Source: a virus
Taxonomy: Duplodnaviria; Caudoviricetes
Reading direction: 5' to 3' (one strand)
IMG/VR virus record: IMGVR_UViG_3300030061_001844
Location: 1-40,682 of that record
Length of the DNA stretch: 40,682 nt
Shown: positions 1 through 40,682 of the stretch, one piece after another
Position numbering within the stretch: position 1 is the stretch's first letter
How the letters are laid out: every line of letters begins with the position of its first letter
Position numbers and translations under genes: made by a program
The notes under the pieces: generated by a model
The model's input: only the letters and a program-made list of their open reading frames with translations
The model's database searches: none
What the model was told of the DNA's origin: nothing

Positions 1-1046
1 AACGATGTGAAGAACTCACTTGGTCTGTTGGTGATTGGTGTTCCCGATAGCGCAATGATACCTTGAACACCTTGTGCTAATTTTAGCGCGGCTTTGGTTG
101 AAGCGGCTTTCGGGTTCTTGATACGGTGAACTTCGTCAAAGATAATGCAATCGTATTCGTTTGCTTTGAGGTGGTCAAGACGCTTCTCCAATATGTCATA
201 GTTGATGATATTAAAGCGCGTCTGCTCAATATCACCCTCCCATCCGTTGATGATGAAAGATGATGTTTGCAACCATTTGGTTATCTCGTTAGCCCAATTG
301 TGTTTGACAATCGCAGGGCATACAATTAAGACGCGTTCATATTCAGCCAACTCAACACAAGCGAGTGCTTGAAGCGACTTACCAAGACCCATCTCATCAG
401 CAATCAATACTCGTTGTCGCCCACCCGTCATGAACATGACAGGGGCGACGCGTTGGTAAGGTCGCATTGATGTGAACGGTTCCTTGTCGGGTAGTTCAAT
501 GACAGTATCAACCGCGCTTGACAGTTCCACTCGTTGTAATGTTGCGGCGTGTGCAGACTGAACATGAGGGTTTTCTTCAATGGCATCAGCAAGAGGGGCA
601 TAGTGAGGTCGAACAGCGTTAGCGACAGCCATCGCAGTAGCAATTGGTATCATCCAGTTCTTGTTCTTGTTCATCCACTTTGCGTTCCCAGCCGCCGCGT
701 CTTTCATAGAAGCGTTGATGTCTTTCCAGTTTGGTTGAAAGTCCCACTCGATGATAAGTTTGTCCGGTGCGGAGTATGTAGCCGTAGCACTACCGACAGG
801 CACGACAATAGCATCCGCATCGTATTCTAAACCATCCACGGTAATGTCGTGGTCTGCAAGGAAAGCGAGAGCCTTCTCAATCACATCTGCGCGGTCTTGA
901 ATAGTCCATAGACCCTTTGCACCATTCCATGTCATTTGAGGGAATGGTAGCGCAGTCTTCATGTCATCTTTCAAATTGAAGGGGACTTTAATGAGAGCGA
1001 TGCGCGGCCCGTAGTTGTCTGTATATCGTTCAAATGTTATGTTCAT
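1..1046 (-). CDS. SNF2-family (SWI/SNF-like) helicase, N-terminal part; runs off the window
   Basis: Not in the ORF track because it is open-ended. Manual translation from ATG 1046 (GGTGA RBS): MNITFERYTD...MRPYQ...LIADEMGLGKS (motif I), LIVCPAIVKHNW (Ia), IIFDEVHRIKN (II), LSGTPITNRP (III). Confidence 0.93.
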   Translation of the reverse strand, partial: MNITFERYTDNYGPRIALIKVPFNLKDDMKTALPFPQMTWNGAKGLWTIQDRADVIEKALAFLADHDITVDGLEYDADAIVVPVGSATATYSAPDKLIIEWDFQPNWKDINASMKDAAAGNAKWMNKNKNWMIPIATAMAVANAVRPHYAPLADAIEENPHVQSAHAATLQRVELSSAVDTVIELPDKEPFTSMRPYQRVAPVMFMTGGRQRVLIADEMGLGKSLQALACVELAEYERVLIVCPAIVKHNWANEITKWLQTSSFIINGWEGDIEQTRFNIINYDILEKRLDHLKANEYDCIIFDEVHRIKNPKAASTKAALKLAQGVQGIIALSGTPITNRPSEFFTS

Positions 1047-1189
1047 TGTTCATCACCTTCGTAGTCTTTGATAGCACCACACTTGATGCATTCATACCAA
1101 ACATCTGTGAATTGTTGCGCGTCTATTCCATACCCACACCATTCACCATGAGAAACTTGTATTTTCCAATCGCATTCGCATTCAGTCAT
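1043..1189 (-). CDS. 48-aa Cys-rich (Zn-ribbon-like) microprotein
   Basis: Manual translation MTECECDW...YECIKCGAIKDYEGDEQ; it fills the gap exactly, with ATGA overlaps at both ends. Confidence 0.75.
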   Translation of the reverse strand: MTECECDWKIQVSHGEWCGYGIDAQQFTDVWYECIKCGAIKDYEGDEQ

Positions 1190-1539
1190 TCTTCTTCACT
1201 CTCCTTTTCTGCTTGGCGCGCTTGCCACCAAGCATCACCTTCGACAGCAATTTTGTGTAGTGCATCTTTGACCAACTTATGATTACCGAAGTCGAGTGGT
1301 GGTAGTTGTCCTCCAATGATACCTCCGTGTTTAGCAATCAAAGCCAATACTCTTTCTCCGCTTACCCAACCTTCGTTCTTTTCAACCTTGTTGTAGTGTT
1401 CGGGGTCGTTTGGTTTGTCAATCATTATCTCAACCATACCGTAGGCAAAAGCCGCGTCGCTTCTTGGTGAGCAATAGTGTGTGCTTGATGCTTGAACAGA
1501 AATGATTGTTCCGTCAGCGCATAGTATAGGAGTCCTCAT
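1186..1539 (-). CDS. Conserved phage hypothetical protein
   Basis: 117 aa; the CADG..ISVQAS..HYCSPR pattern resembles a recurrent small phage family; coupled overlaps. Confidence 0.75.
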   Translation of the reverse strand: MRTPILCADGTIISVQASSTHYCSPRSDAAFAYGMVEIMIDKPNDPEHYNKVEKNEGWVSGERVLALIAKHGGIIGGQLPPLDFGNHKLVKDALHKIAVEGDAWWQARQAEKESEEE

Positions 1540-1886
1540 TCTTCTTCCCCTCCAATGAAATTCTTGACAGGTATTATAGTCGGCGCGCCGACCTTACCCA
1601 AAGCGAAATCTGTAATGTGGCCGTCAAAGCCATCACTTAGTATCTCAAGGTCAACTTGCAGACTTGCGCGAACGAGAATGCCACTTTCGGCATCTCTTAG
1701 CACCATACTGCGAGCAATCAACCCATCTATGTCAAGCGCATCAACAACCCATCGACGGTCTTTGAAGTTCGTTTGGAACTCCGCCACCTTCTTTAGTTTG
1801 TCAGCGCGCAAAGTCATTCTTTGTGCTTCTGCCATCATTCGTTCTTGTTTCAGTTTCAGTTTTTCTATTGCTTTTTCTGCATTCAT
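1536..1886 (-). CDS. Hypothetical protein with N-terminal coiled coil
   Basis: 116-aa ORF with ATGA overlaps on both sides. Confidence 0.8.
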   Translation of the reverse strand: MNAEKAIEKLKLKQERMMAEAQRMTLRADKLKKVAEFQTNFKDRRWVVDALDIDGLIARSMVLRDAESGILVRASLQVDLEILSDGFDGHITDFALGKVGAPTIIPVKNFIGGEEE

Positions 1887-2383
1887 TCTTGTTCCCCTCC
1901 ATACAGGGCTGGTTCGTGGTCACCCCACGATAGGTGTTTTCTTGTGCGTTCATAGTAAGCGCGGTTCGATTCTATTGAATCTTGCGAGAGTATGACAGCA
2001 GACTTCTCATCAACATAAAAGTTTCCGAAGAGAGTTCTTTGTCCATGTGGAATAATACCATCAATGCGAGAAGCCACTTTGTTCATTTTCTCCATAATTT
2101 CTTTGTATCCTTTGATTTCAAAATTCTCACCTTCGCCCCACTTGATTGTAGCGGCGCGTGTGTATCTCATCATCCACCGAGCGTTGTCTGCTGATATGAT
2201 AGCGAATCTAACAAGCGGGTGATTGTCGAGTGGTTCAAAGTCAATGTCTTCGATTTGTCCTCCGTGATGTTTGAATGCTGAAACTATGATGCGCGCACCT
2301 TCAAAAGCGGCACTCTCACAGTCAAGCCAACAAAGACGGTTAGCGGATTGAACAGGGTTTGCGTCAAGCACAAAGAAACTCAT
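1883..2383 (-). CDS. Divergent pyrimidine-dimer DNA glycosylase-like protein (paralog of 2816..3328)
   Basis: MSFFVLDANPVQSA vs MNIFVLDANPIEAA; NHPLVRF vs HHPCTVW; similar length and C-terminal R.YY...K...SW. Confidence 0.65.
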   Translation of the reverse strand: MSFFVLDANPVQSANRLCWLDCESAAFEGARIIVSAFKHHGGQIEDIDFEPLDNHPLVRFAIISADNARWMMRYTRAATIKWGEGENFEIKGYKEIMEKMNKVASRIDGIIPHGQRTLFGNFYVDEKSAVILSQDSIESNRAYYERTRKHLSWGDHEPALYGGEQE

Positions 2384-2664
2384 TCAACTCGCCTCCATAG
2401 ATTGTATGATTTGCTTTGCTTTTTTGGTATCATTTGCCATCGCTTATCTCTTCGCATCTTCAAGCCTAATGATACAGTGGTTGCAGGTATCCAACCATCG
2501 GGAACATGACCTAACTTCGTTGGTATCGGTGTGTGCCTCATACGATGAAGTAGCGTTTGGGTCGTCAATTCTTCACCAACTTCTGTCACCATAGCAAGAT
2601 AGTTGAGAGTGCGCGCTGTTCTCTTTTGATTTCTCGATTGATATTTCTTACCTTGCGCGTTCAT
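2380..2664 (-). CDS. Small basic hypothetical protein, possible winged helix
   Basis: 94 aa, K/R-rich, ends LWRRVE; coupled overlaps. Confidence 0.7.
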   Translation of the reverse strand: MNAQGKKYQSRNQKRTARTLNYLAMVTEVGEELTTQTLLHRMRHTPIPTKLGHVPDGWIPATTVSLGLKMRRDKRWQMIPKKQSKSYNLWRRVE

Positions 2665-2813
2665 TCAATCACACCCATCAGTCGCGCGACTTGGTTCAAA
2701 TATCCAGCACCGCTTGTGTTAGCGCGGTCACTGAATGCTTCTTCAAGCAACTCCATCAGTTGTTCATGTTTCATTCTTAATTTTGCTTCGCTTATGTTTG
2801 TTTGTCGGGTCAT
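2661..2813 (-). CDS. 50-aa hypothetical protein
   Basis: Start moved to ATG 2813 (MTRQTN) downstream of a GGAGG RBS; ATGA overlap with the next gene. Confidence 0.7.
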   Translation of the reverse strand: MTRQTNISEAKLRMKHEQLMELLEEAFSDRANTSGAGYLNQVARLMGVIE

Positions 2814-2815
2814 AT

Positions 2816-3328
2816 TTATTCCTCCATTGTTTCCCACCATTGAGGCGCGGGAGTTCCTTTGTTCCATGATGCAAACCTGCGTTTGTCATTGGAGTAGTAA
2901 TTGCGGTAAGCGGAAACTGCATCTCCGCGCACCTTGAAATCATCGGGCATTGCTTGAGCAAACTCGGTGAGGATACCAACAGGTATCATGTGAAAGTATT
3001 GTTCCATGTGCTGAATAGCAGAACTACACGCATGGATTTTACCAAAGCGCATAGTGTATTCAGCGGAAAGTGTTCTGCCATGTTCCGCGAGCCACAAGTA
3101 ATTCATCTGTGTGTCACCACACCATACAGTGCAAGGGTGATGGTGATAGCCCCCTTTGTATGGGCGGCCTGTGGTCTTCGCTAAGGGCATAATGTCATCA
3201 GTAGCACCATGTCGTCGTAGCGCGCTTGCCATCATCTGCGCAGTTTCCACCACCATCTTCGGTATGTGTTTGTCGCACATCATTCGTGCGGCTTCAATAG
3301 GATTCGCGTCTAACACAAATATGTTCAT
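2816..3328 (-). CDS. Pyrimidine-dimer DNA glycosylase/endonuclease V-like family protein
   Basis: MNIFVLD...CDKHIPKMVVETAQM...HHPCTVW...AQAMPD...AYRNYY...P.WW is the typical pattern of this phage/bacterial family. Confidence 0.8.
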   Translation of the reverse strand: MNIFVLDANPIEAARMMCDKHIPKMVVETAQMMASALRRHGATDDIMPLAKTTGRPYKGGYHHHPCTVWCGDTQMNYLWLAEHGRTLSAEYTMRFGKIHACSSAIQHMEQYFHMIPVGILTEFAQAMPDDFKVRGDAVSAYRNYYSNDKRRFASWNKGTPAPQWWETMEE

Positions 3329-3633
3329 TCTTCATCGCCTCCACATACATATTCGGTGTAGTCCATCATCGTTGAGTCATTACCAAAGAATGCACCATTG
3401 ACCCAATCGTATGCTCTTTTGAGTTGTTCACGCAACCGCTTGACTTCTGCAAGGAGAAGTGGAGCGTCTGCGATGAGTCGCGCGTCGGCGTATTCTTGCT
3501 GACTACCATCACCGCTTTGCTTCGTCGTGTAGTGAACAGTAGGGATTTCAAACCATTGTTGGCCTTCATCATCTTCCAAATGCTCAAGTGTCCACGGCCC
3601 GCTGTGTCCTTCGTATTCGTCTGTGTCATTCAT
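3325..3633 (-). CDS. Phage hypothetical protein (GPW...DARLIA.AP motif)
   Basis: HSGPW and ADARLIADAPLLLAEVKRLR match a common small phage early-gene module. Confidence 0.75.
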   Translation of the reverse strand: MNDTDEYEGHSGPWTLEHLEDDEGQQWFEIPTVHYTTKQSGDGSQQEYADARLIADAPLLLAEVKRLREQLKRAYDWVNGAFFGNDSTMMDYTEYVCGGDEE

Positions 3634-3872
3634 TCAATCATCTCCTTCAATTCTTCCCACACTTCATCGGGTATGCTGTCTACAATGAAGCGTAGCCGCT
3701 TGATTTCTGCAACCAATTCGTTCATGTCCTCAAAGGCATCATAGATTCGTTGAGGGTCATAGGAAACACCATCTTCTTGACACGCTAATACTTCATACAA
3801 GTTTTGTTCACACTTGGTTAGCGGAACACCATCACCTGTGTCTATCAATTTCAATCTATCTTCATCAATCAT
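3630..3872 (-). CDS. Hypothetical protein
   Basis: 80 aa; shares LVAEIKRLR with the adjacent gene's LLAEVKRLR; ATGA overlaps. Confidence 0.75.
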   Translation of the reverse strand: MIDEDRLKLIDTGDGVPLTKCEQNLYEVLACQEDGVSYDPQRIYDAFEDMNELVAEIKRLRFIVDSIPDEVWEELKEMIE

Positions 3873-4315
3873 TCTTCTTCAACTCCTATTTCATTCTTCA
3901 TTGCTTCTGCGCCTCTTCTCATTAGCGCGTCTTGATTTTGTTTCAACATCTTGAGCATCATTTGTTCCGCTTCGGGTGTGTAGTGTGGATTTTGATACAC
4001 CATGACAGCACCCCACTCAATGTCTTCGGGTGGTATAGATTCGCTTGATGTAAAGGATGCACCTTCTTCATCAATACCAAGTATCTTTGTCATCATAGGT
4101 GAATGGTCTGTGCCTAAGCGCATTCGCTTGTCGCCTTGAGGTCTGTTGAATGGTAGCGTGATTATTTCTTTACAACCCATCCGTGTGAAACATATCCAGC
4201 GCGCGGCAGAATCTTCATTGGTTGAGCAATAGACTTCACCAAACCTTGCTTGGATTCCGTGTTGCATGATTGAAGTTAAGTTGTCTTTTGGTGTAGCGTG
4301 GTAGTATCTTGTCAT
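3869..4315 (-). CDS. Putative ADP-ribosyltransferase-fold (KptA/Tpt1/DarT-like) protein
   Basis: YYHAT...L.SIMQHGI, VYCST and IPPEDI follow the ART-like strand-1 H-x-T, strand-2 and C-terminal pattern. Confidence 0.55.
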   Translation of the reverse strand: MTRYYHATPKDNLTSIMQHGIQARFGEVYCSTNEDSAARWICFTRMGCKEIITLPFNRPQGDKRMRLGTDHSPMMTKILGIDEEGASFTSSESIPPEDIEWGAVMVYQNPHYTPEAEQMMLKMLKQNQDALMRRGAEAMKNEIGVEEE

Positions 4316-4662
4316 TGTTTCACTTCCTTCATTATACTGTTCATTAAGTCGCGCAAATCCATCTTCTCATCTGTGTCTTCACCATTATCAATAGGATGGT
4401 CACCCGCACCGCACCACATAGCAAGTGAGTTCCATGCAAGTGCTTCATCGCTGAACATTCTCAATCTATCAACTGATTCATCAACGCTGTATGGTTCGCG
4501 TGGATATACAATCTCACCATTCGGTTCTTCGTATGCACCACTATCTCCCCACAATAACTCCGACACTTCTGCTACGAAGCCGTCAAAGGTTTCGTGTTCT
4601 TCAAACTCAATCATATCAATGATTCTTATACCATGTTTATCATCTGTGATTTTGCGCGTCAC
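4312..4662 (-). CDS. Acidic hypothetical protein
   Basis: 116 aa; coupled overlaps. Confidence 0.75.
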   Translation of the reverse strand: MTRKITDDKHGIRIIDMIEFEEHETFDGFVAEVSELLWGDSGAYEEPNGEIVYPREPYSVDESVDRLRMFSDEALAWNSLAMWCGAGDHPIDNGEDTDEKMDLRDLMNSIMKEVKQ

Positions 4663-4979
4663 TCAAATTCCCCCGTTGCTGGATTGAAAGTTTTCTTCTC
4701 AACAAGTTGATTCAGTATAGTGATAGGGCAGTTCCACCCTTGTCCGTCGTCGGTGACTACACTTGCTTTTGTTCTGCGCAATTCTGTAATCGTTCCTTCG
4801 GTGTATCCATGCTTACCATCATACCAAACTCTCATGCCAACTTTGAGTGTTCTCTTCTTGTCAGCAGTGTCTTGTTTTCTTTTCCATTTGACTTCGTGAA
4901 CAACCGCGTTGTTCAATTCAATCAGTTCTTCTCTCGTCATCGTGCGCAAGTGCGCGTATATTTCTTCTGTTTTCATCAT
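4659..4979 (-). CDS. Small SH3/KOW-like beta-barrel protein
   Basis: LKVGMRVWY...GTITELRRTKASV...WNCP pattern. Confidence 0.6.
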   Translation of the reverse strand: MMKTEEIYAHLRTMTREELIELNNAVVHEVKWKRKQDTADKKRTLKVGMRVWYDGKHGYTEGTITELRRTKASVVTDDGQGWNCPITILNQLVEKKTFNPATGEFE

Positions 4980-5491
4980 TCTAAAACCTCCATCGGGAAA
5001 GGGTCAAGCCCTACCGGAGTGCCGTATGTTTGTTTGCTGTTTGGTGTTGGGTTAATTTGTTCAACTCTTGGTGCAATAAGAATCCACCAATGACCACCGC
5101 GAGGTGTGATGAGTCGAAGTGGTGAAGGTAGTGAGCCATTCAATAAAGAGAATACATCTTTAGCGCGGTTGTATTTCTTCGCAAAAGATTTCAACAACTT
5201 CTTGTCGTAGTCGCTACCACCAATGGTAAGCATACCTTGACCTTTACAATGTTGATTGAGAATCTTCGCGTCAATAGAACCAACAGTATTCATCGTGTTG
5301 TTGTATTGCGTGTAGTTCTTTTCATCATCTAAAACAAAACCATGATTCATCATTGCATCCATCTTAGCCTCATCGGAACGAGGGATAATAGCAACTGTGT
5401 GACCCGCATCAACGAGTCCACTTAGGGGCGTTTCATTTGATGTTAATTCAAATCCAGCGTTAATCCAGTCTTGTGTTAAAACTCTCATCAT
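4976..5491 (-). CDS. Hypothetical protein with PCNA/sliding-clamp-like motifs
   Basis: LVDAGHTVAI near the N-terminus and PLRL...ILIAPRVE near the C-terminus resemble archaeal PCNA (D-P-x-H-V and LAPRVE). Confidence 0.45.
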   Translation of the reverse strand: MMRVLTQDWINAGFELTSNETPLSGLVDAGHTVAIIPRSDEAKMDAMMNHGFVLDDEKNYTQYNNTMNTVGSIDAKILNQHCKGQGMLTIGGSDYDKKLLKSFAKKYNRAKDVFSLLNGSLPSPLRLITPRGGHWWILIAPRVEQINPTPNSKQTYGTPVGLDPFPMEVLE

Positions 5492-6411
5492 TCATCATCT
5501 CCTTCTTCGACTTCTTCGTAGCATTCATAGCAAAGATAATTTCCATTCGCGTCTGTCTGCATGTCGTTGTCATCCCACCATTCATCACAGTCATCGCATT
5601 CGACTTTACCCATGTCATCATGAGCAGTATATCCGTCGAGAGTCAATGTGATATGCGGGAAATTGTATGTGTCTATGTCAAAGACAGGTCGTAGTCGCGA
5701 GCGAACCATGTGTCCACCTGCGACACCATCCCAACCCAAATTCTTAGAAACAAGCGCGGCAGGTAATACAGAAACTAATCCAGCATCAACAGAAAACTTG
5801 CGACCATGAACATTGAATGAACCATCGCCACCAAGACCGCTGTTATACACATAGGCTTTGTGTCCATGAAACTCAAACTCAATACCATCTCCTTCAAGCC
5901 TGTCATCATTTGGTATATTTTCAATAAACTCATACCAAAAGTGGTCATTGATTGCATAGCATGGGTCGCCGATATACCATTCGGGTCGTCGGTCATGGAT
6001 AGTATCAATGAACACTTCTTGGATTTGCGCGTCGTCTAATCCAAATGTATCAGCGTAGTGTTGTCGGCCATCAGCGAGTTCATTGTAGTCACCATCGCTT
6101 GACAACTTGACACCTTTAACCGCACGATACAATGCCATGTAGCAAGCAACAATGATGTAGTCGTATGGCTTACGCGCTGTCTTGGTAAAGGTGAAGAATG
6201 AATCGCGAGTGATTGCCCTGTCATCGCATTCGCGTGGTATGACAAACCATTCATGGTTGCCCTTCACTTGAATGAGGTCAGCAGTAATGTTCACTTCTTT
6301 TTCTTCCCAATCATCGCTGATAGTCAAAGCCATGATTTGGTTTTGTAAGTATGACCATTGCGCGTCTTCAATTTTACCAAGAGGAATATATGCGTAGTGC
6401 GTGTATCCCAT
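5488..6411 (-). CDS. Multidomain phage hypothetical protein with C-terminal Zn ribbon
   Basis: Start moved to ATG 6411 (MGYTHY; TGATG overlap). Modules: FTKTARKPYD...SSDG; YIGDPCY...DAGLV; CDDC...CYEC. Confidence 0.8.
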   Translation of the reverse strand: MGYTHYAYIPLGKIEDAQWSYLQNQIMALTISDDWEEKEVNITADLIQVKGNHEWFVIPRECDDRAITRDSFFTFTKTARKPYDYIIVACYMALYRAVKGVKLSSDGDYNELADGRQHYADTFGLDDAQIQEVFIDTIHDRRPEWYIGDPCYAINDHFWYEFIENIPNDDRLEGDGIEFEFHGHKAYVYNSGLGGDGSFNVHGRKFSVDAGLVSVLPAALVSKNLGWDGVAGGHMVRSRLRPVFDIDTYNFPHITLTLDGYTAHDDMGKVECDDCDEWWDDNDMQTDANGNYLCYECYEEVEEGDDE

Positions 6412-6674
6412 CAAGCATTCCTCCTTCCAGCGTATGGTAGGTCTATGTCTTTGATAGGCCAAACTTTATCCGGCATACTGTCAAGTTCCATTTGGTGAAA
6501 GTATCCCCATTCGGGATAAGTGCCTTGAACATATCCAAAGTGTAGTCCATCGTCACCGAGTTCAATCGCGAACCAATACCAGCCCGACCATGACCCCCAA
6601 CCTTTCAACACTTTCTTGTCTTCGCCAAAGGCGCGTAGGTAAAGTTGTCCATCAATTGTAATCAGTTCAGTCAT
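6411..6674 (-). CDS. DUF2958-like protein
   Basis: WYWFAIE...FGYVQG..PEWGYF...EL pattern. Confidence 0.6.
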   Translation of the reverse strand: MTELITIDGQLYLRAFGEDKKVLKGWGSWSGWYWFAIELGDDGLHFGYVQGTYPEWGYFHQMELDSMPDKVWPIKDIDLPYAGRRNA

Positions 6675-7228
6675 TCATCCACCACCCAATCGCCAGCGTT
6701 GCGTCGGCCACCTTCTGCGGTTGCCACATTTGCATTCATGAAATTCTGCAAACCAATCTTATCAACATCGCCCCAATGAGGTCGTTGGAATCGGTAAAAC
6801 TGTTCGGGGTCTTGTCCATAAGGCGCAGGGTATAGCATACCTACATTCGGGTCAAAGATTGTAGGGGTTGCATCTTCACACGGCACAGCCTTGAGGCTAC
6901 CACGGTGTCCACTCATGTTGAGGTCGCGTGCTACCCACACCCAACCCCAATTGGCACGACACTTACTTCCACCACAGGCACAGTCACCAAGCATGACAGG
7001 TCTGCCGTCAAGCATAGCGATACCCATGACGCGTGTTGGTTCACCATACATCTCAATGACATAGTTCAATACTTCTGCACCAAACTTATCCATGAGGATG
7101 TCCATTCTGTTTTCATCATTCAAGTCTATGACTTGTTGAACTGCGCGTGTCAATTCACCATCTTTGGTGTCTTGGTTCTGCGCGTTCAATTTCCATTGCA
7201 TGTTATTATTTATTTTTTTCTCGGTCAT
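6671..7228 (-). CDS. Hypothetical protein with Cys cluster
   Basis: Likely start ATG 7228 after GGAGTG; CACGGSKC motif. Confidence 0.75.
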   Translation of the reverse strand: MTEKKINNNMQWKLNAQNQDTKDGELTRAVQQVIDLNDENRMDILMDKFGAEVLNYVIEMYGEPTRVMGIAMLDGRPVMLGDCACGGSKCRANWGWVWVARDLNMSGHRGSLKAVPCEDATPTIFDPNVGMLYPAPYGQDPEQFYRFQRPHWGDVDKIGLQNFMNANVATAEGGRRNAGDWVVDE

Positions 7229-7331
7229 GTAAAACACTCCGTTCTTGCAAACGCGCTCATCATTCCATGAGCAACATCAGTCAAGGGGGTGGGGAGGGGT
7301 GCATCTATTCAAAGGAAAGTGAAAAGATGAA

Positions 7332-7436
7332 TAGCGAGGGATGCATGATGCACCGACCTCCCCATGAGAAGGGTGATGATTTACGGTATCAACAAACGAG
7401 TGTGGTTCATACAGGGGTAGGGGAGTTAGTAAGTAT
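7332..7436 (-). ncRNA. Conserved structured 3'-UTR element, copy 1
   Basis: Aligns with 14478-14585: ATACTYACT, CACACTCGTTTG, hairpin with AYCGTAA loop, TCACCC, then GGTGCA/TGCATC hairpin. Confidence 0.6.
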
Positions 7437-7440
7437 CAAA

Positions 7441-9501
7441 TTACTTCTTGTTAGCAATCTTTACTTGCTCAATCTTGTATTCCCAAGTGTCCATGAAGGC
7501 AGGGATTTCTGTGATTGGAGTCATTACTTTCTTACCATTTGTCTTTGCGCTGTAAGGAATCTTGAATTGGTCGGGGTTATCACTCAACCATTGACCCATA
7601 GCATTGAAGTCATCAACAGGTTCACCGGTGTGCGCGGCGTAAGCATTGACAGCACCCATAGCAATGTCTTCAAGAAGGTTTGCGGCTTTGTCCGATTTCT
7701 TCATCAACAGTTCAATACCTTGCTTGCTTCCGTGAAGAACTCTCTTACCATCAGTGAAGATAGGGTTGTGAGTAATCGTGCCAGTCAAAACTTGCGCGGC
7801 GTGGAATGCACTACCGACTGCGGCTTTGTCTGCTTCGGTCTTATCCAAAGCGACATAGTTAACATCGGGGTTCATCCAACCTTGCATCATAGCATTGTAA
7901 GCGTGTCCGTGTCCAACCTTGACAGCATCTTTGGTCATCATTGCGGCAGTCACAACTAAGTTTCCGTCTTTGTCCTTCGGGATTTGGTCAATGTCACCAG
8001 CCTTGATAGTCAACTTAGGTTGAGATACAAGTCCATGCTTGGCGAATGAGGTCATCACTTTGTCAAACACATTTGCTTCGATAGGAATGTGTCGTAAGAT
8101 GTGCATAGCAATCAAGTTCTTACGAGATTCAAGAAGCGCATTGCCAAGTTGGTCAGCAAACAGTTGAGGGTCGAACTCCGAAACAACACCTTTCATGTGT
8201 CGAATCTTGTTTCGGTCACCAGCCATCAGTAGTGCTTGAACTCCACCGCGTGCGGCAAGGTTGCCACAGTAAGTGCGGAGAACAGTCATGAATGCTTGGA
8301 GAGCAGACTTACCATCGTGAGCGTTGATGATTGATACACCAACACGATGTCCACCTTCTTCTTCGACAAGCGCGTCGCTGATTCTGTTAGCAGAAAGATT
8401 GACATAACCAAAGTTGCTAAGTGACTTAGCAGATTCGTTGCGTGTCTTGGTGCTGAATGCAGTGAGGTCAAGGTTGAGCATAGCACGCGCACCCTTGTTG
8501 AAAGCGAACGCGTCGTGACTGATGAGTTCAGTTCCCGACTCAAGTTCATACTTGAATTTGTTATCACCTATATCCACTTTCTTGTAGACGCAACCGTTAG
8601 CCATGTTGATGCCTCGGCAAGTATCAATGACAGGGTTGAATACATCGGGGTGTTCAACTACCTCAAAACCAGCACCAGCGGCGCGGTTGATACAATGTCC
8701 AAGTGGTTCATCTTCTGTCGCAAGAGTTGGGTTGAAGATAGCGTTGATTCGATTGTCACCTTTTGCTGTGGTAATGTCGTGGTAAGTAGTTGTTGATTGA
8801 CCAGTAGTTGGGTCAACTGTCACATTACGCGCAACCAATTCGTATGTCTTGGTGCGGAAGTTCCATGCACCAACATTCTCATGTCGCTTTCCACTAACCA
8901 TAGCCTTGCTGATGTCGCTTGACATCGTTGCTTTGATTGCTTCGGATTCAGCGTAGCGTTCTTGGCGTGCCTTTTCAGCATCCAAGATTGCTTTCGTCTT
9001 CTTCTTGGCAGTCTTTTCTGCGGCTTCTTCAACGGTTTCATTCTCATCAAGAACAAAGTCTGCGAGGTCAACACCAAGCGCGTCACCAAAGTTCGGCACT
9101 TCATCGTCGTGTGTCGCATCTGTCATGTCAAACACAGGGGTGTCATCGTTGCTTGGTGTCGCATCTGTCATGTCAAACACAAGGTCGTCATCGTCGGATG
9201 CTTGGTAGACTTCACCAAACTCAATCCACATGTCAGCAATGACTTTCAGCACAGCGTCGCCGTCAGTATCGTAAGTGTAGTTTGAGGCTACACTAATATC
9301 AACACTGTTGACTTTCGCGTCTTCCAACAAGAACACAGTCCAGTTTGAACCGTGTTGTATGGTGTGCTTGATGCACGCATTAGGAACGAACTTCTGTCCT
9401 TCCCATGCGTTAGATTCAATCACCTTCATGTCGTTCTTTTCATCTTGCGCTACACCAATAACGATGGTGCGCGGGGCTTCATTTTTCTTAGGGTCTTTCA
9501 T
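7441..9501 (-). CDS. DUF932/DUF945-like protein with long acidic N-terminal extension
   Basis: IINAHDGKSAL...LRTYCGNL...IRH matches the DUF932 N-S-H-D-G...R..C.N...H signature. Confidence 0.7.
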   Translation of the reverse strand: MKDPKKNEAPRTIVIGVAQDEKNDMKVIESNAWEGQKFVPNACIKHTIQHGSNWTVFLLEDAKVNSVDISVASNYTYDTDGDAVLKVIADMWIEFGEVYQASDDDDLVFDMTDATPSNDDTPVFDMTDATHDDEVPNFGDALGVDLADFVLDENETVEEAAEKTAKKKTKAILDAEKARQERYAESEAIKATMSSDISKAMVSGKRHENVGAWNFRTKTYELVARNVTVDPTTGQSTTTYHDITTAKGDNRINAIFNPTLATEDEPLGHCINRAAGAGFEVVEHPDVFNPVIDTCRGINMANGCVYKKVDIGDNKFKYELESGTELISHDAFAFNKGARAMLNLDLTAFSTKTRNESAKSLSNFGYVNLSANRISDALVEEEGGHRVGVSIINAHDGKSALQAFMTVLRTYCGNLAARGGVQALLMAGDRNKIRHMKGVVSEFDPQLFADQLGNALLESRKNLIAMHILRHIPIEANVFDKVMTSFAKHGLVSQPKLTIKAGDIDQIPKDKDGNLVVTAAMMTKDAVKVGHGHAYNAMMQGWMNPDVNYVALDKTEADKAAVGSAFHAAQVLTGTITHNPIFTDGKRVLHGSKQGIELLMKKSDKAANLLEDIAMGAVNAYAAHTGEPVDDFNAMGQWLSDNPDQFKIPYSAKTNGKKVMTPITEIPAFMDTWEYKIEQVKIANKK
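9111..9181. repeat. 26-bp direct repeat, period 45 bp, encoding VFDMTDAT twice
   Basis: GTGTCGCATCTGTCATGTCAAACACA at 9111-9136 and 9156-9181. Confidence 0.95.
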
Positions 9502-9503
9502 AT

Positions 9504-10145
9504 TTAATCCTCCTTATTTTTGTGTCCGTTGGACTGTGATGTGACATCGCTTTCGATGTCGGGGCTTTCGCTCATGTCAAAATCATCCATGTCGAATGTG
9601 ATTTCTTCTTCTGCGGCGCGCGCCATAGAATCAGATTCGAGCGACGGTATAAGAACATTCTCATCCGCGTCTATTAGATTTGCAATCTCATCGTGCATGT
9701 CAAACTCAAACTCCGAGAAGATAATATCCTCTTCGGTCATGCGTTTGTCTTGAATATCTTGAGCGTCTTGTTCAGCGATGAGTTGTTCAATCGCTTCGGG
9801 TGTATGGTTGCGAGCAAACTTGTCAAAGGTAAGTGAGCAAATGCTTACTCCACAATTAGAGTCATCGCAACAGTAGTGTGTGTTCTCCATCTTACCTTGT
9901 TGAATTTTGTAAGACAATGCTTTCCATTGTCCACCGCAACGAGGGCATTCGCGAACATACTGTGGTGGTATGTGTGACATGTTCCTGTGCGGGTTGAGAT
10001 ACTTCTCCTTCAAAGGGCTTTGAGGTCGAACAAATCCATTCATGACAATCATGTATTCACCATCACCAAGACTATTGGTAGCCATGCTGATGACTGTGTG
10101 CTTGTCGTCAAGTAGCGTGTGAAAATCTTGTGTGCTGAAACTCAT
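9504..10145 (-). CDS. Zn-ribbon protein with acidic tail
   Basis: CPRCGG...CCDDSNCG; D/E-rich C-terminus containing three FDM motifs. Confidence 0.8.
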   Translation of the reverse strand: MSFSTQDFHTLLDDKHTVISMATNSLGDGEYMIVMNGFVRPQSPLKEKYLNPHRNMSHIPPQYVRECPRCGGQWKALSYKIQQGKMENTHYCCDDSNCGVSICSLTFDKFARNHTPEAIEQLIAEQDAQDIQDKRMTEEDIIFSEFEFDMHDEIANLIDADENVLIPSLESDSMARAAEEEITFDMDDFDMSESPDIESDVTSQSNGHKNKED

Positions 10146-10516
10146 TGTGAATCCCCCGTTGGTTCAAAGCCAAGCAAGTCACATGCCAACTCATGCATCA
10201 GTTGATTGATTGCGGCTGTCACATCAGCATCTTCAACAACGGGTTGCATCTCTCTCCACTTTGCATTCATGTAGCAGTATGCGCTTGGTTTGTCACTGTA
10301 ATAGTTTGGATTAGCGCGGTATTTCTCAAGCGTTCTTTCCATCGCTTGGTCGTAGGTTTTGTAGCCGTAGTTAGCCATCAAATCCATAGCCTCACGCATG
10401 AGGCTGTTGCTGTCAGTATTTCCATTGTCAATTGCGTTGAGGTTGTCAACTGCCATCTGTCTTCTGTCTTCTTTCAATTCTTCTTCATTCATTTGTTCCA
10501 CCTTCGGTGTTGTCAT
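10142..10516 (-). CDS. Hypothetical protein
   Basis: 124-aa helical ORF in the co-oriented gene run. Confidence 0.75.
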   Translation of the reverse strand: MTTPKVEQMNEEELKEDRRQMAVDNLNAIDNGNTDSNSLMREAMDLMANYGYKTYDQAMERTLEKYRANPNYYSDKPSAYCYMNAKWREMQPVVEDADVTAAINQLMHELACDLLGFEPTGDSQ

Positions 10517-10745
10517 CCATACTCATGATGTATTCATCATGCGCGTGGAGAATAGGAATGACATAACTCATTCGTGCGGCAAGCGCACCAAGTTCTGTCG
10601 CGGGACCGATGAGTTGTGACCCATCGGGAGAGTTGATGAACACGATTCGGTCATGAACAAGTGTGCCGTAAGGCATCTTGAGAATAACTTCGCGCCCAAT
10701 GTCTTCATCTGTCCAACCATCTTGAGGGATAGGTGTTGGCTTCAT
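10485..10745 (-). CDS. Hypothetical protein
   Basis: 86 aa; TAATG overlap and GGAGG RBS. Confidence 0.7.
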   Translation of the reverse strand: MKPTPIPQDGWTDEDIGREVILKMPYGTLVHDRIVFINSPDGSQLIGPATELGALAARMSYVIPILHAHDEYIMSMDDNTEGGTNE

Positions 10746-11032
10746 TAGTCTTCGCCTCCTGTTGTTAATGTAGCAATGTAGAAATCCGCATCGCTGACTT
10801 CATCAATCACAAGTGAGTAATCACCTTCGGCAATCAGCATTAGGTCGCGCCCCTTCAAGTTGGGTAGTAAGTTAGTGATGAAGTATAGACGCGCCGCTGT
10901 ATCTTTTACTTCTTCTCTAAAAGAATTAGAAGTGTATCTATCAACATGAGTAATGTAGTTAGGGTGTATAACAAAGTTAAGGAATCCATCTTCGTTCTTT
11001 TGTTTTGGAAACTTTATTTCATATCCAGTCAT
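10745..11032 (-). CDS. Hypothetical protein
   Basis: 95 aa; ATGA overlap and GGTGA RBS. Confidence 0.75.
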   Translation of the reverse strand: MTGYEIKFPKQKNEDGFLNFVIHPNYITHVDRYTSNSFREEVKDTAARLYFITNLLPNLKGRDLMLIAEGDYSLVIDEVSDADFYIATLTTGGED

Positions 11033-11691
11033 TCTTTCACCACCAAGTTTCCGTGTTCAAAGTGCCAGTCCATCAATGCAGTCTTGCGCGGTTCTGCTTT
11101 GGTTGACCAAGAGGGATAGTCATGGTGCATTGGTGAGTAGGTATCTTTACCAAGCGCGGCAAAGATAGCAACGATAACATTGTCATGCAAGTCTTGGTTC
11201 AATGCTTCAAGTGATTCAAGCAACTGTTCTGCTGTGAACTCATGCTTGACTGTGGACACAAGAGCATCGCGTGGTTCTGCAAGAAACTTTCCGTCGCGGG
11301 TCATCTTCTTGACAAACAGTTCGGGGTCAAAGTCTTTCACCGCGTCTTTCTTGTGCTGTGGTGGTGTGTAGAAATCAACCAAGTTCTCGTCAAAGAATTT
11401 CGAGTCATCTAACAGTGCGTGTTGGTCGCTGTGTGATAGAGTATCGTTGTATGAATATTCAATAGGGAATGAATCTTTGTGTATAACAATCTTGCCAGTC
11501 TTCTTAGACGCGTAGTATAAACTTGACTGCACTTGCATCCAAGTCATGTTCCTACCTGCACCTCTTCTGTCAACGCGAGCGTGAACTTGCTTGGCATTCA
11601 GTCGTTCATTCAGTATTGTGCTACCTTTCATGATGCGTGTCACAAATTCGTAGTTCTTTTCGTTTGGTCTTTTTGTAAATTTATTATTCAA
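11029..11691 (-). CDS. Hypothetical protein, possible N-terminal winged helix
   Basis: Start moved to TTG 11691, which follows a GGAGG RBS and overlaps the upstream stop. Confidence 0.7.
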   Translation of the reverse strand: MNNKFTKRPNEKNYEFVTRIMKGSTILNERLNAKQVHARVDRRGAGRNMTWMQVQSSLYYASKKTGKIVIHKDSFPIEYSYNDTLSHSDQHALLDDSKFFDENLVDFYTPPQHKKDAVKDFDPELFVKKMTRDGKFLAEPRDALVSTVKHEFTAEQLLESLEALNQDLHDNVIVAIFAALGKDTYSPMHHDYPSWSTKAEPRKTALMDWHFEHGNLVVKE

Positions 11692-11837
11692 TTTAAATCC
11701 TCCTTGTTTGTTTGGACTTCTTCTTCTTGTTGAAGAGCGCGTGTCCAAAGACGCGTGTTTGATTGTGGTTTTCCATCAGTGTATTCCCAAAAGATATACT
11801 CTTCGGTTTCGATTTTGACAACGAGTTGTTCACTCAT
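11688..11837 (-). CDS. 49-aa microprotein
   Basis: Manual translation MSEQLVVKIETEEYIFWEY...NKEDLN; overlaps both neighbours by 4 nt. Confidence 0.7.
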   Translation of the reverse strand: MSEQLVVKIETEEYIFWEYTDGKPQSNTRLWTRALQQEEEVQTNKEDLN

Positions 11838-12220
11838 TCTTCTTCACCTACTAATGTCAACATGTGTGCGTCGATTCGTGCCACCAATTCTGCTTTAGTG
11901 CCACTGACTTTCAAGCCGTGAGATTTGCATACTTCTTTCAGCACTGCGTTCTTCATGTTAGAGTAAATGCTGATGCTATCTACTTGAGATACGCGTCGGC
12001 TTACTTTTCTCTTTAGCATGTAGTTTGCTGTTCCGTATTTTGTCTTGACGCGAATGTAGTTCTTACACTTGCTCAAGTATGCTTTGCCACCATCAAACTC
12101 AATGCTTGTTGGTTGGTCGCGGTATCCCCACGGTTTGTTATTCTCTTTGATGTTCTCTCTCAATTGAGTGAGAGCATCTTCATGTGTTGGCTTTTCTTCT
12201 GCTAAGGTTTCGTTAATCAT
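11834..12220 (-). CDS. SAP-domain DNA-binding protein
   Basis: C-terminal LKEVCKSHGLKVSGTKAELVARI is a canonical SAP motif. Confidence 0.85.
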   Translation of the reverse strand: MINETLAEEKPTHEDALTQLRENIKENNKPWGYRDQPTSIEFDGGKAYLSKCKNYIRVKTKYGTANYMLKRKVSRRVSQVDSISIYSNMKNAVLKEVCKSHGLKVSGTKAELVARIDAHMLTLVGEEE

Positions 12221-12242
12221 TTTTCATTTCTCCTTTGTGTCA

Positions 12243-13820
12243 TCAAGCATTTTGCTTGTGGACTATGTGTGCTGGGTTGATACCGTTAGTGTGGTATCGT
12301 ATCTTCTCATGAGGTATTCCTGTATCATGAATGAGGTTAAAGAACGAGCGATAGTCACCGCTTTCTAAATCGTTATACACGAACATCCAAATGTCCTTGT
12401 GCTTCGCGCCTCGGAAGACACGACCAATCGTTTGAATACGAGAGCGCACATTGTTTGTGCCACTCATCATGATGACACCATCCATGTCGGGTGCGTTGAA
12501 ACCCTCCTTCAATGATTTACATGTGAGTAAGATGTCGGAGGCTGACCTCTCCCATCGCTTGAGTTCTTTCGTTGCGTCTTCTCCATACTGTGCAAGTCGT
12601 CGCTTGAATGCTGGGTTGTTGAGTTCGGGGTATGTTTGATAGACATGTGGTGGTAGTGTAGTAAGACCGCTGTGATATACATGAGGGTTGATACCAATGT
12701 TCTTACACATACCATTGAGTCTTTCGATACCAAAGATTGTTTCATGGAACAGCGCATACTTCTTACCGATGTTGCTTGTCAATACTTGTTGCGCCGCGTC
12801 GAATCTGTTCTCCATCTCATTCATCAATCGCTTGCGTTCATTACAACGCGCTTGATATATTCCTAATGCTTGACGAGCCTCACCACTCAATCCCCAATTG
12901 GTTCGGGCAAAGAGGTTGTTCGCGTTGCCACCTTCTTCACTCACTAACTTGTAGCACTTGTGATAGAGTTTGGATATGCGTTCTGTCAAATCTTCATACT
13001 CAATCAGTTCGGATTGAGTCATGTTGATGTGAACGACATGGAATGTAAAGTCGAGTGCATCATCACCGTTGCGTGACTGTTCGATACCTTCGATTAGTTT
13101 GAGGTGAAACTGAATACCAACATCGCAGTCTTCACCACTACAAACAGAACCCACAGGAGATGTATTCATTTCACACATAACACAGACACCATCACTACGG
13201 TTTGGTGTTGCGCTAAGTAGAAGACAACCATCACCTTGAAAGGTTCGGAGTGTGCGAAGCGCAACCTCTCCACCTGCTCGGTGACATTCATCAAGAACCA
13301 TTAGCAGTGGTCTGTTCTTCAAGTGATTGAGTGCTTTCACTTTCTTGAGCGAAAGGTAAGTGGTGATATAAACATCCTTGTGAGGAGCGCGTTCATTATA
13401 TCCACCACCAATACGACCGCATGTGAGTTGCCACATACGAACAGTGGTTCGCGTTTGATTGAGTAGTTGCTTGGATGGCACAACAAATACGATAGCGGGT
13501 CTGCCTGTCTTTCTTGTTGGTGAACGAAGGTGTCCGTCGTGTAGCCAATTGTGCATGACAGTAATAGCAAGGCGAGTCTTACCTGCACCTGTCGCGGCTG
13601 ACACACACATTCGAGGCTTCTCAAGACCGAGCCACTTGTTGTATGCTTTTGCTTGCCATAGACGCGCACCCTCTTCCAACTGTTCACCTGTTCGGTTGCT
13701 TGGTAGCGATGCTTTCATCTTAGCATGGTCTTCGGCAGTCAAGACTGTGCTTGCTACGCTTTCATTCATATCAAACTCTATTTCTTCTTCGACATTCATG
13801 TCAAATATTATTTCATTCAT
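12243..13820 (-). CDS. Superfamily 2 (XPB/Rad25/ResIII-like) helicase
   Basis: AATGAGKT, VVPS, DECH, SAT, EGFNAP and QTIGRVFR motifs. Confidence 0.92.
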   Translation of the reverse strand: MNEIIFDMNVEEEIEFDMNESVASTVLTAEDHAKMKASLPSNRTGEQLEEGARLWQAKAYNKWLGLEKPRMCVSAATGAGKTRLAITVMHNWLHDGHLRSPTRKTGRPAIVFVVPSKQLLNQTRTTVRMWQLTCGRIGGGYNERAPHKDVYITTYLSLKKVKALNHLKNRPLLMVLDECHRAGGEVALRTLRTFQGDGCLLLSATPNRSDGVCVMCEMNTSPVGSVCSGEDCDVGIQFHLKLIEGIEQSRNGDDALDFTFHVVHINMTQSELIEYEDLTERISKLYHKCYKLVSEEGGNANNLFARTNWGLSGEARQALGIYQARCNERKRLMNEMENRFDAAQQVLTSNIGKKYALFHETIFGIERLNGMCKNIGINPHVYHSGLTTLPPHVYQTYPELNNPAFKRRLAQYGEDATKELKRWERSASDILLTCKSLKEGFNAPDMDGVIMMSGTNNVRSRIQTIGRVFRGAKHKDIWMFVYNDLESGDYRSFFNLIHDTGIPHEKIRYHTNGINPAHIVHKQNA

Positions 13821-14092
13821 TGTAATCCCTCATCAATTTGTTCAGCGCGAGTATCAATCCAATCAGCGTCGCTTGGTGTGAACCAATCGGTAAATCGCTG
13901 ACCGATTATGTGGTAAGGGTCAAGACCAAGCCATTGATAGTTAATCAATTCAAGGTCTTCAATCCACTCATCGCAAGCCGTGACATAAGCCTCGGTGCTT
14001 GAGTTGTAGGTATAACCTGCTCGCTCTTTGTCTTCTTCACTAAGGGATGAATACCATTCAACCCAACTGTTCGATGTGTTTTCGTTTTTCAT
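13817..14092 (-). CDS. Trp-rich acidic hypothetical protein
   Basis: 91 aa; ATGA overlap with the helicase. Confidence 0.7.
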   Translation of the reverse strand: MKNENTSNSWVEWYSSLSEEDKERAGYTYNSSTEAYVTACDEWIEDLELINYQWLGLDPYHIIGQRFTDWFTPSDADWIDTRAEQIDEGLQ

Positions 14093-14099
14093 TTTTCCA

Positions 14100-14185
14100 C
14101 TTTCCTTTTATTGATATTATCTTTTTATTATAATAGAGATATAACTATTATTCTTATTAGAAGAATATGATATTCGCGATAATCA
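14100..14185. promoter_or_regulatory. Very AT-rich intergenic tract (candidate promoter or unwinding element)
   Basis: TTTTATTGATATTATCTTTTTATTATAATAG...TTCTTATTAGAAGAA directly upstream of the minus-strand operon. Confidence 0.45.
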
Positions 14186-14384
14186 TTCGTGTTAATGTGT
14201 AGATTAGCGCGTAGATAGATACTCAACATCACAACACAACCATGCATGTGTCATAGTTGTTGCGATAGACGCGAGGTGAATGTGATGTATTGATTCAAGA
14301 GCAACGGGTGATATGTCAAGAGCGTTAGTAATCGCGCATACTCGACAAAGGAATAGGATAATTTTGACTGATGAATCAATCACT

Positions 14385-14399
14385 CAACCGTATGGTTGG
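14385..14399. promoter_or_regulatory. Near-palindromic operator-like site CAACCGTATGGTTGG, copy 1
   Basis: Identical 15-mer at 15829-15843; both copies are intergenic. Confidence 0.6.
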
Positions 14400-14469
14400 C
14401 GTTGCATCGAGTCTTTGGTTATACCAGCAAGAGAAACCGTGAATGACTTTCATTTAGGTTTCGAGGTAT

Positions 14470-14514
14470 AAAAAAAAGGCGCGATGCATAGCCAACCCGA
14501 CTATGCACCACGCC
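14470..14514 (-). terminator. Hairpin plus U-tract terminator
   Basis: Minus strand GGCGTGGTGCATAGTC-GGGTT-GGCTATGCATCGCGCC (16 pairs, 3 of them G-U) followed by T8, downstream of 14586..15695. Confidence 0.8.
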
Positions 14515-14585
14515 AAAGAATGGGTGAGGATTACGATTCCTCAAACGAGTGTGATTGATAACTCAATGGTTAATCAAGTGAGTAT
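14478..14585 (-). ncRNA. Conserved structured 3'-UTR element, copy 2
   Basis: Same motif order as 7332-7436; TGAGGA/TCCTCA stem with ATCGTAA loop. Confidence 0.6.
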
Positions 14586-15695
14586 TCAAAGGGTGTCAAG
14601 TGAACCAATGTCAAGGTTGTTGTAGTCCTCATCAGTCATTCTACCGGATGATGTAGGAGTCCAGTCATTCTTAACCAAAGGCCAGTGCCAAGACTGTGCT
14701 TGACCACCAATCACCTTTGAGTCTGCCACTTCTTCGTTGATACCAATGAATGCTCGGAACGCTTCACGGAAGTCATCGGATACAGACCAAGCAAATCGCG
14801 CTGTCCAAAAGTTTCTCTCGGATTCAAGGACAACATAAGCGGCCATTTGAAGAGTGAATCTCTTAGCGGCTTGGTAGTTGCCAGCACCACATAGTTCGGG
14901 GAACCAAGAGCGAGTCTTGTATGTCTTACCGGTCTTTTCATCAGTCCACTTCTTGTTTCGCTTTGGAGCGATACAAAGAACATCAGCGGCAACCTTGAGA
15001 AGTTGAGTATCCCAGTCAATGGCATTCGACAATTGCTTCGGGTTCAATTCCTTTCGACCGGAGAGAGTCATTTCATAACCGTCACCGTTCTTGTTGGTCT
15101 TGTGAAGGACTGCCTTAGCCATGTTGATTTCTTTGTCGGTGACACCTTTGATTGCCAGTTTGACACCTTTGTTCCAATCATCAAGGACAAAGGAAACCTC
15201 GGTAGCGTCTGCCAGTTCTTCTTCTTCTTCATCGTCAAAGTCTTCATCGTCATCAATGCCAGCAGATTCAGTCGAAGTCATGCTGAAATCAATTCCCGCA
15301 TCTTCTTCTTCTTCTTCTTCTTCATCGAAGTGCGAAGCCACAAAGTCGAATGCCAATTGGCACAAGTTGTTTAGGCTCTTTGCTTCTGTCAACATCAGTT
15401 TGAATACTTCAAGGACTTTCACTTTGTCAGTCTTGGCATTGATACCGGTGGTATTGCCTTTCTTGTAGTAAGCGTCGATACGGCTATGTTTGATACCCAT
15501 ATTCTTTGCCAAACGGATGATGAAAGTGGCGTTGTTGGTTGCTTTCGCACTGCCGCTGTTCTTCACAGTCTTTACTTCGTTCATTTTCTCCCCCAATGTA
15601 TTATAGAAAGCCTCGTTGTCTTTAGCGACAACTACCGCTTTGCACATTACACCAAGTGTATTGTTCAGTTCATTCCTCATGCTTGTTTTTTCCAT
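14586..15695 (-). CDS. Hypothetical protein with central poly-acidic tract; first gene of the leftward arm
   Basis: 369 aa, GAGGTAA RBS, own promoter and terminator; DEEEEEED...DDDEDFDDEEEEE. Confidence 0.85.
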   Translation of the reverse strand: MEKTSMRNELNNTLGVMCKAVVVAKDNEAFYNTLGEKMNEVKTVKNSGSAKATNNATFIIRLAKNMGIKHSRIDAYYKKGNTTGINAKTDKVKVLEVFKLMLTEAKSLNNLCQLAFDFVASHFDEEEEEEEDAGIDFSMTSTESAGIDDDEDFDDEEEEELADATEVSFVLDDWNKGVKLAIKGVTDKEINMAKAVLHKTNKNGDGYEMTLSGRKELNPKQLSNAIDWDTQLLKVAADVLCIAPKRNKKWTDEKTGKTYKTRSWFPELCGAGNYQAAKRFTLQMAAYVVLESERNFWTARFAWSVSDDFREAFRAFIGINEEVADSKVIGGQAQSWHWPLVKNDWTPTSSGRMTDEDYNNLDIGSLDTL

Positions 15696-15748
15696 GTCTA
15701 TTACCTCATGACCCTTCTTGGGCTGACTTTCCAGTAAGGTTTAGAGTT

Positions 15749-15762
15749 CCCCTTATAAGGGG
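15749..15762. promoter_or_regulatory. Perfect palindrome CCCCTTATAAGGGG with a TATA-box core
   Basis: Lies about 55-65 bp upstream of ATG 15695, flanked by the inverted repeat GGCTGAC (15721) / GTCAGCC (15781). Confidence 0.6.
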
Positions 15763-15790
15763 TCGAGCCAAAATCGGGTTGTCAGCCTTT

Positions 15791-16054
15791 CGCGCTCTTG
15801 CCGCGAAAAGGAGAGCAAGAACGCGTGACAACCGTATGGTTGGAGGCGCGATGGAATCGCGCCGGAAACCCGCGATAAAGCAACCGCGAAACGCGCTACT
15901 GCGCGACTGTTTCCCATGCGACATAGTGCATAAGCGCGTGGCGATTACCAGCGCGAATGCTTCGCGCTTTACCGCGAGTTCCTCGCGGAGTATTTGCCCG
16001 TCGCGTTAGCCGGAGTCGCGCTCGCGGCGCGACAATTTGCCCTCCTTAACCGCG
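15791..16054. other. CGCG-dense non-coding region at the strand switch (candidate ori, pac site or terminus)
   Basis: 19 CGCG tetramers counted by hand, followed by A/T tracts at about 16070-16111. Confidence 0.6.
15829..15843. promoter_or_regulatory. Operator-like site CAACCGTATGGTTGG, copy 2
   Basis: Identical to 14385-14399. Confidence 0.6.
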
Positions 16055-16155
16055 TGCGAAATACAGATATTTTTTTCGTGGGGGTCAAAAAAAAATTCCA
16101 GCCATTTTTTTATCAACCGCTATGTTCAAGGGTGTGGTTGTCCTCCCATCCACTA

Positions 16156-19100
16156 ATGCGTCCGAGTGTCCGTGTTGTTAAGTCGGTTGACGAGGGACTA
16201 ATCCTCAAGGAAACCAATCAACAGAAAAAAGACAAACGCAAAGCAGAACGCGATGCGGCAAGAAAAGCCAAAAAAGCGGCACGCAAAGCAAAAAAACGCG
16301 GTGAGAAACCACCAAAGCAAGTAAAAGTTGTTGACAAAAAACCCGCCGCGGAGGAAAAATTTGACCCGTTTGAAGGAAAAAATATCGACCCCGCACAAGA
16401 AAAGGCAAGGGAGAAAATAAAAGAGGCGGGTGAAAAAAGACGCGCTGAAAACGCTAAACGCGTAGATGCTTTGCGCGAAAAAGCAAGAAAAAGTCGCGAA
16501 AGAAGAAAGAAAGAACAAGAAGAGTCCGGGTTAAGCCCCGAAGAGTTCCGCGAAATGAAGGAACTTGAAAGACTCGTAGCCGAAGAAAAGAAGGCTAAAA
16601 CTGTCAAAGTAGTTGACCCTCCCGCTAAAGAAGAACCTCCTAAAGAAGAACCTCCTAAAGAAGAACCTCCTAAAGAAGAAAAGCCAAAGACCGTCAAAGT
16701 AGTTGACTCCGCAAAAGATGACAAAGAAGGAAAAGGCGGTAAAACACAAAGAGGTTTCGCGTCTTTAGCACCTTACATGGCTGAATTAGTCAGTCGATAC
16801 AAAGATGAAGAAATAGACGCGACTGAATTTTACGAAGACATAGTTTTCGCTAACAATATGCTTTTGGGTCGTGCTTTAGGACAAGAGAAGGATGAAATGC
16901 TACAAGAGCGCGAAGATGGCTTTCCCGCTATGCTTCACGAACCATTCTTAAACGCGCCTGTTATGATGCATTTGAAGAGGTTGTCGAATGAGTTCCCCGA
17001 ACTCAAAGATGTGCAAAAAGCAGATGAAGAAATGAACGGTAGTTTAGAAAATGCTATGGGCGGAACGCGAGGAATACGCGCTGATATTTCATCCTTCATC
17101 GCAGACCCATTGAATGAGGGCAGACCTCATCAAGAAAAAGACATCAATGGTATTTACAAACTTCTTAACAAATACGACCACCCTCTCGGTGTCACGCTGT
17201 CGGCGGAGATACCAAAGAGTGACCGTATCGTTCCCACTTACAGACCAAGAGAAGCGCGAAAAATTCGTGTTGCTGGTCGAATGCAAGACCCTTCATTTGA
17301 ACAAGAGATGAACCGATTACGCGATGAGCAGATGGAGAACTTGAAGTTTAGAGAAGATAAACGATTTACTACGGACCGCGATAAAGGCGGAGCGAGTAGA
17401 TTTTACGATAAGTTGTTCGGAGAAGGTGAAGTCAACCTAAGAAGAGAAAAAGGACAAGAAGGCCAGTCAAGTTTTCAACTTAAAAACCCTTCATCATCAA
17501 CAACACAATCCATACTCAACCAAGTGCGAGATATTGCGCGTGAAGAATCTGTTGATGAAAAAACCGCTTACAAAAAAATGATGGAGAAGTTCAACGATTA
17601 TATGATTTCATTGACAGGGAACAAAGCGTTCGGAACATCGGGGCGCGCAGGTAGAACTGGACAAGAAATAGAAGTTGGGCGTTCGCCGGACGCAATTACG
17701 CCTTCTATGGTTGATGCCGCGAAACAACTTGGGTTGTCTTCTGCTGTGGCAAACATGCCCGATTTGTTAGTGAGTCGATACATGAAAGACCCTAAAAGTG
17801 CATTCAGTCAAAAAACGCGTAATGAATTGGCCGATGAGTTAGCGGGTATGGGTCAAGAAGGTTTTCACCCAACGCTAATATCTGCTATGGGTGAAGAAGG
17901 ACTCTTGAGTAGTCTATTTGGTGATGAAAGCGCGGTGACTGTCGAGGGTGCTGGGCCGGGTGGTTCACAAGAAGAAGTGGAACAAAGAGCCAGTGAAGCG
18001 CGAAGAGCAAGATTTGGTGGGGTTGCAACTGAATCTTCAATGATGGAACCCGAAGATGAACTCGCGGTTGTTCAAGGTAAAAGAAAATTATCACCATCTC
18101 AACGAATGACACAACTTGAGCGACAATTCAATCAAGGTGATATTGACGAGTATGAATACGAAATGCAACGCGCGGCAATCAATTTAGACCAACACAAATT
18201 AGACTCGGATGCTGAATTAGGTGGCTTAACTGGTAATGATTTCGAGGTTGGTCACGCGTATCACGGTTTGAGTGAAGAAAAACTCATCGAACAATCAAAT
18301 AATTTTGTTGACAACCTCATCGGTATGGCGCGCATAATGCGAGAAATACGACACAAAGCATACGATAACAATGGTGCGGAAACAGACCAAGAAAAACACG
18401 ATGTTGATAAGAAGTTGGAGGCTATTGGTTTAACCGCAGAAAACTTTGTTGCTTTTGGTAATATTGAAAACGCAACATACGAAGACAAGCAACGCTACAA
18501 CAAACTCGATGAAATCATAAGCCCGGAACAATTAGTTAATACAGCAAAAAAAGGTGATAAGCCAAAAATGAAGACTATTGCTGGCACAGGCACTTTAGCA
18601 GTAATGCTCCCTATTATGACTTCGCGGCTGAATCGACAACACGACATGATGAAAGATATTGGAATGTCAAATGTTGATTTAGTGAAAGCGGCGATGAAAT
18701 ACGCTAATGCTGATATGGGTGTGAATGGATACAAGGAGGCTTTTGCTTCGTTAGGGGCGCAAGCACAAAAAGGTAAATTGAACACATATCCAATATATCG
18801 TTTGTTGCAGTATTTGAGGAAAAAAGGATACCGTGAAGCACTCGATGAAGCGCACCATCAAAAAGTCGAAGAACAACAACGAAAGTTTGCAAAGAACCAC
18901 ACTGCGCGTCAAGCAATGAAAGAAGAGGCTAAATTCACACCTGCTTCGGAATACGATATTGAGGCAGGTGCGCCCGAACACATGGAACATATACTCCACG
19001 ACAAAGAAAAGTGCCTTTCATGTCACGAAGACCGATTTGGCACAAGAGATGCACCAACAGCGCGAGCGCATTCACCAGTTAAGGGTGATAAATCACCCTT

Positions 19101-22100
19101 TGCTCACAAGTCTATCACACTCCCGCAATTTACAAATTACAAAAAACGCGGACAAGATTTCCCATTAGATGTCACCGGCTCTACTGAAAATGAAACTTCA
19201 CTCGCCGCTATATTGAGGCACATTTACCCCGAAGATGACAGATACAACCACAAAAAGTTGATGAGTCGAAAACAAAAATATCTTGATAATCCAAAATTAA
19301 ACACTTACGAAGGGTTCATCAAACCTACAACTCGACAGTTCAAAAATAAAATCAAGCAAGCGGTTATCACAGGTCACCCACGCGCGGCTAACATTTTCAA
19401 GAAGTTTGGACTTTACCGAACAAAGGAGAACGGAATAGCAACTGGCCCAGCAGGGATGAGCAACAAAGAGTTGGTTGCTTCTTCATTCTTCATGAACAAC
19501 GACGATTCAATCGACAAGCACCAAGAATCAATGCGTAAGAGAACACTTCTATCGACGCGTTTCAATGCGATTACTGATGCTATGCATTTCATGGAAGAAC
19601 TCGCAGACGGCGACTATGGTAGCAAAATCAAACCGGGTGCGCTAAAGAGTAGAGCCAACCGAATCGCGTTATTGGGTGAGATGATAAATGAACCCACTAA
19701 AGGTATTCAAAAAGAAAATAGAAAGATTGAGAAAAGAAAGCGGGAAATTGATACTTACAAAAACCTATATCGACAATATATAGATGATAAAATGGCTTAT
19801 GATGCTAATTTAGCAAAAACGAAACCAACATATCAATTGTTTAATGAATTGACAGGAAAAATTCGCGGTGAATTTGAAACAAAAGAAGATGCAGAAAAAG
19901 CAATCAAGAATATGAAAGATAAAGACAACAAACCCGATACTTACATGCAAAGTATCCACTCGGTTCAAGAACAACGCGGTGAATATGATTCACCGGGTCA
20001 AATAGCAATGATTGAAGCACAGGCTGATGAAATCGACAAGAAATATGGTAAAATGTTGATGCTCCGTAAGAAGAAATTGAGAGAGATAAAATCATACGAA
20101 AAGAAAGCCGCTAAGTTGAAAGACGCGAGCGAAGATAACATCAATCGAACAAATGAATACATGCTTGGCGCGTTTATCAATTCGGGCGATAAGATGGCTA
20201 ACATATTCACCAAGATGAAAAAATCACCGGAGGGTGTAAGTCAACACGCTTTGATGGGTATGCTCGCTGAATTGCATGATGATATGTATGGCGATGATGA
20301 TTATGATTCGGTGCTTAGAGGCGACGCGAGTGGGAGAACGGACAAAGACTTCACTCATTCACTAAGCAACTATAAACTCGGTAGAATGGGCGAAATGGGT
20401 GGAACGGGTGTTATGAGTTTGACCAATAACAAAGCCCTCCCGCGAATCAATTCAATCAACCAACTGCTCGCTCATCGCATTCAAATGGGATTCCCTCTCA
20501 CAGAAGAAGATATTGAGCGCGCTAAGGGTATGTTGCATGATGCTGATATGGCGGATACTGTTGACAAAGAAGATTATAATGAGTGGTCGAAAGGTTTGAC
20601 CATAGATGATGATGTTGATTTCAATATGTCCGAATTAGAACATGAGCATCATGATGATTCCGAAGACGACTTGGGGTTGCTAACAGAAGAAGAGGCGGCG
20701 CGAAGAGAACAAAACTCACACTTTACAAAAGGTAGTGAAAAGGCGATAGAGAACGGTGACATTGAAGCCCATAATTTAGTATCCAATTGGAGAGGTAATG
20801 CACCAACTTTGTGCGGTGTATGTCACGGACATCGGTTCGTGACAAGAGATGAAGCGGTATCATACATTCGTCATCGCATACCCGGTATGGAAGGTGTAGG
20901 TCGCGAGAGTTCAAAGATGAACAACTATATCGCTAACAAAATGAGGCCGCGTGGGTTTGCTTCTTACGATGAACACCCTATGGCTGATGAAATGGACCCG
21001 AATGAACACGAACAATTCGCGTGTCCAGCCTGTGAGCATTCAAGTGACTATGTTCAAGGTGGTAAATGTAGCAACGGTCTTTGTGGTGATTGTTTTGGCA
21101 CAGGTGAGCGCGACCCAACGGATGATGAACATATCCAAGAAGGATACATAGACGCGGAGGGAAATAAAATTGATGGAAAAAACCACCACTATTCGCATAA
21201 TGGAATGGTGGGTGAGAAGTTCGATTACCTCAACCAACTTCTGCTAAGACATGCAGAAATGGCACAATCGGGTGAAATACCGGATTATTTGAAAGATATA
21301 GTCAAACCTCAATCACCAGTGTGGGAGCAGTTTGATAAGCATGTAGGTTCGGGTAAATTTCAAACATTTGAAGATGAGCGTGAAGCGCGCAGAAAGAAGA
21401 AATTAGAACCGTTGGTGATTGACCCTAACGCGCCGGAACTACCCGCCCCACCACGCGCGAGAAGTCAATTCCGAATCGAACAACCCGACGAAGGTGGTAT
21501 GCCGCAGATTGACTTCGATATGAGTGAAGAAAAACCTTTCCAACTAAATATTGTGAACAATTTAGCAATGCAAAAGCATCATGAGATATTTTTGAAGAAG
21601 CATCTTGACATTCTATACAAATCGGCTCTTCAAGGTCAACCCCAAATGAAAGAAGAAATTAACGAATTATACGCCAGCATCGTTAATGACCCAGCACTAC
21701 AAGACATTCACAATGACGAAGACCACCATTTGATTGAAAAAATACACGAACTACAAGAAATCGCGGATGCGAATTATGTTGATGATATTAGCGACATCGC
21801 GAGTTTGAGTGCTAAAGAGAGAAAGGCGATGCGCGCAAAACGAAGACAGTTGCCTGTTGACGAAAACGGTGATTTGCAATTGACTATGGATGATGTGTTT
21901 GGTGGAAATGCGCCAATGTCTTTCAACGCCTTCGATAAATATACTCCTAAACACGGACACATGCAAACAGAAACCGAAATACGAGAAGGGTTATTTGAGC
22001 CGGGAGAAGACAATCAACCAAAACCAGTGACAATGAAGCAATTGAGAAGTTTTTTCATGGGGCGACCGGATGTATTGAAAATGCTCAATAGAATTGAAGC

Positions 22101-23259
22101 CAGTGAAAAATACAAATCGGAGAGTGCTGAAAAAATTAAAAGCGCGCTTGATAGTGTTGAAAAACCATTAGTGGCGCGAAAAACAGGCAATATGTATAGC
22201 GAATCACTCAATGATATTTTGAAGCAGTTTGGTGAAAAACCAATGACACAAGAGATGGGTTCTTATCAATTGACTTACAGTGATGAAGCGTTAAAAGCAT
22301 TTAAAGAAGCGGGAGCAACAAATGTTAATTCATTGATGACTGTCAAAAACAAAAATAATCTAAATCGTGCATTAGATGAAGGATACACCCGCGAAAGAAG
22401 TGCAACGATGAAACCGTTATGGCAAGAGTATGTCATGCGAAAAGCACTTCAACACTTCATGTCGAATGTGAATAACCCTCTTCAATACCCAACAATACCA
22501 GCAGGTATCAATCAAAATAACTTCGCTGAAATGGTGGGAGAAAACAGCGGGTTGTTTCAATTGATGAAAGATGAGGCCGCGAAAGTTGCTGGTTATGAAG
22601 ACGAAGAAGATTTGGAAAAGAAACTCAACATGTCAACAAGCCCGACTGTCGGCGGTGTAAAGTTGAATGTTAACGAGTTTAAGGCAGATGTTTTGAAGAA
22701 TGCGACACACGAAGACTCACATCAACTGCCGATGGGTTATATTCGATACGATAAGAAGGGTAAAGGCAAAATGGTTGCTAAAGACGCTGAAACTATACTG
22801 AATGAAAGTCAAGAACAATTGTTAAAACCTAATGATATGAAGAAATACGAAAACGCGATAAGAACTGTCAACTACAACATGAGGCCAAACTACATGAGAA
22901 TGAAAGAGATTAGGAGTGTATTGCATGGCGAAGACGGCAAACACGACGGCTACGATGGTTATGAAGAACTTGCAACAGCATTTACCAACAAAGCATTACC
23001 GGCGGAACAACAAGCGTTGTTAGAAACCAGTGGTCCGTTGTTGAAATTATCTCATCGACACCTTACTCCAATTTCTTTTGCTGACGCGCAATCGTATGCT
23101 TTAGCCGCGGAAGAAAATAAGAAATTCCAAGAAGGACTGAAAGCGCGACGAGAAGGAACATTGTTAGGTCCAGTGCCTATCACTCAACCAATTCAGCAAC
23201 CAATTCAACAACCAATTCAACAACCCCAACAACAAATTGATTTCAACATGGATTCTTGA
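16156..23259 (+). CDS. Giant (2367-aa) charged protein with Cys/Zn motifs; possibly virion-internal
   Basis: Likely start ATG 16156 (MRPSVRVVKS); the upstream TTG extension runs through the non-coding CGCG tract. K/E-rich; CLSCH, CGVCHG, CPAC and CGDCFGTG motifs. Confidence 0.85.
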   Translation: MRPSVRVVKSVDEGLILKETNQQKKDKRKAERDAARKAKKAARKAKKRGEKPPKQVKVVDKKPAAEEKFDPFEGKNIDPAQEKAREKIKEAGEKRRAENAKRVDALREKARKSRERRKKEQEESGLSPEEFREMKELERLVAEEKKAKTVKVVDPPAKEEPPKEEPPKEEPPKEEKPKTVKVVDSAKDDKEGKGGKTQRGFASLAPYMAELVSRYKDEEIDATEFYEDIVFANNMLLGRALGQEKDEMLQEREDGFPAMLHEPFLNAPVMMHLKRLSNEFPELKDVQKADEEMNGSLENAMGGTRGIRADISSFIADPLNEGRPHQEKDINGIYKLLNKYDHPLGVTLSAEIPKSDRIVPTYRPREARKIRVAGRMQDPSFEQEMNRLRDEQMENLKFREDKRFTTDRDKGGASRFYDKLFGEGEVNLRREKGQEGQSSFQLKNPSSSTTQSILNQVRDIAREESVDEKTAYKKMMEKFNDYMISLTGNKAFGTSGRAGRTGQEIEVGRSPDAITPSMVDAAKQLGLSSAVANMPDLLVSRYMKDPKSAFSQKTRNELADELAGMGQEGFHPTLISAMGEEGLLSSLFGDESAVTVEGAGPGGSQEEVEQRASEARRARFGGVATESSMMEPEDELAVVQGKRKLSPSQRMTQLERQFNQGDIDEYEYEMQRAAINLDQHKLDSDAELGGLTGNDFEVGHAYHGLSEEKLIEQSNNFVDNLIGMARIMREIRHKAYDNNGAETDQEKHDVDKKLEAIGLTAENFVAFGNIENATYEDKQRYNKLDEIISPEQLVNTAKKGDKPKMKTIAGTGTLAVMLPIMTSRLNRQHDMMKDIGMSNVDLVKAAMKYANADMGVNGYKEAFASLGAQAQKGKLNTYPIYRLLQYLRKKGYREALDEAHHQKVEEQQRKFAKNHTARQAMKEEAKFTPASEYDIEAGAPEHMEHILHDKEKCLSCHEDRFGTRDAPTARAHSPVKGDKSPFAHKSITLPQFTNYKKRGQDFPLDVTGSTENETSLAAILRHIYPEDDRYNHKKLMSRKQKYLDNPKLNTYEGFIKPTTRQFKNKIKQAVITGHPRAANIFKKFGLYRTKENGIATGPAGMSNKELVASSFFMNNDDSIDKHQESMRKRTLLSTRFNAITDAMHFMEELADGDYGSKIKPGALKSRANRIALLGEMINEPTKGIQKENRKIEKRKREIDTYKNLYRQYIDDKMAYDANLAKTKPTYQLFNELTGKIRGEFETKEDAEKAIKNMKDKDNKPDTYMQSIHSVQEQRGEYDSPGQIAMIEAQADEIDKKYGKMLMLRKKKLREIKSYEKKAAKLKDASEDNINRTNEYMLGAFINSGDKMANIFTKMKKSPEGVSQHALMGMLAELHDDMYGDDDYDSVLRGDASGRTDKDFTHSLSNYKLGRMGEMGGTGVMSLTNNKALPRINSINQLLAHRIQMGFPLTEEDIERAKGMLHDADMADTVDKEDYNEWSKGLTIDDDVDFNMSELEHEHHDDSEDDLGLLTEEEAARREQNSHFTKGSEKAIENGDIEAHNLVSNWRGNAPTLCGVCHGHRFVTRDEAVSYIRHRIPGMEGVGRESSKMNNYIANKMRPRGFASYDEHPMADEMDPNEHEQFACPACEHSSDYVQGGKCSNGLCGDCFGTGERDPTDDEHIQEGYIDAEGNKIDGKNHHYSHNGMVGEKFDYLNQLLLRHAEMAQSGEIPDYLKDIVKPQSPVWEQFDKHVGSGKFQTFEDEREARRKKKLEPLVIDPNAPELPAPPRARSQFRIEQPDEGGMPQIDFDMSEEKPFQLNIVNNLAMQKHHEIFLKKHLDILYKSALQGQPQMKEEINELYASIVNDPALQDIHNDEDHHLIEKIHELQEIADANYVDDISDIASLSAKERKAMRAKRRQLPVDENGDLQLTMDDVFGGNAPMSFNAFDKYTPKHGHMQTETEIREGLFEPGEDNQPKPVTMKQLRSFFMGRPDVLKMLNRIEASEKYKSESAEKIKSALDSVEKPLVARKTGNMYSESLNDILKQFGEKPMTQEMGSYQLTYSDEALKAFKEAGATNVNSLMTVKNKNNLNRALDEGYTRERSATMKPLWQEYVMRKALQHFMSNVNNPLQYPTIPAGINQNNFAEMVGENSGLFQLMKDEAAKVAGYEDEEDLEKKLNMSTSPTVGGVKLNVNEFKADVLKNATHEDSHQLPMGYIRYDKKGKGKMVAKDAETILNESQEQLLKPNDMKKYENAIRTVNYNMRPNYMRMKEIRSVLHGEDGKHDGYDGYEELATAFTNKALPAEQQALLETSGPLLKLSHRHLTPISFADAQSYALAAEENKKFQEGLKARREGTLLGPVPITQPIQQPIQQPIQQPQQQIDFNMDS
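16625..16680 (+). repeat. 15-bp tandem repeat (about 3.7 copies) encoding KEEPP
   Basis: CTAAAGAAGAACCTC x3 plus a partial copy. Confidence 0.95.
23185..23225 (+). repeat. 12-bp tandem repeat encoding QPIQ
   Basis: CAACCAATTCAR x3 plus CAACC. Confidence 0.9.
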
Positions 23260-23322
23260 TAATATTGTTTTATTCTTAGAATTATAATTACTATATTGTT
23301 ATCATAATAATATGATAATATC
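23258..23322. promoter_or_regulatory. AT-rich intergenic tract upstream of the GTPase operon
   Basis: Nearly all A/T, with short inverted repeats (TATCATA...TATGATA) and TTATAA. Confidence 0.45.
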
Positions 23323-23388
23323 GAGAAAGAGGTGAATCAACATGCTTATGTATCGTTCGCGACACGCACTACTCAAGGAGATACGGTT

Positions 23389-23907
23389 ATGCAACAACAA
23401 ACCCCCCAAAATAAAGATGAATTGAGAGTGTTAGGACTTATTTCATTTGTAAGCATACTTGTCGGATGCGCGATTGCTGTTTTCGATGCTGGATTGTGGC
23501 TTACATCACCCGATACTTACACGAACGCTATAACATACACGATGGGCGCGTTCACATTACAAGGAATGGCTTATTTTATTTACAAGATGTTAGCGCAAGA
23601 TGGCATGGACCAACGCGCTATTGTTTCAAATATGCAACGCAACATGACGCGTCAAATGCAAAACCAACAAATGCGATTTGCACAAGCGCAAATGGAAATG
23701 GAGATTAAAAAACAAGAAGTTAATTTCGCAAAACAAATGGAGGCGTTGGAGCAAGACCCCGAAGTTCAACAATATCTTGGTTTGATGGGTATGAATGAAG
23801 AAACAGAAGCACCGAAGCACAAAGCAGACACTAAAAAACCCATGAAATTAGGCAATCAAACCAGCGGCAGAAATCCCGATGGCACTTACAAAAAGAAAGG
23901 GAAGTGA
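23389..23907 (+). CDS. Two-TM membrane protein with Gln/Met-rich coiled coil
   Basis: Likely start ATG 23389 after AAGGAG. Hydrophobic VLGLISFVSILVGCAIAVF and AITYTMGAFTLQGMAYFIY, then a Q/M-rich helix. Confidence 0.8.
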   Translation: MQQQTPQNKDELRVLGLISFVSILVGCAIAVFDAGLWLTSPDTYTNAITYTMGAFTLQGMAYFIYKMLAQDGMDQRAIVSNMQRNMTRQMQNQQMRFAQAQMEMEIKKQEVNFAKQMEALEQDPEVQQYLGLMGMNEETEAPKHKADTKKPMKLGNQTSGRNPDGTYKKKGK

Positions 23908-23912
23908 TTTGA

Positions 23913-24149
23913 ATGGGTTGGTTGTTTAAAACACCAAGCGATGATGCAACAGAAGCGACTTTACGCGCGTTGCATACACAAAATACACTCGATACTTATT
24001 ATGAAAAGGGCAAAGCGTTGATATTTTGTATAATTACAGGTGTAGTCACCGCGTTGAGTGTGTCTTGGTTTGAACAAGCAAGCGATGTGAGCGTTTGGGA
24101 AAGCACAGTTGAGTGGTTTTACGAAAAACTTCGCGGGTGGGTCAACTAA
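23913..24149 (+). CDS. Small single-pass membrane protein
   Basis: ALIFCIITGVVTALSVSWF; Trp-rich amphipathic C-terminus. Confidence 0.8.
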   Translation: MGWLFKTPSDDATEATLRALHTQNTLDTYYEKGKALIFCIITGVVTALSVSWFEQASDVSVWESTVEWFYEKLRGWVN

Positions 24150-24871
24150 TGGTTGCAACATTCGCTGGAAGCGCGCTCATGGGAGCAGTAGTTTATGGAA
24201 AAGAACTCTATAATTTTCTTAAACCACGCAGAATAGGTGTTTATGGTCCAACAATGGTGGGTAAAACAACTCTTGACCATTTTATGCGCACTCCGGGCGA
24301 GATGGATGATATAGATGAACGCACTATGCACCCGAAACGGCTTATTGGTGGTGGTTATGTCTTACCAAAAGCGTCGCGTAAGCGTCTTCGTTGGCAAGGA
24401 GAGAAAAGAGTAGTTCATTCTGCTGATATTGGCGGTCAACAACGGTTTTGGAATCTTTGGATTGATGATATGGTCGATAGACAAGTTGAAATTGTCGTTT
24501 TTTTAACCGATACGCGTGTTTTGACAGGTAATGGGGCGCAAATTATAGACGCGGTGGGTGGATTTGAATACCTCGTTGATTCTTTGATTGAAAAACGGTG
24601 GAAATATCGCTCACTAAAAACAAGACTTCGCGGAAAACGCTATTCCCCTAAACAAATATGGCTCGTTGCTAACAAAGCGGATGAGTGGTGGGACGATAAT
24701 GCGAATATTTTGTGGCAATCTAATCGTTTGCGAGAACATAAAGTGTTTGATGCTCACCGCCCAGCCATGCGGAGGCTTCAAAAAGCCGGTATTCCTTGTC
24801 GCGTTAGCATGATGGCGACTAAAATAGGCTGGAATGTTGAAAAAACGATGATAGAAATGTTAACTTGGTGA
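24149..24871 (+). CDS. Ras-superfamily small GTPase (Arf/Rab-like)
   Basis: Start ATG 24149 (TAATG overlap). G1 GPTMVGKTT, G3 DIGGQ, G4 NKAD, G5-like MATKIGWNVE. Confidence 0.88.
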   Translation: MVATFAGSALMGAVVYGKELYNFLKPRRIGVYGPTMVGKTTLDHFMRTPGEMDDIDERTMHPKRLIGGGYVLPKASRKRLRWQGEKRVVHSADIGGQQRFWNLWIDDMVDRQVEIVVFLTDTRVLTGNGAQIIDAVGGFEYLVDSLIEKRWKYRSLKTRLRGKRYSPKQIWLVANKADEWWDDNANILWQSNRLREHKVFDAHRPAMRRLQKAGIPCRVSMMATKIGWNVEKTMIEMLTW

Positions 24872-24875
24872 TAAA

Positions 24876-25766
24876 ATGCTTGGAAATAAACCTCAAAACG
24901 ATTTACTGACGCTTGCCGCACAAACACAGATGAGTCTTGCTCAAATGCAACAGCAAGCGACCGCTCAAGCCGCTATGACGAACGCAAAATCGCATATTGA
25001 AGTGCCTCAAGTCAATTTTTACCCCTCTCGTCATCCAAATCCTAAAAAAGCGCGCCGTCAAGACATAAAACAGGCATATAAACTCCTAAAACCGATAAAA
25101 AGAAGCATTTTTTCGCCTCGTAGGTGGTGGGGAGGCAAATATCGCTATAATACTAACACAATGCGCTGTGTTGTGGACGGATGTGATGTTGAATACCTAT
25201 TACGGACCGCTGGAAACATCTATGAGCAGGTTATTGACGAAGAAACTGGTCAATCTCTATGGGATTTGTATTGGAAAAACCCTGTGACTGGTGAAGTTGA
25301 AGCGTTTGTAGCCCGCGAAAATGTCACTTCGGGGCGTAAATTGAAGGGGACATATTGCCCCGAACACCTCCATTTATACCATTTATTGACAAAATGGCTT
25401 AAAGAAGACGAAAAAGAAGAAGAAGAAACTAATGGAACACTCAAAGCAAAACTGAAAAGAGGTGTTTCAACCGTAGTTGTGCCAATAAATAGCATCAAAA
25501 AGAAGGATAACACACCACCAATTCTCGCAAAATATGAGCCATTTTTTGAAATGTTGAAAAAAGACAACATTCCTGTGACACATTTTGCTAACTCCGCGAC
25601 AGGAACGAATGATTTGGTTATGGTTGTCTTCGATATGCGTCAATTTCAAGCGGGTAATAACTCAAGGTTGCTTTTTGACGCTCTTGCTATGCATCAATTA
25701 CAACAAAACGCGGTGCAATCTCACCCATTGCCTTTACCGACACAATCAAATGATGGGAGCATGTGA
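24876..25766 (+). CDS. Hypothetical protein with putative Zn site and Gln-rich termini
   Basis: CVVDGC...YCPEH; Q/A-rich N-terminus. Confidence 0.8.
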   Translation: MLGNKPQNDLLTLAAQTQMSLAQMQQQATAQAAMTNAKSHIEVPQVNFYPSRHPNPKKARRQDIKQAYKLLKPIKRSIFSPRRWWGGKYRYNTNTMRCVVDGCDVEYLLRTAGNIYEQVIDEETGQSLWDLYWKNPVTGEVEAFVARENVTSGRKLKGTYCPEHLHLYHLLTKWLKEDEKEEEETNGTLKAKLKRGVSTVVVPINSIKKKDNTPPILAKYEPFFEMLKKDNIPVTHFANSATGTNDLVMVVFDMRQFQAGNNSRLLFDALAMHQLQQNAVQSHPLPLPTQSNDGSM

Positions 25767-25775
25767 GGTGGTATT

Positions 25776-26354
25776 ATGGTGTGGCCGTTCAGCAATAACC
25801 AACAACAACCTCAACCGGGTGCTATGAACCTCGGATTAGCCGGTGGACAACAACAAGTTCCTATGCAGGGACAACAGCAACAATGGGGTCAACAACAGTA
25901 TGGGTTGCAGTATCAAGCACCTCCGACTGAAATGGAGATATTATCAGCCATGATAACATCTAACCCTATGATTGATAAGTGGCTTTCCGACAATAACGGA
26001 GAGAATATGAATATGCTCGTTTCACTTTTGAGTAGTCTTGTCGCGGTATCAGTGAATACAATGCTTACAAATACGCGCTTAGTTGAAGATGGAGATGGAT
26101 ACAAATTCGATTTTAGCGGTGTCACAGGTATGCCAACAGTCGATAGTGTCACAATGTCACAAACCCAAATACTCAACAAAGCATCAAACAATGTGCAACA
26201 GAAAACCATGCAGTTTCAACAGATGGTTCAACTTGCAAATCAAGGTGTTATGCAAAGTATGTTGAATGACGCGATGGCTGACCCCGGCATGATGCAAAGT
26301 GTTGGTGGCGGTCTTGGTTCATTGGTTCGTGGATTAGCAACAGGTGGTAGGTAA
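25776..26354 (+). CDS. Gln/Met/Gly-rich low-complexity protein
   Basis: GAGGTGG RBS; poly-Q N-terminus, hydrophobic central helix, C-terminal GGGLGSLVRGL. Confidence 0.8.
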   Translation: MVWPFSNNQQQPQPGAMNLGLAGGQQQVPMQGQQQQWGQQQYGLQYQAPPTEMEILSAMITSNPMIDKWLSDNNGENMNMLVSLLSSLVAVSVNTMLTNTRLVEDGDGYKFDFSGVTGMPTVDSVTMSQTQILNKASNNVQQKTMQFQQMVQLANQGVMQSMLNDAMADPGMMQSVGGGLGSLVRGLATGGR

Positions 26355-26587
26355 TGGACATAACTTCTCTTTACACAGCAGTTAGTGATATGACTAACTT
26401 GCGCAAATCAGTAATTGTTGATATGATTATGGTGCAACTTATCGCGCTTACGCTTGGTTGTTTCCTCATTTTAGTGTTTTCCGGCCCAAAAATGAGTTCA
26501 ACTGATTTGAGTTGGATTATTGGTGCGCTTTTCGTCTGTTTCAGCGCAACAGGTATCGTTTATCGCCGCCTCGGACAACAAGGTTGA
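26354..26587 (+). CDS. Small two-TM membrane protein (holin-like topology)
   Basis: Two hydrophobic segments and a basic C-terminus YRRLGQQG. Confidence 0.75.
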   Translation: MDITSLYTAVSDMTNLRKSVIVDMIMVQLIALTLGCFLILVFSGPKMSSTDLSWIIGALFVCFSATGIVYRRLGQQG

Positions 26588-26848
26588 CCATTTATTGATA
26601 GGGCATTTGCTGTTCTTGAAAATGGTTTTTGCTTTCAAAAAACAACCACATAGATTGCAACGGTCGTGGGTTCGTTCGGGACATCTCAAACAAATGTTGT
26701 ATCTTCGTTCGCGTTCTGCCAAGTCAACTCTTTTGTTAGTGACAATATCAGCCGCGGCTCGCGTGAGGCTTTTTGCTGTCGATATGGAAATGGGGATACC
26801 TGCTACTTTACGCGCTCTCGGCAATCTCTCTCTCATAGAAACACTCAT
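26498..26848 (-). CDS. Small Cys-rich protein (DUF6171-like)
   Basis: RYNICLRCP...RCNLCGCFLKAKT...KCPINKW pattern. Confidence 0.7.
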   Translation of the reverse strand: MSVSMRERLPRARKVAGIPISISTAKSLTRAAADIVTNKRVDLAERERRYNICLRCPERTHDRCNLCGCFLKAKTIFKNSKCPINKWSTLLSEAAINDTCCAETDEKRTNNPTQIS

Positions 26849-26873
26849 TTGATACCGCTACTTGGTCTTTGCT

Positions 26874-27542
26874 ATGGCGGAGCGTATAACAAGGGCATCT
26901 TGTAATTTCTGCCAAGACCCCGACCGTGACGGTATAGAAGAAATGTTGAGGGCTGGGTTAATCACCGCTAAAGATTTAGACAAACAAAAAGGATGGCGAG
27001 AAGGCACTGCTGACCGTCATTTTAGAAACCACATGGGTGAATACCACATGTCTTCAAACAGTGAGTGTAAATTATGCACATCACCAAAGCGCGAAAACTT
27101 AGAGTTGGCGTATTTTAACGCGTCAATGACCGTGGCTGAAATAGCAGAAGATATGCAGATGCCCGATTCAAGTGTTTATCATCATCTTAAACATCATCTC
27201 AAACCTGTTGTTCAAAAAGGTGCGGCTGACCTCATTATAGTTGAAGCAGGTCAAGAGATGCAAAGCATACGAAACAATTTATCCCGACTCAATGGTGAAC
27301 TTGGTCATTTTCTTGATGACGCAGACCGCAACGACCCTCAATATGTTCGCAACATAGTATCTTTACACAAAGAAGTTCGCGAAACGGTCAAAGACATCAT
27401 GAGGGTGCAAGAGCGCGCGGCTGGAACTACTAACGAAAACATGACTGCACAGACCATAAACATACTCAAAGTTGAATTAGCGAAGGAGTCACCCGAAGTT
27501 TGGGCGCGACTTCGCGGCAAGTTGATTGGTGGTGACGAATAA
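26874..27542 (+). CDS. Tandem CxxC...HxxxH Zn/HTH protein; candidate terminase small subunit or regulator
   Basis: CNFC...RHFRNHM and CKLC...HHLKHHL repeats, then a coiled coil; upstream of terL in the same operon. Confidence 0.6.
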   Translation: MAERITRASCNFCQDPDRDGIEEMLRAGLITAKDLDKQKGWREGTADRHFRNHMGEYHMSSNSECKLCTSPKRENLELAYFNASMTVAEIAEDMQMPDSSVYHHLKHHLKPVVQKGAADLIIVEAGQEMQSIRNNLSRLNGELGHFLDDADRNDPQYVRNIVSLHKEVRETVKDIMRVQERAAGTTNENMTAQTINILKVELAKESPEVWARLRGKLIGGDE

Positions 27543-28828
27543 TGGTTGGTGGACCCGAAGGGAGTAGCAAAGGGTTAAGATTCAACCCACGACACAGCGC
27601 AGAAGAATTACAAGATGATTCAACGGTTGGTCGCGAAGATTCCGAAGAGCGTGCGCGGCATGATGCGAAAAAGCGTGAAACTCAAGATAAGCGCGCCAAA
27701 CAATTACAAGGTCTTCAACACATGAAAATTAAAGTTCCTCAAAAGCACGATGAGGATGAAGAAGACAGCGACATGAAGCGACAAGCAGAAGCAGGTCAAA
27801 TGTCGGGTCAAGTGGGTCAAAACGAAGCCAACGCTGGTGCTAACCCAAAGGGTGGCGGTGGTGGACTCAATATGTTGCTTTCAACTGCACCGTTCATTGA
27901 CGATGCATTTGAGATGATTCGTAAAAAGAAAGACGAGCCTAAATACGATGATGAGAAACCTAAGAAAACTACCACTATTGATACTGCTTTGTCGCGAAGA
28001 CGCGCTAAAAAGGGTAAGCGGTCAAGAAAACAAGGTAAAAAAACCACTGAATCAATGAAGGGTAGAAAGGGCAACAAGAAACAATTGAAAGGTGGGAATG
28101 TCCGTCAACCATCTATCGCTTCAACAATGAGTGCGGCTCGCGCTCCTTACACATCATTCGGTTTAATGGGGACACGAAGACCGACACCCACTGGTCCAAT
28201 TCGATTGAATGTGTCAACAGGCCGTTCACAAGCAAGAGGGAGTTATGAAAACCCGCGAAAAAGATTGGCACAAGATGTTCGACAAGAACTGCGTCAAGAT
28301 TCTCCTACTCAAGATATAACACCCCCAATGCCGACCATTACAGCACAATCGAGAAAACCACGCGCTGTGCGAGGGTCAAGAGATTCAAGACCACATAGTA
28401 AAGCAATGCGTCAACCGCGAACAGCGAAAACACCGGGTGGTGCAGAAGCCGCTAAAGAAATTGCTCTTGGTGGTAGCGCGTCTGCTATGGCCGCTGGTGG
28501 GTTGGGTTCTTCGGACGACGCAATTCTCGCATCCGAAGAGTTCTTGATTAAGCGCGCACAGCGAGTTAAACTCACTAACCGCATTTCACCACGCGACCGT
28601 ATTGAATATCGTCAACTCATCGACCAACTCAACCATTTATTGCGACGCATGATGCGTAAAGCAGACGCGAGTGGCGATGATGCACCAAGCGGTGCTACAC
28701 CGAATCAAGGCACGAAGCGTATGACATCCGCACCGACAGGGCCAACTGAAACCGACCCCGAAGATGACCCTACGATGTGGGGGACTCACCCGTATGATTT
28801 GTATGTAAGACGAGGTGGTATGACATGA
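27542..28828 (+). CDS. Disordered basic protein
   Basis: 428 aa, R/K/G/P/S-rich; TAATG overlap. Confidence 0.8.
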   Translation: MVGGPEGSSKGLRFNPRHSAEELQDDSTVGREDSEERARHDAKKRETQDKRAKQLQGLQHMKIKVPQKHDEDEEDSDMKRQAEAGQMSGQVGQNEANAGANPKGGGGGLNMLLSTAPFIDDAFEMIRKKKDEPKYDDEKPKKTTTIDTALSRRRAKKGKRSRKQGKKTTESMKGRKGNKKQLKGGNVRQPSIASTMSAARAPYTSFGLMGTRRPTPTGPIRLNVSTGRSQARGSYENPRKRLAQDVRQELRQDSPTQDITPPMPTITAQSRKPRAVRGSRDSRPHSKAMRQPRTAKTPGGAEAAKEIALGGSASAMAAGGLGSSDDAILASEEFLIKRAQRVKLTNRISPRDRIEYRQLIDQLNHLLRRMMRKADASGDDAPSGATPNQGTKRMTSAPTGPTETDPEDDPTMWGTHPYDLYVRRGGMT

Positions 28829-30597
28829 GCGATATTATCCTCAAGGGTAAGGGCGTGTGGTATCGCGATGGTGAAGGAGTGATGCACCCACAATCTTTCC
28901 CTCCAACAGATTCCGACCACGAAAATATATCTCATTTTCACATTAACTCTAAGACAGGAAAACCATTCAAAGAATTGGGTGGTAAAGGCTTAGTAGGTAA
29001 GTTTCCTATCGAGATTGCCGCTGGTATTTTAGCCCGCGAATTGATGTCGCAAGGATACAAAGATGAAACAGGAGCAAGAAGAAAACCAGTGAGTGAGGCT
29101 TCAGCGTTGCGTTTAGCAAAAACTGTCTTCAACAATGCAACCAAGCGTTTCAATGACATTAAAAGAAAGGCTGGTGATGATTTCAATGTTCTCCCTATGA
29201 AGTTTGATGAAAACGGCATATTGAATGACGAATACAAGAATAATCATTACGGAGGACATCAACCGCGCCGTGTTCGGACTGCGAAGAGAACAACGCGAAC
29301 AAAAGATGGAAAAGTCATCAATAATCACCCGCGTAATCAACTACACGATGACCTCGGACAACATCTTGAATCCGCGGCTTTGCATATTTTTGATGAGTTG
29401 CGACAAGAAGCAGAAAAAATGGGCGTTAGCACAGAACTCGCGGCACAGCAAAATGTTATCGAGCCACAACAAATAACAGATGGTGTCACTCATCGCTACA
29501 CTTCAAATGATGCAGACCCCACATCTAAGTCAAACACAAAATATCCAAATCACTACAAAGACCTACATGCGCAAACTGCGGCATACGGTGAAATATCACC
29601 TATGGATATTGTTTCCGTATTACCAAACGACTTCTTTGTCCCGTCAACAGGAGGCGGAATGTCAACAAGAATAATGAATCAACTTAGAGATATGGGATAC
29701 GACCAACCTACGGCTCGTTCGATGGCTCGCGCTCCTGTGAATCAATTACTTTACGGCAGTGGTAAAGAAGGTCGAGAAAGTGGACTCAACAAGGTAGTTC
29801 GCAACATGCGCGCTAAATTACAAGTCGATTCAAATAATGATATTCATGCCATGTTCAAGAATCACCGCGACCATATTGCACCAAAAATAAGGGGTGGCGA
29901 TAACGGGAGGAATAACAAAGCAGTTGAGATATTGGCTTTGTTGAAATTAGCAGAACAGATGGGAGTTGACCCCGCTCAATACTCGATGTATCAACAAGCA
30001 CCTCAATCCGTAATGGGGGGTTGGCGTGATGTTGCTACGGCAGAAGGTGGTAAGCAAATAGATATGGAGGCTCTTGGGAGTGTCAATGAAGGACACAGCA
30101 TGAGAGGTAAATTTGCGGGTGATATGGACCACATTTTTAGAGAGTTTCCCGACCACTTAAGCGGCGGCTCACCCGCTGATGTTTTACCAGCGCAACCGAT
30201 TTTGGACGATAAACCAATGAGTGAACCTGCACCTGCTTTGACTACACAACCTCAACTCGCGCTCCCTTTGGGGCAACAACAAGATTTGTCACAATTTAAT
30301 CCGTTCTCCGCAGGGAGAGAATTTGCAATGTCCGATGACGACCCAATGGGTGTCATCGCGACTATCATGGAGCGTGTGCAATTACATGAAGCAGGTGGCT
30401 CTTTATTGGTAAAATATGACCCTATGGATAATTATGATATGCAACGATTGGGTCAAAATGTTGGCCTGTCGAGTCTTGATGTTCGCGCGATTGCAATGTC
30501 GATTGGTGATTGGGATGTTTTGGCGAAATCTTTTAACACGACGCATGATGTGGTCCGCGACATCAAGCGTGCTTGTGGAGGCGTAATTTATGGTTGA
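28825..30597 (+). CDS. Hypothetical protein
   Basis: 590 aa; GAGGTGG RBS and ATGA overlap. Confidence 0.85.
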   Translation: MSDIILKGKGVWYRDGEGVMHPQSFPPTDSDHENISHFHINSKTGKPFKELGGKGLVGKFPIEIAAGILARELMSQGYKDETGARRKPVSEASALRLAKTVFNNATKRFNDIKRKAGDDFNVLPMKFDENGILNDEYKNNHYGGHQPRRVRTAKRTTRTKDGKVINNHPRNQLHDDLGQHLESAALHIFDELRQEAEKMGVSTELAAQQNVIEPQQITDGVTHRYTSNDADPTSKSNTKYPNHYKDLHAQTAAYGEISPMDIVSVLPNDFFVPSTGGGMSTRIMNQLRDMGYDQPTARSMARAPVNQLLYGSGKEGRESGLNKVVRNMRAKLQVDSNNDIHAMFKNHRDHIAPKIRGGDNGRNNKAVEILALLKLAEQMGVDPAQYSMYQQAPQSVMGGWRDVATAEGGKQIDMEALGSVNEGHSMRGKFAGDMDHIFREFPDHLSGGSPADVLPAQPILDDKPMSEPAPALTTQPQLALPLGQQQDLSQFNPFSAGREFAMSDDDPMGVIATIMERVQLHEAGGSLLVKYDPMDNYDMQRLGQNVGLSSLDVRAIAMSIGDWDVLAKSFNTTHDVVRDIKRACGGVIYG

Positions 30598-32359
30598 AAG
30601 TTGGGAAATAGAATGGAATAGCAGTATGATTGAACACGGTCGCGACTTAGGAACTATGGAATTTATTTTCGCAAAAGGCGGCAACCTCTCGGATATGAAC
30701 TATGTTATGTTCGATGTTCAAGACAACAGTTGGGAACCACTTATCAAGGCTGTCGCGGAGCGCGACAACTCTCACCCCGACATTATTCGGAAGAATGCTG
30801 AACCGTTCATGGCTAACCGCGACCAACGAGCCGCGCAACCATTCATGGGAACAGCAGTGACAAGTCCTCGTCAAGCAACGCAACAATACAACACAGCACA
30901 GCGAATGTCCAACCTCGCTAACTACGACGCTGACCCTACCGCAATGAACGCTATGCGCGCCGGAAAATACGGAACAGCCGCAGGTAAAGGTCTTGCCGCC
31001 GCAGGTCGCGGTATCATGGGAGCAGGTCGAAAAATGGGCGAGATGGGCGGTCGTGCTATGGCTGGTGCAAAAGATATGGGTGGTCGCGCTCTTCAAGCAG
31101 TAAAAGACAGTGGTATGGGCCAACGCATGAAGAACTTCATGGGTGCGGCAGGTCGTGGACTTAGCGACTTACGACATGCCCCAGCCGCGGCAAAACAAGC
31201 ATTTAGAGATAGTCGCGCAAGACGCGAAGATGAAGAACGAAGAAATGCACTTGAAGGTGGTCTTGGTCGCGGGTCAAAAATGGAAGCAGAAACCGAGCGA
31301 AGAATGGTTCCGGGTAGTCAAAACTTTGACGCAAACATGGATAGAGCGCGGGGAGCCATCAATCAACAACTTGCTCGCGATTTCAATGTTAATCCAAATA
31401 CTAACAAAAAAGGTAAGCCGACTGAATCAGTTCAAGATGCCATGCGTCGTGAAATTCAAGAAATTGGTGACAGACGCGCTCAACCAAAAGAAGGTTTCTT
31501 CGCTGGTATGAGCCGCCGCGGACGCGAGCGACGCGCTGGCAATCAAGCACAAGCAGAAGGAGCGGCATACGCGCCTTCTAACATGGCAACCGATGAGCCG
31601 GAACGAGTGCCTCTCCCTGCTGGACCTTCAACTGACGCGGAGCAAGCGGCAAACGCAGACAAAGTTCCCGAACCGGAAATTGAGTTTGATATGACCGAAC
31701 CGGAAACAGGAACACCACCACAAGACGCGGGGCAACCAATGAAGGTTGAAGCCGAAGAGAGCGCATTAACTGATAAACAAAAACAGGCTATGGAGATGTT
31801 TGACAAAGTGCAAGAAAACAAGCGCAAGCGAATGGCTATGGAAGGTGGTGCAGAAACCACCGGCGACCTATTCGTTGACGACGAAGGTGAAGTCATAAAC
31901 CCAGCACAAACGGAAACCGCTACGGCTACTGAACCATCTTTCGGACAAAGATTTGCTACCGAGGCTGGTATGAAAATGGGCGCACCTGCGGGTGATAGAG
32001 TCCGTGGTGGATTAGACAAAGTGTTCGGCCAACACCAAAAAACTCCATTCGCTGACCGCGATGCGGCAATGCAAGCCATGTTGCAAAGTGGTGTAGGAAC
32101 AAAAGGGATGACTACTGCTGGTAAGTTCAGTGGCAAATCAGCACAGGCTGTTGAAGCGGCTTTGATGGAAATGGGCTTTGGCCCAGCAGAAGCAAAAAAT
32201 GTCGCGCAACAAGCAGAAGCAGGTAATCCCGATGCAAAAGAAATTGTTGAAGAAGCAATAGATTTCGACATGGGTGAAGATGCTATGGGAATGAAACTAA
32301 GTGAAGACAACCACGCGGCATCATGGGATTCTGTTTTGAAAGGACTTAATGTGCGGTGA
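30590..32359 (+). CDS. Ala/Gly/Met-rich, largely disordered protein
   Basis: 589 aa; GGAGG RBS; overlaps the terL start. Confidence 0.85.
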   Translation: MVESWEIEWNSSMIEHGRDLGTMEFIFAKGGNLSDMNYVMFDVQDNSWEPLIKAVAERDNSHPDIIRKNAEPFMANRDQRAAQPFMGTAVTSPRQATQQYNTAQRMSNLANYDADPTAMNAMRAGKYGTAAGKGLAAAGRGIMGAGRKMGEMGGRAMAGAKDMGGRALQAVKDSGMGQRMKNFMGAAGRGLSDLRHAPAAAKQAFRDSRARREDEERRNALEGGLGRGSKMEAETERRMVPGSQNFDANMDRARGAINQQLARDFNVNPNTNKKGKPTESVQDAMRREIQEIGDRRAQPKEGFFAGMSRRGRERRAGNQAQAEGAAYAPSNMATDEPERVPLPAGPSTDAEQAANADKVPEPEIEFDMTEPETGTPPQDAGQPMKVEAEESALTDKQKQAMEMFDKVQENKRKRMAMEGGAETTGDLFVDDEGEVINPAQTETATATEPSFGQRFATEAGMKMGAPAGDRVRGGLDKVFGQHQKTPFADRDAAMQAMLQSGVGTKGMTTAGKFSGKSAQAVEAALMEMGFGPAEAKNVAQQAEAGNPDAKEIVEEAIDFDMGEDAMGMKLSEDNHAASWDSVLKGLNVR

Positions 32360-33768
32360 TACGCGTGCAATCATCTTTGTCACTTGAAGCGATTGAAGAA
32401 ATCGACTTTGAAGTGGCAAAGCGCGATTTTAAATTCTTCTTTGAAGAGATTCTTGGATTTCAACTTTCACATCATCACGAACGCTGGTATAATAATCTTG
32501 AAACACGAAAGCGATACTGTGTCAAAGCGGCGCGTGACCACGGTAAGTCAACGCTGTTCCTCGGCTACATGTTATGGAAAACGGCATTCAATCCAAAGAC
32601 CAAAGCAGTATTGATTTCACACAGTCTTCATCAGTCGATACATCACATGCGGACACTCAATGATTTGATTGACGGTGTGCCTTTTCTTGCTAAGATGAAG
32701 AAAGCCGATTCATGGTCTAAGACATTTTTTGGTTTTTCTAATGGTTCTAATATTAGCGCGAAGTCTGTTGGTGGTGCTATTCGTGGTATCCACCCCGACC
32801 TCATTCTTTGTGACGACATTCTGTGGGGAACAACCGATACAGAACTTGCTCGCGTCGCATCATGGTTTTACGAAGTTCTTGTCCCGACGCTCCACCACAC
32901 CTCAAAACTGATGATAGTCGGGACACCATTTACCCCAACCGACCTTTATACAGAACTTGAAGGTCGTGACGGTTATCTTGTTGAAACATACCCTGCTATC
33001 AATGCACAAGGAGTTGCATTATGGCCGGAACGCTGGGACTTAGAATCATTAGATGCGCGCAGGGCTGATATGCCAGCAATTGCATTTGCGCGTGAATACT
33101 TGTGTGAGCCGATGGATGATGTATCGAGTCTATTCCCTTCAACCGTATTGCAATCAGCAAAAGACAGCACACTCAAACTCATTGACCGTGAAGTTGGCGA
33201 CCCCGACGACCAATACTTCATCGGCTGGGACCCTGCTATTTCGAGTGACCGAGCGGCTGACTTCACCGTTATGGTGGTGCTTCGTCGCCCATCAACTAAC
33301 CCCGAATTGCTTGAATTGGTTCATGCAGTTCGTCGTAAGAATATGGATTTCCGAACACAGATTATGGAGATTCAAAGACTCAACGCGAAGTTCAATCCCG
33401 ATGTGATTGAACTTGAAGCGAACAACTTTCAGCGTGTATTCGCTACTGAACTACGCGCAGATACAGACCTACCCATCAAAACATTCATCTCCACGCGCCA
33501 ACGCCGTGAGTCACTTCTCATGGGATTAGTTCTGCGATTTGAAAATGAGCAGATGAGATTGCCGTGGGGCGACGACCGTTCGCGAACAATGATGAGTGAA
33601 TTAGAACGCGAACTAATGATGTTCGGTATGTCGAAAAAAGGTAAGTTGGACAGCATTGGTCGCCATGACGACTTTGCTATCGCTCTCGCATTGGCTCATT
33701 GGGCTACCACGGAGTTCCGTGAACGAATCGTTGACTTAGATGAAATAATGGAGGGGTTGTTAGATTGA
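32356..33768 (+). CDS. terL: Terminase large subunit
   Basis: Walker A ARDHGKST, Walker B ILCDD, coupling motif VGTP, nuclease IGWDPA and HDDFAIALALA. Confidence 0.95.
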   Translation: MIRVQSSLSLEAIEEIDFEVAKRDFKFFFEEILGFQLSHHHERWYNNLETRKRYCVKAARDHGKSTLFLGYMLWKTAFNPKTKAVLISHSLHQSIHHMRTLNDLIDGVPFLAKMKKADSWSKTFFGFSNGSNISAKSVGGAIRGIHPDLILCDDILWGTTDTELARVASWFYEVLVPTLHHTSKLMIVGTPFTPTDLYTELEGRDGYLVETYPAINAQGVALWPERWDLESLDARRADMPAIAFAREYLCEPMDDVSSLFPSTVLQSAKDSTLKLIDREVGDPDDQYFIGWDPAISSDRAADFTVMVVLRRPSTNPELLELVHAVRRKNMDFRTQIMEIQRLNAKFNPDVIELEANNFQRVFATELRADTDLPIKTFISTRQRRESLLMGLVLRFENEQMRLPWGDDRSRTMMSELERELMMFGMSKKGKLDSIGRHDDFAIALALAHWATTEFRERIVDLDEIMEGLLD

Positions 33769-33959
33769 CTGATTGTAATTGTGAATTTTGTGTAGGCGGC
33801 GAAGCCGCGTTTGGCTATCTTGAAAAGAAATTATGTCCGGCTGGTAAGGCCGCGGCCAAGCGGAAGTTCAAGGTTTATCCAAGCGCGTATGCGAATGGTT
33901 GGGCTGTTCAATACTGTCGCGGTAAGTTCCGTAAGAAGAAGGGAGGGAAGAAGAAATGA
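33765..33959 (+). CDS. Small basic protein (YPSAYAN motif)
   Basis: KRKFKVYPSAYANGWAV resembles a recurrent small basic module of marine viruses. Confidence 0.75.
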   Translation: MTDCNCEFCVGGEAAFGYLEKKLCPAGKAAAKRKFKVYPSAYANGWAVQYCRGKFRKKKGGKKK

Positions 33960-34159
33960 TTCCTCTTGAAGAAGCGTGGGCTTTGATGAAAGCCAAGAAA
34001 GACGCGCCGAATTATCGCCCTTGTGAAAGTAGCAAGTGCTGTGGTAATTGTAAAGCGTGGGACGATTCAGCAACAGAAAGCCCTCAAACGGGATATTGCG
34101 AGTGGTATGATTTCACTTGCAATAAGGATTATACATGTGATGCGTGGGCGGGTAAGTAA
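33956..34159 (+). CDS. Cys-rich microprotein with HiPIP-like Cys spacing
   Basis: NY...CCGNCKAW...GYCEWY...YTCDAW. Confidence 0.65.
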   Translation: MIPLEEAWALMKAKKDAPNYRPCESSKCCGNCKAWDDSATESPQTGYCEWYDFTCNKDYTCDAWAGK

Positions 34160-34833
34160 TGGTTGAGAAGAACTTAAACCGTTGGTTTAAAGAAAAGTGG
34201 GTGGATGTATCGCGCACAGGTAAGGATGGTAAGCATCCTCCTTGTGGTCGAAGCAAAGCCAAAACCTCAAGCAAAGGATACCCTAAATGTCGCCCATCTG
34301 TCAAGGTATCAAGCAAGACTCCAAAGACCAGCGGCTCCATGTCGTCGGGTCAAAAACGCGCGGCTACTAAAAGAAAGCGCAGTAAAAAACAAGGAGTGGG
34401 TGGAAAACCTACGGTGGTTAAAATGGAATACGAATACATAATGCACGAACCAATAACAGCAGAAGAATTAGCAATGATGAATGATGAAGACATCGCGAAA
34501 AGCGTATCATTTTGTAATTGTTGTTCGCCGTTTGAGATAGCAACAACTGTTCTCAAAGCGAAAAAGAAAAGCAAACCATTTCACGGATATAACCCTAACA
34601 AACATGCTAAGACAGGTGGCTTGAACGCTAAAGGTCGAGCCGCCGCGAAGCGTAAAACAGGTGCTAACTTGAAACGACCTGTCACAAAAAAACCAAGCAA
34701 ACTCAAACCCGGTGGTAAAGCCGCAGGTCGCCGTAAATCATTCTGCGCGAGAATGAGTGGTGTTAAAGGACCGACCAGTAAAGGCGGTAAAAAGACACCG
34801 AAAGGTGCGGCACTGGCGAGGTGGAATTGTTAA
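34159..34833 (+). CDS. Two-module highly basic protein
   Basis: LNRWFKEKWVDV..PCGRS..YPKCRP and GGLNAKGR..RRKSFCARM..WNC modules joined by an acidic linker. Confidence 0.8.
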   Translation: MVEKNLNRWFKEKWVDVSRTGKDGKHPPCGRSKAKTSSKGYPKCRPSVKVSSKTPKTSGSMSSGQKRAATKRKRSKKQGVGGKPTVVKMEYEYIMHEPITAEELAMMNDEDIAKSVSFCNCCSPFEIATTVLKAKKKSKPFHGYNPNKHAKTGGLNAKGRAAAKRKTGANLKRPVTKKPSKLKPGGKAAGRRKSFCARMSGVKGPTSKGGKKTPKGAALARWNC

Positions 34834-34979
34834 TGACTCAACCTGTTGTGTATCACAGTTGTTGCTACACAGCAGATAAGTCATATCCTTTTGGATTTTG
34901 TAAAAAGTGTTGGGAGAAAAACGGTAGTCCGCAAACAATGGCTTGGAATAAGAGAAAGGTGAATCGCGTTGAAAATTGA
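34833..34979 (+). CDS. 48-aa Cys-rich microprotein
   Basis: Manual translation MTQPVVYHSCCYTADKSYPFGFCKKCWEK...; TAATG overlap; fills the gap. Confidence 0.65.
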   Translation: MTQPVVYHSCCYTADKSYPFGFCKKCWEKNGSPQTMAWNKRKVNRVEN

Positions 34980-36360
34980 TTTGTCCGACGAAACAGCATT
35001 CATTGATGCTATTTTGAAAAATACAATTCAAGGAGCATCTTTTGGTGACGCGCCCAAACCTATTCAAGAAGGACAAGGCACAGCAAACGCTAATCCAACA
35101 CCACCTAAACCAAATGAAATCGAAGAAGAAGAAAATAAAAGAGAAATGGCTCAAGAAGTTGCTCAACAACTCAAGCGTTCTCAACCTAATGGTGATTGGT
35201 TCAACACTATGTTTGGTCGCAATGCTGGTGACTTAGTGAAGGATTTACGGATGGCGCGCCGTGTTAACAAAAGTATGCGCGATGCTATTGATGAAGCCAT
35301 TGATGCTATACGCATCGCAAAGAAACAAGAAGTCGAAGCAACTTTGCAATCAATAGAGTGGATTGGTAAGCACGACAAAACAGTTCGTAATTTAGGTATC
35401 AGCGACCGTGACCTCCAAGCATTGCGAAAACACGGCGTATCGCGAGAATACGCATTAAGAAGAGCGTGTGTTCAATGGGAAAAAGCCAACGACACTATCA
35501 GTAAATTACTTCTCATTGAAGGTGAGTTTGACGATAATCAACGACAGATGTGGGTTGATGCTCAACAACTCAAAAAGAACGCGAAAAAAGAGTGGAGGAA
35601 TTGTCTTCATTCTATTGACAACATCAAGAAGACTGATGCTATTTTCCTTGCAAAAGCCGCGAATATTCTTGAAGAGCGTGGTCCTTTACCAAGCAATGAG
35701 ATTTTCAACAGTATGCAAGGAACAACTCATTTAACAACTCAAAAACTATCATCTTTGTTTAAGATGCATGGTGTTGAATACGACATAGAGAAGGTTGGTG
35801 TTGGATGGGGACTTGTTCGCGACAACACTGTGATTTTCAAAGATGTATGGGCTTACGCCGCTGGTTTCCTCGACGCTGATGGCTACATCACTATCACTAA
35901 GCGTCTTGAACCAAGAGCAGGTTTCATCGCGACAGGTGAGCGAGGTAAGTTGCATTGTGAGCAATTACATAAAGCACTTGGGTGTGGCGTTCTTCAAACA
36001 GATTTAAAAATTCATAAAAACAGCAGACGAACACAACACCGCTTACAATTTTACAGCGAAAATGATTTGCGCAAATTGATGAAAGGTATTACAAAACATC
36101 TTCGTATGAAGAAAGGACAGGCCAATGCGGTCATTGAATTGCTCGATATGCGCGGTCGTAAAACTGACATTATCAAATCACGCCGCGACGAACTTTACCG
36201 TATTGTCAAATGGCTCAATTGGAAAGATGTTCCCGACAAGCGTGAAGAACTTTTGAAGGAGTGGAACATTGATGAGGTGGGAGTTCGTGCCATGTTTAGT
36301 CGGGACGGTGAAACCCTTCGTCTTCTTGACGATGCGAACCGACTTGTGGAGATGATGTAA
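34969..36360 (+). CDS. Helical/winged-helix protein fused to a C-terminal LAGLIDADG domain
   Basis: WAYAAGFLDADGYITI motif after about 290 aa of N-terminal region; AGGTGA RBS before TTG. Confidence 0.85.
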   Translation: MKIDLSDETAFIDAILKNTIQGASFGDAPKPIQEGQGTANANPTPPKPNEIEEEENKREMAQEVAQQLKRSQPNGDWFNTMFGRNAGDLVKDLRMARRVNKSMRDAIDEAIDAIRIAKKQEVEATLQSIEWIGKHDKTVRNLGISDRDLQALRKHGVSREYALRRACVQWEKANDTISKLLLIEGEFDDNQRQMWVDAQQLKKNAKKEWRNCLHSIDNIKKTDAIFLAKAANILEERGPLPSNEIFNSMQGTTHLTTQKLSSLFKMHGVEYDIEKVGVGWGLVRDNTVIFKDVWAYAAGFLDADGYITITKRLEPRAGFIATGERGKLHCEQLHKALGCGVLQTDLKIHKNSRRTQHRLQFYSENDLRKLMKGITKHLRMKKGQANAVIELLDMRGRKTDIIKSRRDELYRIVKWLNWKDVPDKREELLKEWNIDEVGVRAMFSRDGETLRLLDDANRLVEMM

Positions 36361-38210
36361 TGGCAGAAGAAAAGGGCTTAGTGGGGCGTTTCTTATCAAG
36401 ATTGACAAAGCCATTCAGTAGGCGAACAACACCCGAACCAATGATGCCTTTGTGGAAAACGGGCATACAAGAACCTGTCCTTGTTCAAGGTGTGTCAATT
36501 CCGGCACTTTACGCAACAGTTCAAGAATCTATTATTTTGCGAACAACCATCAATACACTATGTCAAGAGATTTTTCGTCGCGGGTATTATTGGGAAAAGA
36601 AATTTCACAAGAAATGCACAAACTGTGGTGAAGAATACCAACATGATACTGTTGAAGAATGTCGAATATGTGGGAATGAAGAGTTCGACAGCCCCGACGC
36701 TGACCAAATCATATATCCGCGTTGGTTGATGAAACAACGCAACAGTATGGACCAATCATTTATTGAAGTCATGAAAGAGATTGAATGGGACTTAGATATT
36801 GTCGATGACGCTTTTTTACTACTCATCAAAGAATATTTCATTGACCCAAAGACAGGTGAGATTGAATTTTTCCGCGTCAAAGAATTAGTTCGTGGTGACC
36901 CGACTTTCATGCGTATTGTTGCTGACAAAGCAGGTAAGCGCGGAGGGCGATACCTTCTGTGTCCTGTTCATCGCGACAAAACCTACCCACACAACGGCGA
37001 CCATCACAAGTGTGATGTTGACGGGTGTGGCTTACCTCTCCAAGATGTTCACTACATCAACACCGCTGGTAGCGGAAAGACGCAGTATTACATTGAGGGT
37101 GAAGTGTTGCACCTTTCTAAATTCAACCCGTCTAAGTTGTATGGTCGCTCACCAGTCGCAAGTATGTGGCGACAAGCACAATCACTCACAGCAATGGACA
37201 ATTACATTTACCTCGCGTATCAAAAGAGAAGAATACCACGCGGTGTTCTCGCAATCACCACTGATAATATCCAATCAACAGCATCTTTTTGGAAAGGTGC
37301 AGAAGAAAAAATGGAACGCGACCCTCATTATATCCCGAAAGTTGGTGTTGAATCAGCATCGGGGCGTGGTAAAGTTGAGTTTGTGCGTTTCATGGATAGT
37401 CTTGATGAGATGCAATACGCGCAAGTTCGTGATGAAATCCGAATGCGTATAGCGGCTTTCTATGGTGTATCTAATGTATTCATGATGGATGCTGGCAAAT
37501 CCGGCGGATTGAACAATGAAGGAATGCAAATACTTGTCACAAACCGCGCTGTTGAATCGGGACAAAAGTTGTATTCACGCGAATTGTTCCCAAGAATGCT
37601 TGACCAAATGGGTGTTGAAGATTGGTGTTTGACGCTATATCCAAATGAAGAAGAAGATGAGATTACAAGACTACGACGCGATGAACAAGAAGTGAACATT
37701 GCACAGCGTATGCAACAACTTGGTTTCTTACCGGAAATGACAGAAAACGGTGGAAGCGATATTCGATTTACTTATTCAAAACCCGACCCACAACAAGAAG
37801 CCATGCAACAACAAGGCGGTGCGATGGGCGGTGGAATGCCACCGGGCGGAATGCCGCCGGGTGGCGGTATGCCTCCACCTATGCCGCCGGGGGGCGGCGG
37901 GATACCTCCACAGGGTGGGGGCGCGATGATACCACCGGGGGTAGGGGCTTCTCCACCGGCTGGTGGAGCGTCCCCTCCGGGCGGTGGTCAAATCATGATG
38001 ATGGAGAAAGGTGGAGCCATAGGTCTTGGTGAAAGTCAAGGACTGCGCGACCGTGGACCTGCACCCATCAGTTCGGAAACTCAACAATCGGGTGCGCCTT
38101 CATCAAAGAAAAATCAACGCGGGAGCGAAAAGACACCATTAGAGCAAGCACTCGATAGTGTTCAAGCCGCGAAAGACCCTACAAGTAAAAACAAAGAGAG
38201 TGGTTTTTAG
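36360..38210 (+). CDS. Portal protein with Zn-ribbon insertions and Pro/Gly-rich tail
   Basis: Near terL; LYGRSPV, IPRGVL and IAAFYGVS portal-like motifs; CTNC..CRIC and CPVH..CDVDGC insertions. Confidence 0.85.
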   Translation: MAEEKGLVGRFLSRLTKPFSRRTTPEPMMPLWKTGIQEPVLVQGVSIPALYATVQESIILRTTINTLCQEIFRRGYYWEKKFHKKCTNCGEEYQHDTVEECRICGNEEFDSPDADQIIYPRWLMKQRNSMDQSFIEVMKEIEWDLDIVDDAFLLLIKEYFIDPKTGEIEFFRVKELVRGDPTFMRIVADKAGKRGGRYLLCPVHRDKTYPHNGDHHKCDVDGCGLPLQDVHYINTAGSGKTQYYIEGEVLHLSKFNPSKLYGRSPVASMWRQAQSLTAMDNYIYLAYQKRRIPRGVLAITTDNIQSTASFWKGAEEKMERDPHYIPKVGVESASGRGKVEFVRFMDSLDEMQYAQVRDEIRMRIAAFYGVSNVFMMDAGKSGGLNNEGMQILVTNRAVESGQKLYSRELFPRMLDQMGVEDWCLTLYPNEEEDEITRLRRDEQEVNIAQRMQQLGFLPEMTENGGSDIRFTYSKPDPQQEAMQQQGGAMGGGMPPGGMPPGGGMPPPMPPGGGGIPPQGGGAMIPPGVGASPPAGGASPPGGGQIMMMEKGGAIGLGESQGLRDRGPAPISSETQQSGAPSSKKNQRGSEKTPLEQALDSVQAAKDPTSKNKESGF

Positions 38211-38247
38211 CGATAGATTCAAAGGCGGGGCGGTCATGGCTTACGGC

Positions 38248-38595
38248 ATGAGCAACCTACTCAATAAGATGGACCCTATGGTGCGCAAACTTGAAACGGC
38301 AATGTCCGAGTTCAAAATTGCACTCGCAAACAACGACCTTGTATCAGCAGAACAATTCTTACGCAGTATCAATGCAACTGCTGATTACCTCGCTGATGAT
38401 GTCACCGCGATTTACAAATCACAGACAGGACAAAACGACCGTATTCTTGGTGTCAATGACCGATTTGCAGGTGGCGCACCTGTCATGCAATTCAATAGCA
38501 CTCAAGGTGTTATCGCGAAATCTCATGACCGACCTATGGGCTACATTGGACCGGACAGAATCGGTGGACATTTCAAGAAACAAGGACAGGTGTAA
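38248..38595 (+). CDS. Hypothetical protein (head module)
   Basis: Likely start ATG 38248 (or 38236) rather than inside the portal gene. Confidence 0.75.
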   Translation: MSNLLNKMDPMVRKLETAMSEFKIALANNDLVSAEQFLRSINATADYLADDVTAIYKSQTGQNDRILGVNDRFAGGAPVMQFNSTQGVIAKSHDRPMGYIGPDRIGGHFKKQGQV

Positions 38596-38597
38596 GC

Positions 38598-38942
38598 GTG
38601 TCCGACGATACGGATGCTATGGTGTTGATGAAAGCCCTCATCACCAAAATGGAATCTATGGATGCTGAACTTAACAATATGCGTAAAAGCATGAATACAC
38701 CGGAACTATTTCTCAAGCGTGCTGGATTCGTTCGCGCTAAAACACCTGCTAACCAAGATGTGTGGGGTGACCCACTACGCGGTGACCGAGATGATGTCAT
38801 ATCAAAAGCCGCGAATGCTATTGATGAAGCGGGGATGAGTATGCCTTCTTCAAACGAAGAATGGCATGAGATGGATTGGAGCGAAATTCACGCGATGGCT
38901 AACACAGCCGCGCAAGTTGAAGGAAGGAGGATTGACCAATGA
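38598..38942 (+). CDS. Hypothetical protein (head module)
   Basis: 114 aa; AGGTG RBS, GTG start. Confidence 0.8.
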   Translation: MSDDTDAMVLMKALITKMESMDAELNNMRKSMNTPELFLKRAGFVRAKTPANQDVWGDPLRGDRDDVISKAANAIDEAGMSMPSSNEEWHEMDWSEIHAMANTAAQVEGRRIDQ

Positions 38943-39292
38943 AGCCAATGAAAGTAGAAGCAGGTAAATACGCACCCGATGTTGATGAGATGATTGCAAA
39001 AGCGAATGAATTGCTCGCGAAAGTTGACAAAGAAACAAAAGAGTTTGGAACAGAAAGTGCTGACCTTTTTGCTAATGTCACAGGTAGTGAGCCTGTTCGC
39101 ACAGGATATTATGACACTAACCAACGAAGAATCACAGTTGAGGATGTAAAGCGCACACAACCTAAGAAAGAAGAAGTAAAGTTCAAGGACGCTAATCCTC
39201 ATGATAATGCTTTAGAAGCACATGAGAATAAAGCGGGTGACCCATCCGACAAGAATCCTCAAGGAGCATACAACCTCACTGATTATTCTTGA
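38939..39292 (+). CDS. Hypothetical protein (head module)
   Basis: 117 aa; GGAGG RBS and ATGA overlap. Confidence 0.8.
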   Translation: MKPMKVEAGKYAPDVDEMIAKANELLAKVDKETKEFGTESADLFANVTGSEPVRTGYYDTNQRRITVEDVKRTQPKKEEVKFKDANPHDNALEAHENKAGDPSDKNPQGAYNLTDYS

Positions 39293-39303
39293 GGTGATGA
39301 AGT

Positions 39304-40682
39304 GTGCGCGAAGATGCATTACAATACCATCAACGCGTAGTGAGTGAGTTCACTCATGCTTTAATCAACAAACAAGATGCTCGCGACGAAGCCGTTAATG
39401 TTCTGCTAAGTGCAAACAACTTGGAGAATCAAGGATACACGCGAATCCTTTTCAAGAAAAATGCTCAAAAATATATTGATGAATTACAACCCGAACTTCA
39501 AATTATGAATCCTTCAAGTCGAGGGATGGAACGCATTTTTTCCGGTGGTTCGACAATCCATGAACCTGCACCGTCGCGGCATCATAAAGCAAGACCTTTG
39601 TTTCACAGCGACGATTGGATTAAAGCAATGATGACCGGCGATGAAAAGAATATTGACGCGATGGTGAGATTGGCTATTGGTCGTCGTTTCGATGACACAA
39701 TACCAAACATCGCTGAACGCGGTGATGATATTGTTGGTCAACACTCTAAGTTCAAAACACTTAATCTTCATCCAGCGCGCAAAGGTGAAGTTGCCTATGG
39801 TGAAAAACCACTATGGCAACAACTCAACAGATACCTTTACGGTGATAAAGGCAAAAATGCTGAAAGACTCAACAAAGCGATGATAAAAACAGCAGAAGGG
39901 TTGCATCCTGTCCTCAAACAACAACACATGTTTGGCAATTGGCGGGGCAACAATGTCACCTTGATGACAATTTATAACCGCGGTAAAAAAGACTTCACCG
40001 AAGCATTTGGTGAACGCTACGGGAAAAATCACCCATTACTCGCTCATCGCCTACTTGATGAACATTTTATGCGCGTCAAGAATTGGGAAAACGAAGGTGT
40101 TCCTCGCGAAGAAATTTTCGATATATTATTCGATGACAACGGTATGCCAATTCAAGTAGGTGATGGCAAATCTCCTATTCAACAACTTCGTGAATTAGCG
40201 GATGGGTATAACGATACAAAAAGAAAACCAATCAAAGGACAAAGAAACTTTGGTCGCGTCGGTGACGATGTTCACCGTCTTGGTATCGCCATGCTCCCCT
40301 ATGATGAGATTTACAAAATTAAAAGATGGATGCTGGAAACGGGTGGTGGTGTTCAAGAAGACGGGTCAATTGATGACTCATTCATCAACAAAATTCTCGG
40401 ACCCGGTGCGCGAGGATACATGGCTAACCATGCTTATCTCATGGATAATATGTTGAATACTCTTTACGCGGGTGGCTCAAACAGAAACGGTATGAATCAT
40501 GTTTTACCAAATCGCTTCACAGAAAAAGGCGCACGCGAAGCAAAGCAAAATATTGACGAGAAGCACCAATTAGTAAGACAGAAGTTAGAAGAAAACAAAT
40601 GGGGTGCGCTTGATGATGACACCCTACAACGCTCTTTAGAAGGTGTTGACTTTAATCAAATGGTTAAACGATACGCAGATAA
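39304..40682 (+). CDS. Large hypothetical protein, N-terminal part; runs off the window
   Basis: Not in the ORF track. GAGGTGA RBS, GTG 39304, MREDALQYHQRVV...; the frame stays open to the window end. Confidence 0.85.
   Translation, partial: MREDALQYHQRVVSEFTHALINKQDARDEAVNVLLSANNLENQGYTRILFKKNAQKYIDELQPELQIMNPSSRGMERIFSGGSTIHEPAPSRHHKARPLFHSDDWIKAMMTGDEKNIDAMVRLAIGRRFDDTIPNIAERGDDIVGQHSKFKTLNLHPARKGEVAYGEKPLWQQLNRYLYGDKGKNAERLNKAMIKTAEGLHPVLKQQHMFGNWRGNNVTLMTIYNRGKKDFTEAFGERYGKNHPLLAHRLLDEHFMRVKNWENEGVPREEIFDILFDDNGMPIQVGDGKSPIQQLRELADGYNDTKRKPIKGQRNFGRVGDDVHRLGIAMLPYDEIYKIKRWMLETGGGVQEDGSIDDSFINKILGPGARGYMANHAYLMDNMLNTLYAGGSNRNGMNHVLPNRFTEKGAREAKQNIDEKHQLVRQKLEENKWGALDDDTLQRSLEGVDFNQMVKRYAD

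Follow-up and report, generated by a model that had tools for sequence, protein, structure and literature searches.

The PIP box (consensus Q-x-x-[ILM]-x-x-aromatic-aromatic) and the C-terminal tail of SSB exemplify linear-motif docking between one hub and many partners, conserved across great evolutionary distances; mutual lock-in between hub and clients keeps known docking motifs from changing. The T4-type capsid-targeting sequence, with its prohead protease site, is N-terminal, conserved and known from head cargo only. In T4 and RB69, sliding-clamp-binding motifs lie at the C-termini of gp43, gp55 and gp33 and, in the excerpts of the report used here, are short hydrophobic and acidic peptides on flexible linkers of unrelated viral proteins, including the polymerase, that are family-conserved and read by one viral hub (PMC2988020). 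The Rubisco-binding motif of the Chlamydomonas pyrenoid, as excerpted, is a single motif, often in multiple copies, that addresses unrelated proteins to a common compartment and whose reader, Rubisco, is known and slow-evolving (PMC7673724). The amino-acid tandem repeats of Borgs, in the portion of their description consulted, arise independently and are fast-evolving, SLiM-like units in disordered regions of an archaeal mobile element (PMC9879509).

The window, by which we mean the whole stretch of 40,682 nucleotides analyzed, is by gene content a group A-type magrovirus (Apasviridae), a marine archaeal virus. Group A magroviruses are marked by a head-tail module and by a structural module with a thermosome subunit, an SNF2 helicase and a homing-type endonuclease (PMC5434244, PMC11706807). 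Terminase, portal, SNF2 helicase and endonuclease are present in the window (Pfam, PHROG), and relatives with terminases 89 to 97% identical also encode PolB, RFC, primase and a major head protein and, in 4 of 24 records, a Cpn60/TCP-1 chaperonin. All matches of the window to the phage collection were below 60% identity.

A first-pass annotation of this DNA had reported 13 F-[DNS]-M sites in six unrelated proteins encoded in both gene arms, and we recovered all 13 peptides in frame at those positions and in those ORFs, four client genes lying on the (-) strand and two on the (+) strand. The tag has the form x-x-F-D-M and sits in acidic or low-complexity stretches.

7441..9501, (-) strand: DUF932-like protein og35, 686 aa
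9166..9183, (-) strand: tag LVFDMT of the DUF932-like protein
9121..9138, (-) strand: tag PVFDMT of the DUF932-like protein, a 26-nt DNA duplicate of the LVFDMT site
9504..10145, (-) strand: zinc-ribbon protein og49, 213 aa, with a tag-bearing acidic tail
9693..9710, (-) strand: tag FEFDMH of the zinc-ribbon protein
9585..9602, (-) strand: tag ITFDMD of the zinc-ribbon protein
9570..9587, (-) strand: tag DDFDMS of the zinc-ribbon protein
12243..13820, (-) strand: SF2 helicase og27, 525 aa (Pfam ResIII/DEAD/Helicase_C, phrog_16)
13794..13811, (-) strand: tag IIFDMN of the helicase
13764..13781, (-) strand: tag IEFDMN of the helicase
14586..15695, (-) strand: two-domain protein og33 (structure model), first gene of the left arm
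15276..15293, (-) strand: tag IDFSMT in the interdomain linker of og33
15994..23259, (+) strand: giant protein og16, probable start ATG 16156
20614..20631, (+) strand: tag VDFNMS of the giant protein
21508..21525, (+) strand: tag IDFDMS of the giant protein, a slot where several orthologs have their own tag
23236..23256, (+) strand: terminal tag IDFNMDS of the giant protein
30590..32359, (+) strand: og7, Gly/Ala/Met/Gln-rich, directly upstream of the terminase
31679..31696, (+) strand: tag IEFDMT of og7
32258..32275, (+) strand: tag IDFDMG of og7

The reported DNA repeat in the DUF932-like gene was found as a 26-nt duplication at 9111/9156. The acidic context held for 11 of the 13 sites (D/E fraction 0.25 to 0.57 versus 0.15 in the proteome) but not for two giant-protein sites (0.18 and 0.07), the terminal one being within a Gln/Pro-rich tail. 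Only 1 of 13 sites is at an extreme C-terminal end and most others are internal or N-terminal; both helicase tags fall inside residues 1 to 20, and the position in this family varies, from N-terminal in the window to C-terminal in G013, G014 and L151. Contigs from two other studies cover the left-arm tag sites again with few or zero differences there, and none of the differences examined (0/40, among 40 of 73 listed) lies in a tag; because these independent contigs agree, the tags are not an assembly artefact.

The client proteins are largely unannotated. By alignment, the DUF932-like protein has a small beta-rich N-terminal domain (residues 11 to 95), a tag-bearing linker (about 97 to 135) and a conserved core, with a model pLDDT of about 85 for residues 11 to 95 and below 50 for residues 100 to 183; its match to Pfam PF06067 (E 1.1e-4) is just under the cut-off, fold searches with the whole-protein model gave at best a weak SH3 match (E 0.81, 54 columns), and no relative was found in the prokaryote genomes scanned (80 records from a thermosome scan). 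The zinc-ribbon family forms 20 clear clusters at 50% identity and weakly resembles the TFS/RPB9-type zinc ribbon (E 0.021). Fold searches with the whole og33 model returned a best Z of 4.2 and nothing with E <0.001, atlas searches with og33 and og49 gave unnamed clusters <0.9 and nothing else, and a contig scan with the og33 alignment added zero contigs. The giant protein is variable with conserved Cys clusters and has zero family matches (Pfam, PHROG), and the RNA-polymerase-type D[FY]D[GI]D / DxDGD motif is absent from giant proteins save for one match in one genome. og7 has conserved ends and two tag slots; judging from gene position and composition, og7 and the giant protein may travel in the virion.

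The enrichment over shuffled proteomes that the first-pass annotation had proposed as a check was pronounced. In 48 genes (13,152 aa; 1000 shuffles at each of four window sizes), F[DNS]M occurred 14 times versus shuffle means of 3.2 to 3.7, and 0/1000 shuffles reached 14 at every window size; FDM occurred 11 times versus 1.3, and [IV].F[DNS]M 10 times versus 0.35. Counted per protein in a 44-gene call set, [IVLF].F[DNS]M was present in 7 proteins versus 0.7 (0/1000 shuffles) and FDM in 6 versus 1.3 (1/1000), with the loose form F[DN]M weaker (6 versus 2.3; 24/1000). The top gapped pattern of the proteome was I.FDM (p 9e-11; top pattern in 12 shuffled proteomes, 2e-8), and 11 of the 13 DNA matches to TTYGAYATG were in frame on the coding strand, with 2/13 on the opposite strand. 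The 14th F[DNS]M, VVFDMR in ORF 24876..25766, had not been listed and is not a tag, because its flanks are low in acid and F[DN]M is kept there in 37 of 37 orthologs. Short, enriched, set in disordered context, independent of position and kept at the protein level, the tag is a short linear docking motif by these properties, and we consider it probable that it serves docking of some kind, with binding predicted.

Conservation in orthologs, on which the first-pass annotation had made its motif depend, did not hold for the letters themselves: F[DN]M is present in 2/65 members of the ORF-30590 family, 1/4 helicases, 1/3 DUF932-like proteins and 1/3 members of the ORF-9504 family. Related viruses instead have their own, different peptide in the corresponding slots of these six families (by eye, some 30 variants, including NTMPDL, IDWGD, LDIGDI, PLTEED, FxEEDMP, EEFVFN and MFDLTL), ranging in chemistry from aromatic strands to polyproline and pure acid and in copy number up to nine tandem copies in one linker; many giant-protein orthologs are without a tag. 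In G001 (98% complete), 13 tag matches fall within the six families and 1 to 2 outside them, depending on the listing, one outside match being in a 5,109-aa tail protein; the tag is absent from the polymerase, capsid, portal and chaperonin of that genome. Tags differ even among viruses whose DUF932 cores are 97 to 99% identical. Relatives thus keep the slot and the set of clients (SF2 helicase, DUF932-like protein, zinc-ribbon protein, ORF 14586, giant protein and ORF 30590), and the peptide is private to the genome. The suggestion of a docking tag for one hub therefore retains its enriched, in-frame, acidic, flexible and codon-variable peptide but loses conservation of sequence.

The match within genomes was quantified by comparing DUF932 linkers with the tails of the neighboring gene. 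In 16 of the 25 distinct loci the own-genome match came out on top, and the summed own-genome score was 688 (permutations: mean 454, sd 21; 0/100,000), after removal of 18 of 43 loci whose slots were identical and of those lacking a located slot anchor; slots in L267 and L271 were mismatched within the locus. Across arms, 8 of the 9 contigs had their own ORF-30590 ortholog at rank 1 or 2 among 47 when early-arm tags were compared with them, the exception being contig Y1 (rank 27).

The magrovirus tag shares its composition, flexible setting and unrelated viral carriers with the excerpted T4/RB69 motifs. Unlike them, it is mostly internal or N-terminal (1/13 C-terminal) and genome-private, its reader is a candidate only, and the PolB proteins of G001, G025 and G026 have zero tag matches; four PolB C-termini all end in PRPATYW regardless of the tag, and the presumed clamp og77 had zero PDB sequence matches. 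Like the pyrenoid motif it is one motif, often multi-copy, on unrelated proteins, but it turns over among near-identical viruses; like Borg repeats it is fast-evolving and disordered, although one genome-specific unit in fixed unrelated genes is not described in the consulted portion of that report (PMC9879509). In main texts of the open-access literature on magroviruses and on docking motifs of archaeal viruses and phages, no description of the tag was found, and the words "motif" and "repeat" have 0 occurrences in PMC10160649.

The analogy to PIP boxes and SSB tails proposed earlier survives in its logic but not as membership, since 0 of 13 tag contexts have PIP-box spacing or a QxxLxxFF pattern, the tag is unconserved, and the SSB tail sits on the hub whereas this tag sits on clients. 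A capsid-targeting sequence is likewise rejected, the tags being internal or at either end, on the SF2 helicase and early-arm genes, and unconserved. Because every genome has a private peptide, recognition through a conserved pocket by the conserved hubs suggested previously (PCNA, chaperonin, PAN and RNAP) is disfavored.

Codon usage bears on whether the peptide or its DNA is maintained. The earlier inference of protein-level constraint from varied codons is sustained, as about half of identical residues differ in codon, including two-step Ser changes. Between genes, identical residues had identical codons in 65/119 (50 expected) and 146/281 (117 expected) cases, modestly above chance (z 2.9; 1.4 to 2.8 in the second set, where pairs are non-independent), and between tandem copies in 157/230 (105 expected). 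Between the sister viruses G013 and G014, two genes differ by identical L/F and T/I swaps, with the third base of each gene retained (CTC ACC / TTC ATC and CTC ACT / TTC ATT). Since codons mostly differ between genes and sisters changed in parallel by point mutation, selection acts on the peptide. The FEFDMH position reads FEGDLH or FEIDLH in zinc-ribbon orthologs, and this tag was likely gained de novo by point mutation. Some DNA copying between genes also happens (identities of 32 nt in L246 and 17 nt in L144, plus a templated insert of 49 nt in L145). This copying, together with the codon identity above chance, would suit fuzzy binding, in which any acidic and bulky-hydrophobic segment works as in acidic activation domains, with DNA copying as the source of the within-genome match; we regard this as improbable, given the codon differences, given that in only 1 of 25 loci is the longest shared DNA stretch reached by no more than 3/60 codon-resampled nulls, and given that parallel point changes and a probable de novo gain require selection on the exact peptide.

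We favor, at a probability of roughly 0.4, the reading that the private peptide on six clients is the docking address for one fast-evolving, probably virus-encoded partner. The tag would bind as a short extended segment, with tandem copies supplying avidity, and the partner would, early in infection, assemble a single complex from the four earliest proteins of the left arm and two of the right arm. As its pocket drifts, selection would bring the clients back into register by way of parallel point changes, local duplications and, occasionally, DNA copied from one neighboring gene to another.

That the partner itself is viral is a tentative proposition, slightly more likely than a host partner. 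The wide tag chemistry fits a hypervariable reader, and the hypervariable N-terminal domain of og33 (residues 1 to 120; mean identity 26%) is a weak candidate. It covaried with tags (partial rho 0.42, 0/300 permutations, n=9) and with its own linker tag (partial rho 0.33, 0/1000, n=21), and the more acidic the tag, the higher the net charge of the domain (rho -0.67, p 0.026, n=11 including one near-duplicate); without near-duplicate genomes and with tags from other genes, the signal was gone (rho 0.19, 219/2000; -0.12 partial on its C-domain). These tests used tags picked partly by eye and excluded G008, G017 and G012, which have no evident tag. The og35 N-domain does not track the tags (rho 0.0). 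The og7 region after HPDIIRK was rejected as a reader, since it has a few alleles that do not follow the tag despite a tag-linked first look. None of the right-arm and tail or head genes clearly tracks the tag beyond relatedness (best 6 to 8/300 permutations in about 35 tests).

With zero viral genes tracking the tag, docking could alternatively be on one Poseidoniales host protein whose surface differs by host species or through an arms race, every virus re-fitting six clients to its own host. Such an outside driver would account for simultaneous parallel change in several genes and for convergence of distant viruses (G009 MxIDFG and L244 MxLDFG, with several neighboring genes 26 to 45% identical), and some tail-region genes have positive, non-significant partial correlations (0.3 to 0.5, n=5 to 7). 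We nevertheless find a host partner rather unlikely, because a single host pocket must take TFTFA, PPPM and DELED in different hosts and because the tags differ between viruses with near-identical DUF932 cores. In the thermosome scan of prokaryote genomes, 0/80 records were labeled Poseidoniales, and a rhodopsin check on 3 of those 80 was empty.

A reader would be dispensable if the tags paired with themselves as a homotypic beta-zipper, which would explain the within-genome match and the alternating hydrophobics of many tags (TFTFA, LTLTL, ITIDVGDITI), but proline-rich and strongly acidic peptides are poor zipper formers. Cleavage or degradation by a virus-specific protease agrees poorly with tags at extreme N- or C-termini, where cutting removes little, and with a prohead protease that is 78 to 96% conserved and does not track the tags; we consider this pair of explanations the least probable.

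Under the favored reading of a fast-evolving partner, a motif linking one hub to many clients is recoded in as many as six unrelated genes among viruses otherwise 97 to 99% alike in core proteins, a natural and repeatedly replicated case of how a linear-motif network changes its code. It would also define a functional module among unannotated genes in a virus group among the most abundant in the ocean, may yield orthogonal peptide-domain pairs, and allows direct testing with peptides despite the uncultured host. A further step, which we think unlikely, is that group A magroviruses have a protein-level self/non-self address code by which each virus labels its six early-acting proteins with a private peptide that no hub but its own reads. 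If true, the code would bar co-infecting relatives or interface-learning host factors from using or blocking the complex, and the approximately 30 natural variants would be a library of orthogonal tag-reader pairs.

A separate motif of the W..LK type is also present in these viruses.

The window carries genes for a terminase, a portal, an SNF2 helicase and an endonuclease, to which close relatives add PolB, RFC, a primase, a TCP-1 chaperonin, a prohead protease and a major head protein. The portions available of PMC5434244 and PMC11706807 describe group A magroviruses with a matching gene set, and by gene content the window and its close relatives appear to match them.

All 13 F-[DNS]-M peptides claimed by the first-pass annotation were found in frame at their positions, and the enrichment over a shuffled proteome that it called for was evident. 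Among the 48 genes (13,152 amino acids), F[DNS]M was counted 14 times, versus 3.2 to 3.7 times in shuffles (0/1000 with each of four window sizes); for FDM the counts were 11 and 1.3. Of all gapped patterns in the proteome, I.FDM is the most overrepresented (P = 9e-11; best among 12 shuffled proteomes, 2e-8). The 14th F[DNS]M, VVFDMR in ORF 24876, was left out as a tag, being a conserved part of its protein (F[DN]M in 37/37 orthologs). The proposed acidic or disordered context held for most sites: 11 of the 13 have acidic flanks and two do not, and both tag linkers that were modeled are low-confidence segments between domains in the predicted structures. Left-arm (minus-strand) stretches also occur in contigs of two other studies; differences are few, and all those displayed lie outside the tags. 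Other populations of the window virus lack 272 nt holding ORF 13817..14092 (window 13822-14095) and carry different alleles at 10.5 to 11.3 kb (window 10495-11250).

Conservation of FDM in orthologs was not borne out: in the ORF-30590 family, 2 of 65 members have F[DN]M, and in three left-arm families of three to four members each it is confined to the window's copy. As judged from sequence, what orthologs keep is the slot, not FDM. Unbiased per-genome motif discovery and slot-by-slot reading showed relatives to bear tags of their own in the families that are tagged in the window, namely, the SF2 helicase, the DUF932-like protein, a zinc-ribbon protein, the giant protein and the families of ORFs 14586 and 30590. 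Twenty clear zinc-ribbon clusters supplied additional variants.

Tags of related viral genomes and contigs
NTMPDL: G010, G026
DMNIDFG: G007
DDMxIDFG: G009
IDWGD/IDFGD: G011
LD[IV]GDI: G001
PLTEED: G013, in up to nine tandem copies
FxEEDMP: G014
EEFVFN: X1
MFDLTL: Y1
PPPM: G003
SPFNF, TFTFA, SISF, PTFD, PPVVFG, ELPSI and more: other relatives

In the within-locus test, slots were delimited by conserved flanks, and removal of identical slots reduced 43 loci to 25 distinct ones. The best match of the DUF932 linker was its own genome's zinc-ribbon tail in 16 of these 25 (some ranks being tied), and in most of the remainder a sister virus of the same tag class outscored it; L267 and L271 were exceptions. 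The summed own-genome score was 688 versus a permutation mean of 454 ± 21, and 0 of 100,000 permutations reached 688. Across arms, left-arm tags placed their own ORF-30590 ortholog at rank 1 or 2 of 47 in eight of nine contigs, the exception being Y1 (rank 27 of 47). In the G001 genome (98% complete), the six families hold 13 copies of its tag, and one or two more lie elsewhere; none was found in PolB, the clamp loader, the chaperonin, the portal or the capsid. Tags differ, usually as related variants, even where two viruses have DUF932 cores of 98.9%, 97.9% or 97.2% identity.

Tandem tag copies within one gene share identical codons at 157 of 230 positions (105 expected), and copies in different genes at 65/119 (50 expected) and 146/281 (117 expected; pairs not independent), a modest excess. 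Between G013 and G014, the same L/F and T/I swaps occur in the zinc-ribbon protein and the helicase, each gene retaining its third base, and the window's FEFDMH sits inside conserved flanks where orthologs have FEGDLH or FEIDLH. By these three observations, selection acts on the peptide, and the protein-level constraint first suggested from codon differences is upheld. DNA copying happens too: the zinc-ribbon and DUF932-like genes of L246 have 32 identical nucleotides in common, and in L145, a single contig that may contain an assembly error, a 49-nt piece of the DUF932 core is inserted into the zinc-ribbon tail (exact and in frame, L145:3748-3796 and L145:4557-4605; templated insertion or assembly error). 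The motif is real and constrained at the protein level, private to each genome and changed in concert across six unrelated genes, a system more unusual than the single motif common to six proteins originally claimed.

One binding partner, to which the tag would dock, is suggested by a set of clients that stays fixed, by tags that are multivalent and free in position, and by their matching within each genome. When viral genes were tested for covariation with the tag, relatedness being allowed for, neither head-region genes nor tail genes gave a conspicuous signal. The N-domain of the ORF-14586 family gave a partial rho of 0.42 in the first test (0/300; n = 9; one of 17 tests) and 0.33 against its own C-domain (0/1000; n = 21), the latter with the domain's linkage to its own linker as a confounder, and the domain's net charge is higher where tags are more acidic (rho = −0.67; P = 0.026; n = 11). 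Once near-duplicate genomes were removed and tags were drawn from other genes, the signal was lost (rho = 0.19; 219/2000), and this domain is a weak lead. A T4-like clamp is disfavored, since four polymerases all end in PRPATYW whatever the tag. A host partner, which we consider rather unlikely, would account more simply for the parallel changes through a host driver, and yet the range of tags, from aromatic strands through polyproline to pure acid, is easier to reconcile with a reader that is hypervariable than with a conserved protein of the cell. We therefore tentatively place a viral partner (probability of about 0.4) slightly above a host one.

The tag falls outside the PIP and capsid-targeting classes, and the earlier analogy to PIP boxes and SSB tails survives only as a linear-motif mode of working. 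In the parts of the sources available, that mode resembles the T4 gp43/gp55/gp33 clamp motifs (PMC2988020), to whose class the tag likewise does not belong, and the pyrenoid Rubisco-binding motif (PMC7673724). Borg repeats (PMC9879509) are likewise fast-evolving and disordered, but the accessible description contains no single private unit kept to a fixed set of clients. A search of openly accessible literature, at the level of main texts, found no printed description of the magrovirus tag.

Several further elements of the window were noted.

14385-14399 and 15829-15843: palindrome CAACC-(4 nt)-GGTTG, upstream of the helicase operon and of ORF 14586
4659-4979, minus strand: protein with the C terminus TFNPATGEFE
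24113-24871, plus strand: protein that has GPTMVGKTT, DIGGQ and NKAD and, at its N terminus, a hydrophobic stretch
30590-32359, plus strand: at residues 70 to 130 or so, a few discrete alleles C-terminal to a conserved HPDIIRK, reassorting independently of the tag
39304-40680, plus strand: protein of about 2,000 amino acids (og15), variable except at the C terminus, where a block containing K-x-D-G is highly conserved

The palindrome, a candidate early promoter or operator, recurs in G001, G007, G010, G011, G013, G014, L149, L151, L246 and L269, each time at two corresponding positions and whatever the tag. A second peptide, [FY][DN]PxTG[EAG][WF]E, represented at 4659-4979 by the ending TFNPATGEFE, is family-wide and terminal on three unrelated families (og42, og43 and og76) and some zinc-ribbon proteins; because it is conserved and not genome-private, its reader is probably another partner. 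In the head region of G001, G004 and G006, several proteins share a conserved W.LLK-type motif that is distinct from the tag. The protein at 24113-24871, whose motifs we take by eye to be like small-GTPase G1, G3 and G4, is located among small membrane-protein genes and is 83 to 93% identical in relatives; Pfam and PDB searches gave no match. The og15 product is probably the DNA ligase that PMC5434244, in the part available, names in the structural module of group A magroviruses.

What the first reader, a model, noticed from the sequence alone, without database searches (positions are those of the whole stretch)
15791..16111. 19 CGCG sites in about 265 bp at the divergence point: possible methylation-controlled origin or packaging site
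Seen: CGCG at 15791, 15802, 15822, 15847, 15858, 15871, 15885, 15892, 15902, 15935, 15952, 15963, 15973, 15984, 16002, 16017, 16023, 16028 and 16051. Six of the 18 spacings are 10-11 bp (one helical turn). The flanks are otherwise non-repetitive and are followed by T, A and T tracts. Established analogy: GATC clusters at E. coli oriC and the phage P1 pac site are read through Dam methylation. Inference: a CGCG-based equivalent.
Basis: partly seen in the sequence, partly recalled or inferred. Interest (0 to 1): 0.78.

Follow-up and report, generated by a model that had tools for sequence, protein, structure and literature searches.

The report
CGCG-coded packaging start of archaeal virus
In a virus that likely infects marine archaea, a dense run of the short word CGCG lies beside a spot where independently assembled genomes of related viruses begin at exactly the same base, so it is likely the signal where the virus starts packing its DNA, possibly read through the host's methyl marks on CGCG.

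Summary
The 19 CGCG sites are real and far beyond chance. The window belongs to a group A magrovirus (likely host: Poseidoniales archaea). The array is conserved by motif, not sequence, in all 21 relatives found through a CGCG-free flanking motif, and a near-complete 103-kb relative has only one. Of 32 related contigs that cover it, 9 begin at exactly the same base (window 15838), inside a conserved palindrome CAACC-N4-GGTTG, and 16 of the 19 sites lie just right of that base. This marks a physical DNA end, most likely a pac-type packaging start. An origin has no independent support. CGCG is also 1.8-fold enriched in coding DNA and evenly spaced genome-wide, yet nearly absent from the adjacent early gene (1 seen, about 94 expected in 9 relatives). 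It is rare in hosts and in distant magroviruses. Published SMRT data show m4C at CGCG in Poseidoniia. But a sister clade has the same cut with a TAGCG array, and distant clades use other repeats, so P1-like methylation control is plausible (about 0.3), not shown. There is no 10.5-bp phasing. I found no description in print.

The parts
14385..14398 (.). Site A: second copy of the palindrome CAACC-GTAT-GGTTG, downstream of the CGCG-free gene; no array beside it and no contig start seen here
   Evidence: present 1.4-1.5 kb left of site B in 7 of 7 loci that reach so far, in G001 and in L564/L565
14586..15695 (-). 369-aa first early gene (P0001): two folded domains and an acidic linker, no known family; almost free of CGCG in every relative checked
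   Evidence: 1 CGCG seen against about 94 expected in 9 genes; no family or fold match
15734..15764 (-). Likely early promoter with a TTATAAG box (15749-15762); the same element precedes the clamp-loader gene of the replication operon
   Evidence: second copy in contig 15 of run X5, beside the start of that gene; G001 20242 and 102292; function inferred
15768..15781 (.). Conserved left box CCAAAATCGGGTTG, the start of an imperfect inverted repeat 15777-15833
15829..15842 (.). Site B: palindrome CAACC-N4-GGTTG; the inferred DNA end lies between 15837 and 15838, the DNA running rightwards
   Evidence: 9 of 32 related contigs start at the base matching 15838; run X7 contig starts at 15839; distant relative L530 starts at the homologous base
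15791..16054 (.). CGCG array: 3 sites left and 16 right of the inferred end; commonest unit TCGCGC/GCGCGA, often as inverted pairs 11 bp apart
   Evidence: 13-20 sites per 265 bp in 21 of 21 loci
16006..16067 (.). Right block conserved in sequence (TTAGCCGGAG ... CAATTTGCCCTCCTTAACC ... GAAATACAGA); a recognisable form persists in distant clades
16070..16111 (.). T7, A9 and T7 tracts; similar tracts in relatives; would bend DNA (established property of A-tracts, not tested)
16120..16132 (+). Conserved CTATGTTCAAGGG just before the structural arm; likely promoter element
   Evidence: inference from position
16156..23259 (+). 2368-aa protein of no known family, first gene of the virion arm (the open frame starts at 15994; the ATG at 16156 aligns with relatives' starts)
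26874..27542 (+). Zn/HTH protein with a long helical C-terminal part, conserved in all clades: candidate small terminase (unproven)
   Evidence: only weak hits to small terminases (5 of 63 members, best E 0.002; rank 25, E 2.3)
32356..33768 (+). Large terminase
   Evidence: phrog_38, E 2e-59
36360..38210 (+). Portal protein

Best explanation
The CGCG array lies directly right of a conserved palindrome at which related viral contigs begin, and it is likely the recognition part of the virus's packaging-start (pac-type) site: a viral DNA-binding protein, probably the small terminase, would bind the repeated TCGCGC/CGCG units, the large terminase would cut at 15837/15838, and DNA would be pumped into the head rightwards. 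Shown: the array, its conservation by motif, the exact contig starts, the genome-wide enrichment and even spacing of CGCG, and its absence from the neighbouring early gene. Inferred: that the end is made by terminase, that the far end is variable (headful), and which protein binds. The same reader likely also sees single CGCG sites along the genome, which would explain why close pairs are kept out everywhere except here and why host DNA (about tenfold poorer in CGCG for its composition) would be a poor substrate. The host's orphan m4C methylase likely marks these sites; whether the mark gates the cut as in P1 is open (about 0.3).
For: Exact starts: 9 of 32 records, from 8 data-set ids and about 7 distinct viruses, each followed by different sequence, so a shared k-mer cannot fix the base; X7 contig at 15839; L530 in a distant clade. 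One-sidedness: 0 of 8 loci found from the left-hand motif stop at the cut; 9 more contigs fade out 13-901 bases left of it. One array per genome: 19 against a next-best 7 in 103-kb G001. Architecture as in SPP1/SF6, where the box over the cut is conserved and the flanking repeats differ (PMC4737164, passages): here TAGCG, ACGCG, GTTTAGACG, ACATTTGTGC and CCCATAGCAC arrays fill the same slot. Genome-wide: 298 CGCG in 44 genes against 169+-10 in codon shuffles that also forbid the absent motifs; pairs 5-25 bp apart at 0.34-0.52 of expectation outside the array in 4 of 6 viral contigs (0.66 and 0.80 in the other two), against 1.6-2.2 in three host samples. In the TAGCG clade that motif is also enriched genome-wide (3.6-3.7 against 0.55-1.3).
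Against: No raw reads were available, so the end is inferred from assemblies. Contig depth steps up right of the site in only 2 of 7 runs (X1, X2; one study, X1 possibly the source); X3, X4 and X7 are higher on the left, X5 peaks over the array and X6 is nearly flat. Left-arm-only contigs may be under-represented in the virus collection, which weakens the one-sidedness. A headful mode does not explain why the first early gene is CGCG-free. The small terminase is not securely identified, and G045 has similar HTH helices but avoids CGCG. SF6 small terminase binds its pac repeats with little specificity (PMC4737164), so repeats at a pac need not be read base by base.
Confidence: 0.65

Rival explanations
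1. Fixed genome ends (cos-like with a 4-base 3' overhang, or a long terminal repeat starting at 15838). The left arm's end, with the TATA promoter and the CGCG-free gene, would be packed last and injected first, as in T5 first-step transfer or T7 gene 0.3 (recalled), its product disarming a CGCG-directed host activity before the rest enters. The array would still be the terminase-binding half of the site.
For: A symmetric cut in CAACC-N4-GGTTG followed by end polishing gives exactly the observed start (sequence logic). It explains the CGCG-free, acidic first gene and the inward-pointing early promoter. X1 depth stays high for 15 kb to the right, which a long repeat would also give.
Against: No contig was seen ending at CAACC from the left (0 of 8; X7 and X2 left contigs stop 64 and 96 bases short). 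None ends within 2.5 kb right of the array. No ThaI-family nuclease in 151 genomes of the host order. Restriction would not select for CGCG enrichment.
Confidence: 0.22
2. P1-like methylation switch (compatible with the best explanation): the array is a sink and sensor for the host's m4C CGCG methylase, and terminase cuts only once replication slows and the sites become fully methylated.
For: The motif equals the host's documented target: an MGIIA genome with one orphan type II methylase and CGCG marks (PMC9516812 text and supplements); Poseidoniia genomes with m4C CGCG and no restriction gene listed, one with an M.ThaI-like enzyme (PMC8919816 supplement). A conserved N4/N6 methylase occurs in 35 of 61 genomes of the order (35 of 39 of 1.8 Mb or more, 0 of 22 smaller). 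No such enzyme in G001. The virus has removed five other 4-base palindromes entirely but kept this one.
Against: The sister clade has the same palindrome and cut with no CGCG in its array. Distant clades avoid CGCG and use other repeats. The specificity of the methylase I found was not tested, the exact host is unknown, and no modification calls exist for this virus.
Confidence: 0.3
3. Replication origin with iterons between divergent operons; the DNA ends would be initiation nicks or breaks.
For: Position at the divergence point, A/T tracts, hairpin potential (z -4.6 against dinucleotide shuffles), a local depth peak in run X5.
Against: Skew follows the coding strand. Hairpin excess is not conserved once the motifs are kept intact (z below -2 in 7 of 18 arrays). 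The array is GC-rich, and exact one-sided contig starts are the usual signature of packaging ends. An origin could overlap the site without being the reason for the array.
Confidence: 0.12
4. Transcriptional control region: palindromes A and B are operators (perhaps for P0001) and the array insulates or times the early and late promoters; the end at B is incidental or a site-specific nick.
For: Two palindromes flank the first gene and lie upstream of two early units, their spacers mostly co-vary within a genome, and promoters face outwards on both sides.
Against: It does not account for ends at B but not at A. A nick should give ends on both sides.
Confidence: 0.1

Closest known systems
Phage P1 pac site (seven TGATCA/G hexamers; Dam methylation promotes cleavage; PMC10028697, passages)
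   Same: Cluster of a host-methylated 4-base palindrome around a packaging cut; unequal groups on the two sides (3 and 16 here).
   Different: Archaeal virus; m4C CGCG rather than m6A GATC; 13-20 sites with loose flanks; intergenic, not inside the terminase gene; precise cut in a palindrome; genome-wide enrichment, spacing and a motif-free gene; methylation dependence untested.
SPP1/SF6 pac (boxA, boxB, boxC; PMC4737164, passages)
   Same: Conserved element over the cut, repeats that differ between related phages, promoters in the region, HTH-type small terminase candidate.
   Different: The repeat is a 4-6-base word also spread over the whole genome; the site lies 11 kb from the candidate small terminase gene.
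Halovirus phiH1/phiCh1/ChaoS9 pac (PMC6471424, passages)
   Same: Archaeal head-tail viruses with headful packaging from a GC-rich motif; their large terminases are among the phage-collection hits (about 25% identity).
   Different: Their pac lies within terS; no motif array described in the passages read.
E. coli oriC GATC cluster with SeqA (recalled)
   Same: Dense cluster of an orphan methylase's site.
   Different: No origin evidence; the host chromosome lacks a CGCG cluster.
Magrovirus group A / Apasviridae (PMC5434244, PMC12999244)
   Same: About 103-kb genome, opposed replication and virion arms, PolB, clamp loader, thermosome, SNF2 helicase.
   Different: Termini and packaging signals are not described in the texts read; genomes are reported only as circular or terminally redundant assemblies.

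Membership tests
Magrovirus group A (Magrovirales) | Head-tail module (capsid, protease, portal, large terminase) in a 90-110 kb genome with opposed arms | tested here: met
   Terminase and portal in the window; capsid and protease in collinear relative G001, 102,931 bp
Magrovirus group A (Magrovirales) | Archaeal-type replisome (PolB, clamp loader, primase, clamp, MCM, ligase) | tested here: inconclusive
   PolB, clamp loader, ERCC4 nuclease and a weak primase hit in G001; clamp, MCM and ligase not recognised by Pfam/PHROG; these genes lie outside the window
Magrovirus group A (Magrovirales) | Thermosome subunit and SNF2 helicase (group A markers, PMC5434244) | tested here: met
   SNF2 at window 3-1046; TCP-1/cpn60 in G001, 31-40% identical to archaeal thermosomes
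Magrovirus group A (Magrovirales) | Phylogenetic placement with reference magroviruses; Poseidoniales host | not tested
   No reference magrovirus appeared among the listed phage-collection hits; host inferred from gene content, marine source and shared scarcity of AGCT and CTAG
pac-type headful packaging site | Fixed first cut on one side | tested here: met
   9 of 32 contigs start at one base; assemblies, not raw reads
pac-type headful packaging site | Variable second end and terminal redundancy | tested here: inconclusive
   No fixed left-hand end seen; depth step in 2 of 7 runs only
pac-type headful packaging site | Bound by small terminase, cut by large terminase | not testable with these tools
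   Candidate protein only
P1-type methylation-gated pac | Clustered sites of a host methylase at the cut | tested here: met
   CGCG m4C in the likely host group from PMC9516812 and PMC8919816
P1-type methylation-gated pac | Sites methylated in viral DNA and cleavage dependent on it | not testable with these tools
   No modification data; a CGCG-free array in the sister clade argues that it is not family-wide
Iteron/methylation-controlled replication origin | Strand-skew turning point independent of coding strand | tested here: not met
Iteron/methylation-controlled replication origin | Helically phased repeats | tested here: not met
   no 10.5-bp phase in 19 pooled arrays

The most novel reading that the evidence does not exclude
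This magrovirus clade has turned the target of its host's orphan methylase into a genome-wide self code: CGCG is written evenly along the virus at about ten times the host's composition-adjusted level, packed densely at the single packaging start, kept from clustering elsewhere and erased from the immediate-early gene. A viral reader uses the density and m4C state of these sites to tell viral from host DNA and mature from replicating DNA. A sister clade has re-keyed the same system to TAGCG.
Probability: 0.3. Interest if true: 0.88.

Novelty: new variant of a known kind. Interest (0 to 1): 0.74.

Why it matters
Magroviruses are abundant, uncultured viruses of a dominant surface-ocean archaeal group, and their genome ends and packaging mode are not given in the texts I read. 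This fixes one end to the base across clades, which sets genome orientation and can be checked in existing virome reads. The three-part CGCG pattern (enriched and evenly spaced, one dense array, one empty gene) shows selection on a 4-base word that other magroviruses avoid. It offers a direct test of what a widespread orphan archaeal m4C methylase does and whether a virus exploits it, and would extend methylation-gated packaging beyond P1 if confirmed.

Tried and rejected
Helical phasing: not supported in pooled arrays. Conserved ssDNA or RNA structure: no Rfam match; folding excess inconsistent once motifs are held fixed. A terminal repeat spanning sites A to B: no contig starts or ends at A, and depth there is low, not doubled, in X2. 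A short repeat covering the array: no contig ends just right of it. A shared far end of the long contigs: 4 examined end at different places. A host oriC-like CGCG cluster: 8 triple matches and no long run in complete G035; one tandem repeat in G031; a four-site pattern in 1 of 10 methylase-bearing genomes. A viral CGCG methylase: none in 8 CGCG-rich records, only one of them near complete. A ThaI-type nuclease: not found in 151 genomes searched; other CGCG nucleases were not searched. Function of P0001: no family, solved-structure or fold match (best Z 3.9). Fold of the HTH protein: inconclusive; the wider structural search was still running and was not collected. Searches used loose patterns and returned mostly chance hits (1 of 119 loci with an array; 2 of 120 true sites, both running through the cut). 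One search found no relative, only 3. One search gave no record titled Poseidoniales; host genomes were reached through the class of one hit. No RNA holder listed. Five contigs that start inside the right block (L485, L504, L506, L507, L522) were left out of the count of 32; four start within 13 bases of each other and I read them as breaks at a block shared between viruses.

Full report
Observation. The 19 CGCG sites and their spacings are exactly as reported. The window has 345 CGCG; the next densest 265 bp hold 7, and random placement never gave more than 13 in 5000 trials; dinucleotide shuffles of the region reached 19 in 6 of 5000. The array lies between a leftward gene (14586-15695) and a rightward 2.4-thousand-residue gene, where the coding strand switches.

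What the DNA is. The window encodes a large terminase, portal, SNF2 and other helicases. Its terminase has 80 listed relatives at 76-98% identity in viral contigs of up to 104 kb. The collinear, 98% complete relative G001 carries PolB, a clamp loader, a thermosome, a capsid protein and a prohead protease. Thermosome plus SNF2 are group A magrovirus markers (PMC5434244, first quarter of the text and passages), and opposed arms match the ICTV profiles (PMC10768690 and PMC12999244, whole texts). The host is therefore likely Poseidoniales; I did not build a tree. The window has no ACGT, AGCT, CTAG, GATC or GTAC at all and lacks several 5- and 6-base sites.

Conservation. 15 of the 16 contigs matching the large gene have 13-20 CGCG per 265 bp just upstream; the sixteenth starts right of the array. 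All 21 loci found with a CGCG-free flanking motif have the array. G001 has one array in 103 kb (19; next best 7). The middle aligns poorly, so the word is kept and not the sequence. The flanks are conserved: a TTATAAG box, CCAAAATCGGGTTG, the palindrome CAACC-N4-GGTTG (site B) and a right block. The TTATAAG element recurs before the clamp-loader gene and is likely an early promoter. A second palindrome (site A) lies 1.4-1.5 kb to the left in all that reach it. The commonest unit is TCGCGC/GCGCGA (115 of 285 sites in 19 arrays kept of 24), often in inverted pairs 11 bp apart; there is no 10.5-bp phase.

A physical end. Of 32 records that cover the array's right block (27, plus L263, L265 and L510 and L564 and L565), 9 begin at exactly the base matching 15838, 2 begin inside the array, 9 end 13-901 bases to the left and 12 run on for more than 1.2 kb. 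The 9 come from 8 data-set ids and about 7 viruses and continue with different sequence, and the shared stretch is shorter than usual assembly words, so a graph break is unlikely (inference). A contig of this virus in run X7 starts at 15839. In distant clades the site reads CCCATAT-G, and L530 starts right after the TAT. None of 8 loci found from the left motif ends at the cut, and none starts at site A. Against this: only assemblies were available, and contig depth rises to the right in X1 (34 to 56-62) and X2 (18, falling to 4-7 over the first gene, then 26-31) but not in X3, X4, X5, X6 or X7. The tool warns that contigs cannot show ends or levels, so depth is at best a weak, mixed hint. The cut is the strongest result; pac versus fixed ends is not settled.

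CGCG across the genome. In 44 window genes CGCG occurs 298 times against 169+-10 in 40 samples of synonymous-codon shuffles that also forbid the absent motifs; GCGC, which overlaps it, is up 1.4-fold and most other palindromes are down. Outside the array, pairs 5-25 bp apart are at 0.41 (window), 0.49, 0.34 and 0.52 of expectation, 0.66 and 0.80 in two more contigs, and CGCG ranks first or second most dispersed of about 120 words in 5 of 6; three host samples give 1.6-2.2. The gene between sites A and B has 1 CGCG against about 94 expected in 9 relatives, and 0 in two more near-identical ones; it is the largest gap in the window (994 bp), G001 (1433; next 511) and G058 (1323). Among 79 analysed of the 80 loci, all 42 close ones have 5.5-14 CGCG per kb, while 34 of 37 distant ones have 2.1 or fewer; L521, L522 and L546 are exceptions. 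Observed over expected from base composition is 2.3-3.5 in six close contigs, 0.0-0.5 in ten distant ones and 0.32 in pooled stretches of ten methylase-bearing hosts.

Other clades, other words. L499, L500 and L503 keep the palindrome and right block, and L500 starts at the cut, but the array is about 20 TAGCG/CGCTA with no CGCG; TAGCG is enriched 3.6-fold genome-wide in that clade only. L510 uses ACGCG. Distant clades have GTTTAGACG, ACATTTGTGC or CCCATAGCAC repeats in the same slot, mostly confined to it. So the slot is family-wide, the word is clade-specific, and methylation of CGCG cannot be a family-wide requirement.

The host side. SMRT studies report CGCG methylation in MGIIA genomes and in some tailed-virus genomes (PMC9516812, passages and supplement rows: one orphan type II methylase in SHIPPO_PRO_101) and m4C CGCG in Poseidoniia genomes that list no restriction gene, one with an M.ThaI-like enzyme (PMC8919816, passages and supplement rows). 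I found a conserved N4/N6 methylase, whose homologues are named Poseidoniaceae, in 35 of 61 genomes of the order; that it is the CGCG enzyme is inferred, not tested. No ThaI-family nuclease was found in 151 genomes, and no such methylase in the CGCG-rich virus records. The complete chromosome G035 has no CGCG cluster, so there is no host oriC analogue for the virus to mimic, and the array would be unique in an infected cell.

Mechanism. Most likely (0.65) the region is the packaging start: a viral protein binds the repeated units right of the palindrome and positions the large terminase, and packaging runs into the virion arm. The conserved Zn/HTH protein at 26874-27542 is the candidate reader, on architecture and weak hits only. 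Even spacing elsewhere fits selection to keep the dense signal unique while marking the genome as self. The empty gene is not explained by headful packaging; it fits fixed ends with first entry of that gene (0.22), or a need to transcribe it from DNA whose CGCG sites are bound or methylated. P0001 has no recognisable family or fold. A P1-like gate (PMC10028697, passages) is an add-on at about 0.3. An origin (0.12) lacks independent support.

Comparison and novelty. It works like a pac site of the SPP1/P1 kind (PMC4737164, PMC6471424, passages); membership in the methylation-gated type is untested. Searches for CGCG with Marine Group II and methylation (0 papers), magrovirus with CGCG (1 paper on methanogen viruses, listing only), Poseidoniales virus termini (listing) and phage enrichment of orphan-methylase sites (listing) found no description; PMC11706807 has no 'termini', 'headful' or 'origin of replication' and PMC7111524 no mention of archaea. 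PMC11033074 (passages) lists archaeal CGCG methylases only. Zhou 2023, Nishimura 2017 and Xu 2023 were not read, subscription papers are not searched, and supplements of the magrovirus papers were not opened. Four look-ups in earlier scan notes returned nothing. T5, T7 and oriC/SeqA comparisons are recalled.

Verdict. Real, conserved and functional; a new variant of a known kind; interest 0.74.

Noticed in passing
window 1-40682: Complete absence of ACGT, AGCT, CTAG, GATC, GTAC and of CCWGG, GCWGC, GAGAC, GTWAC, CTCAG, CAGAG, CCAGA, CCTGA and many 6-base palindromes. The avoided set differs between relatives (TCGA, CTAG, GTAC, ACGT vary; AGCT is absent in all), a possible fingerprint of host range.
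   Followed up: partly
window 14586-15695: Fast-evolving first early gene (15-69% identity among relatives whose other genes are far more conserved), with an acidic linker and no known fold; flanked by two copies of the palindrome and nearly free of CGCG.
   Followed up: partly
window 14315-14398: Site A has its own conserved left context (GCATCAAGAATCGTGCGTGCTTGACA-like in G001, L124, L133, L141, L314) and lies upstream of the next early operon; the palindrome's spacer is reversed in G010, G011 and at site A of G001.
   Followed up: partly
window 13822-14095: Runs X3-X7 skip 272 bases, removing the 91-aa ORF 13817-14092: a strain-level gene deletion.
   Followed up: no
window 16156-23259: Giant first gene of the virion arm (2.2-2.4 thousand residues, 29-55% identity among close relatives, CxxC motifs, no family hit); possibly an ejected core protein.
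   Followed up: no
window 24149-24871: Very conserved 240-aa protein with a P-loop-like GPTQVGKT motif (seen in the G001 homologue) and no Pfam, PHROG or NCBIfam hit.
   Followed up: no
G049, G051, G052 (L624-L627): CGCG-poor distant relatives encode their own N4/N6 methylases; G049 has two and retains some GATC.
   Followed up: no
G045 94168 (oriented as): A CGCG-poor 118-kb relative has a small local group of 5 CGCG and lacks the right block searched for.
   Followed up: no
   Followed up: partly
G031:C1:68655-68753: Short tandem array of CGCG-containing units in a candidate host genome.
   Followed up: no
window 34969-36360: Gene between terminase and portal with an HNH-type hit (phrog_5046), matching the inserted nuclease reported for magrovirus structural modules.
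   Followed up: no

Follow-up and report, generated by a model that had tools for sequence, protein, structure and literature searches.

The window analysed here is a 40,682-nt stretch of viral DNA, which carries on its plus strand six closely spaced open reading frames, termed genes A, B, G, Z, Q, and H (Table 1). The gaps between successive frames are 5, -1, 4, 9, and -1 nt, in agreement with the tight coupling described in a first-pass annotation of the sequence. All six genes are under purifying selection, with pN/pS values per gene of 0.03–0.27 between the window and 4–5 close relatives, and the GTPase gene G displays the lowest values (0.03–0.09). None of the six proteins has a meaningful match in Pfam, PHROGs, or NCBIfam. 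The cassette lies behind its own AT-rich intergenic tract, as the annotation had also stated; no other 65-nt stretch of the window has a GC content as low as the one starting at 23256 (12%).

Table 1. Features of the cassette and adjacent sequence in the window
Feature	Coordinates	Strand	Length (aa)	Description
AT-rich intergenic tract	23256..23331	.		Upstream of gene A
Gene A	23389..23907	+	172	Predicted membrane protein ending in a tail rich in Gln/Met and probably helical; core
Gene B	23913..24149	+	78	Predicted single-pass membrane protein; core
Gene G	24149..24871	+	240	Divergent Ras-superfamily small GTPase; N-terminal hydrophobic/amphipathic helix; basic insert
Gene Z	24876..25766	+	296	Soluble; predicted metal site (C98, C161, H164); core
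Gene Q	25776..26354	+	192	Gln/Met/Gly-rich ends flanking a conserved core of ~90 aa; core gene
Gene H	26354..26587	+	77	Predicted two-pass membrane protein, holin-like by build only; accessory
Antisense Cys-rich ORF (DUF6171 / phrog_13558)	26498..26848	-		Overlaps the end of H; clade A neighbour, outside the core

The conserved unit and its membrane and soluble proteins

The conserved unit consists of five genes, encoding the membrane proteins A and B, the GTPase, the Cys/His protein, and the Gln-rich protein. Co-conservation in relatives, which the first-pass annotation had set as a refuting test, is observed: the core order A-B-G-Z-Q is kept in 151/151 fully covered loci from four clades (A, c1, c3, and c4), a count that leaves out 29 of 180 loci as too short, contains near-duplicates, and assigns A and B of c4 by position. 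Across these clades, the identity of the GTPase drops to approximately 30%. The six-gene unit originally proposed is rejected, because gene H is absent from c3 and c4; among loci with enough flank, it is present in 82/82 of clade A and 13/13 of c1, and in 0/62 of c4 and 0/4 of c3. A GC dip 5' of gene A recurs in group A (58/67 loci) and is unclear in c1 (4/12) and c4 (12/59). The AT-rich tract is a possible late promoter/terminator region; a sigma-70 scan, a type that leaves out archaeal promoters, yielded only chance-level scores in the tract. The 2421-codon ORF upstream of the tract shares its strand with the cassette.

In gene A, whose ATG is preceded by GGAG, two transmembrane segments had been claimed; in the window, one is strong (KD 2.68), but the second is only weak (0.91). 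Two clear hydrophobic segments exist in 11/12 homologues of c1 and in 51/60 positional equivalents of c4. The homologues of clades A, c1, and c3 are linked by hhalign at P95–98, and that of c4 is assigned by position and build only (P12). Gene B possesses the single predicted segment expected of it (KD 2.16, residues 35–53) and occurs in 79/80 near loci, with profile matches to c1 at P55 and c3 at P14, and an assignment by position only in c4. Gene H, predicted to be a small protein with two hydrophobic segments (KD 2.63 and 1.89), has the size and predicted topology of a holin, but no holin family in Pfam, PHROGs, or NCBIfam matches it, so that the holin-like label stands for its build alone. 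Holins are divergent as a group.

Gene Z is the partner best conserved alongside G, present in 80/80 near loci and matched by profile in all four clades (P96–97 in c4). The reported Cys/His zinc protein is borne out in part: C98 and C161 are conserved in 61/61 homologues and H164 in 60/61, whereas the position of a fourth ligand varies (C103 in 26/61), and zinc binding is therefore only predicted. The Z model (pLDDT 79) retrieved no match in fold searches (best E of 0.98 in Foldseek and best Z of 4.4 in VIA), which is not proof of a new fold, and Z has no Atlas match. Gene Q shows the low-complexity composition that had been noted (Q 15%, M 9%, G 11%) around its conserved core, and its merged profile matches c4 at P95.7 and E 9e-9 over 90 columns. 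The antisense Cys-rich ORF, identified by Pfam (E 3.6e-7) and PHROG (E 1.3e-15), accompanies 78/80 near loci with a pN/pS of 0.17–0.34.

The small GTPase and its leaning towards Arf

The complete G motifs attributed to gene G are confirmed in 50 diverse homologues, where residues G33, G38, K39, T41, R58, T59, D93, G96, W104, N175, K176, and D178 are invariant (50/50). These form the motif set of the Ras superfamily, including G1 (GxxxxGK[ST]), the G2 Thr, G3 (DxxG), G4 (NKxD), and a G5-like element with [AS]223 in 50/50; T59 is taken as G2 from its invariance, the structure model being weak at that position. At the catalytic position, Gln97 is kept in 30/50 homologues, and the remainder have Glu, Asp, or His. 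GTP binding and hydrolysis by G are putative.

The AlphaFold2 model of G (pLDDT 77.6) confirms, at the level of a predicted structure, the small-GTPase fold of the Ras superfamily. Foldseek returned 1114 matches at E<=0.001, with Rab, Rho, and Ras proteins in the top rows, and VIA gave tied Z scores of 15.2 for Arf6 (rmsd 2.5, 157 aligned), 14.9 for SRbeta, 14.7 for Loki Rag, 14.4 for mimivirus Rab, and 14.3 for Sar1. A helix occupies residues 2–24 of the model, and a hydrophobic-then-amphipathic N-terminal extension of 24–28 residues is found in 49/49 rows listed, with a best 11-mer moment of 0.39–0.85 computed without a control set. A basic insert at residues 145–168 contains 10 K/R and 1 acidic residue.

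Sequence searches with G against the PDB gave no match by phmmer and only P-loop fragments with a narrow profile; the best PDB sequence match of a broad profile (A2), in which one bacterial Arf-like row is included, is GerdArfR1 (E 3e-10). Relatives of G show weak Pfam Arf matches (9/40, best E 0.01), and G of the window shows none. A tblastn search of G and the c4 GTPase against 50,697 GenBank phage records, a set without the Aoguangviridae type genome, found no match, and scans of the distant clades P0125 and P0248 yielded no viral loci. Three genome_contigs matches (L081–L083) are rejected as cellular homologues, being 8-kb contigs with viral gene order that are read as binned viral DNA.

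In the case of the Arf/Rab-like assignment, the small-GTPase fold and the N-terminal helix stand, but membership was overstated. Arf-type GTPases work on membranes via an N-terminal helix (PMC2063696), and the helical extension described for the family is present in the model of G. The short retractable interswitch of Arf proteins (PMC2063696) is missing: the span from T59 to D93 comprises 32–35 residues in A, c1, and c3, and c4 has 24, where the alignment with GerdArfR1 gives a count of 19 for the latter, and because of this length an Arf-type membrane-sensing toggle is doubtful in G. Likewise, the G homologues depart from the Arf signature wDvGGqXXXRxxW (PMC2063696); its D, second G, and final W are kept in 50/50 and its first G in 42/50, the leading Trp in 0/50, and the Arg position holds Arg in 7/50 and Trp in 41/50, including the window. 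Since the interswitch and the signature both fail, Arf membership is rejected; G leans towards Arf, yet constitutes a separate virus-specific family.

Virus type, host, and distribution of the cassette

From the gene content of the relative G001, which shares 94% terminase and 89% portal identity with the window, the window is placed as a genome fragment from a tailed virus of the magrovirus type, group A. G001 encodes PolB, a clamp loader, an XPF nuclease, an SNF2 helicase, a thermosome, and an HK97-type head module; the combination characteristic of magrovirus group A (Apasviridae), a halovirus-like head module with an archaeal replisome, thermosome, and SNF2 helicase, is thus seen on G001 and not on the window fragment, and the assignment is one of marker gene content. 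The host is likely a Poseidoniales (Marine Group II) archaeon. Magroviruses are described as abundant in the surface ocean (PMC5434244).

The cassette relocates as a unit. It is located before the terminase genes in A and c1; in c4, capsid and neck-region genes flank it, and in c3 its neighbour is the thermosome gene. In the tailed clades it shares the strand of the morphogenesis genes. The c3 genome G004 carries all four group D markers of PMC5434244 (PolB, thermosome, resolvase, and RNA polymerase A) and no identified morphogenetic block, as described for magrovirus group D. Profiles of capsid, protease, terminase, portal, and tail tube found no match in G004, which is 79% complete and whose divergent primase was also missed by a profile of the same style; an FtsK/HerA-type ATPase is present. 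When G004 was compared with five tailed genomes, only 7 of its ORFs had matches at E<1e-5: four cassette genes (A, G, Z, and Q), PolB, the thermosome, and one ORF whose match is short and weak, gene B having fallen under the length cut-off of this comparison. In a second contig, G026, which has no detectable head-tail genes, this ATPase region is again linked to the cassette. Tailed magroviruses share the cassette with a group D element, and it is among the very few genes that these tailed viruses and the enigmatic group D elements have in common. As to a jelly-roll capsid in G004, a conserved 204-aa candidate with 51 homologues has no PDB or PHROG match.

The block is dispensable or replaceable, because G029, a tailed relative whose genome is complete (95.6 kb with terminal repeats) and collinear with G008 of group B across the head-tail region, has no match to any of the five core genes, and none of its ORFs shows the G1-G3-G4 pattern. 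For the same reason, the cassette is not the sole exit route for such viruses. A 143-aa membrane protein of G029, absent from 14 cassette-bearing records, is a candidate substitute only.

Proposed function and comparison with known systems

The cassette is probably a host-facing membrane module and not part of the virion, because its location varies, a group D element shares it, and the tailed G029 lacks it; a function common to such different particles points to the host. The preferred reading, to which we give a probability of about 0.4, is a GTP-gated exit or lysis device on the host membrane, timing rupture or opening for virus release. Such a device would assemble on the host membrane late in infection, with A and B as the membrane anchor or lesion and the GTP/GDP switch timing the rupture or opening. 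G would dock via its N-terminal helix and basic insert, and Z could act as the regulator or effector that G may need because the catalytic Gln97 is incompletely kept. Q might form an oligomeric scaffold, and H might be an optional extra membrane subunit. None of the partners in the cassette is similar to pore, coat, or lysis proteins already known, and, as first reported, no endolysin is recognisable among the 31 and 30 window ORFs scanned, a subset of those in the window. A wider claim, possible and on balance doubtful, is that this GTP-switched machine is unrelated to holins, pyramids, and ESCRT and is common to head-tail viruses and a tailless jelly-roll lineage of the same marine archaea.

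The anatomy of membrane anchors, switch, and low-complexity scaffold would also suit remodelling of the host membrane inside the cell, giving a membrane-attached assembly or replication site without breaking the cell. The position of the cassette beside capsid, terminase, or thermosome genes is consistent with such a site, and a group D particle without a tail, should it exist, might depend on host membrane; head-tail particles, however, contain no lipid, and G029 has its full head-tail gene set without the block, so that this alternative is unlikely. An improbable reading is a host-control module for superinfection exclusion, depolarisation, or counter-defence, gated by the GTP level. All-or-none presence and occurrence in unrelated elements that probably infect one host are both typical of accessory host-interaction genes, and the nearest cellular GTPases identified lie in variable, mobile-looking bacterial loci, whereas the strong conservation of G is unlike fast-turnover accessory genes, as are the fixed order at low identity and the site among morphogenesis genes.

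Vesicle release or budding, by which a viral counterpart of ArvABC would export particles, DNA, or decoys without lysis, appears distinctly improbable. ArvA, required for Haloferax vesicles, carries an amphipathic helix at its N terminus and sits next to a Zn-finger protein (PMC10927574), and group D is reported to be enriched in cell fractions, not virion fractions (PMC10160649), which fits a non-lytic role of the cassette as well. ArvB (DUF2073) and ArvC (DUF2072), however, have no Pfam match among the six window proteins (E<=0.01) or in three distant clades, remote homology being possible, and the block adds to a three-gene system two predicted membrane proteins and Q. To our knowledge, no precedent exists for a 100-kb tailed particle that leaves by budding. 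A contribution to the head-tail particle as virion or ejection proteins is scarcely credible: in three clades, the cassette lies among the morphogenesis genes or next to them, but matches with tail or structural families, another refuting test set by the first-pass annotation, were not found, and the block is carried by G004 and G026 and absent from G029. On these grounds, a tail or structural role is rejected.

The cassette is a five-gene candidate for the exit function, with a switch of its own that standard GTPase mutants can lock in either state. Were the wider claim above true, it would represent the first exit system to be defined in tailed viruses whose archaeal hosts lack a wall, as well as a small-GTPase module for shaping membranes that arose in viruses. 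The exit machinery of tailed viruses of archaea that have no peptidoglycan-like wall is described as uncharacterised (PMC10791045). The portions available of the magrovirus papers PMC5434244, PMC10160649, PMC11706807, and PMC10768690 mention neither the GTPase nor the block, and the accessible parts of the searched literature on magroviruses, archaeal tailed viruses, Poseidoniales viruses, and virus-encoded Arf-like GTPases contain no description of the block. Whatever its function, the locus encodes a virus-specific family of Arf-side small GTPases and four partners of no known family.

Among known systems, the Arf family (GerdArfR1, PDB 8OUN/8OUM, an Asgard ArfR; Arl8, Arf6, and Sar1) has in common with G the small-GTPase fold, the N-terminal helix, and the D-x-GG-q...W spacing; G differs in its tied Z scores, long interswitch, missing leading Trp, basic insert, and setting in a viral operon of fixed order, where its partners belong to no known family. 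The nearest non-viral sequences found belong to a bacterial Arf-like family (P0205 and P0253; Pfam Arf above cut-off), which also has the N-terminal helix and matches G at E 7e-4 in a 1.84-billion search and, profile to profile, at P98.9 and E 4e-17 over 203 columns. Its identity to G is only ~20% on a separate branch (with a long-branch warning), and 4/5 listed loci contain a soluble downstream neighbour of 179–205 aa that is by inspection unlike A, B, Z, and Q. Giant-virus small GTPases such as mimivirus Rab (PDB 5XC5) are likewise virus-encoded with a Ras-superfamily fold, but mimivirus Rab has a eukaryotic host, belongs to the Rab family, and has no shared partners known.

ArvABC (OapABC) of Haloferax volcanii and other archaea resembles the cassette in its small GTPase with an N-terminal amphipathic helix, ArvA, which drives vesicle formation, and in a Cys-containing zinc-type partner proposed as a regulator (PMC10927574) and likened to Z by description; unlike the cassette, it is cellular and has neither a membrane protein pair nor a Gln-rich protein. 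Holin-endolysin systems of tailed phages, and the putative Adrikavirales holins (PMC11706807), also place small predicted membrane proteins among late genes. The cassette differs from them in lacking any holin or endolysin match, in its core of a GTPase and two soluble partners, and in that its most holin-like gene is accessory. The function proposed for the cassette is putative, and its GTPase, taken by itself, forms a new family within an established superfamily.

The six-gene locus and its virus

The tight coupling of six genes behind an AT-rich tract, described in the first-pass annotation, is borne out: genes for two predicted membrane proteins (A and B), a GTPase (G), a Cys/His protein (Z), a Gln-rich protein (Q) and a holin-like protein (H) are separated by −1 to 9 nt, and the 65-mer with the lowest GC content anywhere in the window (12%, start 23256) lies upstream of them. 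Compared with close relatives, each gene is under purifying selection (pN/pS 0.03–0.27). No meaningful match to any of the six proteins is found in Pfam, PHROG or NCBIfam, and Pfam and PHROG scans place an HTH protein, the large terminase and the portal on the 3' side. Gene A had been read as a 2-TM protein and Z as a zinc protein; a predicted membrane segment of A holds, but in the window its second hydrophobic stretch is weak, and Z has Cys/His candidate ligands, three of them fixed instead of a four-ligand set.

The relative G001 (103 kb) shares 94% identity with the window in the terminase, 89% in the portal and 90% in the GTPase, and carries PolB, a clamp loader, XPF nuclease, SNF2 helicase, thermosome, HK97-type head protein, protease and tail tube. 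Passages of PMC5434244 give thermosome and SNF2 as traits of group A magroviruses, named Apasviridae in section 3.5 of PMC11706807; on the basis of these two papers, the host of this virus is presumably a member of the Poseidoniales.

Features of the window and of related loci
Feature	Location	Remarks
Second very AT-rich intergenic stretch	window ~14100-14580	among minus-strand genes; 14% GC in 65-mer from 14106
2421-codon ORF	window 15994-23259 (+)	directly 5' of block; no Pfam/PHROG match; fast-evolving, 21-74% identity among relatives (best segments)
Antisense Cys-rich DUF6171 ORF	window 26498-26848 (-)	90-nt overlap with gene H; kept in 78/80 near loci; purifying selection
463-aa ORF	window 34969-36360 (+)	between terminase and portal genes; matches an endonuclease family (phrog_5046, E 2e-9); probably corresponds to the nuclease insertion known from magroviruses
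Small ORFs (60-74 aa) between G and Z	L064:11318-11542, L078:2306-2527, L062:2651-2833	putative AbrB/SpoVT-like regulators; two more inserted ORFs in L064
143-aa membrane protein of G029	L337:5453-5884	charged tail
Candidate group D particle-building block	G004 ~61-82 kb (L240); G026 ~11-28 kb (L252-L253)	
Bacterial-looking Arf-like GTPase loci	L202:1489-2821, L203:6001-7292, L205:1505-3596, L206:151-2273	Pfam Arf above cut-off

Distribution of the five-gene block

Among the best 80 of 154 near loci (clade A, that of the window), all 80 contain G and Z, B and H each occur in 79, A in 77 and Q in 74, and the gene order does not vary. Three distant clades were fetched, namely c1 (13 loci), c3 (4 loci) and c4 (best 80 of 375); profile comparisons connect G, Z and Q over all four clades and A over three, while B, together with A in c4, is assigned mainly by position and hydropathy. 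Merged profiles recover all five genes, in the order A-B-G-Z-Q, in 151/151 loci with enough flank, a count that includes near-duplicates and leaves aside 29 of 180 loci as too short. The single unit proposed earlier therefore stands for these five genes but not for H, which accompanies them in 82/82 clade A and 13/13 c1 loci and has no counterpart in c4 (0/62) or c3 (0/4). The block lies before the terminase genes in clade A and c1, after the capsid gene in c4 and after the thermosome in c3. Several c4 genomes contain the split PolB of group B. No PolB match is found in the c1 genomes G005 (91% complete) and G006 (88% complete); G005 (L232-L236) does encode a capsid protein, terminase, primase, XPF and thermosome.

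In a PolB-based sample, 18 of 80 loci are situated on contigs of ~32 kb or more, and 16 records were examined. The GTPase is present in six of these, including five of the six with a capsid match; three of those five were already in the GTPase-derived set. The exception is G029, a complete, magrovirus-type genome of 95.6 kb (L337-L341), collinear with the group B genome G008, in which ORFs of 117 and 1004 aa abut at the expected site and none of the five genes is found by profile or motif. Because this complete genome lacks all five, the block looks like an all-or-none module, dispensable for building the head-tail particle. The 143-aa membrane protein of G029, absent from 14 cassette-bearing records, is a possible substitute.

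The c3 genome G004 (110 kb, 79% complete) contains PolB, thermosome, resolvase and RNA polymerase A, all markers of group D, for which passages of PMC5434244 and PMC10160649 report no structural genes. Neither G004 nor a second contig, G026, matches capsid, protease, terminase, portal or tube profiles from five tailed genomes; only seven G004 ORFs match the tailed genomes, four of them cassette genes. G004 may be tailless; a jelly-roll capsid was looked for in it but not demonstrated, and a profile built in the same way missed its divergent primase. The candidate group D block consists of a 238-aa FtsK/HerA-type ATPase, found among the conserved orphan ORFs of both records, a highly conserved 204-aa protein (85% between the two; 51 homologues), neighbours of 294, 314 and 406 aa, and several smaller products, some hydrophobic and one rich in Lys/Arg.

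Proposed role of the block

The cassette is real and conserved to great depth, no description of it turned up in the papers searched, and its function is a proposal; Zhou et al. 2023 and Nishimura et al. 2017 may annotate the gene. The term 'GTP' is absent from the main text of PMC5434244, PMC11706807 and PMC10160649, and no GTPase term occurs in the portions of their supplements covered, table S13 of PMC11706807 probably lying outside. PMC10768690 likewise makes no mention of a GTPase or of such a block.

That different particle types share a function built from two membrane proteins (both predicted) and a GTPase whose N-terminal helix is hydrophobic and which carries a basic insert points to the host membrane as the target, and the placement among morphogenesis genes suggests late action. 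With a probability of roughly 40%, the cassette would be a GTP-gated exit or lysis device, in which A and B would form the anchor or lesion, G the switch, Z a regulator or effector (no fold match in structure searches of its model or in the Atlas) and Q a scaffold. Against exit count the lack of the block in G029, the absence of H from the core and the reported occurrence of group D mostly in cell fractions (PMC10160649). Among the rival readings, an internal membrane assembly site is an unlikely reading, host control or exclusion a more doubtful one, ArvA-like vesiculation is less probable again, and a role as part of the virion is very improbable.

The GTPase and its nearest relatives

The complete G motifs noticed earlier are invariant in 50/50 diverse family members. 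G has 411 homologues in a 90%-identity protein set, and its family is small and isolated, since a profile run against 1.84 billion representatives returns only 87 matches. The AlphaFold2 model (pLDDT 77.6) resembles small GTPases, with Rab, Rho and Ras as the best Foldseek rows and, in VIA, tied best rows for Arf6 (Z 15.2), SRbeta (14.9), Loki Rag (14.7), mimivirus Rab (14.4) and Sar1 (14.3). A broad profile matches Asgard GerdArfR1 best (E 3e-10), followed among GTPases by Arl8, and one c4 member bears the automatic label 'GTPase SAR1 family protein'. The Arf/Rab-like label thus survives as a small-GTPase fold but not as an Arf filing: of the three Arf criteria in passages of PMC2063696, the N-terminal helix is present, whereas the interswitch is overlong (32-35 or 24 residues against 19 in GerdArfR1) and only part of the signature is kept. 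G may nevertheless work like an Arf-side membrane switch.

Three 8-kb contigs (L081, L082, L083) with viral gene order, in bins labelled Asgard archaeon, Maricaulis and Parvibaculum, are likely binned viral DNA that could pass wrongly for cellular Arf-like genes. The closest cellular sequences found come from a bacterial family without a name that scores above the Pfam threshold for Arf, and the Atlas, too, lists viral clusters ahead of bacterial Arf-like ones. In four bacterial-looking loci the GTPase is followed by a 179-205-aa protein without a Pfam family, and two also share an upstream protein of ~250-270 aa; these genes may constitute an undescribed two- or three-gene system. The neighbour genes of the bacterial family differ from those of the viral GTPase.

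Follow-up and report, generated by a model that had tools for sequence, protein, structure and literature searches.

The GTPase gene and its cassette

The genes described here lie in a 40.7-kb stretch of viral DNA that was analysed at its full length and is called the window below (table 1). One of them is, by its motifs and its modelled fold, a genuine gene for a predicted small GTPase of the Ras superfamily. Its product carries G1 (GPTMVGKTT), G3 (DIGG), G4 (NKAD) and a G5-like motif (ATKIG) in canonical order within one G domain, as is characteristic of Ras-superfamily small GTPases, and G1, G3 and G4 occurred in this order in 6 of 100,000 shuffles of the sequence. The ATG at 24149 gives a protein matching the length of the family, whereas the alternative GTG at 24113 does not. 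The strings quoted in the original prediction were all found: MVATFAGSALMGAVVYGKELYNFL (residues 1-24), DIGGQQRFWNLW (93-104), KRWKYRSLKTRLRGKRY (149-165) and ATKIGWNVE (223-231).

Table 1. Coordinates of the cassette, of parts of the GTPase and of other genes in the window
Feature	Position	Strand	Length (aa)	Characteristics
Pyrimidine-dimer glycosylase	2816-3328	-		left arm
DUF932 protein	7441-9501	-		left arm
SAP-domain protein	11834-12220	-		left arm
SF2 helicase	12243-13820	-		left arm
Large protein	15994-23259	+	2421	immediately upstream of cassette; several Cys-x-x-Cys motifs
u2	23332-23907	+	191	strong hydrophobic segment 33-51; Gln/Met-rich, probably coiled-coil, region; 77/80 loci
u1	23913-24149	+	78	one predicted membrane segment; 79/80 loci
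GTPase	24149-24871	+	240	helix, G motifs and inserts, from motif reading and predicted model
GTPase, N-terminal segment	24149-24226	+		residues 1-26; scanned for moment and hydropathy; modelled helix 2-24
GTPase, G1	residues 33-41
GTPase, switch I	residues 58-59			Arg58-Thr59, followed by an insert
GTPase, G3	residues 93-96
GTPase, switch II Trp	residue 104
GTPase, basic insert	residues 149-165
GTPase, G4	residues 175-178
GTPase, G5	residues 223-227
d1	24876-25766	+	296	soluble; invariant C98, C161, H164; 80/80 loci
d2	25776-26354	+	192	Gln-rich; one hydrophobic stretch, Gly-rich C-terminus; 79/80 loci
d3	26354-26587	+	77	two predicted membrane segments; 80/80 window-type loci
DUF6171 gene	26498-26848	-		small, Cys-rich; right after cassette; homolog in 78/80 window-type loci
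Context outside cassette	26862-38210	+		HTH protein (possible small terminase), large terminase and portal
Large terminase	32356-33768	+
ORF between terminase and portal	34969-36360	+	463	YAAGFLDADG motif; PHROG endonuclease match
Portal	36360-38210	+

Searched as a single sequence, the GTPase matched nothing in Pfam, PHROG, NCBIfam or the PDB sequences. An AlphaFold2 model built from 44 relatives (pLDDT 77.7) shows an N-terminal helix followed by the G-domain topology, with the six strands of a small GTPase in the predicted structure. Structure prediction thus returned a small-GTPase fold with no single family preferred: fold searches with the model (Foldseek and VIA) retrieved small GTPases at Z 13-14.5 with no clear winner. 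The VIA scores were 14.5 for an Asgard RagA-like protein, 14.3 for Arf6, 14.2 for SR-beta, 13.8 for a mimivirus Rab, 13.7 for Sar1 and 13.4 for G-alpha, and the top ranks in Foldseek were Rab33, a Rac and GerdArfR1. The model is least reliable in switch I (pLDDT 54-59 over residues 41-60), so Arg58 was placed from the sequence alone.

The GTPase gene belongs to a tightly spaced cassette, in which the stop codon of u1 overlaps the GTPase start (TAATG). The order u2-u1-GTPase-d1-d2-d3 was kept in all 73 window-type loci with enough flank (80 examined, many of them near-copies), and the order u2-u1-GTPase-d1-d2 in all 67 such loci of a second lineage (80 examined, again with many near-copies). 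Extra DNA between the GTPase gene and d1 was seen in L062, L066, L068 and L077 (about 190 bp) and in L064 (10482-11542; about 1 kb), with the gene order kept. Between the window and second lineages, d1 and d2 are homologous (E 4.6e-5 and 1.5e-5), the u1 proteins match weakly (E 0.012) and u2 has no direct match; a third lineage, of which two of four loci were read, bridges the u2, d1 and d2 of the other two. The cassette lies upstream of the terminase genes in the window lineage, and in the second lineage it directly follows the genes for the capsid. These differing sites, together with the bridging third lineage, indicate that it moves as a unit.

The invariant cysteines and histidine of d1 likely form a metal site, and fold and atlas searches with this protein gave nothing clear (best Z 5.2). 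By size and topology only, d3 is holin-like, and it was not seen at its position in the second or third lineage. None of the cassette proteins matched any holin family. Moreover, Pfam and PHROG identified neither a holin nor any other lysis gene among the 40 ORFs of the window, nor was one found among the 37 larger ORFs of a 103-kb relative (G001). Promoter and terminator scans gave chance levels only. The 2421-aa protein has no Pfam or PHROG match and diverges fast, with 23-74% identity among close relatives.

The virus and the viral GTPase family

The window carries terminase and portal genes without a replication block, and its relatives are genomes of 90-118 kb. The identity of the virus was therefore judged through G001, whose GTPase is 90% identical to that of the window. 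The PolB of G001 is uninterrupted, and its best phage matches lie in haloviruses. This genome also encodes a clamp-loader-like ATPase, a thermosome-like chaperonin, an SNF2 helicase and a DnaQ-like nuclease, and it has a weak match to an archaeal primase; a tail tube gene in the ~100-kb relative complements the terminase and portal of the window. The traits reported for group A magroviruses are a tailed genome of ~100 kb, a halovirus-like PolB, archaeal replication genes, a thermosome, an SNF2 helicase and a DnaQ-like nuclease (PMC5434244), and the virus is likely a group A-like magrovirus. The host is likely a marine archaeon; the same paper gives Poseidoniales as magrovirus hosts (PMC5434244). 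The capsid protein of the second lineage matches HVTV-1/HCTV-type haloviruses, and the GTPase profile found no match in HVTV-1 or vir335, two complete genomes that are related through their capsid protein. The motif in the 463-aa ORF between terminase and portal is one that we take to be of LAGLIDADG type. This ORF agrees with a report of a homing endonuclease in the structural modules of magroviruses (PMC5434244).

With the window GTPase as query, 411 proteins matched among 630 candidates, and with the second-lineage GTPase 346 among 533. A profile search of 1.84 billion representatives found 88, including the second lineage at ~30% identity, and the G4 pattern gave 585 relatives among 599 IMG/VR stretches. 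The family is so far known only from virus-type contigs, in three lineages of ~100-kb magrovirus-like genomes. Residues were counted in the best-scoring 121 relatives of the window lineage and 120 of the second. G1 was present in 120/121 and 118/120, respectively, NKxD at G4 in all of both sets, and Asp93 of G3 was invariant; the W-x-x-W of switch II occurred in every readable row of both lineages. The Arg-Thr pair in switch I was almost invariant (119/120 and 117/118), and an Arg directly before the switch I Thr suggests a built-in arginine finger like that of MglA.

The original prediction held that the catalytic Gln is kept. This copy does have Gln97, but the family mostly has Glu: position 97 was Q in 47, E in 57, D in 11 and H in 3 of the 118 window-lineage rows with readable G3 (121 examined), and Q in 36 and E in 81 of the 117 readable second-lineage rows (120 examined). 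Given this variation, the catalytic Gln is no feature of the family. In the third lineage (L813 and L816) the Gln position is occupied by His, as described for Sar1 (PMC3012027). The predicted basic insert before G4 is real in this copy, with seven K/R and no D/E in residues 151-166, and the other lineages have a basic segment in the corresponding position. The C-terminal ATKIGWNVE had been likened to SAKTG.NVE. The string is present, but its loose pattern is generic rather than diagnostic, occurring in 7/7 ArcoA, 7/8 Asgard RasL and 8/10 eukaryote-type Arf rows.

The N-terminal segment is a predicted membrane anchor. It had been described as hydrophobic or amphipathic in the manner of Arf, Sar1 or SR-beta, and both characters are present, not as one amphipathic helix but as two successive parts: an uncharged, hydrophobic, Gly/Ala-rich part and then the amphipathic YGKELYNFLKP. 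The hydrophobic moment was 0.07-0.20 in 11-residue windows starting at residues 1-11, which are uncharged or nearly so, and 0.54-0.59 in those starting at 15-16. The median best 11-residue moment was 0.60 and 0.67 in the two viral lineages (115 rows each) against 0.64 in 33 eukaryote-type Arf N-termini, so that the amphipathic part is as strong as in Arf or ArcoA. An amphipathic helix thus precedes the G domain as in the Arf family, yet it is itself preceded by a non-amphipathic hydrophobic stretch that is absent in Arf. The median best 17-residue hydropathy, 1.22 and 1.49 in the viral lineages against 0.03 in Arf and 0.39 in ArcoA, is marginal for a membrane span such as the N-terminal transmembrane anchor of SR-beta. 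With this added stretch, the segment looks more like a permanent anchor than like a helix that can retract.

Relatives and phylogenetic placement

Neither the window nor the second-lineage GTPase matched anything in 50,697 GenBank phage records, and a narrow profile (A1) gave weak matches only. A G3-motif scan of GTDB (63 of 64 parts), a kind of scan that cannot show absence, gave 120 loci, and no record title among them names Poseidoniales. Eleven of these loci were archaeal Arf-like GTPases. Five (L259, L265, L275, L279 and L300) were members of the viral family, three of them in bins labelled Maricaulis and one each in bins labelled Parvibaculum and Promethearchaeati; because L259, which was read gene by gene, carries the full viral cassette, all five were treated as mis-binned magrovirus contigs and not as cellular genes. 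Profile searches, with ~9-11 candidates scored per genome, found no match in the phylum of a Chloroflexota record (251 genomes), of a Pseudomonadota record (301) or of a Bacteroidota record (251).

Among 151 Asgard genomes, 28 matched the viral profile. An insert-bearing family of 212-224 aa matched best, at up to 55 bits; Heimdall Arf-like proteins extended at the N-terminus and ArfR-like proteins came next. Matches at 22-28 bits were found in 36 of 251 Halobacteriota genomes, the best being weak, N-terminal matches to ArcoA/OapA. Heimdallarchaeia and related bins (L309:333-1205, L274, L243, L264, L311, L298 and L255) encode an Arf-like GTPase of ~290 aa with a ~100-aa N-terminal Cys/His extension, sometimes in two copies per genome, whose best Pfam match is Arf. 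Environmental GTPases of 216-280 aa (P0206, P0356-P0375, P0197 and P0207) likewise have Arf Pfam matches and the switch II Trp; one member of the P0206 group is labelled Bacteroidia, and the P0206 and P0126 groups had no IMG/VR loci.

Reference sequences came from giant viruses, metagenomes and the genomes of bacteria, Asgard archaea and Halobacteriota; we named their groups from the motifs and from what Vargova et al. describe (bioRxiv 10.1101/2024.02.28.582541). The tree (62 rows, 160 columns, LG+C20 PMSF) came from a 112-row set from which 50 rows, including long-branch rows, were dropped, one mis-assigned row having been left out earlier; SR-beta, Sar1, G-alpha, Ras and Rho are outside its sample, and row P0001 has an odd residue make-up. 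The viral rows formed one clade (100/100) on a stem of 1.31 changes per site. This clade lies outside ArcoA/Era (97/85), outside MglA+ArfL+RasL+Rab+Rup1 (95/86) and outside core eukaryote-type Arf (99/95), and branches of 95/86 and 100/94 separate it from Rab/RasL/Rup1 in the best tree; giant-virus Rabs group with Rab/RasL, away from it. It falls in a fan with ArfR-like, Rup3-like, Rag and P0206 rows, whose order the tree does not settle. The P0206 group is its sister in the best tree with weak support (62/90), and of the 500 bootstrap trees (out of 1000) that were examined, 296 made the P0206 group its sister and 147 the Heimdall group.

AU tests rejected none of the alternative placements, namely with ArcoA (p 0.277), MglA (0.382), eukaryotic Arf (0.204), Rab/RasL/Rup1 (0.236) or the wider Arf family (0.421). 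The last of these, inside ArfR plus eukaryotic Arf, is not found in the best tree and had the smallest likelihood loss (3.4). In profile-profile comparison, the highest scores against the viral family were those of Heimdall Arf-like (116), the P0206 group (116), ArfR-like (110 and 108) and Rup3-like (100), a lead that is inflated since most of these groups were chosen with the viral profile. They were followed by eukaryote-type Arf (78), RasL (76), ArfL (75), Rab (74), Rag (73) and Rup1/Roc (70), then by ArcoA (67, over 64 columns), Era-like (59), MglA (52) and IF2 (26). For comparison, ArfR-like against eukaryote-type Arf scored 366, as against ~108 for ArfR-like against the viral family.

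With its fully supported clade and long stem, and nested in no sampled family, the GTPase represents the distinct viral branch of the Ras superfamily that was originally proposed. The nesting in an ordinary MglA, Roc or Era-like clade that a recent host acquisition would produce is not found in the best tree, and the depth of the family also argues against such an acquisition. The description of switch II as eukaryote-like fared less well. An Arf-type Trp is indeed present, but it is common to Asgard and other prokaryotic rows: all Asgard ArfR-like, ArfL-like, Rup3-like and P0206-group rows have it, and it is missing at the same column from the Rab, RasL, Rup1/Roc, Rag, MglA and ArcoA rows. 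The Trp therefore marks the Arf side of the superfamily and not eukaryotes; Trp counts in the eukaryote-type Arf and Heimdall sets are circular, because these were fetched with Trp-containing patterns. Relevance to the origin of Arf is weakly supported as well, since eukaryote-type Arf (78) scored no better than Rab (74) and RasL (76) and the AU tests are indecisive; with all five placements unrejected, the family at present says nothing on the origin of eukaryotic Arf. As judged from sequence comparison, it leans to Asgard Arf-type GTPases without being specifically eukaryote-like.

Literature searches on GTPases of magroviruses and archaeal tailed viruses found no paper on this family, although supplementary annotation tables may list the gene; "GTP" does not occur in the main text of PMC11706807. 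Automatic names at JGI and in the ESM Atlas already label some members GTPases. What we describe is apparently a deep, virus-specific Ras-superfamily family in a conserved membrane-protein cassette, Arf-leaning and not eukaryote-specific, which adds a deep branch to the prokaryotic Ras-type GTPases. The viruses that carry it resemble magroviruses, which are reported to be among the most abundant marine viruses (PMC5434244).

Possible roles and comparison with known systems

Tailed archaeal viruses are reported to lyse their hosts with players that are uncharacterised, and how they open the host envelope is described as an open question (PMC10791045). Against this background, the late-arm position of the cassette, its fixed order, its membrane segments and the lack of a recognised lysis gene lead us to favour, tentatively and at somewhat less than an even chance, a membrane-bound GTP timer that acts late in infection with neighbouring membrane proteins, remodelling the host membrane and in the end breaching it. 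The block would be co-expressed late, as suggested by the almost absent gaps between its genes and by its location among those for head and packaging. The hydrophobic-plus-amphipathic N-terminal helix and the basic insert would hold the G domain on the membrane, and Arg58 beside the switch I Thr may, like its MglA counterpart, supply an arginine finger from within the protein. With such a finger the Gln position could vary among Gln, Glu, Asp and His, and all that a partner (d1 or d2) would have to do is position the finger. The GTP state might then recruit or release the small membrane proteins, which would oligomerise into a lesion. Counting against this model, d3, the most holin-like gene, was seen in the window-type lineage only, the cassette proteins have no holin-family match, and the hydropathy of the N-terminal segment is borderline for a membrane span. 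Since HVTV-1 and vir335 have no GTPase match, the cassette would in any case be no general lysis solution of archaeal tailed viruses. We know of no GTPase-timed viral lysis system. A bolder version seems to us unlikely. In it, an ancient virus-only branch from the Arf side, taken up from an Asgard-like archaeon, would drive a self-activating machine that breaches the membrane on a GTP timer; this would be the missing lysis system of the abundant magroviruses and would put exit from the host under GTPase control in a prokaryotic virus.

A role in virion assembly or placement, with the cassette as a membrane-anchored scaffold or a virion-carried conduit for DNA entry and the GTPase as its switch, is doubtful, although it stands first among the rivals. 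In the lineages examined the block is found within the head and packaging arm, adjoining the 2421-aa protein and the terminase genes here and lying between capsid genes and a large protein in the others, and the Gln-rich d2 and soluble d1 are untypical of lysis proteins; but lysis genes are found among late genes too, the block moves between sites as a unit, and HVTV-1 and vir335 share the capsid type and have no GTPase match. We consider it quite improbable that the cassette takes over host shape or division as an Arco/Dip-like membrane GTPase module, stopping division and enlarging the infected cell. ArcoA (OapA) does share the amphipathic N-terminal helix and the RIGIYGP..GKTTL start, and a virus+ArcoA clade was not rejected (p 0.277). 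ArcoA is reported to work with a Zn-finger partner, and arcoABC is reported to be absent from Poseidoniia (bioRxiv 10.64898/2026.07.23.738820), both of which would suit this reading. Against it stand the ArcoA profile score of 67 over 64 columns, the D.PG motif, the missing switch II Trp and the 97/85 branch between the two. No cassette gene matched ArcoB (20 rows) or ArcoC (4 rows), the best probability being 14% over 16 columns, and an Arco origin of the cassette was rejected on this ground.

Vesicle budding or another non-lytic release, similar to Arf/Sar coats or to OapA, is very improbable: a tailed virion of ~100 kb is not expected to bud, and the extra hydrophobic stretch suggests a permanent anchor, even though an amphipathic helix directly precedes the G domain and the profile scores lie on the Arf side. 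Least probable of all is protection of the infected cell, by superinfection exclusion or counter-defence at the membrane. Small membrane proteins of phages often do this, but such genes are usually early, patchy and fast-changing, whereas the block order was kept in all 140 loci with room for it and its location is in the late arm. For budding there is the precedent of the archaeal GTPase OapA, which is reported to drive vesicle formation (PMC10791045) and which also speaks for the favoured membrane-remodelling model. The membrane-breaching reading and its rivals can be approached experimentally: a five-to-six-gene block ordered alike in three deep lineages offers named genes for tests in Haloferax and in liposomes, and Thr40, Arg58, position 97 and the N-terminal helix are named residues and parts for such tests.

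Compared with known GTPases, the viral family matches part of the Arf pattern. Features of Arf/Arl/Sar proteins are Gly69, Trp78, Arg75, a P-loop Asp and a Trp66 network in Arf1 numbering (PMC3012027). Gly69 and Trp78 are matched (G95 and W104, each in 13/14 viral rows), whereas Arg75 is not, position 101 being W in 11, R in 2 and H in 1 of 14; the P-loop Asp is missing (Thr35 in the window copy, no Asp in the other viral rows examined), Trp66 is replaced by an Ala before Asp93, and the conserved Gln71 has only the variable counterpart described above (Q in 47/118 and 36/117). What defines the Arf family is reported to be an interswitch toggle, driven by nucleotide, through which the helix is released (Vargova et al., bioRxiv 10.1101/2024.02.28.582541). 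Asgard ArfR (GerdArfR1, PDB 8OUN/8OUM, which are one protein) resembles the viral GTPase in DxGG at G3, the switch II Trp and an amphipathic stretch before strand 1. It was the best PDB sequence match of both viral family profiles (E 3.4e-10 and 2.2e-7), and HodArfR1 was not among the matches listed. The virus differs from it in the Arg-Thr of switch I, two inserts, the added hydrophobic N-terminus and the variable Gln. Heimdallarchaeia Arf-like proteins (L309, L274 and L264) also share DxGG, the switch II Trp and the amphipathic stretch, and have their own N-terminal Cys/His extension. The Asgard 212-224-aa family (L372-L384), probably the Rup3 of Vargova et al., a label that we infer, shares the switch II Trp, an acidic residue at the Gln position and a basic stretch before G4; it has neither the N-terminal helix nor the cassette, and both it and the P0206 group have D.PG at G3 where the virus has D.GG.

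Eukaryotic Arf/Arl, Sar1, SR-beta, Rab and giant-virus Rab have the same fold at 10-20% identity, and none is preferred by it. Rab, RasL and Rup1 have a DTAGQ-type G3 and no switch II Trp, and the viral GTPase fits neither. Rab-type GTPases have a C-terminal Cys anchor, whereas the viral protein ends in MLTW with no C-terminal Cys for prenylation. The Roc domain of Roco proteins is fused to COR, whereas the viral GTPase is a stand-alone protein of 240 aa and no COR match was found in it or its neighbours. MglA of Myxococcus and Thermus shares the Arg directly before the switch I Thr, which in MglA is reported as an intrinsic arginine finger, Arg53 beside Thr54 (PMC3199381). It differs in having Thr for the G3 Asp (rows TV[PA]G), no switch II Trp and no membrane helix, and its profile score of 52 was the second lowest; no Roadblock/MglB Pfam match was found among the neighbours of the viral GTPase, a search that a very divergent one could escape. 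Finally, ArcoA/DipA/OapA (HVO_3014), a membrane-bound Ras-type GTPase that occurs in Euryarchaeota, DPANN and some Asgard archaea and bears an amphipathic helix at its N-terminus, has a strand 1 and P-loop nearly identical to those of the virus. Its match is confined to the first ~90 profile positions, and it differs in D.PG at G3 followed by a hydrophobic residue and in the absence of the switch II Trp. The viral family thus combines a switch II Trp as in Arf, an arginine as in MglA and an N-terminus resembling that of ArcoA.
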